A stretch of DNA of 64,000 bases. It comes from Scenedesmus sp. PABB004 (lineage: Eukaryota). Below the pieces are notes generated by a model. That model saw only the letters and a program-made list of their open reading frames with translations. It was not told the origin of the DNA and did not search any database. Every line of letters begins with the position of its first letter. Position 1 is the first letter of the stretch. Made by a program: the position numbers and the translations under genes. The stretch covers positions 310,001 to 374,000 of the forward strand of contig JABVCE010000008.1 of NCBI GenBank assembly GCA_014905635.1, written 5' to 3'. This document shows positions 1 through 64,000 of the stretch, piece by piece.

Positions 1-719
1 GGGAGTACACCATCAACCTGCACAAGAAGCTGCACTCGCTCAAGTTCAAGAGCCGCGCCCCCCGCGCCATCAAGGAGATCAAGAGCTTCGCCAAGAAGAT
101 CATGGGCACCAAGGACGTGCGCATCGACGTGGCGCTGAACAAGGCGGTCTGGAGCAAGGGCATCAAGAACGTCCCCAACAAGCTGCGCATCGTCATCAGC
201 CGCCGCCGCAACGACGACGAGGACGCCAAAGTGCGCCGGCGCTGCGGGGAGCGCGCGGGGGCGAGGCGGGGGCGCAGGGGCGCGCCGGCAGCGGCGCGCG
301 CGACGAGCAGCAGCGAGCGCGCGCGTGCGCCGAGCAGCGGCGAGCAGCGGCGGGCGCAATTCAGCGGCGGCAGCGGCAGCCAGCGGGCGTGCGCAGCGCC
401 AACGCACGGCGCCGGCGCAATCCCGCCGGCGGCGTCGGCGCTGGAGGCGGCAGCGGCGGCCCGGCGCGGGCGAGCGCCCGGCGAGCGGCGGCGTGGCCGC
501 CCGCCGGCGGAGTGGCGGCCGGCGCTGCAGTGCGCAGGCGCACCCAGCCGCCGCGCTGTGCTGACGCCAGCCCTGCAGGGAGGCAGCCATGTGGCCCTCG
601 CCCGCCGGCAGCGGCAGCGACGGTGCTCGCAGCGCCGCAGCAGCAGCGGCGGCGGCACGGCGCTCGCCGCGGCAGCTGTGCTGCGGGCCCTCGCGTCGAC
701 GCCAGCGCTGGCATCAGCG

Positions 720-782
<63 letters not shown>

Positions 783-1003
783 GCTGCGGGCGGCCCCCGT
801 CGCCGCCGGTGCAGCGGCCAGCGGCCCTCGCGCCCCCCCCCCTTCCCGTCGCCGCGCGGCAGCAGCCGCGCCGGGCTCACGCGCCCGCGTGCCCGTGCGC
901 CCGCGCGCCCACGCGCCCGCAGGAGGAGATGTACAGCTTTGTGACGACCGCGCAGGACCAGAGCTCGAAGGGCAAGGGCACCACCGTCGTGCAGGACAGC
1001 TGA
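1..1003 (+). CDS. RPL31: 60S ribosomal protein L31 (eL31), 5'-partial; exons <1-230 and 923-1003
   Basis: Translation [11 protein letters not shown]...[45 protein letters not shown]...[18 protein letters not shown] is typical eL31; GT-AG intron 231-922; TGA 1001-1003. Confidence 0.97.
715..781 (+). repeat. (GCA/CAG)n microsatellite in the RPL31 intron
   Basis: Directly visible run of gcagcagca. Confidence 0.95.
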
Positions 1004-1587
1004 GCGGCCGGCGCCCCCCCCCCCCCCCTGCAGGACGACGGCGCGCGCCGCCGCCCGAGCGCCGCAGCGGCGGCGCGGCGGCGGCGGCGCGCGCGCGGGG
1101 CGCGGCGGCGGCCGGGGCGGCGCGCTGCGAGGCGCGCGGCGCGCGCCCGCAGCAGACGCGCTGCGCCCGGCGCCGGCGCGCAGCGGCTCTTGGCGTGTTG
1201 TTGGTGTCGGTAACCTCCTTTCCCACGTGTGTGACCGCCGGTCGGGCCCCGAACGCGCTCCTCGACGAGGGCGGGCCGGCGCGTGTTGAACCGCCCGTTC
1301 CGCTGGCCGCTGGCATCGCCGCGGCCCGCGCCCGCTGCCCCGCAGAGCGCCGACCTCCCACACCGCGCGTGGCACGCCGGAGGCGGACGGCGAGGTCGCT
1401 GGGAGAAAACTGCTGCTCTCCGTCTGCAGGCAGCAGCCCGCGGCCGCATTGTCTGCGCACACCACGCGCGGCGGGGCCCCCAATTGGCCGCACCACGCCC
1501 GCAGCGCCCCCCTCAACTAGCGGCGCGCGGGCAGCAGCAGCGGGCGCGCAGCAGCAGCAGCCCGCGCGGGCCCTGGCGGCAGGCGGC

Positions 1588-3480
1588 ATGGCGATGGGCA
1601 CGGGGCACGCCATCGCCCGCGGCGCCGGCCGGCCGGGCCTCCCCGGCGCGCCGCGGCGGGGGCGGCTCGGGATGCTCCTCCGGCCAGCCTGCGGCGCCCC
1701 CTGGCCCGCAGCGGGCGGCCGACCCGCCGGGCGCCGCGCGCGGGTCGCCCTGAGCGCGGAGGGCGGCGGCGGCGGCGAGCCGGAGCGCGGCGGCGCGGCG
1801 GCGGGCGCCACCGCGGCGGCAGCAGCGGCGCCGCTGCCGCCCCGCCGGCGGCGCAGCCGGAGCCCGCCGTGGCGCCGGCGCCGGCGCCGCCCGCGGCGCA
1901 GCAGCACACCAACGGCGGCGGGCTGCAGCTGGAGCGCGAGGCCGCGGCGGCGGCCGCCGAGGCCGCGGGCGCGGCGGGCGGCGCGACCGCGGCGGCGGCG
2001 AGCGCCGCGACCGCCGGCGGCGCGGGCGCGGGCGCGGCGCCCGCGCCCGCGCCGCCGCCGCGCAAGGGCAGCAACTTTGTGAACCGCGTGATCTTCGGCA
2101 TCATCCTCGGCGTCGGCGGCGCGGGCGTCGTCGCGGCGGGGCGGCTGCCGTACCTGTGCGCTGCGCTCTTCGTCGTCTACCAGGCGACGCAGGAGTTTTT
2201 CGGCATGCTCACCTCGACCGGGATGAGCAAGGGCACGCCGCCGCCGCCGCCCGCGCTCAGCGTGGCCACGACCGCGCTGTGCCTGAGCATCACCGTCTTC
2301 ACGGCCGCCTCGCACGGCCGCAGCGGCGCGGCGATGTGCGTCGCCGCGTTCCTGCTGCTCGCGGTCAACATCCTGGTCAACCGCAAGCCCACGTTTGCGC
2401 AGCTCACCGCGTCGGTCTTCGGACTCTTCTACTGCGGTGCGCCGCCGCGCACCGCCAGGCGGCGGCGGAGCCGCGTCAGGCGGCGGGGCGGGGCCGCGGC
2501 GCGCTGCGCCCGCGCGCGTGCGCGTGCGTGTGCCGACGCCCCGCGCGCGCGCGCCGCCCCGCGCAGGCTACCTGCCGAGCTTCTGGATCAAGTTGAGAAA
2601 CCTCGACGTCGCGGGGCCGGCGCTGGCGCTGCCGTGGGTCAGCAGCCAGGTGCGCGCGCGGCGGGCGGCGGGCGGCGGCGGCCGTGGCGGGCGGCAGCAG
2701 GAGCTGCGGCCGCGCGCCGTTTCGCGGCGCCCGCCCGCCCACGCGCGCCGCGCCGCCCGCCGCTGCCGCCGCGGCGCCAGGTGCTGGACGGCGTGAGCGC
2801 GCACCTGAGCGTCGGCTTTGTCGCGACGCTCACGTGCGTGGCCTGCATCATCGCCGCCGACACGGGGGCATACTTTGTTGGCAAAAACCTCGGCCGCACC
2901 AAGCTGACAGACATCAGCCCCAAGAAGACCGTCGAGGGCGCGCTCGGCGGGCTCGCGAGCGCGGTCGCGACGGCGCTGCTCTTCGCCAAGCTCTTCACCT
3001 GGCCCGGCAGCGCGCTCGCGGCGGCGGGCTACGGGGTGCGCGACGCCCGCCGCGGGCGCGCGGGCGCAGCGCCGCCGCCGCCGCGCGCACGCGCAACGCC
3101 GGGCGGCCGCCCCAACCCCTCTCAACGCCCGCGCCGCGCCCGCACGCGCCGCAGTTCCTCACGTTTGTGAGCAGCTTGTTTGGCGACTTGATAGAGTCGG
3201 TCATGAAGCGCGACGCGGGCATAAAGGTGCAGGCGCGGCCGCGCGGGCGCGGCGGCGCAGACACGCACCGCACACCGCGGGCGCGGCTCGCGGCCGCGCG
3301 GGCGGCGGCCAGCGGCGCGCGCGCTGAGCGTGTGCCGCCGCCGCGGCCGGGGCGCAGGACTCTGGCAACCTCATCCCGGGGCACGGCGGCCTGCTGGACC
3401 GCTTTGACAGCTACATGTTCAGCGGCGCCCTCGCGTACTTTTACTGTTCCTTCCTGCTGCCGCGCTTCGGCCTCGTGTGA
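1588..3480 (+). CDS. Phosphatidate cytidylyltransferase (CDP-diacylglycerol synthase), plastid/bacterial type; 5 exons; apparent 1-bp frameshift near 1840
   Basis: Motifs ADTGAYFVGKNLG, SPKKTVEG and FGDLIESVMKRDAGIK|DSGNLIPGHGGLLDRFDSY (CTP_transf_1 signature); Ala/Arg-rich transit-peptide-like N-terminus; introns about 2437-2566, 2650-2780, 3036-3154, 3227-3357. Confidence 0.92.
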
Positions 3481-4154
3481 GGCCGGCCGGGCACGCGGGG
3501 CCGCGCGCCGCGCGCGGCCGCGCGGCGGCGCGGCGCGCGCAGCAGCGGCTGCGGGCGCCGCCGGGCGCGTGCGCGCGCGCGCGTGCGGGGGCTGGGCTGG
3601 GGCGGGCGGGCGGCGCCGGCGCGCCGACGTGATCTCCGGCGTCGCGGCGCCGGGCGTGAGGGCGGCGCGCCGCGCCAGCCGCCCCGGGCGGCAGGCAGGT
3701 TCGGGGGCGCGTGCTGGCGGCGGCTGTGGCCGCCTGTCGCGCGCCGCCGGCATTCATCCTCGCTCCGGAGTGCGGGGCGTGCAACCCTCTGGCTGGCCCC
3801 CTCGGCTCGGCCGGCCCTGGCACGCGGCGCCCGCCCGGGGCCCTGCGCCGCTGCTGCGCCCTGGCCGCCGCCGCGCGCGCCTCGCGCCGCCGCTGCCAGC
3901 TCGACCCCGCGCTGGCCACACCCCGCCCCCGCTCTCAGCGTGCCGCCGCGTCGGATCGGCCCGCCCGCCGCCCGCGCCGAGGTGCAGCAGCGCCCGCCCT
4001 CCGGCCCCCCGCCCGCGCCAGGCCGCCAGGCCGCCACGGCCGCTCGGCAGGGTCGTCCACGGGATCATCCTGACCGCCGGGGCCCGCAGCGTGCCGTGGG
4101 GCGGCGCAGGCCGGGCCTGGAGCGGCCGAACGGTTGGCTCCCGCGCCTGGCGGC

Positions 4155-5183
4155 ATGAAGAACAGCGACACGGGCGGCGGGGATGAGGAGAGCGGCCTGC
4201 TGGGTCGTGGGCCGCCGGAGGGCCCGCCGCGGGCGCCGCCGCGGGGGCCCACCACCCTGGGCATCCCGACCGTGCTGTTCGCGGGCCTCTGCTACTGCAC
4301 GGCCTCCGGCAGCATGGTCCTGCTCAACAAGCACGCCCTGAATCCCAAGTCCTTCGGCTTCACCGCCCCCAACGCGCTGCTGTGCTTCCAGTGCGCGCTC
4401 GCGGCGGCGCTGGTCAAGGCGTGCGAGGCGGCGGGCGCGGTGAAGCTGCAGCCGCTCAAGCGCGACCTCGTGGCGGTCTGGTTCCCCGTCAACCTCATCT
4501 TCGTGGGCATGATCGGCAGCAGCTTCTACGCGCTGCAGCACGTCGGCGTCGCGATGGTCACGGTGTGGAAAAACGTGAGCAACTTTGTGACCGCCGTGTG
4601 CGACGTCACGATCTACGGCAAGGCCTACTCGCCCCAGGTCTGGGCGACGCTCTTCCTCATGCTCCTCAGCGCGATGGTTGGCGCGGCGACGGACATCAAC
4701 TTCACGTGGGCGGGCTACGCGTGGCAGATTGCCAACTGCGGCTTCACGAGCGCGTACGCGCTCTACCTGCGCAGCGTGATGGACAAGGTCTCGGAGCACA
4801 CGACCAACAAGCAGAAGATGGACGAGTTCAGCATGGTCTACTACAACAACCTGCTCTCCATCCCGCCCATCCTGCTGCTCATGTTCTTCTTTGGCGAGCA
4901 CGCGACGCTGCTCTCGCAGCCGGCGCTGCGCAACCCCGCGTTCCTCGCCGTCGCGGCGCTCGGCGGCCTCATCGGCTTTGGCATCTCCTTCTCCGCGCTC
5001 TGGTTCCTCTCCCAGACCACGGCCACGATCTACTCCCTCGTCGGCGCGCTGAACAAGATCCCGGTCGCGATCGTGGGCATCCTGGTCTTTGCAGACCCCA
5101 CCAACGCCCAAAACCTCGCCAGCATCCTCATCGGCCTCGGCGCCGGCATCCTCTTCACCGTCGCCAAGTCGCGCGGCAAGTGA
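4155..5183 (+). CDS. Golgi GDP-mannose/nucleotide-sugar transporter (GONST/VRG4-like), single exon
   Basis: Multi-TM ORF with YCTASGSMVLLNK, KNVSN, FSMVYYNNLLS and the GALNK motif of GDP-sugar transporters. Confidence 0.93.
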   Translation: MKNSDTGGGDEESGLLGRGPPEGPPRAPPRGPTTLGIPTVLFAGLCYCTASGSMVLLNKHALNPKSFGFTAPNALLCFQCALAAALVKACEAAGAVKLQPLKRDLVAVWFPVNLIFVGMIGSSFYALQHVGVAMVTVWKNVSNFVTAVCDVTIYGKAYSPQVWATLFLMLLSAMVGAATDINFTWAGYAWQIANCGFTSAYALYLRSVMDKVSEHTTNKQKMDEFSMVYYNNLLSIPPILLLMFFFGEHATLLSQPALRNPAFLAVAALGGLIGFGISFSALWFLSQTTATIYSLVGALNKIPVAIVGILVFADPTNAQNLASILIGLGAGILFTVAKSRGK

Positions 5184-5837
5184 GCGTGGCGCCACCTACC
5201 GGGCTGCGGCACGCCGGCGCGCCGCGGCCGCGGCGCGCCGGCGCGGCTGCGGCGGCGCCCCGCGGCGGCGCGCCGGCGCGGCGGCGGGAGCTGGGGCGGC
5301 GACGACGGGAGCCGAGCTGGCGCGCGGACGGGGGCTGGCGCGTGGGTGGGTGCTGGCGCGAGCGGGGGCGCCGGCCGGTGAGCCACGGCCGCGGCGCCGA
5401 GGCCGCCAGCGGCGCCGGCGGCTGGGGCGGGCGCGGCTGCAGCAGCTGGCTGCAGCGGCGGGGGCTGGGGGACTCTGTGCATACGGCACTGCCAGGGGGA
5501 GCGGGCTGGCTAGGCTGCAGGCACTTGCGCTGGACGGGAAGTGCAGCAGAGGCAGAGGCAGGCCGCGCCGCGGGGCGCCGCCGCGCGCAGTGGTTGAGCA
5601 GGCGCGCGCGCATCCCGCGCGCGCGCGCCGTCCATGGTCGGGGGCTGGGGACCGCCGCCGCCGCATCCGCGCCCAGGGCGGCATGCGGCGGCGGCGCACG
5701 CGCCGCGGCGCCGCGCTGTGCTGTGCGTGCTGGGCCTGTCTCTCGGGCTCTGCGCGTCCGCGACTCTGGCTCTGTGCCGCCGCCGCGCGGGCGGCTGATG
5801 CGCTGAGACGCGCATCGCCAGCTCGGCAGGCTGCGGC

Positions 5838-5842
5838 TGTAA
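5838..5842 (+). terminator. Candidate TGTAA polyadenylation signal downstream of the GDP-mannose transporter
   Basis: TGTAA is the established chlorophyte poly(A) signal and is rare in this GC-rich DNA. Confidence 0.5.
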
Positions 5843-6084
5843 CGCAGCGGCGGCTCGGTCTCGAGGTCTCCAGGTTCTGTTGCATCCAGCACAGCACAGC
5901 AGCGCAGCGCAGCCCGCACGCGCACTTGCAGCGCACCCCGGGCCCCTCTGCCAGCCCCACGCACGTTCGAGCACTCGCACTGACTGAGGCATGCCGGTCC
6001 CCCCTCCTCTGCCTAGGCCTCCAGCGTGCGCCGTCCCTCTGCCCGCTACCGCCCCGCCACCGCCGCTGCTGGCAGCTCTCAGCG

Positions 6085-9052
6085 TCACAGCAGCAGCGCC
6101 GCCAGCAGCGCGACGCACGCGGCCGCGGCCGCCGCCCACGGCCGCCCGCGCGGCGCGCCCGCGGCGTTTGCGCCGCCGCGGCGCACCGCGAGCTCCGATG
6201 CGCTGCCCGGCTGCAGCGCGCTGCCGACCTGCAGGCTGCCCGCGCCGGGCGTCGTCGCGGGCGCGAGCTCCCAGCCAAAGGTCCCAAACGTCATCTCCGC
6301 GTGGTGCGTGGCGTCGCAGACGTCGGTAAAGTCCACTGACAGCGTCTGGTTGAGCGTCGTGACGATGGGATAGATCAGCGGCGAGCGGCAGGTGCCGTTG
6401 AGGCTCGCCACGTCGACGCCGTTGATGGTGCAGCTCTGGTTGCCGAGCCCCGTGAACTCCCACGCAAACGTCGCGCGCTGGCCGAGCTGCGGGCGCGGCG
6501 CGGGGCGGGGCAGGCACGGCGGCGCGGCGGCAGGCAGTCAGCGCGCGCGGCGGCAGTCAGCGCGGCCCGCGCAGCGCGGCCCCGCCCCCTCGCGCCGCAC
6601 CACGAGCGCGGTCTCGGGGCCGGTGAAGTACTCGAGCCAGGTCTGGCTGCGCTGCAGGCCCACGGTGCTGCCGTTGTACGGCGGGACCACCCAGCCCGCG
6701 CCCTTGAAGCCGCCGTAGAGGGAGATCGACTCGCTCGCCCGCCCGCCGCCGCCGACGGTGAGGTACGTCGCGTCGGCCTGGCCAAACTTGTCCACGCCGC
6801 TCACAGACATGAGTGGGTCAAACGCGGCGTTGGGCGACCACACGCTGCCCTCGAGCGTGTACGTCCACCAGCCCTCGCGCACGCCCGTGCTGCGGGGTGG
6901 TGGCAGGGCGGCGGATGGCGGCGGCGGTGAGGGCGCGGCGGCGGCGGGGCGCGGGCGCGGCGGCGAGGGGCGGCGGGGCGCGGCCGCGGCGCAGTCGCGC
7001 TGCGGCGGCTGCGCGCACAGCTGCGGCGAGGTGACGTTGAACGTGGCGGGCGAGCCCGGCAGGCGCGTGACATAGACGCCGAAGCTCTTCACGTTGCCCG
7101 CCGTGTTGTCGCTCTGCAGGTCGGTCGAGCCGTCGAGGCCCTGCGCAAAGGTGCCGTACACGTAATAGACCGGCAGAAGGAAGGCCGCGCTGCTCGCGCT
7201 CGGCGTGTGCGTGAGGCGGTAGCCGTCGATCAGCACCGGCGGCGGCGTCGCGTTGGCGAGCTCGACCGAGACTGCGGCGGCGCGCGGCGCGCGGCGCGCG
7301 GCGCGCGGCGCGGTGTGGGCGGCGCCGGCGCACGGCGCGCGGCGCGCGGCGCGCGGCGCTCGGTGCGGCGCGCGCGCTGTGGCCGCGCGCACTCACTGTC
7401 GGGCTGGCAGCTGCGGAAGCGCACGTCGGCGCGCGGGCGGCTGTCGTGCGTGGCGTTGCTGTGCATGAAGAAATAAAAGTCAATCGGCGGGCTCTCAAAC
7501 GACTCGTCGCCCGCGGGCGCCGCGGCGAGGCCGCCCGCGCTGTGCGCGACGACCGCGCTGCGCGCGAGCAGCGTGACCGTGATGACGAGCGTGTTGATGC
7601 CCTGCGCGCGGCGGGCGCGGCGGGGCGCCGGCGTCGCGCGCGCGTGGGCCGCGGGCGGGCGCCGGCGTCCGCCTGCCCAAGCGCGCGTTGCCGCTTCCGC
7701 GTCCGCCGCGCCCGCCGCGTTCGCCGCCGCGGCGTCCGCCGCGGGCGCCGCACCTCCTTGAAGATGGAGGGGTCATACACGTCCCGCCGGCCCTCGGTGA
7801 TGTTGGCGTTGAAGTTGACCGCCGGCACCTCGCCGCTGCTGCCGTTGAACGCGCGCGAGGTGAACCAGAGCTTGTCGTTCACGCGCACGTCAAACTTGTA
7901 CGCCGCCGGCACCGCGACGCGCCACGCGTCGCCGCCGTCGCTCGCGCGCGCGTCGGCGAGCAGGCTGCGCTGCGAGAAGCGCTGCAGCAGCCCGCTCAGC
8001 GGCCCCGCGCGCCGCTGCGGGCGCGGCAGCTGCAGGCGCTGCGGCGCAGGCGGCATCTGCAGGCGCAGCGCGCTCCGCGTGGAGCCGCTGGCCGGTTCGA
8101 GCGCCTCCTCCGCGCCGGCGGCGTCGAGCTCGGCGCTGCTCGCCGAGCCGCCGCCATCACTAGCGACGGCAGCACCCCCATCGCTGCCGCTGCTGCTGCT
8201 GCCGCTCCCGCTGCTGCCGCTGCTGCCGCTGCTGCCGCTGCTGCCGCTGCTGCCGCTGCTGCCGCTGCTGCCGCTGCTGCTGCTGCCGCCGCTGCTGCTG
8301 GCGTCAGCGCCGTCAGCTGGCGCGGCGTCGCCCGCGGCAGTGGCGCTGGCGGCAGCTTCACTGCTGACGGGCTCGCCGCCGCCGCCGCCGCTGCTCGCCT
8401 CGTCGCTGCCGCTCCCGCTGTCGCCGCCGCTGGGCGCGGCGCCCTCGCCGGCCCCGCTCGCCGCGCCCTCGCCGGCGCCGCCCGGCGGCTGCGCCACGAC
8501 CGCAGCGCCCGCGGGCGGCGCAGCGACCAGGCGCGCCAGGTCTGCCGTCGCGCCGCTGACGGGCACGAGGCCCGGCAGGTACTCCGCCGGCACCGCCCCC
8601 GACGCCTGCAGCAGCGCGTGCATCGGCTCAAAGTGGATCAGCGGCTTGGGGATGCCCTGCACCGCGATCGGCAGCAGGAACCCGTCGCACGCGTTGCCCG
8701 CGCGCGTCTGGTTCTCCTTGTTCCAGCCGCCCGGGATGTTGACGCGGCCCGGGGGGAAGAAGTTGAAGCGCGAGCCCGCACAGTCCACGGACGCGGCAGC
8801 GGCCGCCGCGCCGGGCGCGAGGTGCGCTGCGGCGCCGTCAGCGGCGGCGTGGCGGGTCAGCACCGCCGTCGGCGCGTGGCCGCGGATCCGGTGAAGCTGC
8901 CCGAGACCAGACCGCGACGCGGGCGGCCCGGCGCGGGCCGGGGAGCCAGCTCCCGCCATGGGCCCCTGCGCCTGCCCCTCACCGCGCCCCCGCCGCGCAC
9001 CTGCAGCCAGCAGCAGCGCTCCCAGCAGTGTGACGAGTCGCGCCGGCGCCAT
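6085..9052 (-). CDS. Secreted, probably GPI-anchored protein of unknown function; 6 exons
   Basis: Signal peptide MAPARLVTLLGALLLAA; clean GT-AG splicing gives a continuous frame; (SSG)n linker at 8180-8300; many N-X-S/T sequons; C-terminus NAAGA...WAAAAAACVALLAALLL*. Confidence 0.75.
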
Positions 9053-9573
9053 GGCGGGCGCCGCGCCCCGCCAGGCGCTCGCGGGCGCTCGGCGAGCGCG
9101 GGCGGCAGCGGCGGTGCGCGCGGGCCCGCTGCCGGCCTGCCGGCGAGCGCGAACGCGCGAAGGTCACGGCAGACGCTGGCTCGACACCTCGGAGCAGGGC
9201 GAGGGCGGCGCGGTCGGGCACGGCACGGCCCCGCGCTCGGGCGGGCCCTGTGGCCTTGGCGACGAGGCGAGAGGGCGCGCTGGAGTGTCGCTTGATGTGC
9301 TTGATCGAGAGCGGTGGGGCAAGGCGGTGTCACGCGTCCCGGCTGACCGAGTGTGCGCCGGCAGCGGCGGCAGCCGTACGGCCTGGGCCGCCGCCCGCCT
9401 GGCGCTGCGGCCGGGTGTTGCCCCACGGCCGCCAGCGGGAGCTCTCCGCGACCAGGACGCTCTCTCGAGCGCCAGGCCAGGCCGGCCCGCCGCGCCGCCC
9501 CCGCACGCACGCCGCGCCGCCCCCTGCGTAGCTGGCTGCGTGCCAGCCAGCCGCGCCCGCCCGCGCCGCGCGG

Positions 9574-12554
9574 TCACTGCCGCGCGGCGTGCGGCGGGCG
9601 GGCCATGTCCCACAAGAAGATGCCCCCCTCGCCGCCCACGCTCACGATGGCGCTGCGGTCGGGCGCGACCGCGACGCCCGTGACCTCGCCGCTGTGGCCG
9701 ACGCCGACAAACGCGAGGGCGCCCTCGTCGTAGCTGCGGCGCGCAGCGGCCGGCGGGCGGGCGGTCGGCGGGCGGTGGGCGGTCAGCGCGCCCGGCAGCC
9801 AGCGCGGCCGGCGGCGGGGCGCGCGCGGCGGCTCACGCCCAGAGCTTGACCAGCTTGTCGCTGCCGCCCGACAGCAGCGCCTCGCCCTCCGCGTCGACGG
9901 CGAGCGTGTTGAGCTGCGCGCTGTCGCTGCCCTCGATCACGCGGATGGCCTGGCCGTCATAGGCGTCCCAGTAGGTGATCTGCGCGGCACGGCGCGGAGC
10001 GGCGGGCGGCCGGGCCACGGCCACGCGCGGCGGCGGCGGCGAGAGGGGTGGGGTACCGGCCAGGGCACGGCCGTCGCCGCCGCAGCGCTGCCCCCGCGGC
10101 GCCGCGCGCCTTGCGGTCGGTGCCGGCGGTCACGATCTGGCTGTCGTCGGGGTGGTACGCCGCGGCGAGGAAGAAGGTGTTGGCAAAGAGGCTCTGCCGG
10201 CGCCGCCCCGCGGCCATGTCCCAGATGATGACCGAGCCGTCGCTGCTCGCCGACACGCACTCGTCGTCGGACGAGGCCTTGACCGCGAGCGCGTTGACCG
10301 GGCCCTTGTGGTCCTTTATGCTCGCCTCCATGCTGCTCGCGCCGCCCTTGCCCAGGCGCCAGATGCGCACCATGCCTATGCGAGGCGGGGAGCGGGCGTC
10401 GGCGGCGTGGCGGTGCGCGTGCGCCGCCACGGGGCAGCAGCAGCAGGCGCGGGCGCTCGGCCGCGCCGGCGGCAGTCGTCCTCCCCTCTCCCCCTCTCCC
10501 CGCCCCTCAAGCCGCAGCCCTCCCGCCGCTGGCCCCCTGCGCGCGCACCCTCCTCGCCGCCGCTGACGATGCGGGCAGGGTCGCTCGTCGCGGCGAGCGC
10601 GGTCACGCCCTTGTGGTGCGCGTCGTTGATGGTCCACAGCAGCTTGCCGCTCTGCGGCCCAAAGCCGCGGATCTTGCCGTCGCTCCAGCCGCTGAGCAGG
10701 CACTTGCCGTCCTGCGCGGCAGCGACGGCCGCGGCGGCGGCGCGGCGGTCAAAGACACCGCAGCTTGCTGCCTGGCCGGCGGCAGCGGCCCCCGCGGCCG
10801 CGACTGCTGCGACGGCCGCCAGCGCTGCGGTGCGGTGCGGCACCGGCACGCACCGGCGCAAAGGCGATGCACTTGCAGTCCAGGTTGGGCAGGCTGATGC
10901 GCAGCAGCTCGCGGCAGCCGGCGAGGTGCCACACGCGCACGCCGCCCGCGGAGCAGGTCGCAAAGACCTCGCCGTAGCCGACCGGGAAGGCCAGGCCGTT
11001 GATGCGCCCAGAGTGCGCCGTCTGCACCAGCTCCTCGGCAAACCTGGCGGCCGCGGCGTCGCGCAGCGTCGGGCGCGCGGCGGCGCGCAGCCGGGCGCGC
11101 GCCGCCGGCGACAGCCGCGCCGCCGCGCTCACTTCTTGGCCAGCGGGTCGAACGTCACGCGGTAGATGTTGCAGCGGTCGGTGCCCACAAACAGCGTGTA
11201 CGTCAGCCCGCCGCCGGTCGGGCTGCGCCCGAGCGGCACCGCGCGCGCGCTGCCGGCGTCGAGCGCGATGCTGGTCACGCCCCCCTCCAGGCGCACGCTT
11301 GCGAGCAGGGCCAGCTTCTTGAGCTGCTTGGGGTTGACGGCGGTCGGCTCCGAGTCGGGGCTGAGCAGCGCGAGCGTGCCGTCGCCCGCGCCCAGCAGGA
11401 CCGCGCCCGACGGCGCCTCCGCCGCGGCGGTGACCGACATCTGCAGCGGGTGCTTGCCGGGCCCCGTGTTGCGCAGCAGCGCGTGCTCCAGGCTGACCTG
11501 CGGCGGCGCACGAGGGGGCGGCTCGCGCGCTGGGCCGGGGGCGGGGCGGCGCCGCGGGCACGCGGGCGGCGGGCGCGCCTGCAGCACGTCGCCGGTGGTG
11601 GTGCCGGCGTACGCAAACTTGTCGGCGCCGTCGACCAGCAGGCTGCGGAACTGGCGCTGCAGGTTGCCCAGCTTCACGTCCCTGGCGCGAAGGGCGGGGG
11701 TCGCGGCGCAGCGGCGGTCGGCCCGGCCGCCGGCCGCCAGCCGCCGGCCGCCAGCCGCCGGCACCGGCCCGGCCAGCCGCCAGCCGCCGCGCGCGCGCTG
11801 GGCGCTCACTCGGCGCGCAGCTTGTTGTTGGCGCGGTCGTAGGTCCAGACCTGCGGGGCGAGCGGCGCGGCCTCGCTCAGCCGGAGGCGGGCGCGCGCTC
11901 AGCGGCGCGGCGCGCGGCGGGCGGTTTGCGGGGACCTGCAGGTTGCCGTTGCCCGCCGTGATGAGCTTGTCGCTGCGCGTGTTGAGGAAGCGGCAGCAGA
12001 GCACAAAGTTCTGGTGCGTCGGGCTGCCGCAGATCGCCTCGCCGCTCTCGACGTCCCACAGCACCTGCGGGCGCGCACGAGCGTGGGCAGGCGCGCGAGG
12101 GCCGCCGCGACAGCCGCCGCGACCGCCGCCGCGCGGCGTGCTGCGCGCGGCGCAGGTCGCGCACCAGCGAGTTGTCGTCCTGCCCGCCCAGCGACGCGAG
12201 CATCGTCTCGTCCGGCGAGAACGCGAGGGCCTGGATCTTGACCTTTTGCAGCTGCAGCCGGTGCACGAGGCGGCGGGCGCCTACGTCCCAGATGATGACG
12301 TCCGCCGCAAAGCCCATGTACGTGAGCTGCCCGCTCGCGAGGAAGCGGCCGCTCGGCGAGAGCGCGAGCGCGCTGACGCGGTCGGTGTGGCCGCTCAGGA
12401 ACTCCTGCGCCTGCGGGTCGGCCTTCTCGCGCAGGACGACGGTCGAGCCGAGCGCGTAGACGAGCGTGCAGCCGTCGGGGTGCAGCAGCAGCCCGCCCGC
12501 GACGCCGCCGCCGAAGCCGATGCAGGCCTGCAGGTTGAGCGGCTCCGCCGCCAT
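9574..12554 (-). CDS. CFAP52: Cilia- and flagella-associated protein 52 (WDR16/FAP52), WD40 repeats; 9 exons
   Basis: N-terminus LNLQACIGFGGGVAGGLLLHPDG; LASGQLTYMGFAADVIIWD; SGWSDGKIRGFGPQSGKLLWTINDAHHKGVTAL; TAGTDRK|ITYWDAYDGQAIR; KLWAYDEG. All match FAP52. Confidence 0.92.
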
Positions 12555-13056
12555 GGCTGCTGCAGGCGCGCCAGTGGCGCCACGGCGGCGCGGCGCTGCT
12601 GTCGCGCCGCGTGCGCTCGTGCGGGCGGCTGCGGCGGGCTGGGCGGGCGGCGGGTCACGCCGTCAGGTCGTGCGTGGGCGGGTGGCACCACTGGCTGTGG
12701 CAGAGAGCGCCGCGCGCCACCGGGGCTGGGTGCGCGGCCGAAGGTTGACTTTTGACGGCGCCCCGCCGGCCGCTGCTGCCGGCGCCGCCGCCGCGGATGC
12801 CGCGAGCCGCTGCCTGGCCGCAGGATGACGCCCGCGACAGCTTACTTCGGCGGCCGGCCGATGCCGCCGACGCCGGCTGCGGCGGCGCTGCAGCGGGGCG
12901 CAGCCCACCGCAGGCGCCGCGCTGCGTCCGCTGCGGATGTGCGCTCAGAGACCGGCCGTCGGCAGACCCGTTTGCCCCCCAGCGCCGCGACAGGCGCCGC
13001 GCCGGCCCGCGCGCCGCCACCGACCGCAGCGCCCCCCGCGCGAGCGCAGCGACGCC

Positions 13057-14402
13057 ATGCTGGGGCACGCTGCGAATCGGCTGGCCCTCGCGGCGGCCGC
13101 GGCGGCAGCGAGGCCCCCGGCGTCGCTGCCGCTCGCCGCCACTCCGCAGGCGCCGCGTGCCGCCTGGCTGGGCCTCCTGGCGTGCCTGGACGCGGCCCAC
13201 GACTGCGTGCGACGTGCACCCTTCTCCTCGGGCCCCGCAGCGGCCGCGCAGCACGGCGCGGCCGGCGGCGGCGGCGGCAGCAGCAGCGGCAGCGGCGGCG
13301 GCGCGGCCGCCGCGCACGTGCACGACGCGAGCTGCGGCCACTCCAGCGGCGCCGCCCGGGCCCCACTGACCTTCGAGGAGCAGGAGAGCACCTGCTGGTC
13401 CTGCCACGACCGCGCGCACCGCGGCGGGCTGGTGTGCCGCAGCTGCGAGCGCATCCAGCCCGTGGACAGCTCGCTGACCTACTTTGAACTCATGGGCTAG
13501 TGAGTGCTGCTGCCGACTGCCGGCAGTGCCCTGGCCGAGCGCACGCGCGCGCGGCGGGCGCAGTGCCGCCGCGCCGCCCAGGCTGGCTCGCTGGCCAGCC
13601 CACGCCGCGCGCGGCGCCCGCCGCCGCGCAGCCCGCGGCCGACGTTTGACGTCGACCCCGCCGCGCTGGAGCGGCGCTACAAGCTGCTGCAGTGGACGCT
13701 GCACCCCGACAGGGCGGCCGGCAAGAGCGACCAGGAGCGGCAGTACTCGGCGGCGCAGGCGGCGCTGATCAACCAGGCGTACGGCGTGCTGCGCCAGCCG
13801 CTCGCGCGCGCCAACTACATGGTGCGCGGCGCGCTGCGCGGGGGCCCGGCGCGCGCTGCGCGCGTGCATGCGGCTGGGCCTGGGTCAGCCGCGCACCCGG
13901 GGGCTCGATTGGGGTGGGGGGGGGGGGGCTGCGCGCAACCGCGCCGCTGACGATGGGCCCGTCACGGCGCGCTGTTGCCCCGCCGCCGCTGCGCAGCTGA
14001 TGCTCGGGGGCGTGAGCCCCGAGGACTCCGAGGCGCACACGATCGAGGACCCGGAGCTGCTCATGGAGGTGCGCGGCGCTGTGCGCTGTGCGCTGGGGTG
14101 GCGCTGCTGGGCGCCGGCGCTCGCCCGGCAGGCCGGCGCTCGAGAGCTAGAGCTGGGGCCGCCGTCGAGCGCGGCGTGCTGCGTGCCGCGCGCAGGTGAT
14201 GGAGGCGCGCGAGGAGGTGGAGGGCGAGGCCGACCAGGAGGCGCTGGTGCGGCTGCACGCCACCAACCGGGCGCGCCAGGCGGCGCTGTGCGGGGAGCTG
14301 TCGGCCGCGTTTAGCGCGGGCGAGGCGGAGCGCGCGCGGCAGCTCGTAGCGCAGCTCTCCTACTGGGTGCGGCTGGAGGAGGCCATCGCCGCCAAGCTGT
14401 GA
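13057..14402 (+). CDS. HSC20: Mitochondrial Fe-S cluster co-chaperone HscB/HSC20 (J-domain); 4 exons
   Basis: CWSC..CRSC tetracysteine motif, YFELMG, LERRYKLLQWTLHPD (HPD motif), INQAYGVLRQPLARANYM, DPELLME|VMEARE. Confidence 0.93.
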
Positions 14403-16408
14403 CGCGGCGTGCGCGGCGGGCGCGGTGGAGTGCGGCGGCGGCGGGCGGGCGCGCAAGGAGCACTTAAGCAGCGGCATGCGCCCCGAGACGGCGGCGCGCC
14501 CGCGAGCCCGCCCCGCAGTCCCTCCCTCCGCGCGCGCACAGGGCACGCCTAGGCCCCGCGAGGGGTGGCAGCATTAGAGGAAAGAAGCACATGAGCAGAT
14601 AGAGCTCCTTTATGTCGTCCGGTCGTGGCAAAGCAACTCCGTCAAGAGCCGCGGCGGCCCGCCCGCCCCTGCTGCGAGCGCGCCCCGCCCGCCCGCCCGC
14701 CGCCGCCCCTCCCCCCTTGTCCCTGCAAGCAAGCAGCTGTGGTTGTACATTGTGGGCGCCTTGGGCACCACGCCCGCGCGGCGCCGGCGGCGCGCGCGGC
14801 CCGCGCGTGCGGCGGCGCGCCCCGCCGCCGGCGCCCCGCGGGCGCCGCCCGCGCATGCCCACCCCAAACTGACCACGGACAGCAGCGGGGGGTTCGCAGT
14901 GAGGTGCGGGCCGCCGCGCCGGCTGCCTGGGAGCAGCGCGGACGCGGCGCGTCTGAATGCTCTCGAGCGCTCGAGCAACAGAGACCGTACACGCTCACGC
15001 GGCCGCGGCGGCAACGCGCCGCCGCGCCCTCTTGCTTGCTGCTCCTGCGGGGACCACCACCACGGCAGACCAGGGACCCACGGCGCATGCACGCCCATGC
15101 AGCGCGGCCGCCGCCGCGAGAGGCCGATCCATCCTCACACGTGCATAGCCGCCAAGCCGCCGCCAAGCCCCCCGGCGCGCGCGCGCGCACCGCAGCGCGG
15201 CGCGGCGCGGCGGCCGAGGCAGGGCAGTGCGCGCGCGCCCAGCGTGGGGCGACGCTGCTGCGATTCAGGCCGGCGGCCAGATTGCAGTCCTGCGGGCAGC
15301 GAGCAAAGAGAGAGAGAGAGGGGGGCACGCCGCGCTAGCGCCCCGCCGAGCGATCGTCAGGCAGCACACCCCGCAAGTCAAATGCAGCAGCAGGAGGGCG
15401 CAGCATCTAGGCGCCGCCGCCACGCACCGCCGCCGCCGGCCACGTGCGCGGCGCGGCGCCCCGTCGCGGGGGCGGCGCGCCGCGGGTCGACCGCGGGCGG
15501 CGGCGGCGCGCGCGCGTGTCGGCATCGATCGTAGCAGTGCATCCCGCCGCCGTCGGGCGCCGACGGCGGCATGGCCCTGCCGCCGCCGGCGCCCCGCCCG
15601 CCCCGCTGCGTGGCCTCGGGCTGCCGCCGTCCCTGGCCAAACACGCGCAACCACCCCCGCCGCCCGCCCGCCTGATCAACGCAGCAGCAGGTCGCAAGCA
15701 AACCATGGGCGCGTGACGGCATAAAATGAGGTGCCCAATACGCCTTGTGTGTGTGTGTGTGTGTGTGTGGTAGGGTTGTCCGTGTCGCTAGGTTAGTGTA
15801 ACGTAGGGAAGTGCTGCGCCGGCCGGCGCGGTGTGGTGTGCCGCCGCGAATGTCGTCCGGGGCAGCGCTGGCCAGCCCCCCCCCCTCCGCCCGCCCCGCC
15901 CGCCCGCGGTCGTCCCGGCCTGCCTCCCCAACCCCGCGCGTGACGCCGGCAGCACAATCTGTGCGCACACCAATGCGGTGCGCGCTGCTGGGCGCGCTTC
16001 ATTCAGGCCGCCACGCGGGGCGGCGGCACGGGCGGCGCCGCCGCGCCGCGCGGTCCGAGCGTGGCGCGGCGGCCGCCCGCTGTGGAGTGGTGGAATGTGG
16101 GGGCACACGCAAATCAGGGTGTGAGAGAAACAGAGATGTGTACACACGGTCAGCCGGCGCGGGGCGCCAGCCGGGCCAGGCTTCGCGGGCTCGCGCCGGT
16201 GCGCAGTGCGTGAGGGTTTGGTGCGTGCTCCCTCCCCTCCCTCCCCTCCCCTCCCGCCGCACCGCCTGTCAAGATATAGATGCACAGCCTGCACACAGCC
16301 GCCCCGCCGGCCCCTCTGCCCCTCGCGACCCGCGCAGCCGGGTCGCGGCTGGCTTGCCGCCCGCACACTCCCTCGCCGCGCTCGCGGCGGCGGCGCCGCT
16401 GCGCCGCC

Positions 16409-18771
16409 TCACGCCCAGGGGTGCGCGCCGGCCATGCCGAGCTGCTCAAACACGGCCGCGGTCGCGGGGGAGCAGCCGGAGAGGTCGGCGCTCGCGCTGC
16501 CGCTGCCGCCGCAGGCCTCGTTGTCGTCCACGTCCATCGCGGCCATGAGCTCATCCTCAAACTCATCTGCATACTCCTCGCCCATCGCCGCGTCGCCGCC
16601 GGCGCCGCCGAGCGGCGCCGCGGCGGCGGCCGGGCTGGGCGCGCGCAGCGCCGGCGCCGCGGCCGCGCCGGCGCCGCCGCCGAGGCTGCCCGGGAAGGCG
16701 GGCAGGCCGGGGAAGGAGCCGGCGCCGAGGGCGCCGAAGCTGCCGCCCCCATGGCAAAGTCGGCGCAGCCGGGCGGGCCGGAGAGCAGCAGGTCGGCGGG
16801 CAGCTCCGGCCCGAGGCCGAGCGAGCCGGGGAGCGGGCCCCAGCCGCCGGGCGCGTGCGGGCCGCAGAGCGTGGGGCTCGCGCCCAGCAGCGCGGGCGAG
16901 GTGCCGAGGCCGAGCATGGGGCTGCAGCCAAACAGCTGCGGGCTGCCCGCGAGCAGGCCCGCGCGGGCGGGCTCGTGCCGCACGCCGCCGGGCGCCGCGG
17001 CCGCCGCGTCGGCGCGCAGCGCCGCCGGCCGCGGCGCGAGGCCGGGCGCGGGCGCGCCGGCCGCGGCCGCCGCGGCGGCGCGGCGCGCGCGCGCCCGAAC
17101 CTCGTCGTGCACGCGCGCCGCCGCGGCGCCGGGGTGCGCCGACTCGTCGGGCCCGCCCGTCTTGGCGGCGGCCGCGGCGGCCGCGCGCGTGCCGGGGCGC
17201 CCGCCGGGGCGGCCGGTCACCGCGGGGCCGTCGTCACCGCGGCGCGGGCCCGCGGAGCGCGTGTTGTGCCCGTGCTCCGCGGGCCGCGCCGCCGCCGGCA
17301 CGGCCGCGCTCGCGCTCGTCGCGTTGCGCCGCTCGTCGTCGCTCTCGGGAAAGTTGCAGATTGCGCCCGCCCCGCGGATGGAGCGCGCGGCGGCGTCGTA
17401 CGCGTGCGCCGCCTGTGTGTGTGTGGGGGGGGGGGCAGCGTGGGCGCGCACGGCGCACGGGGGCGGGCGCGGCGCAGGCGCGCGGCGCGCAGCCCGCGGC
17501 CGCGCGCGTCGGCCGCGCACCTCCTCGGCCGAGTCAAACGTGCCCAGCCAGAGGCGCTGGCCGCGCGTCGGGTCGCGGATCTCGGCCGCCCACTTGCCCC
17601 ACGGCCGCTGGCGCACGCCGCGGTACTGATTGTTGTACTTCTTGTTGCCGCGGCACGCCGGCCCGCCGCGCCCGCACGCCGCGGCGGTCGCGCTGCGCGT
17701 CTGGTGCGCCGCGGCGGCGGCCGCCGCCGCCGCGATCGCCGCGGCCGCGGCCGAGCCGGGCGGCGGCGGCGCGCGGCGCGCGCCGGTCGGCCCGCCGGCG
17801 CCGCCGCGCGGCGCCGCGGCGTCGCCCTCCAGCGGCGCGCCGTCGTCCTCCTCGTCGTCGTCGTCAAAGTCGTCGCTGCTGGCCAGCGCGTCGCCGCCGC
17901 TCTCCGGCGGCAGCGCCTGCTCGCTCGCCTGGCTGCTCGCGCTGCTGCACGACGGCGCCGCCGGCTTGGGCGTCGCGGCAAAGGCGGCCGCCGCCGCGGC
18001 CTTGGCCGCCACCGCCGCCGCCGCCGCGGGCGGCACGGTCACCGCCGCCGCGGCCGCGGCCGACGACGACGCCTGGGTCGAGAGCTGCGCCGGCACGAGC
18101 GGCGCGCAGGGCGGCTGCGGCGCCGCCGCCTTGGCGCCGGCGCCCGGCGCCGCCGCGAGCTGCGTGAAGGGCGACGCGCTGCCCGCGCCCGCGCCCGCCG
18201 CCGCCGGGGGGCGCGCAAAGTAGACGGTCTGGCCCGTCGGCTGGCCGTCGGGGCCCGCCAGCTGCGCGACGTACACGGGCGTGCCCTGCTGTGCGAGCGC
18301 GCCGCCGCCGCCCGGCCCCGGCATCATGACCATGCCGTTCTGGCCCAGCACGCCGAACGCCTGCGAGAGCGCGGACCACGGCGGGAACCCGGGGGCGTCA
18401 GGCGTGGCGCGCACAGCGGGGGGTGAGGGCGTGAGGCCGCGGCGTGATGAGTCCCCGGCCGAGGCCCGTCCGGGCGCACGCAGGCCGGCGCGGGTGGCGC
18501 AGAAGCTCGCGCTCAGGGCGACGCGGCGGCCGCGGCCCGATCTGGGCCCCCCGATCGCGGGCCTGGGCGCCCGCTCGTCAGGGCGCCCAGGGCGCGGCGA
18601 GCTCGCATCCCGCGGCCGTGGGCGGGCGTGGAAGAGGCGGCCCGCAGGCACGCCGAGGCGCAGTGCGCGCCGGCGCGACGCCGTCGCGGCGCGGCGCGGC
18701 GGGGCCCGCACGGCCGGCATCGAGTTGCTCACCCAGCCTGCTGGCGCCGCGGTGGCTCCCGCCGCCTGCAT
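16409..18771 (-). CDS. AP2/ERF-family transcription factor with a single AP2 domain; apparent 1-bp frameshift near 16748
   Basis: [57 protein letters not shown] at about 17350-17630; acidic C-terminus [20 protein letters not shown]. Start and middle exon boundaries are less certain. Confidence 0.88.
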
Positions 18772-19166
18772 GGCGTTTGCGATCGTCGTCTCGGGGCGCC
18801 CCACTCGGCGGTCGGGCGAGCGTCACGGACGCGCGCGCGCGGCTGGCGGCGCGGGCTCACTGCGGCGCTCTGCGGCCCGGCGCGCTGCTGCCGCTGGCCC
18901 TGCGTGTCGGGCAGGCCGAGAGTGATGCGCTGGCGCCGCGCGCGCGCCTGGCGACGGGGCGTAACTCTAGCTGGCGCGGGTGTGGCCGCGCGGTCTAGTC
19001 GCGTGCGCGCTGGGCCGCTCTGACGTCGCCCGCGCGACAACCGCGCGTGGAGAGCGCACGGCAAAGCACGCAAAGAAGGCGCCGCGCACTCGCCGCCGCC
19101 ACCGCCGCCGACACCGCCGACACCGCGCCCGCTCGCTCGCGCCCGCCGATCGCCCGCGCAGCCGCC

Positions 19167-20542
19167 ATGTCGGCGGAGGCGGGCGCGCGCCGCCGCCTGG
19201 GCGTGCTGGGGCAGCAGCTCGCCGGCGCCGGCGGGCCGGCGGGCGCGGCGGGGCAGCAGCAGCAGCAGCAGCAGCACGCGGCGACGCTGCGCCGCGCCGA
19301 CGCGGCCAGCGCCGGCGCCGGCGGCGGGCGGCTGTTCGAGGGCCAGGTCGTCGTCATCACCGGCGCGGCCAAGGGCATCGGCGAGGCCGCGGCGCTCGCG
19401 TTTGCGGCCCAGGGCGCGGAGCTGCTGCTGACTGACCTCGACGCCGCCGCGGTCGAGGCGACGGCGGCGCGCTGCCGCGCGGCGGGCAGCCCCCGCGCCG
19501 CCGCGGTCGCGGGCGACATCTGCTCGCCCGACGCGCCCGACCGCGTCGCGGCGGCGCTGCGGCAGCAGTTTGGGGGCCGCCTGCATGTGCTCGTCAACAA
19601 CGCAGGTCCGGCGCCGCGCCGCCGTGCCGCGCTGCGCCGCCGCGCCGCGCCGCGCCGCCGCGGCGCGCCGCGCCGCCGCGGCGGCGCGCCCGCAAGCACG
19701 CCGGCTCACCCCGGCGCGGGGCTCACGCCGCCGCAGGCTACACGCACGACGGCGTGATCCACAAGATGACCGACACGCAGTGGGGCGCGATGCTCGACGT
19801 CCACGCGACCGCGCCGTTCCGCATCATCCGTGGCCTCGCGCCGCTGCTGCGCGACGCGGGCAAGGCCGAGGCGGCGGCCGGCGCCGCGCCGGCGCCGCGG
19901 TCGATCATCAACGTCAGCTCCACCTCTGGCACGCATGGCAACGCAGGACAGGTCAACTACGCGGCAGCGAAGGCCGCCGTAGTTGGGCTCACCAAGACCG
20001 TAGCCAAGGAGTGGTGCGCCCGCGGCGCGGCGCGGCCGCCGGCGCGGCGCGCGGCCGCCTGCGCCGCGCGCCGCGCGCCGCGCGTTGTCAACGCCGCCGC
20101 GGGCGCCGCCGCCCACGCCGCTGCGCCGCGCGGCAGGGGCCACGTCAACGTGCGCTGCAACGCCGTGGCCTACGGCTTCATCGACACGCGGCTCACGCGC
20201 GAGAAGGACGGCGGCGAGGCGATCAGCGTCGGCGGGCAGCGCGTGGCGCTGGGCATCCCGGGCGGCGACGCGCTGCGCGAGCTCGCAGTCGGCGCCATCC
20301 CGCTCGCGCGCATCGGCAGCGCGGCCGAGGCGGCGGGGGCCATCCTCTTCCTCGCGTACCACCCCTGGTCGTCCTACGTCACCGGCCAGGCGCGCGCCGC
20401 GCCCGCGCGGGGGCGCCTCCGCCGCCCGGGCGCCGGCCGCTGACCGCCGGTGAGCCGGCGTGAGCCGGCGAGTCACCGCGCGCCGCCCGCCCCGCCACGC
20501 GCCTGGCAGGTGCTGGAGGTCAACGGCGGCTCGTACATGTGA
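19167..20542 (+). CDS. Short-chain dehydrogenase/reductase (FabG-like), likely peroxisomal (PTS2); 4 exons
   Basis: VVVITGAAKGIG, LVNNAG, NVSSTSG..GNAGQVNYAAAK (YxxxK), VRCNAVAYGFIDT, SSYVTGQ|VLEVNGG; N-terminal RLGVLGQQL. Confidence 0.92.
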
Positions 20543-20812
20543 GCAGCGGGGCGGGCCGGCGCGGCCGAGACGGTGCACAGGGATGGGGCGTGCGGCGGGC
20601 GGGCGGGCGGGCGGGCCAACGGCCGCGCCGTTGGCACGCGACGCGTCTCGGCGGCGCAACGTTGAACCCCTTCCGCGCGACGCCAGCCGCTCGCCGGCAG
20701 CGCCGTGCGAGACAGTGAGCACAGCCACGCCCAGGCCAGGCCGCGCCCGGCCGCGGCCTCGACGCGGGCGCCCGGCCGCGCGCCCCAGCAGCGGCGCGCC
20801 CGCGCCGCCGCC

Positions 20813-23800
20813 ATGCGCCTGCGGCTGCTGGCCAGCGCGGTGGAGGGAGCTGAAGCTCAGGCGCTGCTGCAGGGACCGCACGGGGAGCTAGCCGACGACG
20901 CGCTGGCGATCCTGGCCGCGCCGACCGGCGATGGCGGCGCGCCGGTGCGCCCCGCCGCGCCCGCAGGCCGCGCCCGCCCGCGGGCACGCGCCCGCGTCTC
21001 ACCCCGATCTCTCTCTCGCTCGCAGGTGCCGCTCGCGGTGGCCTGGCCCGCGCAGGGCCCGGCGCTGCTGCTGCGCGCGATCGAACGCGGCGGCGCCAGC
21101 GCGGTCGTCGTGGCGGCGCGCGGCGACGGCGTGGCCCTCTGCAGCCTGTCCAGGCGTGCACCCGGACCGCCTGCAGGCGCCACGGTGCCGGCGGCCGTGC
21201 GGCGGCGCGTGGCGCTGGGCGGCGCTGGCACCGCGCGACCGGACGGCGGCGGCGCGTGGGCGGGCCTGGCGCTGCGGGCGCGGCGCGGCGGCGCAGAGCA
21301 GCCGTGGGCGCTGCAGGCGCTGGCGGACGTGCCACACTGCAGCGGCCTGCATCGGCTGCCGGGCGGCGCGCGCGCGTGCTGCCTGCTGGCGCCGCCGGCG
21401 GGCGGGGCGGCCAGTCAGCAGGTCGAGGCGCTGGCGCGCCTGCTCGGGGCGCGCGGCCCCAGCGGGGCGCGCGGCCCCAGCGGCCAGCTCAGCGCGCTGC
21501 AGCTGCTGGCGGCGTCGGCGCTCGCGGCCTGCAGCCCTGACGCAGCGGCCGCAGCCGCGGCCAGCGGCAGCTGCGCGCCCGCGGCGTGCGGCGGGCCGCT
21601 GTTTGCGGCGCTCGCGGCGGCGCTGCCGGCGGCCAGCGGCAGCGCGCAGGCGCCGCCGGCCTGCGTGCTGGTGGCGGGCACGCGCGCCGGCCAGGTCTGG
21701 GCGTGCGACCCGGCGTTTGCGCTCGCCGGCGGCCACGGCCCGCCAGCGCCCGGTGAGTGCGGCGTGCGCCTGCTGCTGGACCTGCGCCAGCCTGTCGCGG
21801 CGGTGCTGCCGCTGCGCGCAGGGGCGGCGCCGGCGGGCGGCGTGCTGGTGGTGGGCAGCCTGGGGCGTGCCGCGCTCCTGCTAGTGGCGCAGCAGGAGCA
21901 GGGCGATGCTGCGCCGCCGCGGTTTGAGGTGCGGCAGCAGCAGCTCTGCGTGGCTGTGGACGTGGCGCAGCTGGCGGGGCCCGGCCTGCTCCTCCTGCTC
22001 AGCAGCGCTGGCGAGCTCCACGCGGCAGCGCTCGCGCCCGCGCTGGCCCTGGCGCCCGCTCGCCAGCAGCTGGGGTTGCGCCCCGTGCGGCTGCAGCTGC
22101 CCGGCCCTGCCGCCCGCGTGTGGGCACCGGCTGGCGAGGACGGTGGCGGCGCCATCGTCGTGCAGCTGCAGGGCAGTCAGCAGCTGCTGGAGCTGCCCGC
22201 AGAGGATGTACTTGCAGCAGCGGCGGCGGCAAGCCAGCAGGGAGAGGATGGCAGCCTGGAGCTTCAGCTGCCGGGCGCCGCGGTGGCGGACGCGCGGCAG
22301 CAGCTGGCCGGCCTGCAGGCTGGTCTGGCGGAACTGGCAGACGCGCGGGCTCAGCTGGAGCGCGCCGTCGCGTCACACGACGACTACCTGCGGGCGGTGC
22401 GCCGCGACCTGGCCGCACTGCAGCCCGCGGCGCCGTCGCCCACTGCAGCAGCGTCCGCAGCGGCAGACGGGGGCCAGCCGGACGCTGGCGGCCAGCTGCA
22501 GTGCGACCTGCAGCTGCTTGGCGTGTGGCCCGCGCCGGCGGCGGCGGGCGGCAGCGGCGGCGGCTGCCTGAGCATGGCGGTGGGCGTGCGTCTGCGCAGG
22601 CCACGAGGTGGCAGCGCCGATGGCGAGGAGTCGCTGGGCCCCGGGTGGCAGTTGCTGGTGAGCTTTCTGCCAGAGTCTGCGCACACCACCAGCTGGCAGT
22701 CGACGTTTGCACCGCGGCGCGGCAGCGGCTGCTGCGGCACCGCCGTGCTGCTGCCGCTCCCGCCCGCCTGCTCTGCGCTGCACGGGGGCGGCTGGCTGCA
22801 GGCGTACGCCATCCGGTCGCCACCGTGGGAGCTGGCGGGCGGTGCGGCGACGCAGCGGGGCGCGCCCCTGCCGCCGGTGGTGACGCTGCTCGCGCAGCAG
22901 CACGTCAGCGCCGTGCAGCTGGCACGCGCCCTCGCCGCCAACCCGGCGGCGGCTGCGCTGGCGGAGGCGGCTGGCGGCGGCGCGGCGGTCGGCGCGGCAG
23001 CAGCCGGGAGCGGCGGCGGCGGCGGGGCGTTCAGCTGTGCCCTGCACCTGCAGGCGGTCGCGGGCACGGGCAGTGGCAAGCATTCGCCGTCGCCGGGGGC
23101 CCGCAACAAGCGAATGAGGCGCGAGACGGAGCCGGGTGGAGCGGCAGACGCCGCCCTGCCGCGGGACCAGCAGCAGGAGCAGCAGCGGCAGGCGCTGGAG
23201 CAGCAGGCGCTGGAGCAGCAGCGGCAGCCTGAGGCGTTGGGCGCGGGCCTTGGTCGCTGGCTCGCATCGCTCACCGGCGCCACGCCGGCCTCGACGGGCA
23301 CCGCCCCAGCCTGTGGCAGCTGGGCGGGCGCTGGCGCGTGGGAGCTGGCGCTGCCCGGCCTGCCGCAGCCCGTGTCGCTGGTGCACGGCCGGGCAGCCTT
23401 TCGGCTGGCGGGCGGCTGCCAGGCGCAGCTCACGTGGCTCGCGCAGCCTGCGGTGGTGCAGGGCGCGCACGGCAGCGGCGGCGCCGCCGCCCTGGAGCTG
23501 CACGTGCAGGTTGCGATGCAGGCGGGGGGCGTGCCCGCGCTGGCGCAGCTGCACTGCGCGGTGACGCTGGCCCTGCTGGAGCGGTTGGCGGCATCGGACG
23601 TCGCGCTGCTGCGTGCCAACGGCGGCGCCGCGAGCACGCAGGCCTGGGGCAGCTGGCACGTGGTCGCGGGCGCGGCGCAGCTGCGCACGGCGCTCGCGCG
23701 GCTGCGTGCGGTGCAGGCGCACGCGGCGCGCCTGCAGGACGCCCTGGAGGCGCTGCATGGCTGGCGGCAGCGCCTGACGAGCGGCGGTGGCGGGGGCGGC

Positions 23801-23920
23801 GGGCCTGGCGAGCTGGGCGCGGCGCTGGCGGACTGGCGGCGTGACCTGTTTGGGGCGTTTGGCCGCATGCTGCTGGCGCTCTCGGACGCGGCGCGGCTCG
23901 TCTGCGTGGAGGAGGGCTGA
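20813..23920 (+). CDS. Large protein (about 1000 aa), probable FAAP100-like (Fanconi anaemia core complex associated); likely one short intron about 20945-21025
   Basis: Long ORF with coding-like codon usage. Motif order VLVAGTRAGQV / VRLLLDLRQPV / VLVVGSLGR / coiled coil / SLGPGWQLLV resembles FAAP100 as I recall it; not verified by search. Confidence 0.55.
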   Translation: MRLRLLASAVEGAEAQALLQGPHGELADDALAILAAPTGDGGAPVRPAAPAGRARPRARARVSPRSLSRSQVPLAVAWPAQGPALLLRAIERGGASAVVVAARGDGVALCSLSRRAPGPPAGATVPAAVRRRVALGGAGTARPDGGGAWAGLALRARRGGAEQPWALQALADVPHCSGLHRLPGGARACCLLAPPAGGAASQQVEALARLLGARGPSGARGPSGQLSALQLLAASALAACSPDAAAAAAASGSCAPAACGGPLFAALAAALPAASGSAQAPPACVLVAGTRAGQVWACDPAFALAGGHGPPAPGECGVRLLLDLRQPVAAVLPLRAGAAPAGGVLVVGSLGRAALLLVAQQEQGDAAPPRFEVRQQQLCVAVDVAQLAGPGLLLLLSSAGELHAAALAPALALAPARQQLGLRPVRLQLPGPAARVWAPAGEDGGGAIVVQLQGSQQLLELPAEDVLAAAAAASQQGEDGSLELQLPGAAVADARQQLAGLQAGLAELADARAQLERAVASHDDYLRAVRRDLAALQPAAPSPTAAASAAADGGQPDAGGQLQCDLQLLGVWPAPAAAGGSGGGCLSMAVGVRLRRPRGGSADGEESLGPGWQLLVSFLPESAHTTSWQSTFAPRRGSGCCGTAVLLPLPPACSALHGGGWLQAYAIRSPPWELAGGAATQRGAPLPPVVTLLAQQHVSAVQLARALAANPAAAALAEAAGGGAAVGAAAAGSGGGGGAFSCALHLQAVAGTGSGKHSPSPGARNKRMRRETEPGGAADAALPRDQQQEQQRQALEQQALEQQRQPEALGAGLGRWLASLTGATPASTGTAPACGSWAGAGAWELALPGLPQPVSLVHGRAAFRLAGGCQAQLTWLAQPAVVQGAHGSGGAAALELHVQVAMQAGGVPALAQLHCAVTLALLERLAASDVALLRANGGAASTQAWGSWHVVAGAAQLRTALARLRAVQAHAARLQDALEALHGWRQRLTSGGGGGGGPGELGAALADWRRDLFGAFGRMLLALSDAARLVCVEEG

Positions 23921-23968
23921 CCGGGGGCGGGCGCGCGGGTCGGGCGGCGCGCCGTGTGACCTCTGCGA
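23825..23968 (+). repeat. Direct repeat copy 1 (3' end of the FAAP100-like gene), partner at 28951-29102
   Basis: ctggcggactggc...gtgacctgtttggggcg..ggccgcatgctgctggcgctctcggacgcggcgcggctcgtctgcg.ggaggagggctga...gggcgcgcgggtcgggcggcgcgccg occurs twice. Confidence 0.95.
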
Positions 23969-24261
23969 TCAGTTCGTCAATCCTGCCGCCCAGACACCCC
24001 AGCACGCCCCACCACAGACCAACTCCCACCACAGACCGACCGACCGCCCCCTCCTGGTGGGGTGGGATGCAACCCCGGCAGGCCAGAGGGCGCCGTCTAG
24101 GCACCTCCATGTCAGAGCAGTGCATGTGCGGTGACAAAGAAGCGGCGATGCAGACGTCGTTTGAGGTTTTGCCTATGCGAGTTAATGCGGGAGAACGGTG
24201 CATGGGCCCCTGCAGCTGCAGCGTGTATGTGTGGCGGCGTGGCTGTACTGGCGCAGTAATG

Positions 24262-24279
24262 CGCTCGACTAGTCGAGCG
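24262..24279. other. Perfect 18-bp palindrome cgctcgactagtcgagcg
   Basis: Equal to its own reverse complement; followed 14 nt later by CTAG (24294-24297). Confidence 0.9.
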
Positions 24280-24389
24280 TACGCCCCCTCCCCCTAGAGA
24301 TAGCAGGCAGTGCATCCTGGACCCACACCGCTGGCAACTTGCCTTGGAAGGCAAAAAACAGGTCGCGCGGCGCGGCGGCAGCGAGGCGC

Positions 24390-27300
24390 TCACGCCGCGA
24401 TGGTGAGGTTGGGCGACACGCACGGCACCTTCGTGCCGGCCTTGATGGTGGCCGCGTCGGCGCCGTTGCACACGGGCGCGCCCGGGAAGATGGTGTTCTG
24501 GCCGAGCGTGAGCACGCTGTTGTTCTGGACCAGGGCCAGCGCCGCGTTGAGGTTGGCGAGCACCGAGTCGGGCGCGATGGCGGTGCTGGTCTTGGTGCCC
24601 GTCGTCAGCGCGTTGGCGTCGGCCGTGGCCGCGACGGTGTCGTTGACCTCCGCCCAGCGCGTCGGCGGCAGCGTGCGCAGCGCGCCCGCCGCCGACGCGG
24701 GCTGCACGGCCTGCAGCGAGGTGTTGAAGTTGGACAGCAGGCCCTTGGTCGCCGCGGACAGGCCGTTCTCGTACTGCAGTACGGCATCGCCGTCGACTCG
24801 GCTTGGCGAGTAAATGCCCTGCGCAAACAGCGCGGCGACGGCGACGCCGACCACAAACAGCGTGCTGACCCAGCTCGCAAACTGCTTGGCGAAGAGCCGC
24901 CAGTTGACGCCGCCCTTGTCCTTGCCAAAGCTGATGCCCTCGCACATCCCGACGCCCACGATGCCGCCGGTGATGCACTGGCTGCTCGACGTCGGCAGGC
25001 CGAGCCTGCGCCGCGGCGCGCGCGGTGCCGAGCGGGCGCGACGCGGCGGGCCGCGTCGGCGCGCGCTGCTGCTGCGACGGCGCGGCGTCTGGGCAGCGCG
25101 CGGCGCGGCGGCGGGGCTCACTGCGACGCGACGAGGATGACGAGCGCGGTGGCCAGCTCCGCCGCGAAGCCACGGCTCGGGCTGAGCTTGGCCATGGCCA
25201 CGCCCATCGTGCGGGTCACGTTGTAGCCTGCGCCCGGCCGCCGACGTCACCAGGTCAGCAGGCGGCGCCGCAGGCATGGCGCGCAGGGTTTTGCGTGCGC
25301 GGGCCGGCGGGGGCTCACCGTACGTGGCCAAACCGACGACCAGCGAAAAGGCGCCGATGAGGACGCACCACACCGGCGGCGACAGGCTCTTGCTCAGCGT
25401 GGCGTGCTGCGGGCGGGCGCGGCGCGCGTCAGCGAGAAGGCGGCGCCGCGCCCCCGCGTCGCCCGGCCGCCGCCGGCGCAGCCGCGCCGCGCCGCGCGGC
25501 GCTGCCGCCTGTGCGCACCATGTAGATGTCGTAGATCGCCGACAGCGGCCCGGCCATGAAGCCGACCTGCGCGCGTATGGGGGAAAATGGGGCGCTCAGA
25601 CGGGCGCCCGGCGGGCGCACGCGAGCGCTGGCCGCCTGGGTCTGCACGCCGGCCTGGGCGTGCGCGCGCTGTGTGCGCTGTGCGCGCCGCACGCGCTGCG
25701 CGCGCACCTCGCCGGCGCCGTGCGCGAAGACCACGCAGATGGCGGAGAAGACCTGGAGGTACCCAAACGTGTGCTCCGCGCGCTCGTCAAACTTCTCAGC
25801 CCGCGCATGCATGGCGGCGATGAACTCGTCGTCCTGCACCGCCTGCAGGGTGGCGGCGCGCGGGCGCGCCGCGTCAGCCGCCGCGCGCCGAGCGCGCACG
25901 GGCGTTCGGTCAGAGCGGCGCGGCGCGGCGCGGCGCACGTCGTGGATGTCGACCGTCGTGCCGTGGAGGGCCGCCTTGGTCACGGTGTTGGCGGCGCTGC
26001 TGATGCTGCGGCAGACCTTGTTGTTGCCGCAGTTCACGCCGGCCGTCCCGTCCACGTCCTTGCCGAGGGCCTTGGCCGCCGCCGCGTCGACCATCTCCTC
26101 CACGGTGGGCGCCGCGGCCCTGGGCAAGGACGCGGGCGGGGCGGTGCGCGCGTGAGGCAGGCGACGCGCTGGCGAGGCGACGCGCGGCGGCGCGCCGGCG
26201 TCGGCGCGCGGCGGCACTCACTCCTTGGCGGCGCGCGCCTCGGCGGCCGCGTGGTAGCGGCTCTGGTGGCGGCGCAGCAGCGGCAGGATGACAACAGCGG
26301 TGAGGATGGCGGCGCCGAGCCCGATGAGCGCCGACACCCACGCCGCCTTGCTCGCGGGCCACCTGCGCGACGGCGCCGGCGCCGGCGCCGGCGTCGGCGG
26401 CGCACGCGCCGCACACGCACGCCCGCGGCGCGCCGCGCGCCGCGGCGGCGGCTGCGGCGCGTGCGCACGTGTTGCCGAGCGTCTTGGCGGCGCCCTTTGT
26501 GAACACGAAGAAGACGTTGATGAAGGTGGTGATCATCACGGCCGGCGGGAGCACCCAGAACGCAAACGACGCGGCGCGCGCGCGGCGCAGCACGACGAAG
26601 CGCACGGTCGTGAAGATGAGCGCCGCGGCGGCGCCGGTGAGGATGGGCGAGAAGAACCAGGACATGATGATGGGCACGACGCCCTTGTAGGGCGGGAACT
26701 GCGTGGGGTCGGGGGTCGCCCACTGCACCGCGCCGCCGCCGCCAAAGACGAGCGCGAAGCCGATGATGCCGCCGACTGCGGGGGGTGTGTGCGGCGGGCG
26801 CGGCGGCGGCGCGCGTGCGGGCGTCGGCGGCGGCGGCGGCGTGCGTGCGGGCGTCGGCGGCGGCGGCGCGGCGGGGCACGCACTGATCGAGTGCGTGGCA
26901 GAGACGTTGAGGCCGGCGTAGCTGGCCCAGCCCTGCCACACAAAGCCCACAAACAGCGCGATGACCTGCGCGCGCGCGCGCGCGCGGGCGGGCGGCCCGC
27001 TGGGCGGCGAGCGCGGCGCGGTCAGCCGGGGCCGCGGGCCGGCCGCGCGCGGGCCGCAGGCTGGCGCGGGCATGGGCGTGGGGGTGCTGGGGCGCGGGGG
27101 CCCGCGCGCGCGAGGGGGCCCACACCATGCCATAGGCATAGATCTCGGGCTGCCGCGCAAAGACCGCGGGGTCGGCGATGCCGCCGGCGATGGTGTTGGT
27201 CACGACGCGGCCGAGGAGCATGGCGCCGCCAAACTCAAAGACGGCGGCGATCTGCGCGCACGCATGGGGGCGGCGCGTGCGTGCGTGTGCGTGCAAGCGT

Positions 27301-27729
27301 GCGTGCGCGTGCGTGTGCGGGCGCAAGTGGTCAACACACCAGCACGGCCTGGCGCAGCGTGAGCGTCTTGGCGCCGACCTGCGCGGCGCAGCGCGGGCGA
27401 GGGGCGGTCAGGTTCGCGCAGCGCAGCGCAAGGGCGGGCGTCCAGGCGCATCGAGGCCTGCCGGGACGCCGGCGGCTGCTGCGCGCGCCGCCCCGCCCGC
27501 CGCCGGCCGCCGCCGCCGCCGGCCGCCGCCGCCGCGCTCACGCTCGTCCCGAAGGCGTTGGCCACGTCGTTGGCGCCGGTGCCCCAGCCAAACTGCGGTC
27601 GGCGCGCGCGCGGTCAGGCGGCCGTCCCGAAAAAATGGCAAGTGATCGGACTAGCCCGCCGCGCACCCCGAACGCCGCGAAGGCGCCGACGATGACCAGC
27701 CAGAGGTACGCGGGCATGGCGGGCTCCAT
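24390..27729 (-). CDS. PiT/PHO4-family Na+/phosphate symporter (algal PTB type); 13 exons
   Basis: FGWGTGANDVANAFGTSVG, AAVFEFGGAMLLG, VSATHSI|IGGIIGF, FAHGAGEVG, SRGFAAELATALV, GLPTSSSQCITGGIVGVG. Confidence 0.95.
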
Positions 27730-27917
27730 GGCCGGCCTGCGCGCGGAGCGTGCACAAAGGGGAGGCGCCTGACGCCGACCGCGGCGTCGATCGAGCTGCG
27801 CGTGATGGCGAGGGCCGCTGCGGGAGCGTGGGCCACACTGTCGGGGCGCGCTCGAGCAGGCGGCGGCTGTCGGCCGCCCGTGATCAGGCTCCGAGACGAT
27901 GAACAGCAAGGTGCCCC

Positions 27918-27925
27918 GCATATGC
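27918..27925. promoter_or_regulatory. P1BS-like element (GNATATNC; GCATATGC) about 190 bp upstream of the PTB start
   Basis: Exact match to the PHR1-type phosphate-starvation motif, upstream of a phosphate transporter, in DNA where ATAT is rare. Confidence 0.6.
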
Positions 27926-28149
27926 TCTCCCGTGACGTTCTTCGCACGCTGGCTCCCGGAACGCGGTCCCAACGCCGCCGCCCCCCCCCCCCCCCCCCCG
28001 CGCCGCGCCGAGCCGCGCCGGCCCGGCCAACGCGCGTGGCAGGCCCTGCCTTGACCCCACGCGCCGGGCGCGCCCGATCGGCCGGCGCTCCGCGGCGGGG
28101 CGCCGCGCCCCCGATCTCATCGCGCCCCCGCCCGCGCCAGCGCGCGCAC

Positions 28150-28206
28150 CTGGGCGGCGACGGCGCCGAGGGCCAGGAAGGCCACGACGAACAGAGCCTT
28201 GTTCAT
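28150..28206 (-). other. Isolated first exon encoding a signal peptide (MNKALFVVAFLALGAVAAQ) ending at a CAG|GTGCGC donor
   Basis: gccaccATG context, strongly biased codons, canonical donor; no separate gene body before the PTB gene. Confidence 0.65.
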
Positions 28207-28450
28207 GGTGGCGGGTGGGAAGGCGTGACGCGAGGTGCGTGCACGGGTTGGGGGAGGGCGGCGGCCGCGAGGCTGCTGCGGGCGATGCGTGGGAGCGTGG
28301 ACGGAAGGGCGGCGGCCGCACTTGTAGGCGCGGGCTGTCTGCCCCGCCCTTTGGGGCCCGGGTCGGGTCAGGGGACCCCACCCCGACACATCGCGCAGGC
28401 CCCAAGGCGCCCATGCAAAATCCCGCTCGCAGTGCACAGGCCCCGCCGCC

Positions 28451-28858
28451 CCAAAACTCGCGCTCCCGCGGCGCCGCCGGGCCAAAACCCGGCCCCGCCG
28501 GGCCAAAACCCGGCCCCGCCGGGCCAAAACTCGCGCTCCCGCGGCGCCGCCCGGCCAAAACCCGGCCCCGCCGGGCCAAAACCCGGCCCCGCCGGGCCAA
28601 AACTCGCGCTCCCGCGGCGCCGCCCGGCCAAAACCCGGCCCCGCCCCGCCAAAATTCGCGCTCCCGCGGCGCCGCCGGGCCAAAACCCGGCCCCGCCGGG
28701 CCAAAACCCGGCCCCGCCCCGCCAAAATTCGCGCTCCCGCGGCGCCGCCGGGCCAAAACCCGGCCCCGCCGGGCCAAAACCCGGCCCCGCCCCGCCAAAA
28801 TTCGCGCTCCCGCGGCGCCGCCCGGCCAAACCCCGGCCCCGCCGGGCCAAAACTCGCG
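28451..28858. repeat. Higher-order tandem array of 31-bp (B: ccaaaactcgcgctcccgcggcgccgccggg) and 21-bp (A: ccaaaacccggccccgccggg) units
   Basis: Order read as BAA BAA BA BAA BAA BA B(partial), with minor variants. Confidence 0.95.
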
Positions 28859-28950
28859 ATCCTCCGAAACCTCAACGCGCGCCGCGCAGGCGCGCGGAGC
28901 CGCGGCGGGGCCGCGGCGGCACCGGCCGCGGGTGACGCTGCTGCTGTTGA

Positions 28951-29102
28951 CTGGCGGACTGGCGTGACCTGTTTGGGGCGCTTGGCCGCATGCTGCTGGC
29001 GCTCTCGGACGCGGCGCGGCTCGTCTGCGCGGAGGAGGGCTGATGATCCGGGGGCGGGCGCGCGGGTCGGGCGGCGCGCCGCCCGAGGTAACCTCTCAGC
29101 GA
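28951..29102 (+). repeat. Direct repeat copy 2: degenerate fragment of the FAAP100-like 3' end
   Basis: Near-identical to 23825-23968, with a few substitutions and small indels. Confidence 0.95.
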
Positions 29103-29548
29103 CCGCCGGGCGCTGGCCCCACACAGTGGCGGCGGCAGCAGCAGCTGTGGCGGTGGGTTGACCGCAGAACGCGCGCGCGCCGCGCCGGCGCCGGCACCGC
29201 CGGCCGCGCGCCGGGGCCACGCCGGCGGCGGCGCCGCCCGCGGCGCGCCGGGGCTGCGGCGCTGCGGCGCTGCGGCGCTGCGGCGCTGCGGCGCAGGCCT
29301 TTTGCAGCGCGTTAGAGCCCCGCGATGCGCCCGGCCGGCACGCCGCGGATCTCGCGCGCGCGGAGCAGCACAACCGCCGCCGCTGTCGTCGATGCCTGGC
29401 CCGAGGGCGCGCCGTGGCCCCACCGGTGGGCGCGCTGGTCGCGATGGCTTTGTGAGGACTTGCGTTAGCTGTGTGCGGCGCAGCGGTGCGCGTAGAGCTG
29501 CCAGCTGCTGGCGCGACCTGACACCAAGCATCCGCATGCAACACCGCG

Positions 29549-29553
29549 TTACA
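29549..29553 (-). terminator. TGTAA poly(A) signal of RPL7
   Basis: ttaca on the plus strand, about 65 bp past the RPL7 stop. Confidence 0.65.
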
Positions 29554-29617
29554 CCGCGTCGGACGCCCCGCCCGGCGCCCAGCCGCGCGAGGTTGGCCGC
29601 GCACGCGGTTTTGACGC

Positions 29618-30569
29618 TCAGTTCATCCGGCGGATGAGGTTGTTGATCTTCTGCTCGCGGTTGCCGGCCTGACCGCCCTCGACGAAGTGGAGGCGCTTCT
29701 TGTCGAGACCGCCGCGCGCGCTGCTGAGCTTGAAGGGCCACAGGAAGTTGGACGCCTCCTTGAACGCGGGGCCCACGGTGAAGATCTCGTGGATGAGGTC
29801 CTCCACGCACAGGATGTTCTTGGCGCCCAGCACCTGCGCGCGACGGCGCGGCGCGCCGCGCAGCACGGTCAGGCGCCCGCGCCGCGCCGCGCCGCGCCGC
29901 CGGCCGCCGCGTCGCGCCGCGCGCCTGCTCGACGATCTTGTTGTCGGTCAGCGGGATGCGGTTGCCCTGCACCTTGCCAAAGCCGCGCTTGTAGATGAGC
30001 TCGCGCACGGTCTTGAGGTTGGGGTAGCCCCACGCGATGTACGGCTCCACGCGCTTCAGCAGGCCCAGCGTGGCCTTGGTGATCTGTGCGCGGACGACGC
30101 GCACGCAGCGGCGGACGGCGCGCGTGAGCGCGGCGCGGCGCGCGCGCGGGCGCGAACGGACGGCGGGCACACCGGCGGCGCGGCCGGCGCGTCGCTGGCT
30201 GCTGGCTGCTGGCGGCGGCGCGCGCTGCTGCCGTGCTGGCGGAGCTGCCGCCGCCCGCCGCCTGGCTGCAGCCCGCCGCAGCCCGCCGCACTGCCGTCTG
30301 CGCTGCCGCCAGCGCTGCTCGTGCTGTGCGCGCTCGTGCGCTGCGAGACCGCCGCGCGAGCGCCGCGCACCCGCACAAAGACGCCGTTGTTGATCTGGCG
30401 CAGGCGCAGCAGCTGCAGGATCTTCTTGGTCTGCGGGCGCGCGGCGGCGGCGGCGGCGGCGAGATGCGTCGGCGCCGCGCGCTGCGCGCCCCGGGGCACG
30501 CCCTGCGCGGGACGCGGGACGCGGGCCCGCCGCCGCCCCGCCTGCCGCGGCGGCGCTCGTCGCGGTGCC

Positions 30570-30632
<63 letters not shown>

Positions 30633-31551
30633 GGCTGCTGCTGTGGCTGCTGCTGTGGCTGCTGCTGTGGCTGCTGCTGCGTGTGGCTGCTCAGGCCGCT
30701 GCCGTCGCCGCGCCCGCCGCCGCGCCGCTGCCGGCCGCTGCTGCTGCTGCCGCCTTCGCTGCTGCTGCCGCTGCGGCCGTCGCCACGGGCGCTGCCCGCC
30801 CGCCCGCCCGCGCCGCCCTTTTCCGCGCCGCTGCACGGTGCGGCCCCGCGCGCGCGCTGTGCTCTCTGGGCCGCTGCTCGCCGCCGCGCGCGCGCGCGCC
30901 GCCGCTGCGCGCCTTGGGGTGGATCTTGTTCAGGCCGCGGATGCGGACCACGAAGGCCAGCTTGGCCTCCGGCTCCACATAGAAGCCGCCCTTGACCTTG
31001 GCCTCGCGCCGGAGGCGGATGGTGTCCTTCTCCTGCGGGGGCAGCAGCAGACGGCCGCCTCGGCATCGCCCCGCCGCGCCCGCCGGCGCCCGGCGCCTGG
31101 CCGCGCGGGCGCGCGGTCCCGGTCGCCGGTCGGGCCCGCGGACCCGCCGCGCTGCCGGGCGCGGGCCGGCGGGCGCCAGGCGCGCCCCGGCGGGGTGGCT
31201 GCTGCCATGTCGGGCCCGCCCTGGGCCGCTGGCGACTCCCCGCGGGCCGGAACGCCGCCCGGACGCGGGGACCGGCCCCGGCAGGCCGCCTCGGGGGCGT
31301 GCCCGCGCGGGGGCGCCCCGGGGCGCCCGGGGGGCGGCCCATCGCGCGGCGGGCTGCTGCCCCGCCGATCCCGGCCGCCGGCGCACCTGCTGCCTGTACT
31401 CCTTCACATACTGCTCCGCGCGCTTGAAAATCTCGCGCCGCGACTCGCGGGCGGCCTTGCGCTGCTCGAGCGCCGCGGCCTGGCGCTTGGCCGCCCAGGC
31501 CTCGTCGCGGGCCCGCTTCTTCAGCAGCAGCTCTGGCACCGGGGCGCTCAT
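29618..31551 (-). CDS. RPL7: 60S ribosomal protein L7 (uL30); 5 exons
   Basis: [113 protein letters not shown]. Confidence 0.97.
30571..30680 (-). repeat. (CAG)n / (CAGCAGCAGCCA)n microsatellite in an RPL7 intron
   Basis: gctgctgct run visible on the plus strand. Confidence 0.95.
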
Positions 31552-33070
31552 GGTGGCGACCTTGCCAGGAAAAGGGCCGGCGCGAGCGCGCGGGCGCGGG
31601 CAAGGCGGGCGCGCTGTGGCCGCGGTTCAAGGCATCGGCCGCCGCCGACGGGACCGTGCGCTCTGCTCCCGCAGCAGCGTCGACGCTGCGTTGCCGTGGC
31701 CGAAGCTGCGGCCGCCGACGCCGGCAGCGGCGGCGGCGGCCGACCGCGGCGCGTGCGCGGCGGCGGCCCACTGCGCGCGGCAGCTGCCTCCCCCGTCGGG
31801 CGCCGCTGCGTGGGTGGCGGCGGGCCAGGTCCTCCCCCAGCCTCCAGCGTCAGCGGCGAGCCTGGCGGCGCCCCCCGGCGCCTGCCCGCGTGGCGGCGTG
31901 CCCGCTGCTGCGCGAGTGCGCACGCGCGAGTGTCGCGCGTGACGAGGGTGTGGGCGGAGAGGGGGCCGCGGAGGGCGGCGCGGCGACTTGTGCAGAGCGG
32001 CGCGGCGGCGCTGTGCTGCCGCCTGCGCGCGCGCGGGCCGCGCTGCGGCGCGCCTCGCCAGCGCACGCACGGCGCCTGCGCATGGCGGGCTCCTTGGCCT
32101 GCCACTGCTCCATGGCCGGGCTCCATGGCCGGCATCGGCCGGTGCGGGCGACGCCTGCCGCGCGGCCCCGAGTCACCGGCGGCCTCGAGAGACCCGTGGG
32201 TGGGTCACGAATCACGGCCTCATCAGGGCACGCCGGCCTCACGGACAGTGGCGGCGCCAGCAGCTGCGGCGCTCCGCGCGGTGCTGGCCAGCGCCCCGCG
32301 CCCCCGCGCGCGCGCCCCGCCCGGTCGTTGACGTCTAGAGCGCAGCCGCGGCGGCGCCGAGCCGCCCTGGCGCCCCTGTCTGCACCAGGGGCGGCCTCCG
32401 CGCGGTCTCATCGCGAGCCGGCGCGAGGCGGGGCAGCGGAGCGCCGCCGACGCCGACAGCGGCGCCGCCGCGGGCAGCCTGGCCCCGGTCTGCGTCCAGG
32501 TAAAGCCCGATCGGCACGCAGCGCACCTGGGCCGGGCCAGGGCGCGGCGCGGGGCCCTGGCGGGCGCTGGCGGGCGCGCGCCATCCCGCGGCCCCGCCCC
32601 GCGCCGGCGCCGCGTGGTCGAGGCCTGGCGCTGGTCCCCGGCACCGCGCTCGCTCGTGACGAGCCGCCGAGCTCAGCCGCAAGGGGAGCGGCGCGCGCGG
32701 TGGTGCAGAGCAGTCGCGTGCGGGAATGGCGGGCGCCGTGCGCGAGCAGGGGGCCCCGCACGGTCACGGCGGCTCGCAGGGCCGTTCACACTCCGTCTCC
32801 CGCTCGCTCTGGGCGCGGCGCCTGGGCTCCGCGGGCACCAAGACGCCGGGCGCAGGGTTGCTACTGTCGCCCGAGCTGCCCCGGCGCCCCCGCCCCCAGC
32901 GCTCCCCCCCGCCGCTCGCCCCGCCGGCTCGCGCCACTCACCGCCCGTCGCAGCGGCGCACCCAGGCGGCGCAGGCGCGCGGCGCTGCCGGACGAGGCCG
33001 CATCCCGACCCCCTGCTGCTGTCGGGCAGCCCGGCCACCCCGGCATGGCGGCGCCGCCGCGGCGGCCCCG

Positions 33071-34310
33071 ATGAGCGCTGGCACCCCCGGGCCGCCGGAG
33101 GCGGCGGCCCCAGGCCTGCCGGAGGCGCCGGTGTTCCGGCCCAGCGCCGAGGAGTTTGCAGACCCGCTGCGCTACCTGGCGGCCATCCGCGCCGCGGCGG
33201 AGCCGTATGGCCTCGCCAAGATCGTCCCGCCGCCGGGCTGGAGCCCGCCGCTGGCCGTGGACCGGGGCGCCTTCCGCTTCGCGAGCCGCGTGCAGGCGGT
33301 GCACGAGCTCCAGGAGCGCGTCGCCCTGCCCGCGCGCACCGCGTTCCTGGCCGACCTCGCCGACTGCCTCGCCGCCGAGGGCCGGCCCTTTCGCAAGGCG
33401 CCCATGCTCGGCAGCCGCGAGGTGGACCTGTGGAAGCTCTGGAAGGTGGTGAGCCGCCGCGGCGGCTGCGCGGCCGTGACCGAGGACCGGCGCTGGAAGG
33501 ACGTCGTGCGCATCCTGCAGGCGCGGCGGCGCGCGCGCACGGGCACAGCTCCGGCGAGGGGCGGGGCGGCCCCTTGTGCTCGCACGCGGGGCGCGCCGCG
33601 GCGGCAGCGCGTGCCCGCGCCGCGCGGGGCCCGCGCACGCGCGCGCGCGCGCGCGCGCGCTCCGCCGGCACCCCCTGAGCTGGCCGCCCCGCGCGCGCGC
33701 CCGCCCTCCGCAGCTGCCAAACAGCCTCAACGCGCCGCACGCGCTGCGCCAGCTGTACCAGAAGCACCTGCTGCCGTACGAGGACCAAGCGGCGGAGCGC
33801 GCGCACCGCGACGGCGGCGCGCCGCCGAGCGCCAGCCTGCGGCCGGCGCGCGCATCGCCGGCGGCGCCAGAGCCCGGCGCGGAGGCCGCGACGCAGGAGG
33901 GCGCGGCGGGGGCGGCGACGCGGCCGAGGCCGACGGCGACGGCGGCGCGGACGAGGCGGACGACGACGAGCCGCCCGCGCCGTCGCCGGCGCCGCGGCCG
34001 CGCGCGCGGCCGCCCAAGGCCAAGCCCAAGCGCGCGCGCAGCGCCGAGGACGACGGCAGCGACGAGCAGGGCGCCGCGCCACGGCCGCGCAAGCGCGCCA
34101 AGAAGAAGAAGCCCAAGGCACGGCGCGCAGGGCGCGGCGGCGGCGCAGCGGCGAAGGGGGCGCCAGCCGCGGGGCGGGCGAGCCCACCGCGCGCGCCGCG
34201 TCGCACCGCGCCCACTGCGCGCCGCGCCCGCGCCGCCGCAGGCGGAGCGCGGCAGCGCGGAGCCTGGCGAGCGCGCCCGCGGCAAGAAGCCGGCGCCGGC
34301 GCCGGCCGGC

Positions 34311-34347
<37 letters not shown>

Positions 34348-37300
34348 GCGCGGCGCCGCCGGCGCCGCCCGCGCCGGGCGGCGGCGGCGGCGACGAGGGC
34401 GGCCCGCGCGTGCCGACCAACATCGACGTCCTGCTGTGCGAGCTCTGCAGCGGCGGGCACCGCGAGGAGCAGATCCTGCTCTGTGACGGCTGCGACAAGG
34501 GGTTCCACATGTTTTGCCTCAACCCGCCCCTCGAGCGCGTGCCGCCGGGCGAGTGGCTCTGCCCCTTCTGCCGCGCGCGCTCGGGCGACCAGGCGATGCG
34601 CCCCGGCGCCGACATGAGCTGGGCGGAGTTTGAGCGCGTCGCCGCCGCGGCGCGGCGAGCGCACTGGGGCAGCGAGGCGCGCGCGCGCAAGGTGGGTGTG
34701 CTGCCGCGCGCCGCGCGCCGCGCCGCGCGCCGCGCCATACCCGCGCCGTCGCCGCGCCGCGCTGCGCGCGCGCTGCCGCCCTGGGCCCACGCTGCCGCCG
34801 CCGCCGCCCGCGCCGTCGCCGGCGCGAGCAGGCCACGCCCGCCGAGGTGGAGCGCGAGTACTGGCGGCTGGTGGAGGATGGCGAGGAGCCGGTGGAGGTC
34901 ATCTGCGCACCCGAGCTCGACACGGGCGCGCTCGGGAGCGGCTTCCCCATCGGCAACGCGCTCCTGCTCGCGCGCGGCGTGCGCCCGGCGGGGCACGGCC
35001 GGCGCGGGCACCCTGGCGCGCCGCGCCCGCGCAGCAGGGCGCGCGCCGGCGGCGGCGAGGGCGGCGGCCGCGCCGCCAAGCGCAGCGGCGGCGGCGGCGG
35101 CGGCGGCGGCGCCAGCAAGCCCGGCACGCCGGCGCCAAGCGTCAAGCGCGAGGCGTCGGCGGCGGCCGACGACGGCGGTGCGAGCGACGGCGGCGCGCCC
35201 GGCTCGTCGCGCAAGGGCGGCCGCAGCCGCAGCGGCCGGCCCACGGGGCGCCGCTCGCCGGCCGCCCCGGGCGTGTCGACGGGTGCGGAGGACGACGACG
35301 AGGACGGGGACGGGGACAAGGAGGAGCAGGAGGCGTCGGAGGAGCAGGAGGAGGAGCAGGCCGAGGCCGAGGCCACGCAGGAGGCGCCGGACCAGCCGCC
35401 GACGAGCGGCGCGGCGGGCGGCGGCTCGGGCGCCGTCAAGCGGGAGCCGGGCGTGACGGTGAAGGCGGAGGCCGAGCCCGAGCCCGGCGACGGGGGGCCG
35501 GCGGCCGCGGCGGATGCGGCGCCCGCCGGCAGCCCCAGCAGCGACGACGAGGCGCCCGGCACGCCCAAGGCCGCGCGCGCGCCCGCGACCGAGGCGGCCA
35601 CCCCATCGCGGGCGGGCGGCGGCATGCCGCGCGCGTCGGCGCCGCCGGCCACGCCGCAGGCGGCCACGACGCCGGCCCGCGCCGACGCGGCCGCGGGGGC
35701 GGCGGCGCTGGCCGCGTACGCCGCCCACCCCTGGAATCTGAATAACGTGCCCCTGCAGGGCGGCGACTATGCGAGCAGCATCGCGCTGCTGCAGCGCCCC
35801 GCGCCGCGGCCGACCTCGGCGCGCCCGCGCAGCGCCGCCGCCGCGGGCGGCGCGGGCGGCGCGGGCGGCGCGGCCGTCGCGGCCGCGGGCAGCGGGGGCG
35901 GCGCGGCCGAGGGCGGCGCGGCCCCTGGCGCCGGCGCCGCGGCCGCGCCCGACGGCGCGCCGCCCGGCCCGTCGGGCCTCGTCGTGCCGCGGCTGAGCCT
36001 GGGCAGCATGTTCAGCACCACCTGCTGGGGCAGCTCGCACCACCTGCTGCACGGCCTGCACTATGCGCACGCCGGCGAGCCGCGCCGCTGGTACGGCGTC
36101 CCCTCGCGCGAGGCGCAGCGCTACGAGGTGAGCGAACGGCGCGGGCGCGCCAGGGCCACGGGGGCAGACCAGGGCGGCCGCGGCGGGGCGGCCCGCGCGC
36201 TCGCGCTGCAGCGCCCCACGCGCGCGCCGCGCCGCCGCCGCGCAGGCCGCGGTGCGCGCGCTGCTGCCGGGCCAGCTGGAGGCGCAGCCGGAGCTGCTGG
36301 ACCAGCTGGGCACGATGCTGTCGCCGCGCGCGCTGTCGCGCGCCGGCGTGGCCGTGTACGGCGTGCTGCAGGAGGCGGGCACGTTTGTGGTCACCTTTCC
36401 CGCCGCAGTGACGGCGAGCATCTGCACCGGCTTCAGCGCGCTCGAGAGCGTGCCCGTCGCGCCGCCGGACTGGTGGGACTGGTCCGAGGTCGTCGCGACG
36501 CGGCTGCGCACGACGCGGCGTCTGCCGGTGCGTGCGCGCGCGCGCTCGCGCGGGGCGCGCTGCGGCGTGGCGCCCGTGGCTCACGCGCCCGCCGCCCGCG
36601 CGCAGGCGTTCAGCCAGGACTGGCTGCTGCTGGCCAATGCGGCCAGCCCGGCCCTGAGCCGGCCCGTGGCGGAGCACCTGCTGCCGCAGCTGCTGCGCCT
36701 CGCGCGGCGCGAGGAGCTGGTGCGGCTGCAGCTGTGGAGCGCAGGTGCGCGCGCGGCGGCTGCAGCTGCACCGGCTGGCATCGCCGTGGCCTGCCGGGCC
36801 ACGCGCGGCGCCGGCGTGAAGCACCGCCGCCGCCGCCATGCCGCCCGTGCGCGCACGCGCGCTCCCGCAGGCGTGCACCGCAGCCGCGCGCTCACCACGC
36901 CGCGCGGGCTGGCGCCCGGCGACACGGCGGACGCCGAGTGCGCGGTGTGCCGCGCGCAGCTGCACATGCTTGCGCTGGAGTGCGACTGCTGCCCCGGGCG
37001 CGTCGTGTGCCCGCACCACGCGGCCGCGCTGTGCGCGTGCGGGCCGCGGGGCTGGCGCCTGCTGTATCGGCTCTCGCTGGCGCAGCTGGCGGATCGCCTG
37101 GCCGACGCGGCGCAGCGCGTGGGCATGGTGCGCGGCGGCGCGCGCGGCAGCCGGGGTTTCGCACCGCGGCGGCGGCGCAGACGGCGGCGTGGCGGCGGCG
37201 GCAGCAGAGTGGCGCGCGCTGACGGCCGCCGCCGCACCGCACGCTGGCGCTGCGCCCGCCGCAGAGCGTGCAGCAGCTGGAGGCGGCCGAGGCGGCCGAG

Positions 37301-39391
37301 CTGGCGGCGACGGCCGATGCCAACGCGCGCCAAGCACTGGCGTCGCTGCACGAGGCCTTGGCCGAAGAGGACGACAGCGCCGACGCAGTGTGCGACGGCA
37401 GCGACGGCGCGGCGCGCCTGCCATCGCGGAGCCCGGGGCCCGGCGACGGCGGAGGCAGCGGCGCGCCTGGGGCGCTCGGCGCCGCGCCCGAGGACGACGA
37501 GCAGCGGCTGCCCAACGGCGCGCTCGCGGTGCTGCAGGCGGCCGCGCCCAACTTTGAGCAGCTGCAGCAGCAGCCGCGCCAGCCCGCGGCAGGGGCCTCG
37601 GACCAGGCTCCCGCCACGCAGTCGCCGCCGCAGCAGCCGTGCGCCGCGCCGCAGGCGGGCTCGCGGCGCCAGCGCCCGCCCGCCCCCAGCCGGGCGGAGC
37701 TGGAGGCGCAGCACCGGCGCGAGCAGCAGCAGCTGCTCGAGGGCGCGGGGCTGCTGCTGGAGCTGGAGCGGCAGGGCCAGCCCGAGCCGCCGCCGGAGCA
37801 GCCGGCGGCCGGCGGCAGCCCCGAGCCCGCGGCCGTGCCGCCCGAGCTGGCGGACGCGCCGGAGCAGACGCACGCAGGGGGCCTGCGCGGCGCGCGGGCG
37901 GCGGCGGCCGGCGTGCTGCTGGCCATCGCCGACGCCGCGGCGGCGGGGCTGGAGGCGGAGCCCTGCCCGTTTGTGCTGAGCGACTCGGACGCCGACAGCG
38001 GCAGCGACGACGACGTCGACGACGACGCGCTGCTGCACAGCACCAGCGACGAGGCAGCGGACGAGGAGACCGAAGGCGAGGAGGAGGACGACGGCAGGGC
38101 GCAGCCGGGCGCCTGCGGCGAGGCCGGCAGCGCGGGGCGGCCCGCGCCCGCGAGCACCGGCAGCGGCGCGCGTGGCGGCGCCGGCGCCGGCGCCGGCGCC
38201 GGCAGCGGCAGCGGCAGCGGCAGCGGCAGCGACAGCGAGCCCGCCGGCGCCAGCGACGACAGCGACTACGAGTCGGGCGCCGCGCCGCGCTGCGCCGGCG
38301 GCGAGCGCAGCCGGCCGCCCAGCCAGCGGGCGCGCGGCGCGGCGGGGCCGTCAGCGGGGCGGCGCGGCAGCATCGCTGGCGAGGGCAAGCCCTCCCGGCG
38401 CAAGGCGTCGCGCCGCGCCGCCGCCAGCCCGCCGCCCGGCGGCGAGGGCGCCGGCGCCGGCGCCGACGCTGGCGATGCCGACGCGCCGCCAGCGCGCCGC
38501 CGCCGCAGCATCGTGCTGAGCGCCGCGGAGCGGCGCGCGCGGCGCGCGGCGCGGCGCGCCGCGCGCCCCGGCCGGGACCGCGCGGCGCGGCTCGCGGCGT
38601 GGGACGCCAGCTTTGCGCACGAGCTGTTTCGCCAGCGCCGCCGCCTCGCGCGCAAGCGCGCCGCGTGGTGCCGCGCCGTCGAGGGGCTGCTGTCCGAAGG
38701 CTGGGCGTCGCCGCAGGAGGTGGAGGCGCTGCTGCGCAAGGGCCAGCAGTACGCGTGGGGCGGGCCCGACTGCGACGCCGCGCGGCGCCTGCAGCAGCGC
38801 CTGCTCGACGCGCAGCAGTGGGCGGCGCAGGTGGAGCGCGCCGCGGCGGGGCGGCCGCGGCCGGCGTTTGAGGCCGTCGCGGGCCTGCTGGCCGCGCAGC
38901 CGCCGCCCATCGCGGCGCCGGGCCTGGAGGAGCTGCGCGAGGAGGCCGCCGCCGCGACCGAGTGGCGCGTGCGCTACTACACAGCAATCGGCCTGCCCGC
39001 GGCGGCGGCGGCCGCGGCGGCCGCGCTGCCGGGCGCGGGCGACGGCGCGGCCGGCACCGGCGGCGCGGCCGGCGCGGGCGGCGCGGCGAACGAGGCGGCG
39101 GCGGCGGCCGCGGCGGCCGAGGCCAAGGCGTCCGCGCAGCTCGCGGCGTCGGAGGCGGCGCTCGCACGGACCTTCCCCAGCGCTGCCGCGGCCGACCGGC
39201 GCGGGCGGCGCGCCGGCGGCGCCGGCGCCAGCACCGGCGCCGGCGGCGCGACGCTGGCCGAGCTCATGGCAGCGGCGACGGCCAAGCCGCTCTCGGCCGC
39301 CGCGGCGGCTGCGGCGTCGGCGTCGGCGGCCGCGTTTGCGGGCAAGTCGTTCGACCTCAAGGCCCTCAAGCGCCTGGCGGCCGAGGTGCGC

Positions 39392-39436
<45 letters not shown>

Positions 39437-39680
39437 CATGCGTGCGGGCGGGCGGGCGGGGCGGGCGGGCGGGCGGGCGGGCGGGCGGGCGGGCGGGCGG
39501 GCGGGCGGCGCGGGCGGGCGGGCGGGCGGGCGGGCGGCGGGGCGGGCGGGCGGGCGGGCGGGCGGGCGGGCGGGCGGGCGGGGCGGGCGGGGCGGGCGGG
39601 CGGCGGGCGGGCGGGCGGGCGGCGCCGGGCGGGCGGGGGGCGGGCGGGCGGGCGGGCGGGCGGGCGGGCGGGCGGCGGGT

Positions 39681-39756
<76 letters not shown>

Positions 39757-41092
39757 GTGCGCGCCGCGCGCCGCCGGCTCGCGCGTCCCTTTGCCAGCCC
39801 GCTCGCGCGCGCCACCCGCGCGCGACTGACTGACCCCCTCCTGCCGCCGTGCGCCCGCGCGCGCCGCCAGGCCGCCGACGTCGCGCTGGAGCTGCCGGAG
39901 CTGCGGCTGCTGCGTGACCGGCTCGAGCAGGGCCGCCAGCTGCAGGCGCGCCTCAGCGCGGCGCTGACGGCAGAGGACGACGACCGCTGTGACATCCCGA
40001 CGCTGCGCGAGCTGCAGGCGCAGGCGGCCAGCTGCGGCCTGGCGCTGGAGGGTGCGCGCGCGCGGGGGTCCCTGCCCGGCCGCGCGCGCGGCCGCGCCGT
40101 GCGCCGCTGCCGCCCGCCGCCGCCGCGCCCACCGCCCGTTGCTGCGGCCGCGCCGCCAGGCCTGGGCGCGCTCGCCGAGACGCTGGCGACCGCGGAGGCG
40201 ATGCAGGCGCGCGCGCGCGCGACGCCATGGCCATGAGCCGCCCGCTCGCCGAGCTCACCGCGGTGCTGGACGACGCCGAGGGCGTGCCCGTGTATGTGCC
40301 CGAGGTGGAGGCCGTGGCGGGGCTGCTGGAGCGCGTGCAGGACTGGCTGCGACGCGCGGAGCACGCGGCACAGCAGGCGCGCACGCGCACGCGTGGGGCA
40401 GGGCCGCGCGGCAGCCAGCGCCGCGACGGCCGGCGAGCGGGCGGGCTGGGCTCACGCCGCCGGGCTCACGCCGCCCGGCCGCGCCCCCTGGCCTGTCGCG
40501 CAGGGTGGCGCACTCAAGTCGATGCGTGAGCTGCTGCACGCGGGCGAGCGCCTGGGCGTGGAGGTGCCGGCGACTGAGGCGCTGCGCGCGCGCATCCGGC
40601 GGCGCGAGTGGGAGGAGAGCTCGCGCCGCGCCCTGGGCAGCAAGACGAGCCTCGGCACCCTGGCCGGTGCGGCGGCGCGCTGGGCGACGGGGAAGGGGAT
40701 CCAGCGGCGCACCGGCCGCTGCTGGCGCGCTGCGCCCGACCCCGTCTGCCCACCTCCCGCCCGCCTGCCCGCCTGCCAACCCGCCAGAATGCCTGGAGGA
40801 GGCGGCGCGCATGGGCGTGGTCGGCAGCCGCCACGCACGCGCGCTCAAGGCGCGCCTGCAGGAGGCGCTGGCCTGGGACCGCCGCGCCGCCGTGCTGCTG
40901 GGCCGCGCCCACGCGGCGGCGGCGGCCAAGATCAGGTCGCTGGCCGAGGCGGGGCTGCTGGAGGGGGAGGATCAGGACGACTGTGTGCCCCTGGTGCCCG
41001 CCTGGGCGGGGCCCGAGGCGCCGGCCGGCGGCGACGGCGGCGCGCCGCCCGCGGACGCCGCCCCCGGCAGCGGCGGCGGCGGCGGCGGCGGC

Positions 41093-41136
<44 letters not shown>

Positions 41137-44070
41137 AAGGGCGGCAAGCCGCGCAGCTCCGCCGCCGCCGGCACGAACGCCGCGCTGGCGGCGCTCGCGG
41201 CCATCAAGGCAGCTGAGGAGGCAAAGGCGGAGGAGGAGGCCGCCGCGGCGGCGGCCGCCGCTGCAGAGGAGGAGGCGAGCGACGCCGGCGAGGCCGGCGG
41301 CGATCAGCCCATGCCTGACGCGGAGCCGGGGGAGGAGCAGCAGCAGGCGCAGGAGCAGCAGCAGCCGGAGGGCGGCGGCGGCGGGCCGGCGGCCGAGCTG
41401 GGCGAGGCTGGCGCCAACCCCGCCGCCGCTGAGGAGGGCGGCGAGGCCGCGGAGGCCGAGCCGGCCCCCGGCACGCTCGTCAGCCTGGACGACCTGGCAG
41501 ACCTGGTCTCCGAGGGCGCCAGCCTCAACGTGCGCCTGGAGCGGCTCTCCGAGGCGACGCGCCTGCAGGTGCGTGCCGCGCCGCAGGGTGCTCGCAACGC
41601 CCGCCGCGCCCGCCCGCCCCCGCCGCCGTCACCGCCGCCGCCGCGGCTGCGCCGGCGCAGACGAGCTGCACCTCGTGGCAGGCGCGCGTGGAGGTGCTGC
41701 GGAAGGACATGGCCGCGGCGCAGCTGCCCAGCCCCGACCGCGTGATGGCCCTGCTGCTCAGCGCGGCGGCCACCGGCGCCGAGCTGAGCCACATGGACGA
41801 CCTGCAGGTGCGGCCTGGCGCCATGGCCAGCGCGCGGGCACAGTGCGCGGGCGGGCGCAGTGCGCGGCACGAGCACAAGCGCAGCGGCCGAGCCCCGCCC
41901 GGCGCGGCGCGGCGCGCGCCACACGCGACGCAGGCGGTGCTGCTGGAGGGCCGCGCGTGGCAGACGCAGGCCGAGCAGGTCGCGGCGCGCCAGGAGGCGG
42001 CGGCCGAGGCCGCGGCCGCGGCGGCGGCCGCCGGCGGCCTTGCGTCCTGCCGCGGCGCGGCGGCCGAGGCCGACGCCAAGAGCTGCATCGCCGAGCTGGA
42101 GGGCGTCATCGGTGCGCGGCGGCGCAGCGGGCGAACCGGTGGCGGCAGGCTGGCTCGCCGCGCGCTGGCCGCGCCGCGCCGCCGCCGCGCCGCCGCCGCC
42201 GCGCGCCGCGCCTCATGCCCCGCCCTCGCCCCATGCCCCGCCCTCGCCCCGCGCGCGCGCGCCGCAGCCGAGGGCGAGGCCATCGGGCTGGCCTTCCCCG
42301 AGCTCGCCACGCTGCAGGAGCGCGTCGCCGCGCTGCGCTGGCAGCTGCACGTGGCCGCCAAGTTCTCTCTCGTCTTCGACCTCGCCGACGCGGAGGCCGC
42401 CGCGGCGGCAAAGCGGCGCGCGGCGCGGGAGGCGCGGCGCGCCGCCGCCGCGCAGCAGCAGCAGCAGCCGCAGCTGCAGCAGCAGCAGCAGGAGCAGCAG
42501 CCGCCGCCACCGGGCGGCGCGCAGGACGGCGGGGCGGCGCAGCAGCCCGACGCGATGCAGATCGACGGCGCGCAGCCACCGGAGCCGCCCCCCAGCGCCG
42601 CCGAGGCAGCGCCAAGTGAAGGCGGCGCGGCGCCCGAGCCGGCCCCAGCGGACGCCGGCGGCGCGGACAGCGATGCCGACAGCGGCGGAGAGGGCAGCGC
42701 CGGCGGCGCGTTTGACCCCGCCGCCGTCGCCGCGTCGGTGCCGCCGTCCGCCAAGGGCAGCCTGGACGACGCGGCGCAGCTGCTGGAGATGGCCGAGTCG
42801 CTGCCGGTGCCGGCGCCGCTGCGCGACGCGCTCGCGCGTGGCGTCGCTGGCGCGCAGGCGTGGGCCGAGGCCGCGCGCGCGCTGCTGCCCGCGCCGGGCA
42901 GCCTGCCGGCGCGGCGCGGCGTGCCGCTGGAGGAGGCAGTCGCCCTGATCGAACGCGCCAAGGCCATGCCCTTCAGGTGGGCCCGAACCTGCTCCCGGGG
43001 GGTCCAGGCTGGGCCGTCGCTCGGGTCCAGGCGCCCCCGCGCGCCGGGAGGCCCCGCCATGCTAGCGCCGCGCGGCGTGGACCGACCGCTCGCCGCCCGC
43101 CGCGCACGCGCAGGCTCAACGCGGTGCAGGGCCTGCAGGCGCTGCTGGCCGGCCACGCCGCGTGGGAGCACGCCGCGCGCAAGACGCTCGACGCGGTGGC
43201 CGCAGCGGCGGCCGCGGCGGGCGCGGCGCGCGCCGCGCAGCTCGCGGGCGTCGACGCCGAGGCGCCGCCCGGCGGCGAGGCTGCAACGGGGCGCGCGCCG
43301 CTGCGGCCGAGCCTGTACGACCTGCAGCTGCTCTGCGACGCCGCGGTGGCCGACCCGCTGGCGTCGCCGCAGCAGGCGCCGCTGCAGGCGCTCCTCGCGG
43401 ACGTGGCGGCGTGGCGCGAGCGCGGCCGCAGGTGCACGGCGGGGGCGCCCGCGCGCGCGCGTCTGCGCACGCCGCCGCCGCTCGCCCCGCGCGCTCACCC
43501 GCCGCGTGGCGCGCGCGAGCAGGGTCATTGCGCGGCGGGGGTCGTCGCAGCCGCTGGACAAGCTGCTCGACTCGCTGCTGGACCGCCTGGCGTTTGCGGT
43601 CGAGGCGATGCGGCAGGTGTACGCGCAGGAGAAGGCGCCGCTGCCGGAGCGCTACCGCGGGCTGCTGCCACTGCACAAGGCGCGCGGGCGCAGGCGCTGC
43701 AGCACCCGGGCGCGCCCGCGGCGCCGGCGCAGCAGGCTGCGGGCGCGGGGCGCCAGGCCGAGGCGGCGAGCAGCCTGCTGCAGGTCTTTGCTGCCAGCAG
43801 CGGCGCGCCGGCGGCAGCTGAGCCCGGCGCCCGGGGCGACGGCGGCGGCCGCAAGGCGTCCGCCGGCGGCGGCAAGGCGGCCAAGGCCGGCGGCAGCGGC
43901 GGCGGCAGCGGCGGCGGCAGCGGCGGCCGCAAGGCCGGCGGCGGCGGCGGCGCGTTTGGCGCGGGCGGCGCCAAGCCCGGCGGCGACCTCGGCGTGAGCG
44001 CGTCCGGGCGGCAGCGCAAGCGCAAGGCGTACAGCATGTACGGCGAGGAGGCCGAGGCCACGCCGCCCGC

Positions 44071-44139
<69 letters not shown>

Positions 44140-47100
44140 GCGGCGGCGGCGGCGGCGGCGGCGCGGCCGCAGCCGCGGCCGCGTCGGCAGCCGCCGCCGC
44201 GGACGCGGCGGCGTCGGCCGCGCCGGCCTGGGACGGCGACGCCGGCGGCGGCGCCGAGGTGGAGGAGGAGACGGAGGAGGGGCGGGTCTACTGCATGTGC
44301 CTGCACGCGCATGAGGCCGACACCTTCATCAGCTGCGACGGCTGCGGGGACTGGTTCCACATCCGCTGCGCGGGCCTCTCCGCCGCGGCGGCGCGCGCGG
44401 CGCGCGACTGGGCCTGCCCCGTGTGCCTCGCGGCCGGCGGCGACCTGGCGGGCCTCGACGGCGTCGCGGACCGCCTCGCGCGCGTGCGGCGCCCGCTGCT
44501 CGTGAGCGCGCTGCTCGGCCTGCTGGCCGACGCGGCGCAGCTCGGCGTGGAGCTGCCCGAGGAGGCGACCGTCCACAAGGTTCTGGAGGAGTATGGCGCT
44601 TGGATGGTGAGCCGCGCGCGCGCGCGAATGCGGCGCGGCGGCGCGGCGCGCGCTGCCGCGCGGGGCGGGCGGGCCCGGCCTCGGCGCCCAGGGCGCCCAC
44701 CGCCGCCGCGCGCCGCCGCAGGGCGCGCTCGCGGAGCTGCTGCGTGGCCACGAGGCGGCGCTCGCCGCGGCGGCGGCGCTCGAGGCCGGCGGCGCGGCGC
44801 CGCAGGCCGGCGCGGCGCGGCCGCTCGTGCTGTCGGCGGCGGGGCTGCGCGCAATCGTGCGGCAGGCGGCGCTGATTGAGGTGTTCAGGGACGAGGAGGA
44901 CCCGGAGGGGGAGACGGAGGCGGAGGAGGAGGCGGAGGAGGGCCAGCAGCTGCAGCAGCAGCCGCAGCCGCCGCCGCAGGAGCAGCAGGAGCAGCAGGGG
45001 CAGGGGCAGCCGCTGCAGCAGCAGGAGCAGGAGCAGCAGGAGCAGCAGGAGCAGCAGCTGCTGCCGCCAGGGGGGGCGGTTGCGGCGGAGGGCGGCGGCG
45101 ACGGCGACGGCGGGGCCGTGCAGCGCCAGCCGGCCCCGCCTGCCCGGCCGCCGCCCGGCGCCGCCATCGCGGCCGGCGCCGCCGCGCTCGCGGCGGTCCG
45201 CGCAGTGGCCGGGGCGCCGCCAGCCCCCGCGGCGGCCGCGGCGGCGCAGCTCGCCGCGCAGGAGGAGGGGCTGGTGCCGTGGGCGCTGCGGCTGCTGCAG
45301 GGCGACAGCTGGCGCACGCGCGCGGCGCTGGCGCTCGCCCCCGGCGCGCGGTGCGTGGCGGGCGCGCCGCCGCGCGCCCGCCGCGCTGCCGCTTGCCGCC
45401 GCGCCTGCGCGCCCACCGCGCCGCCCGCCGCGCCGCGCGCAGGCCGTCGCTGGAGGACCTCGACGCCGTGCTGCGCGAGGCGGAGGCCGACGGCGCGGCG
45501 CCGCCGGGGCGGCGCGGCGCCGGCGGCCACCCGCCCGACCCGCTGCTGGCGTCAGTCGCGGCCGCGGCGGCGGCCGCGCGCGACTGGGCGACGCGCGCAG
45601 ACGCGCTCGTGGCGCAGCTCAAGGCCCTCAGCCGCGGCCCCTCGCGCCACGGCTGGGCGGCGGGCGCGGGCGCGCGGGCGGCGCGCGGCGGCGCGCGCGC
45701 GGCGCGGCGGCGCGAGCCTGTCGAGACCCGACGTCGCCGCGGCGGTCGCGCAGGCGCGCGCGCACCTGGCCGCCGCCGAGGCGCTGGCCGTCGACGTCGC
45801 CGGCGGCGTCGACGCGCTGTCGGAGCTCGCGCGGCCCTACTGCGTCTGCCAATGCCTCTACGACGAGTCGCGGCCGATGCTGGGCTGCGACTACTGCAGC
45901 GACTGGTTCCACTGGGACTGCGTCGGCCTGCCCCCGCCGCGCGACGACGCGGAGGAGGCCGCGCCGCCCGACTACAGGCGCGGCGGCCGGCGCGCGCGGC
46001 GGGCGCGGCGGCGGGCGCGGGGGCGCAGAGGGCGCTGCTGGGAGAGCGCGCGGCGCTCACGCCCCGCCGCGGCGCCGCCGCCGCGCAGGTGCCCCAACTG
46101 CTGCGTGGACGGGGGCGTGCACTACCCGCACCTCCACAGCATGCCCCAAGACCTCGCGGCCGCGCTGGCGCAGCGCGCCGGGCAGCAGCAGCAGCAGCAC
46201 GGCAGGGCGCGCGGCGGCGGCGGCGGCGCCGCCGCCGCCGCCTCGGCCGCCCCTGAGGAGCGGCCCGCCAAGCAGCAGCGACGCGAGGCCAGCGGCGCCA
46301 GCAGCAGCGCCGCCGAGCACGGCGGCGCGGCGGACGCAGCGGCCGCGGCGGCGGCCGCGGCGGCGTCGCGCGGCGCCGGCGGCGCCGGCGGCGGCAGCAT
46401 CGGTGGGCTGTCGCCCGCGGCTGGCGGGCTGTCGCCCGTGGCCGCCGCCGCGCTGGCGGCGGCCGCCGCCGCGGGCGCGCCGGGGCTGAGCGCGCTGCTG
46501 CTGGCGCACCAGCAGCAGGAGGGGCCCGCGCCCAGCGCGCCCGCTGCGGCGCGGGCGCTGCTGCAGGGCATGTTTGGCGGGCCCAGCGCCGGCGAGGCGG
46601 CGTGCGCGCCGGCGGCCGACACCGGCGGCGGCGCGGGCGCGGCCGCCGACCCCAGCGCGGCGTTCAGGGCCGTCGCTGCGCTGGCCGAGGCCGGCGGCGG
46701 CGGCCTCGGCGGCGTCAGCCTGGCGGGGCTGATCGCCAGCCTGCGGCCGAGCAGCGCCGCGCGGGGGCGGCAGGCCGCCCGCGCGCCCGCCGCCACTGCT
46801 GCGGGGGCGCCGGCGGGGGGCGAGGAGGCTGTGGCAGCTGCGGCGGTGGAATCGCTCGCCGCCGGCGCGCCGGAGCAGCCGGCGCAGGAGGCGGCGCAGG
46901 ACGAGCCGGCGGCCGCGGCCGAGGCGGAGGAGCCGGCGCAGCAGCAGGCGGAGGCTGAGCAGGCGGCTGCGCAGCAGGCTGAGGCTGCGCAGGCGGCTGC
47001 GCAGCAGGCCGAGCCGGAGGAGCCGGCGCTGCCGCAGGCGGAGGAGCCAGAGGAGCCGGCGCTGCAGCAGGCGGAGGCGGAGCAGGCGGCGGCCGCGGCA

Positions 47101-47178
47101 GAGGCGCCGGCAGAGCAGCGGGCGGAGGGCGCGGCCGGGCCCGAGCCAGCCGCGGACGGCGGTGGGGAGCAGCAGTGA
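33071..47178 (+). CDS. KDM5/JARID1-family chromatin protein (JmjN-ARID-PHD-JmjC-C5HC2 zinc finger-PLU1-like-PHD-PHD) with a degenerate catalytic site; about 20 exons; several apparent indel errors
   Basis: APVFRPSAEEFADPLRYL..YGLAKIVPP (JmjN); VDLWKLWKVVSRRGG..LRQLYQKHLLPYE (ARID); CELC..LLCDGCDKGFHMFCLNPP..WLCPFC (PHD); VEREYWRLV, HPWNLNN, GEPRRWYGVP, QEAGTFVVTFP (JmjC); CAVCRAQLH..CDCC..VCPHH..LCAC (C5HC2); two C-terminal PHDs near 44289-44426 and 45838-46103. Confidence 0.9.
39394..39737. repeat. Compound intronic simple repeat (TG)n-(GGGC)n-(TG)n
   Basis: Directly visible; fills most of intron 39386-39870. Confidence 0.95.
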
Positions 47179-47949
47179 GAGGGTTGGCGGCGGTGAGGCG
47201 GGAGGGCTTGGCATTGAAGTTGCTCGGCTGGCTGCGCCACGCCGCGGGGCGGCGGCAGCGTGGCAACACCGCTCGGCTACGAACTTACTCAGCCCCCCGC
47301 CAGCATCACCGCCCGCTTGCCTCGCCGCCCTACGCGAGTGCTGGCTAAAAAACAAACCTCCTGCGCGCGAGCGCCCCCCTGCAGAGACGGCAGCGCCCGC
47401 GCCGAGTGCGGGCTCTCAACCGTAGGCAACTGCGGCCGCGCCGCGTGCAGCGCCCACTGGGGCAGTGCGTCGGCGCGGCGCGGCCTGCGCGCCGGCCGGC
47501 CGCGCGGCAAGGGAGGAGCAGCAGCGCGCCTCGGTCGGGCGTTGAGTGAGTGAGGCCGCCGCCGCTGCCGGCGGCGGCCCTGTGCACAGGCGTCTGCGCG
47601 CGCGCGCGCGCGTGCGCACGGCCCAGCGTTGGAATGCGTTATTCTTCGCGGGCGTGCGTCAAATGCAATCAATGGCAGCGCGCGCGGCATGCGCGCGCGC
47701 TCAGTGCGAACCCCGGCGAGCCGGGCGGCGGGCGGCGCCGCGCCGCGCCGCCGCCGCCGCCGTGGCATTGTCGTTTCCGGCGCCCTCCCCCGTGCGTGTG
47801 CGCGCCGCCCCGTATACCCCTTGGCGCCGCGCCCGCCGGCGCCGTCTCGGCCGCGCGCGCCCGGCGTCAGGGGCGGCGCCCGCGGCGCGGGGCGCGGCGC
47901 CTCGCGGCCCGCGCGCCTCGCGCCCGCGCGCCTCGCGCCCACGCGGCGC

Positions 47950-49249
47950 TCACGCCCAGACGCCGAGCACGCACATGAGCGCCGCGCCGAGCGCGAGCGC
48001 GGCGTACATGCCGCCGCGCAGGCGGCCGCGCACGAGCAGGTCCTCTCGGCTGAACTCCTCGGCGATGAGCTGGAAGAGCGCGATGTAGAGCAGCATGCCG
48101 CCGCTCACGCCGTTGAGCGTGCCTTGGACCGCGCGGCTCGTGACGGAGTCGGGGTCGTAGCTGCTGCTGATGGCGATGCCGATGGCGATGCCCAGCGGCG
48201 TGGTGAGGCTGTACACGACGAGCATCGCGAGCTTCTTGGCCGCGCTGAAGCGCGTGAGCGCGAGCACCGAGCCGAGCGCGAGCGCCTCGAGGCCCTGGTG
48301 CACCGCGAGCGCGACCATGAGCGTCACGACGAGGCGGCGGTCCGACGTAATGACGCCCACGCCGACGCCGATGATGACCGAGTGAAAGATGCTGCGGCGG
48401 AGGGAGAGGAGGGAGGGAGGAGGGAGGGGGCCGGCGGGTGGGCGGGCAGGGGGCGGCGGCGCGGGGCGCGCGGGCGCGGGCGCGGCGCGGCGCGGGCGCG
48501 GCGCGGCGCGGGCGGGCGGGCCGGCGCCGGGTCTCACCAGCCGAGCTCCATGGTGTACGCGGTCACGCACTGCCGCAGGCTGACCATCGACCCCGGGTCG
48601 CCGGCGCCGCTGGACACCCAGCCGCTCGCGTTGAGGCTGCGCAGGCACTGGTGCCCGTGCGCCGCGCCGCCCGCGCCGCCCAGCACCGCGGCCGCGTCCG
48701 CGCTCGGCTCGGCGCCGCGCTCGGCGCCGTCCAGCGCGTCGCCGCCGTCGACGGCGCCCTTGGCCGCCGCCGGCGCGGCCTGCGGGCCGTGGTGGTGCCC
48801 GCCGCCGCAGCGCTTGTGCGCGCCTGCCGGCGCCGCCGCCGCGCCGCCCGCGCCGGCGACGGCGGCGGCGTGGTGGTGCTCAGCGCCGTGCTTGGCGCCG
48901 GCGCCGCCCTGCGGCTGCTGCTGCTGGGCCGCCGCCGCTGCGGCCGCCGCGTCGTCCCGGATCTGCTGCTTGTACCCCGGCGGCGCGAGCCACGCGGCGA
49001 GGCTCGAGTCAAAGATCACGAGGCTCACGATGCCAAAGAGAATGGTGCAGCCGCCGATGGGGAACTCCATCAGCGAGTTGAGCTCGCCCACGGCCTGTCA
49101 GGGAGGGGCGAGGACGGGGAGGAGGGAGGGCGGGGCGGGGGTCGTTGAGTGAGGCGCGCGCGCCTCGCTCCGGCGCCGGCGCCGCCGCTGCCGGTGCCGC
49201 GGCTGCCGCCGAGCAGCGCCGCCGATCTGGCGGCTGCTGCCTGCCGGCG

Positions 49250-49281
<32 letters not shown>

Positions 49282-49852
49282 GCGCCTCGGGGATGATGTG
49301 GACGAGCGCGAGCGCGCAGATGACGCCGCCGCTGAAGGCGCGGAGGACGCGCGAGAAGGTCGAGTCGGGGTTGCGCAGCCGCAGCGTGATCAGGCCCAGC
49401 GCGGTCGCGGCCGCGAAGATCACGAAGATGGACGCAACCCTGCGGACGCGCAGCGGCGGCGTCGGCCGGCGGCGCAGCAGCGGCGGCGACGGCGCGACGG
49501 CGCAGCGGCGTGCGATGCCTGGCGCCCCGCCGAGCGGCGCGAGGCGCAGGTGCGCGCCGATCAGCGGACGACGCGGGGGCAGCGCCGCTTCGACGGCACG
49601 AGCCGGATGGCCGAGCGGCCGCCGGAGGCATGACCTCGCTCCCACCGCGCTGCGCCGGCCGCAAGCGCGCGAGGCCGCCCGGCGGGCGCACCTGAGCATC
49701 AGGGTCTCCTCCCCCGCGTGGCCGGCATCGAGCCCCGGCTGCTCCGCGTGCGCCTGCTGCGCGCCGGCGAGCTCCGCCGGCGCGCCGGCCGCCTCGCGCG
49801 CGCCGTGGCTGTGCCCCGGGCCCAAGAGAACGCGCTCCAGGAGCTCCCTCAT
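47950..49852 (-). CDS. ZIP-family (ZRT/IRT-like) Zn/Fe transporter; 4 exons
   Basis: LRAFSGGVICALALVHIIPE|A, His-containing loop, MELG.IFHSVIIG, ALAVHQGLEALALG, TTPLGIAIG, SGGMLLYIALFQLIAEEF. Confidence 0.94.
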
Positions 49853-50664
49853 TGTTGCGGCCGCGCTCGCGCGCTGCTGGTGCGGGTAGCGCGCGCTGCT
49901 GCCGCACGGGGAGTCCCGCCTGCTGCACGGTGCAGGAGCGACGACGGCGCACGACGACGTCTGCGTCGCGCTCGCCACAACCGAGTGGTGCGGGGCGCGG
50001 CAGGGGACGGCGCGGTATGGCGGCGGTCCTAGCGGCCGTACCGTCGTCCGCCCAGCTCCTGGTGTGTTTTGCCGCCCGCACGGTCGCACGGCGCACGGCT
50101 CTCAGTACGACGCGACGGACGCGCGCTGCCGCTGGCTGCGGCGCTGCCGCGCGCCGTGCTGTGCGCGCGGCCGCCTCGGGAGCGAGTGCACCCAGTTGCC
50201 TCCTGCCGCCACCTCCCCCTCTCAGTTCAAACTCCTCAGACCCGCCTGACTGAAACGCTGGCGGGTGCACAAAGAGACGGCGCGGGAGGCGCAGGCGGCG
50301 GCGCCCCGCGCGCCCGCCCGCCCGCCCGGCCCGCGCGCACTCGCGCTGCTCGCTCGTCCCCTGCGCCCCGGCGGCGCCCTGGCGCCCTCACGCACGCACA
50401 CAGGCGGACGCGCACACACAATCCAAACCCCGCGCAGAGCCCCCGCGCGGCGCGGGGCCCCCTCGCCCTCAGCCGCCTCGCTGCGCTGCGTGCCCGCCGC
50501 GCGACACAGCAGCGCGACACAGCAGGGCCCATGGGGCGCGAAAATCTGTCGTCCCGACGCACGCCTGCAATGCGCAGGCCGGCAGCGCCGCCCGGCGCGC
50601 GCGCGCCGCCGCCGCCGCTCGCCCAGGGAGCCGGGCGCGATCATACACACCGCGCCGCAGCGCC

Positions 50665-51917
50665 TCACGCCGTCGCGGCGACCTGCACCGGCGCGGCCGC
50701 CGCCGCCGGCTCCGCCGCGACCGCGGGGTTGGCCTGCGGCGTGTTCTTCTCCGCCGGCGGCACGAGCTGCCAGAAGCGGCCCTTGGCGGCGGCCCAGTCG
50801 GCGAGCAGCGCCTTGGCCTTGGCGGAGCCGGTCTTGTCCGCGTGCGCGGCCACGAGGCCCTTGAGCTGCGCCTCGCCCGCGGGCGTGATGACGCGCTGGA
50901 TGGCAACGATCTCGGTGTTCACCTGCGCGCGCGTGCGTGCGTGCGTGTGTGTGCGTGTGTGCGTGTGTGCGTGTGTGCGTGTGCGGGGGGGGGGGGGGAC
51001 GCTTGAGGCATGCGCGGTGTGTGGCTGCGCGCGGGGGACAGCTGTACGCGGGGCCGCCGACCCCGCCGCCCACCCCGCGCCCGCCCCCGCGCTGCCCGCG
51101 CCCGCGCGTGCGGTGCTGCCCGCCGCCGCGCGCCTTCTCCGGGAAGTCTCCCTCGGGGTCGTAGAAGTAGCCCAGCCCGCCGGTCATGCCCGCGCCGACG
51201 TTGCGGCCGACGGGGCCGAGCACGACGACCGCGCCGCCGGTCATGTACTCGCAGCAGTGGTCGCCCGCGCCCTCCACGACCGCGTCGGCGCGGCTGTTGC
51301 GCACCGCAAAGCGCTCGCCCGCGCGGCCGTTGACGAAGAGCCGCCCCCGGTCGCGCCGTAGAGGCAGGTGTTGCCGACGAGGCTCGCCTCCTCCGCCGCA
51401 AACGGCGAGGCGGGCGGGGGCACGATCACGATCTCGCCGCCCGCCATGCCCTTGCCGACGTAGTCGTTCGCCTCGCCCGTGAGGCGCACGTTGAGGCCTG
51501 CGCGGGCGCGCGTGCGCGCGCGCGCGAGAGCGCGCGGCCGCGGCGGCGGCGGCGCGTCAGCGCGCGGGGCGCGGGCGCCGCCGCGGGGAGCGACGGCCGC
51601 GCCGCCGCCGCCGCCTGCAGGCGCCGCCTGCAGGCGCCGCCTGCAGGCGCTGCTGCTGCTGCGCCGCCGCGTGGCGGCGCGCACCCGTGGCGAGGAAGAC
51701 GCCGAAGCTCTGCCCGCCGCTGCCGGTGAGGGAGAGGTTGATGGCGCCCTTGAAGCCGGCGTCGCCGTAGGGCTTGGCGATCGCGCCCGCGACGCGGCCG
51801 AGCGCGGAGCGGTCGACGTTGACGATGTCGTACGCCTTGCTCACCGTGCCCTGCGTGTGTGTGGGGTGCGTGTGTGGGGGGTGCGTGTGTGAGAGACGGG
51901 TGAGGGGCGCGCGTGAG

Positions 51918-51973
<56 letters not shown>

Positions 51974-52047
51974 CGTGTGTGAGCGAGCACGTCGTGCGGG
52001 TGAGGAGGAGGCATGTCGTGCGGCGCGCGGGCGCTGAAGGAGCGCGC

Positions 52048-52135
<88 letters not shown>

Positions 52136-53845
52136 GGCCTCGGCCAGCCGCGCGCACCTGGGTGCGGATGGCCTCCTGCACCTCCTTGTCGGCCAGGATG
52201 TCGTCGTCAAGCTGGTGCCCGTTGCTGTGCGTCGCGGCGGCGAGGCGCACGCTGCTGTCGCCCGAGGGGCCGGCGTAGGTGGTGAGGAAGCTCAGGTCCA
52301 GGCCGCCCGTCTTGGCGAGCGGCGCGTCGCGCTGGGCGAGGTAGTCGGCCCGGCCGACGAGCTCGTCCAGGCTGCGCAGGCCGAGCGCGGCGAGGCCCTC
52401 GCGCACCTGCGGGGCGCGGCGCGGCGCGGCCGCGGGCGCGGGGTGGACGGGCGCAGGGTGGGCGCGGGGTGGGCGGCGCGGGTCGCGCGCGGGGCGCAGG
52501 GCCGGCGGCGCGGCGCAGGCGGCGGGCGCGGCACCGCGCGGCGGCGGGGCCTTGCTGGTGGCGGGCAGCTCGCACAGAAGCTGGCCGCTGCCAGCAACGC
52601 CCCGCCGCCGTGCGGCGCCGCGCCCGCCGCCGCCGACGCGGGCGCGACGGGCGCGCCCCAGCGCGCACGCCCCACCCAGCGCGCACGCCCCACCCAGCGC
52701 GCATGCGCCACCCAGCGCGCGCAGCGCGCGCAGCACACAGCGCGCACAGCGCGGCGCCACACCTCCTCTGCCACAAAGTGGAAGAAGTTGACGAGGTCGG
52801 CCGGCGCGCCGGGGAAGCGGGCGCGCAGCTCCTCGCGCTGGCTCGCGACGCCGACGGGGCAGTTGTTGGTGTGGCACACGCGCGCCATGATGCAGCCTGT
52901 GGGCGGCGGCGCGGCGGGGGGCGGCGGTGCGTGCGTGGGTCGCGGGCGCGGGCGCGGGCGCGGCACGCAGCTCACAGCCGCCGGTGCTGCCCCTCTAAAG
53001 CCCAAAACCCACCCGTCGCGATCATGGCCACGGTGCCAAAGCCGTACTCGTCGGCGCCGAGCGCCGCGGCGACGAGGATGTCGCGCCCGCTGCGGAAGCC
53101 GCCGTCGGCGCGCAGCACGACGCGCTCGCGCAGCTCGTTGCGCACGAGCACCTGGTGCGTCTCAGCCACGCCCATCTGTGGCGCGCGGACGCGGGCGCGG
53201 GCAGGGGCGCGCAGCGTGAGCGCGGGCGCAGCGCGAGCGCGCGGGAAAGGGGGCGCGCGCGGGGCGCCGCAGCCGCCGCAGCCGCCGCCGCAGGCGCGGC
53301 GTGCGCGTCACCTCGACGGGCCCGCCCGCGTGCTTGATGCTGCTGATGGGGCTCGCGCCCGTGCCGCCGTCGTGGCCGCTGATCTGGATGACGTCGGCGT
53401 TGGCCTTGGCCACGCCGCTCGCGACGACGCCGATGCCCGCCTCGGCCACGAGCTTCACGCTCACCTTGGCCGCAGGGTTGATCTGCGCGGCGCGGCGCCG
53501 GCACCGCCGTCAGCCGCGCGCCCCTGGCCCTTGGGCCCGAGCCTCGCCCCGCCCCGCCCCGCTCGCGCGCCCCGGCTCGGCCCGGCTCGCGCGGCCAGCG
53601 CGGGGCGGCGGGGCTGCAGCCCCGCCGCCGCCGCCGCCGCGGCGGCGTGTGCGCGCGCGCGTCGCCGCGCAGCGCCCCCCTCCGTGCGGGCGCATGCTGT
53701 GGCGCGCGCCTGGTGGAGGTCGTAGATGAGCTGGGCGAGGTCCTCAATGCTGTAGATGTCGTGGTGCGGCGGCGGCGAGATGAGGGGCACGCCGGGCTTG
53801 CTGCGCCGCAGGTTGGCGATGTACGGCGACACCTTCTTGCCCGGC

Positions 53846-53877
<32 letters not shown>

Positions 53878-56800
53878 CGTGGAGCGGCGGGCGGGGCGCG
53901 GGTTGGAGGAGGGGGGAGGGGGGAGGAGGAGGGGGCCAGGTCAGCGTGCAGCGCACGCGCCGCCGCAGCCCGGCGCGCGCGGCGGGCGCCGTAGCCCGCT
54001 AAAGCGCCGCCGCCGCCGCCGCGCCCCCCGCCGCGCCTGCGCGATCTTGATCTCCAGCTGGTCCGCGTTGACCAGGAACTCGGGGGTCACGCCGAAGCGG
54101 CCGCTCGCGACCTGCTTGATCTTGGACGTCGCCGTGTCGCCGTTCTGAGCGGCGCGGCGGCGGGGGCAGGGAGCGCGCGGGCGGGCCGGGCGGCGGGCGG
54201 GCGTGTGGGCGGGCGTGCGTGGTGCGGGGAGGCGCGGCGGCGCGGCGGCGCAGAGACGCGGCCCCGCGCGGGCAGCTGGCTGGGCGCGCGAGTCGACGCA
54301 GCCCAGCGCCGGCCGCACCTGCAGGCCGCGCAGGTAGGGGAAGGTGGCGCTGCTGCCGTCGTCGGCCGCGTCGCTGAGCGGCGTCCAGCGCACGGGGTCC
54401 TCGCCGCCCTCGCCGCTGTTGGACTTGCCGCCGATGCGGTTCACCGCGACCGCGATCGTCTCGTGCGTCTGCGCGCCGCAGGGACGTCGGGGCGCGCCGG
54501 CGCGCGTGCGAGCGTTCGTGTGAGCGCTCGTGACGTGCGTGCGTGCGTATGCACGTGTGCAGGGCGCCGCCGCGCGCGCGCCGCCGCCGCGAGCACGCGC
54601 CGCGTGCCGCCCCCACCCCCACGCACCTCGCGGCTGATCGCGCCGAGGGACATGCCGCCGGTGCAGAAGCGGCGCATGATCTCGGCCGCCGGCTCGACCT
54701 CGTCGACGGGGATGGGCGCGCGGCCGCTGTCGAGGGCGAGGCAGTCGCGCAGCACGTGCGGCGGCGCGCTCTCAAAGTGGGCCATGTAGGCGGCGTATGC
54801 GCTGGCGTCGGGGGCGCTGCCGCTGCCGAGGCCGATCGCCTTGTGCAGCAGCTTGGACATGGTCTGGTTGTTCGCGTGGTACTCGCCCTTGACGGCGGGG
54901 TCGGCGGGGGAGGGTGGCCGAGCGGCGCGGGGCGCGGCGCGGGTCAGGGCCAGGGTTTGCGACGCAGGGCTGCGGCGGCGGCGCGGCGGCGCGCGCGCGC
55001 GCAAGGGAGCGCGCGCACGGGAGCGCGCAGGGGGGGCGTGTGCAGCGGAGAGGGCGCGCACATGCGCGTGCACACACACACGCACCTTGGTCTTGGACTG
55101 GATGAAGCCGTAGTCCTCCAGCTTGGCCATGGCCTTGGCGGGGAAGCCCTGCGGACGCGCGCGCGGGGGTGGGTGGGGGAGGCGCGTGTCACGCAGCATC
55201 AGCGCCAGGGGCACAGGCTAGGGCGGCTGCGGGGCGCGGCGCGGTCGCCGGCAGAGAGCCGCCGCCGCCGCGCGCCCCCCCCCCTCCCGCGGCGCGCCTT
55301 GGCCCAGAAGCTCTCCGCCTCGCGCTGCAGGTCGGCCAGGGACATGCCGCCGATGCGCGACACGCTGCCGGCGAAGCAGGCGTCGATGACCTCGCGGCTC
55401 AGGCCGTACGCCTCAAAGATCTGGGGGTGTTGGGGGGGGGGGGGCAGGGTTACGGCAGGGTCGAGGCAGGGTTGAGGCAGGGTTGAGGCGCGGCGCGGCG
55501 CGGCGCGGCGGCGGCGAGTGGTGCGCGGGGGCCGTGCGCGGCGGTGCGCGGGGGCCGTCCGCGGCGGTGCGGTGCGCGGTGGGCAGTCTCAGTGTGTGTG
55601 TGCCTGCCGTCGCACGGTCGAGTCGCCGGCGGACACGCACGCTGAGGCCGCCCGCCGCGCACGCGCCCGGCCACCGCGCGCGCGCGCGGATCAACGCACC
55701 CCCCCCCCCCCCTCATGCCCCCCTGCGGTGGGCAACACCGACTGCAGTCGGTGTCGCCGACTCAAGGTTGACCTCTTCACACGTGACGAGGTTGACCTCG
55801 AGTCGGCGACACCGACTGCAGTCGGTGCCCCCCGCCCCCCACGTGCGCACATCCACGCACCCACCCACCCACCCACCCACCCACAAGCACACACACACCC
55901 GCCCGCCCACCCCCACCCCCCACGCACACCCCCCACGCACACCCGCCCACCCAGCCGCCCACGCCCACCTGGGCGCCGTGGTAGCACGAGAGGAGGGAGA
56001 TGCCCATCTTGGAGAGGATTTTGAGGATGCCCTTCTCAAGGCTCTTCTTCAGGTTCTTCTGCGCGTCGCCGACGCTGATGTCCGGCACCTGGCGCGGCGG
56101 CGGGAGTGGCGAGAGCGGTGAGAGTGGTGAGAGTGGTGAGGGTGGTGAGAGTGGTGGTGAGAGGGTGTGAGAGAGGGAGGTTCAGGGCTGGCAGGAGGGG
56201 CGAGGCGGGCGCGGGCGCGGGGCACACGCGCACGCGCGCGCGCGCGGCAGGGCCTTGATCCTTTGTGTAATTGTGCTTCACTCGCCTTGCCGGTCTTGAT
56301 GAGCGACTGGGTGCGCGACGAGAGCCGCCACGCGCGCGCGGTCTCATAGGCCAGGTAGGGGCAGAGCGCGTGCGCGCCGTAGCCGACCAGCATCGCCGCG
56401 TGGTGCGTGGAGAAGGCCTGCGCCGTCTCGACCACGATGCTCGTGTCGCTGCGCAGGCCTGCGAGGCGCCAGAGAGGGGGAGGTGGTGATGGTGTGAGCG
56501 TGTGTGTGGGGGGTGTCGGTGGCGGGAGCCGGCGGCAGGCGCGGCGGCGGCGCGGGGGCGGCGCGCGGCGCAGCACGCGCAGCGTGCGCGTCGCGCGCGT
56601 CGCCGCACCGGTGCGGATGAGGTGGTGGTGCACCGCGCCGGTCGCGAGCAGGGCGGGGATGGGCACGACCTCGGGCGCCATGCCCTCCTGGACCGAGCGG
56701 TCGCTCAGCACGACGCACTGGCAGCCCCCCTTCACCGCGGCCTCGACGTCGGCGCAGAGCTTGGTCAGCGCCGCCGCGAGCGCGCCCTGGACACGGCGCG

Positions 56801-57427
56801 GCGCGGCGCGGCGCGGGGCGGGCGGCGCGCGGGGCGGGCGGCGCGCGGGGTGAGCCGCAGCCACACAGCTGGGCCGTCGGCGCGCGGGCGCGGCGGAAAA
56901 CCCCAACCCCGCAGGCGCGCGGGCGCGGGGTGCCGCACCTGCTCGCCGGCCTTGAAGGAGATGGGGAACGTCTTGCTGCCCAGCTGCTTGTCCGCCGCGA
57001 TGGCTGCCATCTGGCCCTCCAGCAGGATGGGGCTGTTCAGCAGCACCTGAGGCAGCGAGCGGCAGCGAGCGGCAGCGAGCGGCGGCGGGGTGAGGCAGGG
57101 GGAGCGGGGCGGCGGTGGTGCGGGGGCGCGCACGCACGGCGCCGGCGGCCGCCGCTGCTGCGCTGCCGGGTGCGGCTGCGCGGCGCGCGCCTGGCGGTAT
57201 GTGTCGGGCCCGGGCGCGAGCAGGTTGCCGCGGCCGCCGAGGCGCATCTCCAGGGACATGACCAGCCCCTCACGCAGCGGGTCGATGGGCGGGTTGGTCA
57301 CCTGCGCAGCGCAGCGGGGTTTTTGCAGCGGCGGTGAGCGGCGGCGCGCCGAGCGGGACGGCCGCTCGCGCAGCGCGGACAAAGCAGCAGCTGCTCAAGA
57401 CAGCAAACGGTGCGGCCGCGCGCCCCG

Positions 57428-57467
<40 letters not shown>

Positions 57468-60400
57468 CCTCCCTGCCCGCGCCACGCGCCTGTGCGAAGC
57501 GCTGCTTGAAATAGTTGTAGAGCATGTGGGGCTTGTCGCTCAGCACGGCGAGCGGGATGTCGTCGCCCATGCAGTACGTCGGCTCCACGCCCGCGCTCGC
57601 CATGCCCTCCACCACCATCTGAGCGTCCTCCGCGCCCATGCCGTTGGCCGCCTGGGGGAGGAGCGGCGGGCGCGGGGAGGAGGAGCGCGGGCGGCGGCGG
57701 CGAGCGCGGTGGGCGCGCGCGGCGGCAGGCGCAGCGCCGTGCACGACGCGCTGCCCGCGCTGCGCCGCGTGCTGCACGGCCCGCGACCACGCACCTGCAG
57801 GCGCAGCAGCGCGGCAGTCTCCATCGCCGCCTCGCCCGGGTAGGTCGGCGGCGACATCTCGTCGAGGCGGCGCAGGCTGCTGCCGAGCCACGCGCCGTAC
57901 GGCTGCCGCGACGCGGCGGCCTTGGAGATGGCCGCCGTCTCGGCGAAGCTGCCGGTCGCGAGGTCGGCGCAGACCATCTGCCCCGGGCCGAGGCGGCCCT
58001 TGGCCACGATGTTGGCGGCGTTGCTTATGACGTCGCCGAGCACGCCGACCTCGCTGGCCACGTAGATGGTGTCGTCGGCGGTGCGCCAGAAGCGCGCGGG
58101 GCGCAGGCCGTTGCGGTCGAGGCGCGCGCCGACGCGCAGGCCGTCGCTGAAGACGAGCAGCGCGGGGCCGTCCCAGCCCTCCTGCAGGCCCTCGTAGAAC
58201 TCGTAAAAGTCGACGACCTGGCGGTCAACGCATGGCGGTCAACGCACGGCGGTCAATGCATGGCGGCGGCGTGGCGGGCGGGCCGCGCGCGGCGGGCGCA
58301 GCAGCGCGGCGGCCGGCGACGACATCAACCGCCGCCCCCAAAACCCGTAGCCCGTGCCCCGCCCACAGAACCCTGCTCAAAACCCCGGCGGCAGGCGTGT
58401 CACCTCGGGGTACTCCTTCATGAGGTCGGGGTGGTTGCGGAAGGCCTCGGGCACCAGCAGCATCAGCGCCTCCTGCGGCTCCGCGCCTGCGCGGGCGCGC
58501 GGGGACGCGCACGCGCGCGCGCGTGGGCGAGGGGCGCGGCGCGACGGCGCGGGGCGTGACGAGTGCGCGGCCGGCGGGAGGGCGGAGCGCGCGGGAGGCG
58601 CAGGCGGGCGGCGCGGCGGGGCGCGTGCCGCGGCGGCACAGGCGCGAGGCGCGGCGCACCCGTGCGCACGAGCAGCTCAGCGACGTGGTCCAGGTTGGCG
58701 GAGTCGCTCTCGGCGGCGTTGCAGAGGGGCATCAGCTGGCCCTCGCGCCCGCCCCACACGGGGTGGCTCAGCTCGCTCTGGCGCGACGCGATCCAGTTGA
58801 GGTTGCCCTGCAGCGTGTTGATCTCGCCTGCGCCGGGAAGCGGCGGCGGCAGCGGGGCACGAGGGTGGGCGCGAGCGGGCTGGCGAGAGCAAGCGGCGCC
58901 ACGGCGGAGCGCAGGGGCTGCTGCTGCCGCTACGCGGCCGGCGCGGCGCTGCGCGGCTGGCGCGGCGCGGCGGCGCGCGCACCGTTGTGGCCCAGCACGC
59001 GCATCGGCTGCGCCAGCGGCCACTTGGGCGTGGTGTTGGTGCTGAAGCGCCTGCGCGCGCGCGCGGCGGGCGGGCGCGCGCGGCGGGCGTCGGGCGCTGC
59101 CGCCGCCCCGGCATCGCCCTCCCCCCTGGGCCCCTGCGCGCGGGCGCGCCGCCGGGCCGCCGCCGCGTCGCCGCCGCTGCGCCGCTGCGGCGCGCGCCTG
59201 TGGTAGATGGCAAACGCGGTCTCATAGTCGGGGTTGACCAGGTCCTTGTAGAACTGGCCGACCACCACCGAGCGCAGCATGCCCTGCGCGGAGGGGCGGA
59301 GCAGCAGCAGCCGCGGCCGCGGCGGCGGCGTCAGGCGCGCGCCGCGCAGCGCAGGGCCTGGAGTGTCTGTGCCCTGCGCCCCGAGCCCCCCGCGGCTGCG
59401 CTGCGCGGCCGGCGGGCAGCGGGCGTGCCTTGTAGACGATGGTGCGGTTGGAGAGGGTGCAGACGTAAAAGTCGTCGGCCGCGGCGCCCATCGCGGCGGT
59501 CTTGGCGCGCTCGACGAGCTTGCGCACGATGAAGAGCTGGCGCTCGAGCTCGTCGCCCGTCTGGCCCGGCTTGCCCTGGATCAGGACCTGCCAGATGCGC
59601 GGCTGCGTCGCCTTGGCGAACCGCCCGACCACGGCCTTGTCCACCGGGACGGCGCGGTAGCCGAGCAGGCTGAGCCCCTCCGCCGCCACGACCTCCTCCA
59701 GGATGGCCTTGGCCTGCGCCTCCAGGCCGTCGTCGTTGGGCAGGAAGAGCATGCCCACGCTGCGCGCGCGCGCGAGAGCGAGAGAGAGAGAGACAGGTGC
59801 GAGTGAGGGCGCGTGAGGCGGCCGCGGTGGGGCGCGGCGGCCGGGCGCGGGCAGCGTGCGCTCGCTGGCGCGGCGCGCGGGCGCGGCGGGCACGGCGGGC
59901 GCGCGCGCACCCGGTGGTGGCCTCGTTGGCGGCGGGGAACTCCTTCTGCAGCAGCTTCCAGGGGATCTGGGTCATCAGCCCCGCGCCGTCGCCGCTGTCG
60001 TCGTCGGCCGAGCACGCGCCGCGGTGCTCCATGCAGCCGAGCGCGCGCAGCGCCTGCAGCGCGGCGCGGCGCGGCGCGGCGCGGCGCGGCGCGGGGCGGC
60101 GTCGGCCGCGGCGCGCGCGTGGGGCCGTGCGGGCGAGCGCCGCGGGGGCGGTTGCGGCGGTTTGCGCGGGCCGGGTGGCCGCCACCGAGCGCGGGCTCCC
60201 GCCGCGACGCGCAGCTCGGTCCACGCGCCGCCGGCAGCTCGGCCGAGGCCAACCGCCGCTGGCCTCGCTCGCGCGCGTGCCGCGAGCCGTGCTGCCACGC
60301 CGCCGGCGCTCGCGCGCGCGCCGCGCTGCCGCTGCGCCGCCGCGCCGCGCCGCGCCGCGCCGCTCGCCGCCGGGGCGCGCACCTGCTCCACGATGGTGTG

Positions 60401-61101
60401 GCTCTTGACGCTGCGCAGGTTGGCGATGAAGCCCACCTGCGGGCGGGGCCGGATGGCGGGGGGTGATGGCCGAGCCACGCCGGCCGCTGCTGGCCCAGCG
60501 CGCCGCCCGTGCGCCCGCGCGCGGGCCCGTGGCGACAGCTCACCCCGCAGGCGTCGCGCTCCTGCAGGATGGTCTCGAGGTCGGCCGCCACGGGCGCGGG
60601 GCAGGCCGCAGCAGGCGCGGCCACCCCCTCGCCCGCCTCCGCCTGCGCCGCGCTGGGCACCCAGGCGGGCGCGCCGGCGCGGCCGGGCACGGCGCGGCTC
60701 GCCCGGCTCACGGCGCGAGCGCGCGGCGCGCCAGCGGCGCGCCCAGCCTGCGGGCAGGGCGCGCATGCGAGTCGGAGGATAGCCAGCGCCTCGCCGGGGC
60801 CACCGCAGGGCCGGGCCGGCCCAATTGGGCACGCCTCGAGTCGACGCCGCGCCACTGCGCCGCCCAGCGGCCCGCCAGGGCCCCCAGGCGCGGCGCAGTG
60901 CGCCGGCGATGGCCGCGGCGGGCGCGCTGCCGGGCGGCCGCGGCGGGCCCCCGCCGCCCCCCTCCGCACCTGGGGCGCCGCCAGGGGCGCGGACCGGCCA
61001 TGCGGCAGCGGCGCCGCGCTCAGCACATGCTGCTGCTGCCGGCCGCGGAGCCCGCCACCGAGGCCGGCGGGGCCCGCACCGCGGTGCGCGCTGAGCTCCA
61101 T
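50665..61101 (-). CDS. GSF1: Ferredoxin-dependent glutamate synthase (Fd-GOGAT), chloroplast; about 29 exons; apparent 1-bp frameshift near 51346
   Basis: Transit peptide then [109 protein letters not shown] (3Fe-4S), [21 protein letters not shown]; ends without a fused NADH beta domain. Confidence 0.97.
51919..52131. repeat. (GT)n (about 51919-51970) and (GGC)n (about 52048-52131) microsatellites in a GOGAT intron
   Basis: Directly visible. Confidence 0.95.
55736..55827. repeat. 92-bp inverted-repeat element with perfect 28-bp arms and nested palindromes, in GOGAT intron 55421-55968
   Basis: caccgactgcagtcggtgtcgccgactc ... gagtcggcgacaccgactgcagtcggtg are exact reverse complements. Confidence 0.95.
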
Positions 61102-61352
61102 GCTGCTGCTCTCAGCGCCGTTGTGACCCGCGCCGGGCGCGGCGGGCGGCCTGCAGAGCAGCAGCAGCGGCGCAGCGGCGGCGGTGCAGCGAAACCCTCG
61201 AGCGGCTCCAACCAGGGCGCTCGCGGGCTCCGCCCGCCCCGGACCGCCGCGCATTGCCGACCGGGCCGCCGCCGCCGAGCGCCGCGGCCGCCGCCGCCGC
61301 CGGCACCGCTCCCGACCGCACGCGCGCGCCGCCAGCCGCCGCCGCCGCCGCA

Positions 61353-62583
61353 ATGGCGGCCGCCCCGCGCGCCCTCGCGGCCGCGCAGCCCTGCACCACC
61401 CTGCCGCGCGCAGCCGCCCGGCCGCCGCCGCCGCTGCGCGCGGAGCGGCAGCAGCGGCGACCGGGGCGGCAGCAGCAGCAGCAGCAGTCGCAGCAGCAGC
61501 ACCGCCGCGCTCGCGGGCCCGCGCCGCCGCGCGCCACCCCGGGTGCGGCCGCGGAGCACGCCGCCGCCGCTCTGGGTCCTCCCCCGCCGCCTCACCGCCA
61601 CCGCCGGCCCGCGCCAGGCCTGGGCGACGAGGAGCTCGACGTCGCCGTCTTCCGCTTCACGCTCGGCATTCCGGGCTTTGACGACGCCAACATCCCCCGC
61701 GTCGTCGGCGCGGCCGTCGCGGCGCTCGTCGCGGTCAACCACGCGCTCGGCGCCGACCCCGCGCCGCCGGCCCAGGCGCGCGCGCGCCGCCGCCGCGCAA
61801 GCGGCGCAGGGGCGACGGCCGCCGCGCCCCCCCCCCCCCCCCCGCGCGCCCCGTCGTGAGAAGACCCGCGCCCGCGCCGCCGCAGGTGCGCGCGGAGTTC
61901 CTGGACGTGCTGCTCGCGGTGCTCTGCTTTGCGGCGCCGGAGCTCGAGGCGCGCCTGCGCGAGGCGGGCCCGGGCCGCGGCCGCGCGGGCGCGGGGCAGG
62001 TCGCGGGCGCGGCGCAGCTGTTTGCGCTCGCGGAGGGCCAGTCCGAGGCGGCGCGTAAGGAGCTGGCGTGGGCGTCGTTCGCGCTGCTCAAAAACGTCAA
62101 CGCCTGCAGCGTGGTGCTGCTGCAGCCGGAGCGCGGCGCCGCGCTGCTCGCGCGCGGCGCGCTCGCCGCGGCGGCCGTCGCCGGCGGCGACGCGGCGGTC
62201 GCACTTGCGCACGTCGGCGCCGACGCGCGCGACGGCGGCGCCGGCGGCCTGCTGCAGGGCGGGCAGCAGCAGCGCTGGCTGCCGGACCGCGGCGCGATGC
62301 GGGCGGCGGGCGTCGCCGGCTGGGCGTGCGTGCCGGAGGGCGCGCAGTCGGCGCTCGTGCAGGCGGTGCCGGGCGGCGCGCTGCTGCTGGTGCTCGGCGA
62401 GCGACCGAGGTGCGCGCGCGGCGCGCGCGGGGCGCGCGCGGGGCGCGCGCGGGGCGAGCATGGCTGCGGCGGCGACCTGACGCCGCACGTGCAACGGCCG
62501 CCCGCCGCAGGGCGCTGTCGGACAAGGACCAGCGCTGGGTGGCAGCGCTGGCCGCCAAGCTCGGCGGCGTGCTGGCCGCGTGA
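61353..62583 (+). CDS. CCB2: Cofactor assembly of complex C subunit B protein CCB2 (cytochrome b6 heme ci attachment); about 4 exons
   Basis: Transit-peptide-like N-terminus; ELDVAVFRFTLGIPGFDDANIPRVVG, AQ|VRAEFL, ELAWASFALLKNVNACSV, RPRALSDKDQRWVAALAAKL. Confidence 0.88.
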
Positions 62584-62729
62584 CGCGCGGCGCCTGCCGC
62601 TGGCCGCGCCGCCGCGGGTGCGGGCGTGCTGGTCACTGGCTCGTCACACGCGCGGGATGCGCACCGCAGGTGCAGTGCAGTCCTGCAGGCATGCACACTG
62701 ATCGGTAAACGCCCGCGCGCAGCGCCCCC

Positions 62730-63515
62730 CTACGCGCGCCGCTTGCTGCTGCGGCGCCAGCTCCAGCTGAAGCCGCCGCCGCCGCGGTGCCAAAACATGC
62801 TCCCGCCCGTCGGCGCGCCGCCGCCGGCCGCCGCCGCCGCCGCCGCCGCGGCCTGCACGCGGTCCGCGTCCTGCGCGCCCTCGCCCTCCAGCAGCCCGCC
62901 GAGGCGCAGGCTGCTGCCCGCGGCGCGGCGCGGCAGCGCGAGCGCCTGCGGCCGCGCGCTGGAGTTGCCGCCGCTGCCCGCGTTCATGTGGACCAGCTCC
63001 TCCTCCTCCTCATACGTCACGCCGTTGGCGGCGCGCCAGCGCCGCGTGCGGCGGATCGTGACCAGCTTGCCGCCGCCGCCGCCGCCGCCCCGCCCGCCGC
63101 CTGCGCGGGCGCGGCGCGCGGGCAGCAGGGCCGCGGGTGAGCGCGCGCCACGCGCCGCACCGCACCGCACCGTGACCGGGGCGAGCGACGGCACCCGCCG
63201 CGCCCCCGCCCGCCCGCGAGCGCGGCGCCCACCTCCGCCGCCGCCGCCGCCGCCGCCGCCACCTGTAGCGGCAAAGGGCAGCGGTGAGGTCGCGCCGGCA
63301 GCGCGCGGCGCGGCCACGAGCGTGGCAAGCGCGCGAGGGCGCCAGCGCGCGAGGGCGCCAGCGCGCGGCGCTCACCGCCGCCGCCGCCGCCGCCGCCACC
63401 GTCGTCGCCGCCGCCGCCGCCACCGCCTGCGGGGTCAAAAGAGGCGGCGTGCGCGTCAGGTGCCGCCCGCGCCACACGACGCCCCCCCCCCCCCCCCCCC
63501 CGCCGCCGCCGGCCT

Positions 63516-63551
<36 letters not shown>

Positions 63552-64000
63552 GTCGCCGCCGCCGCCGGGCGCAACGCCGCCGTAGAGCTCGCACGCCATG
63601 CAGCAGCCGCGGCGGCCGCGGCCGCCGAGGATGCGGTACGCGCACTTGCCGCCGTCGTACGCGCAGAGCGCGCCCCAGTAGGGGCAGGCGCTGCCCGCGT
63701 CGAGCGTCACGCACAGCTGCGCGTCGCCGACGTCGAAAAAGTCCATGCCCAGGTGCCCGACCACGAGCCGCGGCCCCGCCGCCGACTTGGTCACCTCCCA
63801 GGACGGCAGCGGCACGCGGTTCAGCGACACGCCGAGCACCGAGCCGTCGCAGCCCGGGTCTGCGCGCCGCGCGGGGCGGGCGCGGGGGCGGGGGTGGGGC
63901 GCGAGCGGGCGCGCGGGCGGCGCAGGGCGCGAGCGCCGCCGTGCTCGACCGCCACCGCGCCCGCGCCGCCGCCGCGCGCGGCCGCCGCGGCTCACTGATG
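62730..64000 (-). CDS. Pherophorin-domain extracellular matrix protein, 5'-partial
   Basis: Cys pattern QLCVTLDAGSACPYWGALC..GKCAYRILGG...CC is typical of pherophorin domains; Ala/Gly-rich tail ending in TAG at 62730-62732. Confidence 0.65.

Follow-up and report, generated by a model that had tools for sequence, protein, structure and literature searches.

Frequent GC-AG introns, with GC donors following exonic AG, in a GC-rich stretch of green algal DNA

RESULTS

Composition and gene content of the window

The window, that is, the whole 64-kb stretch of DNA analyzed here, carries genes for CFAP52, an SDR protein, RPL7 (uL30), a KDM5-like protein, a ZIP transporter, Fd-GOGAT, CCB2, and PHO4. 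Its GC content is 75 to 83%, and, if the window is typical, it is more GC-rich than any nuclear DNA known to us. To judge from its sequence, the DNA is nuclear and comes from a chlorophycean green alga, kin of the Sphaeropleales and Chlamydomonadales; the best match of Fd-GOGAT was from Tetradesmus (81%). The 36 introns of Fd-GOGAT and CFAP52 that were validated as described below are 83% GC, with T and C accounting for 8.5% and 46.7% of their bases, respectively. An Rfam search of the 64-kb window gave no match, and no snRNA gene was found there.

Placement of GC donors by protein homology

Junctions in Fd-GOGAT and CFAP52 were placed with a purpose-built protein-to-genome aligner that charged the same cost for each of the 16 possible donor dinucleotides, and a Tetradesmus protein (P0153) and a protein from an MMETSP transcript (P0178) served as the references for Fd-GOGAT. 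The introns that homology placed without ties formed the validated set of 36, comprising 25 GT and 11 GC donors, and the GC donors fell at exactly the positions given by an earlier sequence-only reading of this DNA, which had listed 20 of them (Table 1). The conserved part of Fd-GOGAT contributed 18 GT and 9 GC donors, all nine of the latter being tie-free against both references, and CFAP52 contributed nine introns (7 GT and 2 GC) that were identical with each of five homologues.

Using P0153 and AG acceptors, the aligner scored 6283 with GT donors only and 6737 with GT and GC, while the control pairs, in which GT was combined with another dinucleotide, reached 6609 (GG), 6626 (CG), 6513 (CC), and 6488 (GA). 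Relaxing the acceptor did not substitute for GC, the score being 6448 when GT donors were paired with any acceptor. Runs in which donor and acceptor were both free were uninformative because junctions can slide. In RPL7, the exons flanking the two GC donors adjoined gaplessly on solved ribosome chains. Homology at the residue level therefore backed 13 of the 20 listed GC donors (nine in Fd-GOGAT, two in CFAP52, and two in RPL7). Splicing at these junctions is what we infer from protein homology and coding signal, including the absence of gaps in alignments to solved proteins and to proteins derived from transcripts.

Table 1. GC-donor introns in the window (a slash marks the exon-intron junction; bits are the cost of banning GC donors around the site)
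Intron	Coordinates	Strand	Donor	Support
CFAP52, AG acceptor	9980..10109	-	10109, AAG/GCGCGC	same junction with 5/5 homologues, any donor allowed
CFAP52	11498..11578	-	11578, CAG/GCGCGC	same junction with 5/5 homologues
SDR, last intron	20390..20509	+	20390, CAG/GCGCGC	ab initio parse; 21.6 bits; model level only
RPL7 (uL30)	29834..29924	-	29924, CAG/GCGCGC	exons abut at residues 173/174, PDB 8ip8_CB and 9bh5_CF
RPL7 (uL30)	30431..30912	-	30912, AAG/GCGCGC	exons abut at residues 100/101, PDB 8ip8_CB
KDM5-like, within ARID domain	33521..33713	+	33521	ab initio parse; 18.2 bits
KDM5-like, low-complexity region	34118..34241	+	34118, AAG/GCACGG	ab initio parse only; 37.4 bits
KDM5-like	40377..40503	+	40377	ab initio parse only; 11.4 bits
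KDM5-like, C-terminal PHD finger, phase 2	45978..46088	+	45978	ab initio parse; 26.1 bits
ZIP transporter	49095..49285	-	49285, GAG/GCGCGC	ab initio parse; 31.3 bits
Fd-GOGAT	50923..51133	-	51133	any-donor spliced alignment, P0153 and P0178, no ties
Fd-GOGAT	53483..53709	-	53709	any-donor alignment; GT in L079, same position and phase
Fd-GOGAT	53875..54036	-	54036	any-donor alignment; GT in L005, same position and phase
Fd-GOGAT	55149..55297	-	55297	any-donor alignment; GT in L079, same position and phase
Fd-GOGAT	56089..56285	-	56285, AAG/GCGAGT	any-donor alignment; GT in L005, same position and phase
Fd-GOGAT	57047..57190	-	57190	any-donor alignment; GT in L079, same position and phase
Fd-GOGAT	57302..57489	-	57489	any-donor alignment; GT in L005, same position and phase
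Fd-GOGAT, phase 2	59051..59197	-	59197	any-donor alignment
Fd-GOGAT	59284..59428	-	59428, AAG/GCACGC	any-donor alignment
CCB2	61776..61885	+	61776	ab initio parse; 20.1 bits; model level only

GC donors supported by the codon-usage/splice model

For the remaining seven listed donors, in the SDR, KDM5-like, ZIP, and CCB2 genes, the backing is limited to a model of codon usage and splicing plus fits to domain profiles. This model, an ab initio parser whose training set was the validated donors of both classes, called all seven (it missed the RPL7 donor at 30912), and banning GC donors within 250 nt of these sites cost 11 to 37 bits. Pfam coordinates fitted for SDR, ARID, ZIP, and CCB2: the SDR exon 5′ of the intron ends at position 227 of 236 in the adh_short_C2 profile and is followed by a last exon of 10 residues, the ARID profile is matched at 2-62 on the 5′ side and at 71-89 on the 3′ side, the ZIP exon upstream of the donor matches the Zip profile through its last residue, and the CCB2 exon downstream of the intron begins at position 28 of the CCB2_CCB4 profile. 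The intron in the C-terminal PHD finger of the KDM5-like protein lacks codon periodicity, and a CxxC follows its acceptor; as these 111 nt are also open in frame, the intron might be retained.

When the donor dinucleotide was left free in the genes outside the training set, the parser called 40 GT, 16 CG, 14 GC, and 9 CC donors; since it also calls many CG and CC donors, it is noisy and by itself insufficient as proof of GC use. The KDM5-like gene rests on this ab initio model, because its homologues, which comprised JMJ17 proteins of plants and four short fragments from algae, are not close enough for junctions to be fixed at the residue level, the ARID intron included, and alignment with free donors gave dozens of spurious introns in low-complexity sequence. 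Run with both GT and GC donors, the parser placed 18 GC donors among 31 introns of this gene, over-calling them in its low-complexity parts. About 12 of these GC donors are not preceded by AG, and would break the rule described below if real; we judged most of them false and left them uncounted. The parser also proposed one GC donor without AG in the transit-peptide region of GOGAT, to which the same condition applies.

Frequency and sequence of GC and GT donors

GC donors accounted for 11 of the 36 homology-placed introns in this one window (31%), far above the usual share of about 1%. The sequence-only reading had counted 20 GC donors among about 97 introns, which is plausible as a minimum; the parser found about 105 introns in the range. 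We estimated the GC-donor share in the window at roughly 20 to 35%, its exact value being uncertain because the parser over-calls GC donors in the low-complexity parts of the KDM5-like gene. The spread is uneven, as the PHO4 gene, with its 13 GT donors, lacks any credible GC donor.

As that reading had also stated, AG precedes every listed GC donor: all 20 coordinates read AG/GC on their strand, with 17 AG/GCGCG, 2 AG/GCACG, and 1 AG/GCGAG. Within the validated set, exonic AG at -2/-1 preceded all 11 GC donors and 12 of the 25 GT donors (Fisher p = 0.0026, or 0.0011 when the two RPL7 sites are included). Put the other way, AG-preceded donors comprised 11 GC and 12 GT, while those lacking AG comprised 0 GC and 13 GT.

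The claim that GT donors here are mostly GTGCG likewise stood (15 of 25 validated GT donors, with GTGAG in 4), and the validated GC donors followed this local GT consensus, having G at +3 in 10, C at +4 in 10, and G at +5 in all 11. C at +4, which is unlike the textbook GTRAGT, was found in 26 of the 36 donors and in both classes. In GOGAT and CFAP52, read on the sense strand, 9 of 10 occurrences of AGGCGCG and 7 of 8 of AGGTGCG were donors. T at +2 was still kept far above the neutral expectation set by the intron T background. The median acceptor score of GC introns was 5.6 versus 3.1 (p = 0.016). Of the 36 intron tails, only 5 contained CTRAY, and the tails showed no strong branch motif.

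GT donors at the same positions in lower-GC relatives

A metagenome scan for relatives of the GOGAT gene yielded 80 loci, mostly intronless, of which only L079 (51% GC) and L005 (53.5% GC) share positions with the GC-donor GOGAT introns of the window. At six of the nine positions, one of these two loci has an intron of the same phase that begins with GT after the same AG. As both loci are metagenome contigs, ancestry is inferred by parsimony.

DISCUSSION

We consider it probable that the GC-AG introns of this window belong to the ordinary major type (U2-dependent) and come from a very GC-rich chlorophycean nuclear genome, in which drift toward G and C replaced the T at +2 by C where the donor was otherwise strong. 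Under strong drift of this kind, a large minority of donors would have changed, and C at +2 would be retained only at donors whose remaining positions are strong enough for recognition despite the mismatch to U1 snRNA, which here means exon-final AG together with G at both +3 and +5. The outcome would be the observed share of GC-AG introns, with AG/GCGCG donors standing beside the local GT consensus. The change would have run from T to C through mutation or conversion bias, and its products would be recognized by an unchanged U1. The link to extreme GC content, already proposed in the sequence-only reading, is supported by the composition of the introns, by the GT donors at the corresponding positions of the two lower-GC loci, and by ties drawn in the literature (PMC3033335, PMC4028052, and bioRxiv 10.1101/2024.10.30.620910). 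The need for exonic AG looks like the ordinary compensation for a +2 mismatch described in PMC1557818, with U1 unchanged, and not like relaxed recognition.

It is very improbable that the GC donors are errors, whether of base calling or assembly at +2 or of gene models that hide a nearby true GT. GC dinucleotides are very common here and flexible models find them readily, and the assembly contains at least one likely single-base indel, within a conserved GOGAT exon near 51,340; however, this sole visible fault is an indel and not a substitution. GT-only models scored 69 to 86 units lower in CFAP52 and 454 units lower in GOGAT, with conserved residues deleted or inserted, and GC outscored four control dinucleotides that are equally common. 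Moreover, errors would favor neither AG-preceded sites alone nor the intron positions of other algae. The stereotyped donors (AG/GCGCGC) could also suggest a recently spread mobile introner family or minor (U12-type) introns, and Micromonas pusilla, another alga rich in GC-AG introns, is known for introner elements. We find this scarcely credible, since an all-against-all BLASTN comparison of the 36 validated introns gave five short low-complexity matches and no family, and six of the nine GOGAT GC introns lie at positions common to other algae. The U12-type GCATCC donor was absent, with ATCC at +3 to +6 in none of the 11 GC donors, the CTRAY count was low, and a U12-like branch box was not among the enriched 5-mers. 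Sequencing error, introner elements, and U12-type introns were each rejected as a reading of the GC donors.

An altered spliceosome, with a variant U1 5′ end, U6 ACAGAGA box, U1C, or Prp8 that recognizes GC about as well as GT, has more to recommend it, although we regard it as unlikely. The sequence-only reading had proposed adaptation of this kind, naming variant U1 or U6 snRNA or relaxed proofreading at +2. Among AG-preceded validated donors, GC is about as frequent as GT, and the predominance of C at +4 is at odds with the textbook donor; Ostreococcus has the same atypical GTGCGTG donor, for which its authors raised possible snRNA changes (PMC2483917). Against this, GC never occurs without exonic AG (0 of 13 AG-lacking validated donors), as a persisting penalty at +2 predicts, and T at +2 still far exceeds its background. 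Furthermore, the putative U1 5′ end is reported as consensus in Aureococcus and M. pusilla despite their abundant GC-AG introns (PMC3033335). There is a small chance that exon-final AG makes GC and GT donors functionally interchangeable, in which case the spliceosome (U1 or U6 RNA, U1C, or Prp8) could have relaxed its +2 check beyond mere mismatch tolerance. If that were true and the window typical, this alga would be a natural system for the evolution of 5′ splice-site proofreading under extreme base composition.

Compensated drift, the reading that we prefer, has close precedents. Iwata and Gotoh (2011, PMC3033335) reported GC-AG shares of 39.6% in Aureococcus anophagefferens, 22.2% in Micromonas pusilla, and 7.7% in Chlorella sp., and attributed the pattern to GC content; two of these three species are green algae, and later estimates for Aureococcus and Pelagomonas are 14 to 17% (bioRxiv 10.1101/2024.10.30.620910). 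Those reports concern genomes whose GC content exceeds about 65%, and, as there, GC-AG introns of apparently major type make up tens of percent in our window of GC-rich algal DNA. Our window differs in being chlorophycean and far more GC-rich, with a share taken from a single 64-kb stretch, and perhaps in its strict exonic-AG rule, which those accounts do not appear to state. In Emiliania huxleyi, curation of 241 junctions, some of them verified by RT-PCR, gave 56% GC donors, a share credited to a genomic GC content of 65% (Feldmesser et al., 2014, PMC4028052). Both organisms combine very frequent GC donors with an acceptor that stays AG; they differ in that most donors of the haptophyte are GC, whereas those of our window are still mostly GT, with GC occurring solely after AG.

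In animals and plants, GC 5′ splice sites are described as making up 0.4 to 0.9% of introns, with the mismatch compensated by a stronger consensus at the flanking positions (Sheth et al., 2006, PMC1557818; Kralovicova et al., 2011, PMC3167603). The sites in our window are like these in that C at +2 mismatches U1 and the rest of the donor, on the exon side as well, conforms more closely to the consensus, and unlike them in their much larger share. A GTGCG donor in place of GTRAGT is shared with another green alga, Ostreococcus lucimarinus (Irimia and Roy, 2008, PMC2483917), which is described as intron-poor, with GT donors and a strict ACTGAC branch box, whereas the genes here are intron-rich and have many GC donors and no strong branch motif.

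The abundant GC-AG introns are real, yet such introns have already been described for other GC-rich algae, and because both the phenomenon and its probable cause were published as early as 2011, no new question is opened. For annotation the consequence is practical. Gene finders and read mappers restricted to GT-AG would get roughly one in four introns of this organism wrong, a kind of failure reported for E. huxleyi (PMC4028052), and the donor rule can be used directly, AG/GCGCG being as good a signal as AG/GTGCG. The window also adds a further and more extreme data point to the relation of GC-AG introns to genomic GC content, and, with GC only after exonic AG, it affords a clean view of compensation.

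Composition and gene content

The G+C content of the 64-kb window was 75-83% in all 4-kb bins, and it reached 97.6% at third codon positions (n = 2243 validated codons); if typical of the genome, the former range would exceed that of every eukaryotic nuclear genome known to us. Genes named by Pfam and homology were eukaryotic with many introns, and included RPL31e, a CTP_transf_1 enzyme, a TPT-family transporter, CFAP52, HscB, an AP2-domain protein, an SDR, a PHO4 phosphate transporter, RPL7/uL30, a KDM5-like JmjN-ARID-PHD protein, a ZIP transporter, ferredoxin-GOGAT (Fd-GOGAT), CCB2, and a pherophorin-like protein. In a search with a 141-residue GOGAT exon, the closest proteins were all chlorophycean (Tetradesmus obliquus, 81%; Volvox, Edaphochlamys, and Tetrabaena, 77%; Monoraphidium, 72%), and no homologue at 90% identity or above was found. 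These matches identify the source as a green alga of the chlorophycean lineage.

GC donors fixed by homology

The sequence-only reading had placed GC donors at 20 sites, and AG|GC was present at all of them on the expected strand. Junctions were examined using our own phase-aware protein-to-genome dynamic programming aligner, in which the permitted donor and acceptor dinucleotides are settable and carry an equal penalty. With the Tetradesmus GOGAT protein (P0153) as query, all 16 donor dinucleotides permitted, and AG acceptors, 29 GOGAT introns were obtained, namely 18 GT, 9 GC, and 2 doubtful. Of the doubtful pair, one was a CC "intron" within the unconserved transit peptide, and the other, a 32-nt GG "intron," proved to be a frameshift. 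The nine GC donors were exactly those proposed from the sequence, each being the sole donor with the best score when any donor was allowed. The 27 core introns were reproduced with an MMETSP transcript-derived GOGAT protein (P0178), which added three calls: a GG and a GC call in the N-terminal transit-peptide region, and again the GG frameshift artefact, near 51,345.

The P0153 alignment scored 6283 with GT only and 6737 with GT+GC, versus 6609, 6626, 6513, and 6488 for the control pairs GT+GG, GT+CG, GT+CC, and GT+GA, and this order was unchanged with three further queries. The control pairs regained part of the GT-only loss via adjacent sites, sacrificing a few residues, while GC regained most of it; GT donors with any acceptor scored just 6448.

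CFAP52 yielded nine identical introns (seven GT and two GC) with all five homologues (one MMETSP transcript, Chlamydomonas eustigma, Monoraphidium, Raphidocelis, and one unnamed), besides short query-specific artefacts in variable loops. For RPL7, the four exon-bearing frames were aligned one by one to solved ribosome chains. Thus, 13 of the 20 proposed GC donors (GOGAT 9, CFAP52 2, and RPL7 2) are residue-exact by homology. GC donors made up 11 of the 36 homology-placed introns of GOGAT and CFAP52 (31%), beside which the earlier estimate of 20 among about 97 is reasonable as a lower value for this region. Their distribution across genes was uneven (GOGAT, 9/27; RPL7, 2/4).

Coordinates of GC donors and other features in the window
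Feature	Position	Strand	Observation
CFAP52 GC donors	10109, 11578		Recovered with 5/5 homologues
RPL7 GC donor	29924		Exon boundary at residues 173/174 on chains 8ip8_CB and 9bh5_CF
RPL7 GC donor	30912		Upstream exon ends at residue 100, next begins at 101 (8ip8_CB)
SDR GC donor, probable	20390		Exon stops at Pfam position 227/236, then a 10-residue last exon
KDM5-like GC donor, probable	33521		ARID profile divided by the intron (2-62 before, 71-89 after; Pfam)
KDM5-like GC donors, probable	34118, 40377, 45978
ZIP GC donor, probable	49285		Pfam match runs to the exon's last residue
CCB2 GC donor, probable	61776		Exon after 61885 begins at Pfam position 28
PHO4 gene	24390-28206	minus	13 predicted GT donors, no credible GC donor (parser)
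RPL7 intron (482 nt)	30431-30912
Periodic stretch in RPL7 intron	30511-30690		Strong three-base GC periodicity; lured the parser into a mini-exon; no Rfam match
KDM5-like gene	33.1-46.2 kb	plus	Very long low-complexity Ala/Arg/Gly stretches in the protein
JmjC region of KDM5-like gene	35900-36750	plus	Positions of presumed iron-binding residues unconserved vs plant JMJ17
Fd-GOGAT frameshift	51314-51354	minus	Single base, conserved exon (GXGXG domain)
Candidate extra GC donor	60643-60742	minus	GG|GCGCGC, without AG; GOGAT transit-peptide region (parser)

At the Fd-GOGAT frameshift, the conserved stretch resumes in another frame past a G/C run, and both the aligner and the parser described below spanned it with a fake 32-41-nt "intron"; it reflects an indel introduced in assembly or else a genuine lesion.

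Donor and acceptor signals

As had been claimed, GC donors always followed exonic AG in the validated set (11/11), versus 12 of 25 GT donors (Fisher p = 0.0026; p = 0.0011 with the two RPL7 sites added). Validated donors after AG were 11 GC and 12 GT, and those without it were 0 GC and 13 GT. GC donors otherwise matched the local consensus (G at +3 in 10/11, C at +4 in 10/11, and G at +5 in 11/11), and GT donors were indeed mostly GTGCG (15/25; GTGAG, 4/25). On the sense strand of GOGAT and CFAP52, 9 of 10 occurrences of AGGCGCG and 7 of 8 of AGGTGCG were donors, while the antisense strand carried them 12 times and once, respectively. As donor signals, AGGCGCG and AGGTGCG thus perform equally well.

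GC introns had higher acceptor scores than GT introns (median, 5.6 vs 3.1; p = 0.016), and no length difference between the two was seen among the 36 introns. Validated introns were 83% G+C, with C exceeding G (sense strand, 46.7% C, 37% G, and about 8.5% T), and this C-rich strand stands where a T-rich pyrimidine tract would be. No clear branch-point consensus was found in GOGAT and CFAP52, where CTRAY occurred in the last 60 nt of just 5 of 36 introns, in contrast to Ostreococcus with its strict ACTGAC box. The GTGCG donor, published for Ostreococcus (PMC2483917), is common to the two algae.

Intron positions in relatives

Scanning metagenome contigs with a GOGAT exon gave 80 loci, most without introns; a position was counted as shared when P0153 residue and phase agreed. 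Six GC-donor positions of the window are shared with GT introns of two lower-GC loci: 657/0, 891/0, and 1140/0 with L079 (51% GC), and 620/0, 810/0, and 1085/0 with L005 (53.5% GC). A comparison with lower-GC relatives had been proposed by the sequence-only reading. The exonic AG before the donor was the same in window and relative at all six. Positions shared with GT in the window were 341/1 and 425/0 (L079) and 114/0 (L005, L006, and L007). Since position and phase are shared while GT and GC differ, these introns are old and the difference sits at +2; by parsimony, the T-to-C change would have occurred in the window's lineage. Another metagenome locus, L002 (71.6% GC), carries an apparently intronless Fd-GOGAT (one tblastn piece of 1495 residues, 75% identity to Tetradesmus), unlike the window's gene with 27 or more introns.

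Seven sites placed by an ab initio parser

Usable homologues were lacking for the seven remaining sites (KDM5-like relatives were so distant that, with donors free, the aligner filled low-complexity sequence with dozens of spurious introns), and therefore a small ab initio parser was built from codon log-odds of validated exons and donor and acceptor weight matrices excluding the terminal dinucleotides, with GT and GC scored equally. On its two training genes, it recovered, in-sample, all 36 validated introns under every parameter setting tried, together with one or two surplus calls. Over the whole window, it chose 19 of the 20 claimed GC donors, missing solely 30912. Barring GC donors within 250 nt cost 11.4-37.4 bits at the seven sites, and 15-44 bits at six homology-supported donors. 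The Pfam coordinates of SDR, ARID, ZIP, and CCB2 were compatible with the parsed introns. On this modelling, all seven are probable GC donors.

With all 16 donor dinucleotides free, the parser called 40 GT, 16 CG, 14 GC, and 9 CC donors in non-training genes. With GT and GC permitted, 18 of 31 KDM5-like introns were called with GC donors, 12 of them without AG and with poor donor scores; these 12 were left out of the counts. Homologues conflict around the candidate extra donor in the GOGAT transit-peptide region, which, if real, would be an exception to the AG rule. Aligned with plant JMJ17, the KDM5-like protein shows no conservation at the JmjC positions of the iron-binding HxE/D...H residues, and it may be a demethylase homologue devoid of catalytic activity.

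Origin of the GC donors

Abundant GC-AG donors are confirmed in the window. Among the 36 validated introns there was no sign of mobile intron families (five short low-complexity matches) or of U12-type signals. Base-call error is an unlikely source, as it would favour neither AG-preceded sites nor conserved intron positions, and the sole assembly fault noticed was an indel. The claimed link to extreme GC content is supported by intron composition and by the GT donors of lower-GC relatives. Given that composition, C would predominate at an unconstrained +2; T is kept there by 25 of 36 validated donors, and therefore selection for T persists, overcome just at exonic-AG donors. Most likely, then, exonic AG compensates for the +2 mismatch with U1, a compensation already known (PMC1557818) and acting here under very strong GC pressure. 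By analogy with the algal cases below, the suggested snRNA adaptation would not be needed.

Literature searches on GC-AG in green algae and in Chlamydomonas turned up no report for a chlorophycean of such GC content. Published studies describe GC-AG introns as "extraordinarily abundant" in species rich in GC (Iwata & Gotoh 2011, PMC3033335), with shares of 39.6% in Aureococcus, 22.2% in Micromonas pusilla, and 7.7% in Chlorella sp., and a putative U1 5' end identical to consensus in Aureococcus and Micromonas; a GC-AG share of 56% in E. huxleyi, from 241 curated junctions and backed by RT-PCR (Feldmesser et al. 2014, PMC4028052); and 14-17% in Aureococcus and Pelagomonas (2024 preprint, 10.1101/2024.10.30.620910). 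The window is thus an extreme example of the already-known abundance of GC-AG introns in GC-rich species.

Follow-up and report, generated by a model that had tools for sequence, protein, structure and literature searches.

A KDM5/JMJ17-type gene in Scenedesmus

The window (the whole 64,000-nucleotide stretch analysed, taken from contig JABVCE010000008.1 of Scenedesmus sp. PABB004) has a GC content of about 72-84% and belongs to a 40 Mb genome in 80 contigs. Using six-frame translation, an exon model and a tblastn search with the orthologue from Tetradesmus obliquus, we delineated a KDM5/JMJ17-type gene of about 20 exons on the forward strand, running from the ATG at 33071 to the TGA at 47176-47178 (33071..47178). 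An RPL7 gene neighbours it. Pfam matches follow one another in the order JmjN-ARID-PHD-JmjC-C5HC2-PLU-1-PHD-PHD, which is the full KDM5 architecture, and all except PLU-1 score above the cut-off; all features below lie on the same strand as the gene.

The JmjN domain (33128..33229; PF02375, E 1e-15) is followed by an ARID domain (33335..33785) that is split by a GC-AG intron at 33521-33713, with a match for the first exon part (PF01388, E 9e-15) and a continuation identified by reading. PHD1 (34437..34571; PF00628, E 9e-14) was assigned to the KDM5-PHD1 type by comparison with orthologues and has no aromatic cage. The JmjC domain was located with Pfam and by alignment, its first half (35972..36127) being separated from the second half and the start of the helical domain (36246..36527) by a 118-nt GT-AG intron (36128..36245) whose spliced junction matches the Tetradesmus protein. 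Downstream lie a C5HC2 zinc finger (36939..37091; PF02928, E 3e-12) and, spread over several exons, the PLU-1 helical repeats (38630..42970), which match PF08429 in four pieces with E-values of 7e-5 to 7e-4, all below the cut-off. This region is 54-77% identical to Tetradesmus in five segments (tblastn), and PLU-1 in the Tetradesmus orthologue scores above the Pfam cut-off (E 7e-27). The first-pass annotation had described JmjN, ARID, C5HC2 and three PHD fingers as intact, in agreement with the above cut-off match obtained for each. The protein also carries long low-complexity inserts.

The same annotation had noted aromatic-cage-type residues (Y..M/F..W) in the two C-terminal PHDs, and we recovered them in both. 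PHD2 (44292..44426; PF00628, E 8e-9) has Y, H, F and W at the cage positions in a DIDO/BPTF-like manner, its best PDB matches being BPTF and DIDO. PHD3 (45841..46102; PF00628, E 2e-7), which is split by a GC-AG intron at 45979-46088, has PHF2, BPTF and PHF8 as best PDB matches and is identical to PHF2 at four positions (Y, Y, M, W), which we take to be those that form the aromatic cage in the PHF2/BPTF class. Its first Y, M and W are common to most of the green-lineage orthologues listed, active as well as dead, so the cage was not gained together with inactivation. The second Tyr is missing from some Picochlorum-like dead rows, and a pattern search did not find PHD3 in three dead rows (P0298, P0183 and P0189).

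Substitutions in the JmjC active site

To score the active site, we used the residues of KDM5B described in PMC5636616, namely H499, E501 and H587 for the metal and S507, N509, K517, F496 and Y425 for 2-oxoglutarate; a clamping Trp named in the same source was omitted from the count, as its numbering misfits the motif. All eight checkable residues are changed in the algal protein. The three Fe(II) ligands are replaced by Gly (H499; GGC at 36029), Ser (E501; TCG at 36035) and Thr (the distal H587; ACG at 36411), and the 2-oxoglutarate residues by Arg (K517; CGC at 36083), His (N509; CAC at 36059), Gly (S507; GGC at 36053), Thr (F496; 36020) and Cys (Y425; 34904..34906). A Tyr before the first JmjC motif has also become Ser (35996). 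The first-pass annotation had reported the same triad changes (H>G, E>S and H>T) together with altered 2-oxoglutarate K, N and Y, and each peptide was found in frame, with the K, N and Y changes corresponding to R at 36083, H at 36059 and S at 35996.

Alignments to JMJ14 (5ykn) and KDM5A (5e6h, 5ceh) contain no gaps across either JmjC motif, and the residue register is therefore secure. Each of the three metal-ligand codons lies at least two bases away from any His or Glu codon, so single miscalls are insufficient to explain the substitutions, and sequencing error was ruled out as their source: as had been claimed, these are in-frame codon changes that indel errors elsewhere would not explain. 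Neither the Fe(II) triad (G, S, T) nor the 2-oxoglutarate residues (R, H, C, G, T) are those of an active KDM5. For comparison, H-x-E...H is kept in 137 of the 148 JmjC-bearing matches of a representative search with the Tetradesmus N-terminal part (two of 150 matches, which have no JmjC, were set aside). On these residues, the algal protein is almost certainly devoid of demethylase activity.

Orthologues, descent and paralogues

The nearest protein relative is that of Tetradesmus obliquus (WIA16623.1 and isoforms), with 69% identity across 302 core columns; in tblastn its domains align at 51-77% identity and the long linkers remain unaligned. Its triad reads G, T, T and it shares K>R, N>H, S>G and Y>S with the window, so that the dead JmjC, predicted to be conserved, is indeed dead at the same sites in this orthologue. 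The UniRef name of the Tetradesmus protein, H3K4me3 demethylase, is contradicted by its residues, and algal chromatin-enzyme inventories need correction because databases carry this label.

We combined the representative search with a profile search whose seeds were degenerate sequences, yielding 21 chlorophyte orthologue clusters, window included, in which both motifs are visible. Because this seeding favours dead sequences, cluster counts are not to be read as frequencies. With that bias, the Fe(II) triad is lost in 14 of the 21 (the window, Tetradesmus, Astrephomene, Auxenochlorella, Chlorella desiccata and nine others), and the replacement residues differ between dead lineages. In two clusters, Volvox carteri and V. 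africanus, H-x-E...H is retained but the cofactor pocket is altered (K>R, with further changes at the places of Y425, Y488 and F496). The site is canonical in the remaining five (Ostreobium, two Trebouxia, P0061 and P0088), as it is in 86 further rows of the profile search, mostly land-plant JMJ17, and in the named land-plant matches with a complete JmjC. Among the 11 rows flagged in the representative search, we set aside truncated sequences (P0156, P0158), fungal-like proteins with one ligand changed (P0023, P0139, P0147) and dead fungal-type proteins (P0104, P0106, P0107). From the profile search, we set aside land-plant rows that resemble gene-model gaps (P0278, P0284, P0290, P0292, P0296, P0297), algal rows without the first motif (P0196, P0258) and an unplaced row on a long branch (P0295). 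Neither search retrieved an orthologue from Chlamydomonas reinhardtii. A protein search with the 94-aa exon yielded a single match out of 1396 candidates, a fragment of a related alga that reads through an intron, and in a metagenome scan for related loci one of 392 pattern matches passed, which is a chance 16-residue match in DNA of 38% GC.

A core tree was built from 42 rows with 18 active-site columns masked and with no plant PKDM7 row. In it the gene and Tetradesmus are sisters (100/100) and lie in a chlorophyte clade (95/91) whose link to land-plant JMJ17 is weak (82/68). The dead fungal proteins (Basidiobolus, Hyaloraphidium) fall outside the green clade, and the degenerate rows all form one group without support (40/0). 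In the profile search, JMJ17 ranks directly after the algal matches. By this placement and ranking, the gene is the chlorophyte orthologue of plant JMJ17, the full-length KDM5.

A second tree, without the JmjC, comprised 15 rows and 973 columns under LG+F+G4, which is not a mixture model, with Tetradesmus standing in for the window protein and with GC-rich taxa of biased composition. Here intact Ostreobium groups with Tetradesmus and Volvox (89.6/89), intact Trebouxia lies beside Chlorellales (96.6/97), and intact P0061 falls between dead Auxenochlorella and the remaining dead Chlorellales (97.4/98). The AU test rejected a dead state that arose only once (one clade of the seven degenerate rows, p=0.0016), and likewise one clade of the five dead Chlorellales rows (p=0.018). 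Since both groupings are rejected, catalysis was lost at least twice among the chlorophytes sampled. The topology probably reflects three losses, hidden paralogy being possible, and regain of catalysis is unlikely.

Searches of the genome returned at least four JmjN-JmjC genes. An intact paralogue, whose existence the first-pass annotation had proposed to check, is present on contig C20: it encodes a short JmjN-JmjC-C5HC2-like protein that is canonical at every tested site and has rice JMJ703 and JMJ14 as best PDB matches. Because all these sites are canonical, the genome has an intact candidate H3K4 demethylase in addition to the dead full-length gene, and the C20 protein is likely the H3K4 demethylase of this genome. 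Contig C4 encodes a KDM4-like protein with the triad present, and contig C46 another short protein, which shares 54% identity with that of C20 over 69 residues and has lost the distal His and the Lys. Two SWIRM matches were also found in the genome.

Proposed function and alternatives

We consider it probable that this JMJ17 orthologue has evolved into a chromatin reader and scaffold that lacks catalysis, with H3K4 demethylation left to the C20 paralogue. A non-enzymatic reader or scaffold had been proposed from the first reading, and it is still the best reading of a JmjC that is predicted to be dead and whose dead state is conserved. The sequence shows a dismantled Fe(II)/2-oxoglutarate site in a protein that retains JmjN, ARID, PHD1, the JmjC frame, C5HC2, PLU-1, PHD2 and PHD3 in conserved form, the dead JmjN-JmjC-C5HC2 core presumably being retained as a structural unit. 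The protein would dock on promoter nucleosomes through PHD3/PHD2, PHD1 and ARID and then act as a scaffold. PHD3, aided by PHD2, quite likely binds H3K4me3 there, with PHD1 and ARID binding the unmodified H3 tail and DNA; by analogy, PHD1 of mammalian KDM5 recognises unmethylated H3K4, and in KDM5B the C-terminal PHD has a preference for H3K4me2/3 (PMC9309374). The bound protein may then bring in a repressive complex. Mammalian, fly and fungal KDM5 proteins associate with SIN3/RPD3-type deacetylases (PMC9309374, PMC9508808), and such a deacetylase is therefore our first guess for the partner, a tentative one with slightly less than even chances, modelled on KDM5A, Lid, KdmB and Ecm5. H3K4 demethylation would fall to the short, intact JMJ14/JMJ703-like paralogue, and JMJ17 would therefore be free to lose catalysis.

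Six frame breaks, read by eye, interrupt the exon model: one in a G-run in the ARID-PHD1 linker, upstream of the JmjC (33900..33915), and the others near 40205, 41095, 43680, 44135 and 45660-45720. Taken as real, they would make the gene a pseudogene in this strain, the first truncating the product after ARID, and the neighbouring RPL7 gene, unbroken by eye, fits such a reading. All six nevertheless coincide with or adjoin runs rich in G, GC or GGC, none within a Pfam domain above the cut-off, and a 1-nt break also interrupts the JmjC of the intact C20 paralogue, which points to assembly indels in DNA of 80% GC. The dead site is moreover common to Tetradesmus, whose annotated proteins read uninterrupted over 1273-1600 aa, so catalysis was lost before any decay at the level of the strain. 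We thus regard decay in this strain as improbable, and the gene as very probably functional with frame breaks that are assembly errors. That the JmjC instead retains some activity, through other ligands such as the new His residues or as a different oxygenase, is the least probable of the readings considered here, and a very remote one. Extra His residues do lie near the site, N509>H is common to Tetradesmus, and Volvox keeps the triad; but N509>H is the only one shared, the His residues at the D502 and Y506 places being D and Y in Tetradesmus, and in other dead chlorophytes position 509 is occupied by S, D, T or L. In the alignment none of the three ligand places retains an acidic residue or a His, and the cofactor pocket has also lost its K, Y, S and F.

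Two further readings accept a dead JmjC and differ from a deacetylase scaffold in the partner. Animal JARID2, which the first-pass annotation took as its model, combines a dead JmjC with JmjN, ARID and a zinc finger and is without PHDs and PLU-1. Comparison did not support it as the closest model: for the two JmjC halves JARID2 gave E-values of 2e-6 and 6e-8, poorer than KDM5A (3e-10 and 3e-11) and JMJ14 (1e-11 and 8e-15), the gene falls in the JMJ17 clade, and with three PHDs and PLU-1 present JARID2 membership was rejected. JARID2 is a non-enzymatic PRC2.2 subunit, and chlorophytes have PRC2 core homologues (PMC8788455), so an accessory factor that recruits PRC2 could be imagined; H3K27me3 is, however, given as unconfirmed in Chlamydomonas in the same source, and an H3K4me3-type PHD3 suggests active promoters, which leaves this reading very unlikely. 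The other would follow Msc1 of S. pombe in detail, making the protein a subunit for SWR1 H2A.Z exchange, a PHD-type E3 ubiquitin ligase, or both. Msc1 has the Lid/JARID1 architecture (JmjN, ARID, three PHDs, PLU), misses key catalytic residues, coexists with another KDM5, Lid2, was detected solely in Swr1C and is described as an E3 ligase (PMC2770259). With the same full architecture, three PHDs and missing catalytic residues, it is a closer precedent than JARID2, and by analogy the algal protein is best read as closest in kind to it, which makes the algal case less novel. Msc1 is fungal, though, and presumably of separate origin (Msc1 was not among the rows of the trees), and the weak matches of RING models to the algal PHDs (E 0.03-0.4) are ordinary for PHD fingers; a role copying that of Msc1 is accordingly about as improbable as strain-level decay.

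Within the non-catalytic reader and scaffold reading, other relatives mark what has changed. Arabidopsis JMJ17 shares the orthologous clade, the domain order and the PHD3 cage residues. It is an active H3K4 demethylase, in contrast to the algal protein with its eight lost active-site residues and its long inserts; land-plant JMJ17 is described as active (PMC13361950; 10.1101/2025.11.30.691383), and its loss raises H3K4me3 genome-wide (PMC13361950). PKDM7A of Arabidopsis and poplar is likewise KDM5-type, mutated at cofactor sites and still expressed (PMC2579438), but belongs to the short PKDM7 subfamily (JMJ14/15/16/18/19), described as JmjN-JmjC-C5HC2 plus FYRN/FYRC without ARID or PHD (PMC2579438), and it has no PLU-1. 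We rejected PKDM7 membership for the algal gene, as ARID and PHDs are present and no FYR domain was matched by Pfam in the 15 segments scanned. Saccharomyces cerevisiae Ecm5, likened to the algal protein by description, has a shorter architecture. Ecm5 is a JmjC protein outside the four yeast enzymes shown as demethylases (PMC8329514) and belongs to the Rpd3-Snt2 complex (PMC9508808).

The concept of a dead KDM5 is thus already known from Msc1, Ecm5, JARID2 and PKDM7A. No paper on a dead algal JMJ17 was found in the literature searched, which was mostly the main text of journals outside subscription. A 2016 survey of green-lineage JmjC proteins by Huang et al. may have recorded these substitutions. 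The main-text passages of two family surveys (PMC9029850, PMC2579438) do not mention a dead algal JMJ17, and KDM5 sites are called conserved in one of them (PMC9029850). New, on this literature, is that the loss recurred within Chlorophyta, where Volvox possibly represents an intermediate. Functions of KDM5 that do not depend on catalysis are hard to separate from the enzyme in animals and land plants; green algae that have the complete multi-domain protein but no active site, next to relatives in which it is active, offer a natural test of which parts matter.

A broader scenario, which we hold to be unlikely though worth stating, is that in Chlorophyta a full-length H3K4me3 eraser repeatedly became an H3K4me3 reader occupying and shielding promoter nucleosomes, once a short paralogue had taken over catalysis. 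In Chlamydomonas, H3K4me3 at promoters is stable and for the most part does not depend on expression (10.1101/2021.09.19.460975), which such shielding could help to explain. Volvox, with its triad kept and its cofactor pocket changed, would then be an intermediate step, and live, half-dead and dead orthologues would form a natural series for isolating the demethylase-independent functions of KDM5.

Other JmjC genes of the genome

Besides the KDM5 gene of the window, the source genome carries a second degenerate KDM5-type gene, a short gene of JmjN-JmjC-C5HC2-like organization on the + strand of contig C46 (~1139350-1143200, extracted as L020:850-4700). Its active-site motifs retain H-x-D, while the distal His is replaced by T, the Lys by Q and the Asn by S. 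This gene is akin to an intact JMJ14/JMJ703-like gene on contig C20 (~256900-260600, + strand, spanning the extracted stretches L013:7890-10000 and L014:1-1630), in which searches for ARID, PHD and PLU-1 domains gave no matches and whose JmjC contains a 1-nt frame break. The C20 gene is likely the H3K4 demethylase of Scenedesmus sp. PABB004. At least two KDM3-like JmjC genes are also present, on contigs C15 (stretch L003) and C21 (stretch L004); the first motif reads H-L-D in the C15 gene, and in the C21 gene its His position appears to hold another residue.

Replacement of the Trp of P-W-L-Y and dead fungal KDM5 proteins

Within the KDM5 gene of the window, Arg (35990-35992) stands where the conserved P-W-L-Y motif has its Trp. 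Auxenochlorella, the C46 paralogue and four dead KDM5 rows of fungal type also carry Arg there, and the Tetradesmus orthologue carries Lys; this recurrent replacement may plug the pocket. Early-diverging fungi (Hyaloraphidium, Basidiobolus) likewise hold dead KDM5 proteins of full architecture (rows P0006, P0104, P0106 and P0107), which are separate from the algal clade.

Introns, repeats and neighbouring genes

By eye, 4 of the 19 introns in the KDM5 model are GC-AG (at 33521, 34118, 40377 and 45979), as are two of the four in the RPL7 gene (29618-31551, -), which is oriented divergently from the KDM5 gene; introns of this type seem frequent. The intron at 39386-39870 contains a microsatellite block of the form (GT)n-(GGCG)n-(GT)n, and an imperfect-repeat array of GC-rich units with T4 runs (28470-28860, -) lies between RPL7 and the PHO4 phosphate-transporter gene. 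Pfam neighbours in 1-31600 and 47900-64000 comprise, besides RPL7 and PHO4, RPL31, a cytidylyltransferase, a TPT transporter, a WD40 protein, an AP2 protein, a short-chain dehydrogenase, a ZIP transporter, glutamate synthase, CCB2/4 and pherophorin, with no apparent functional link to the KDM5 gene.
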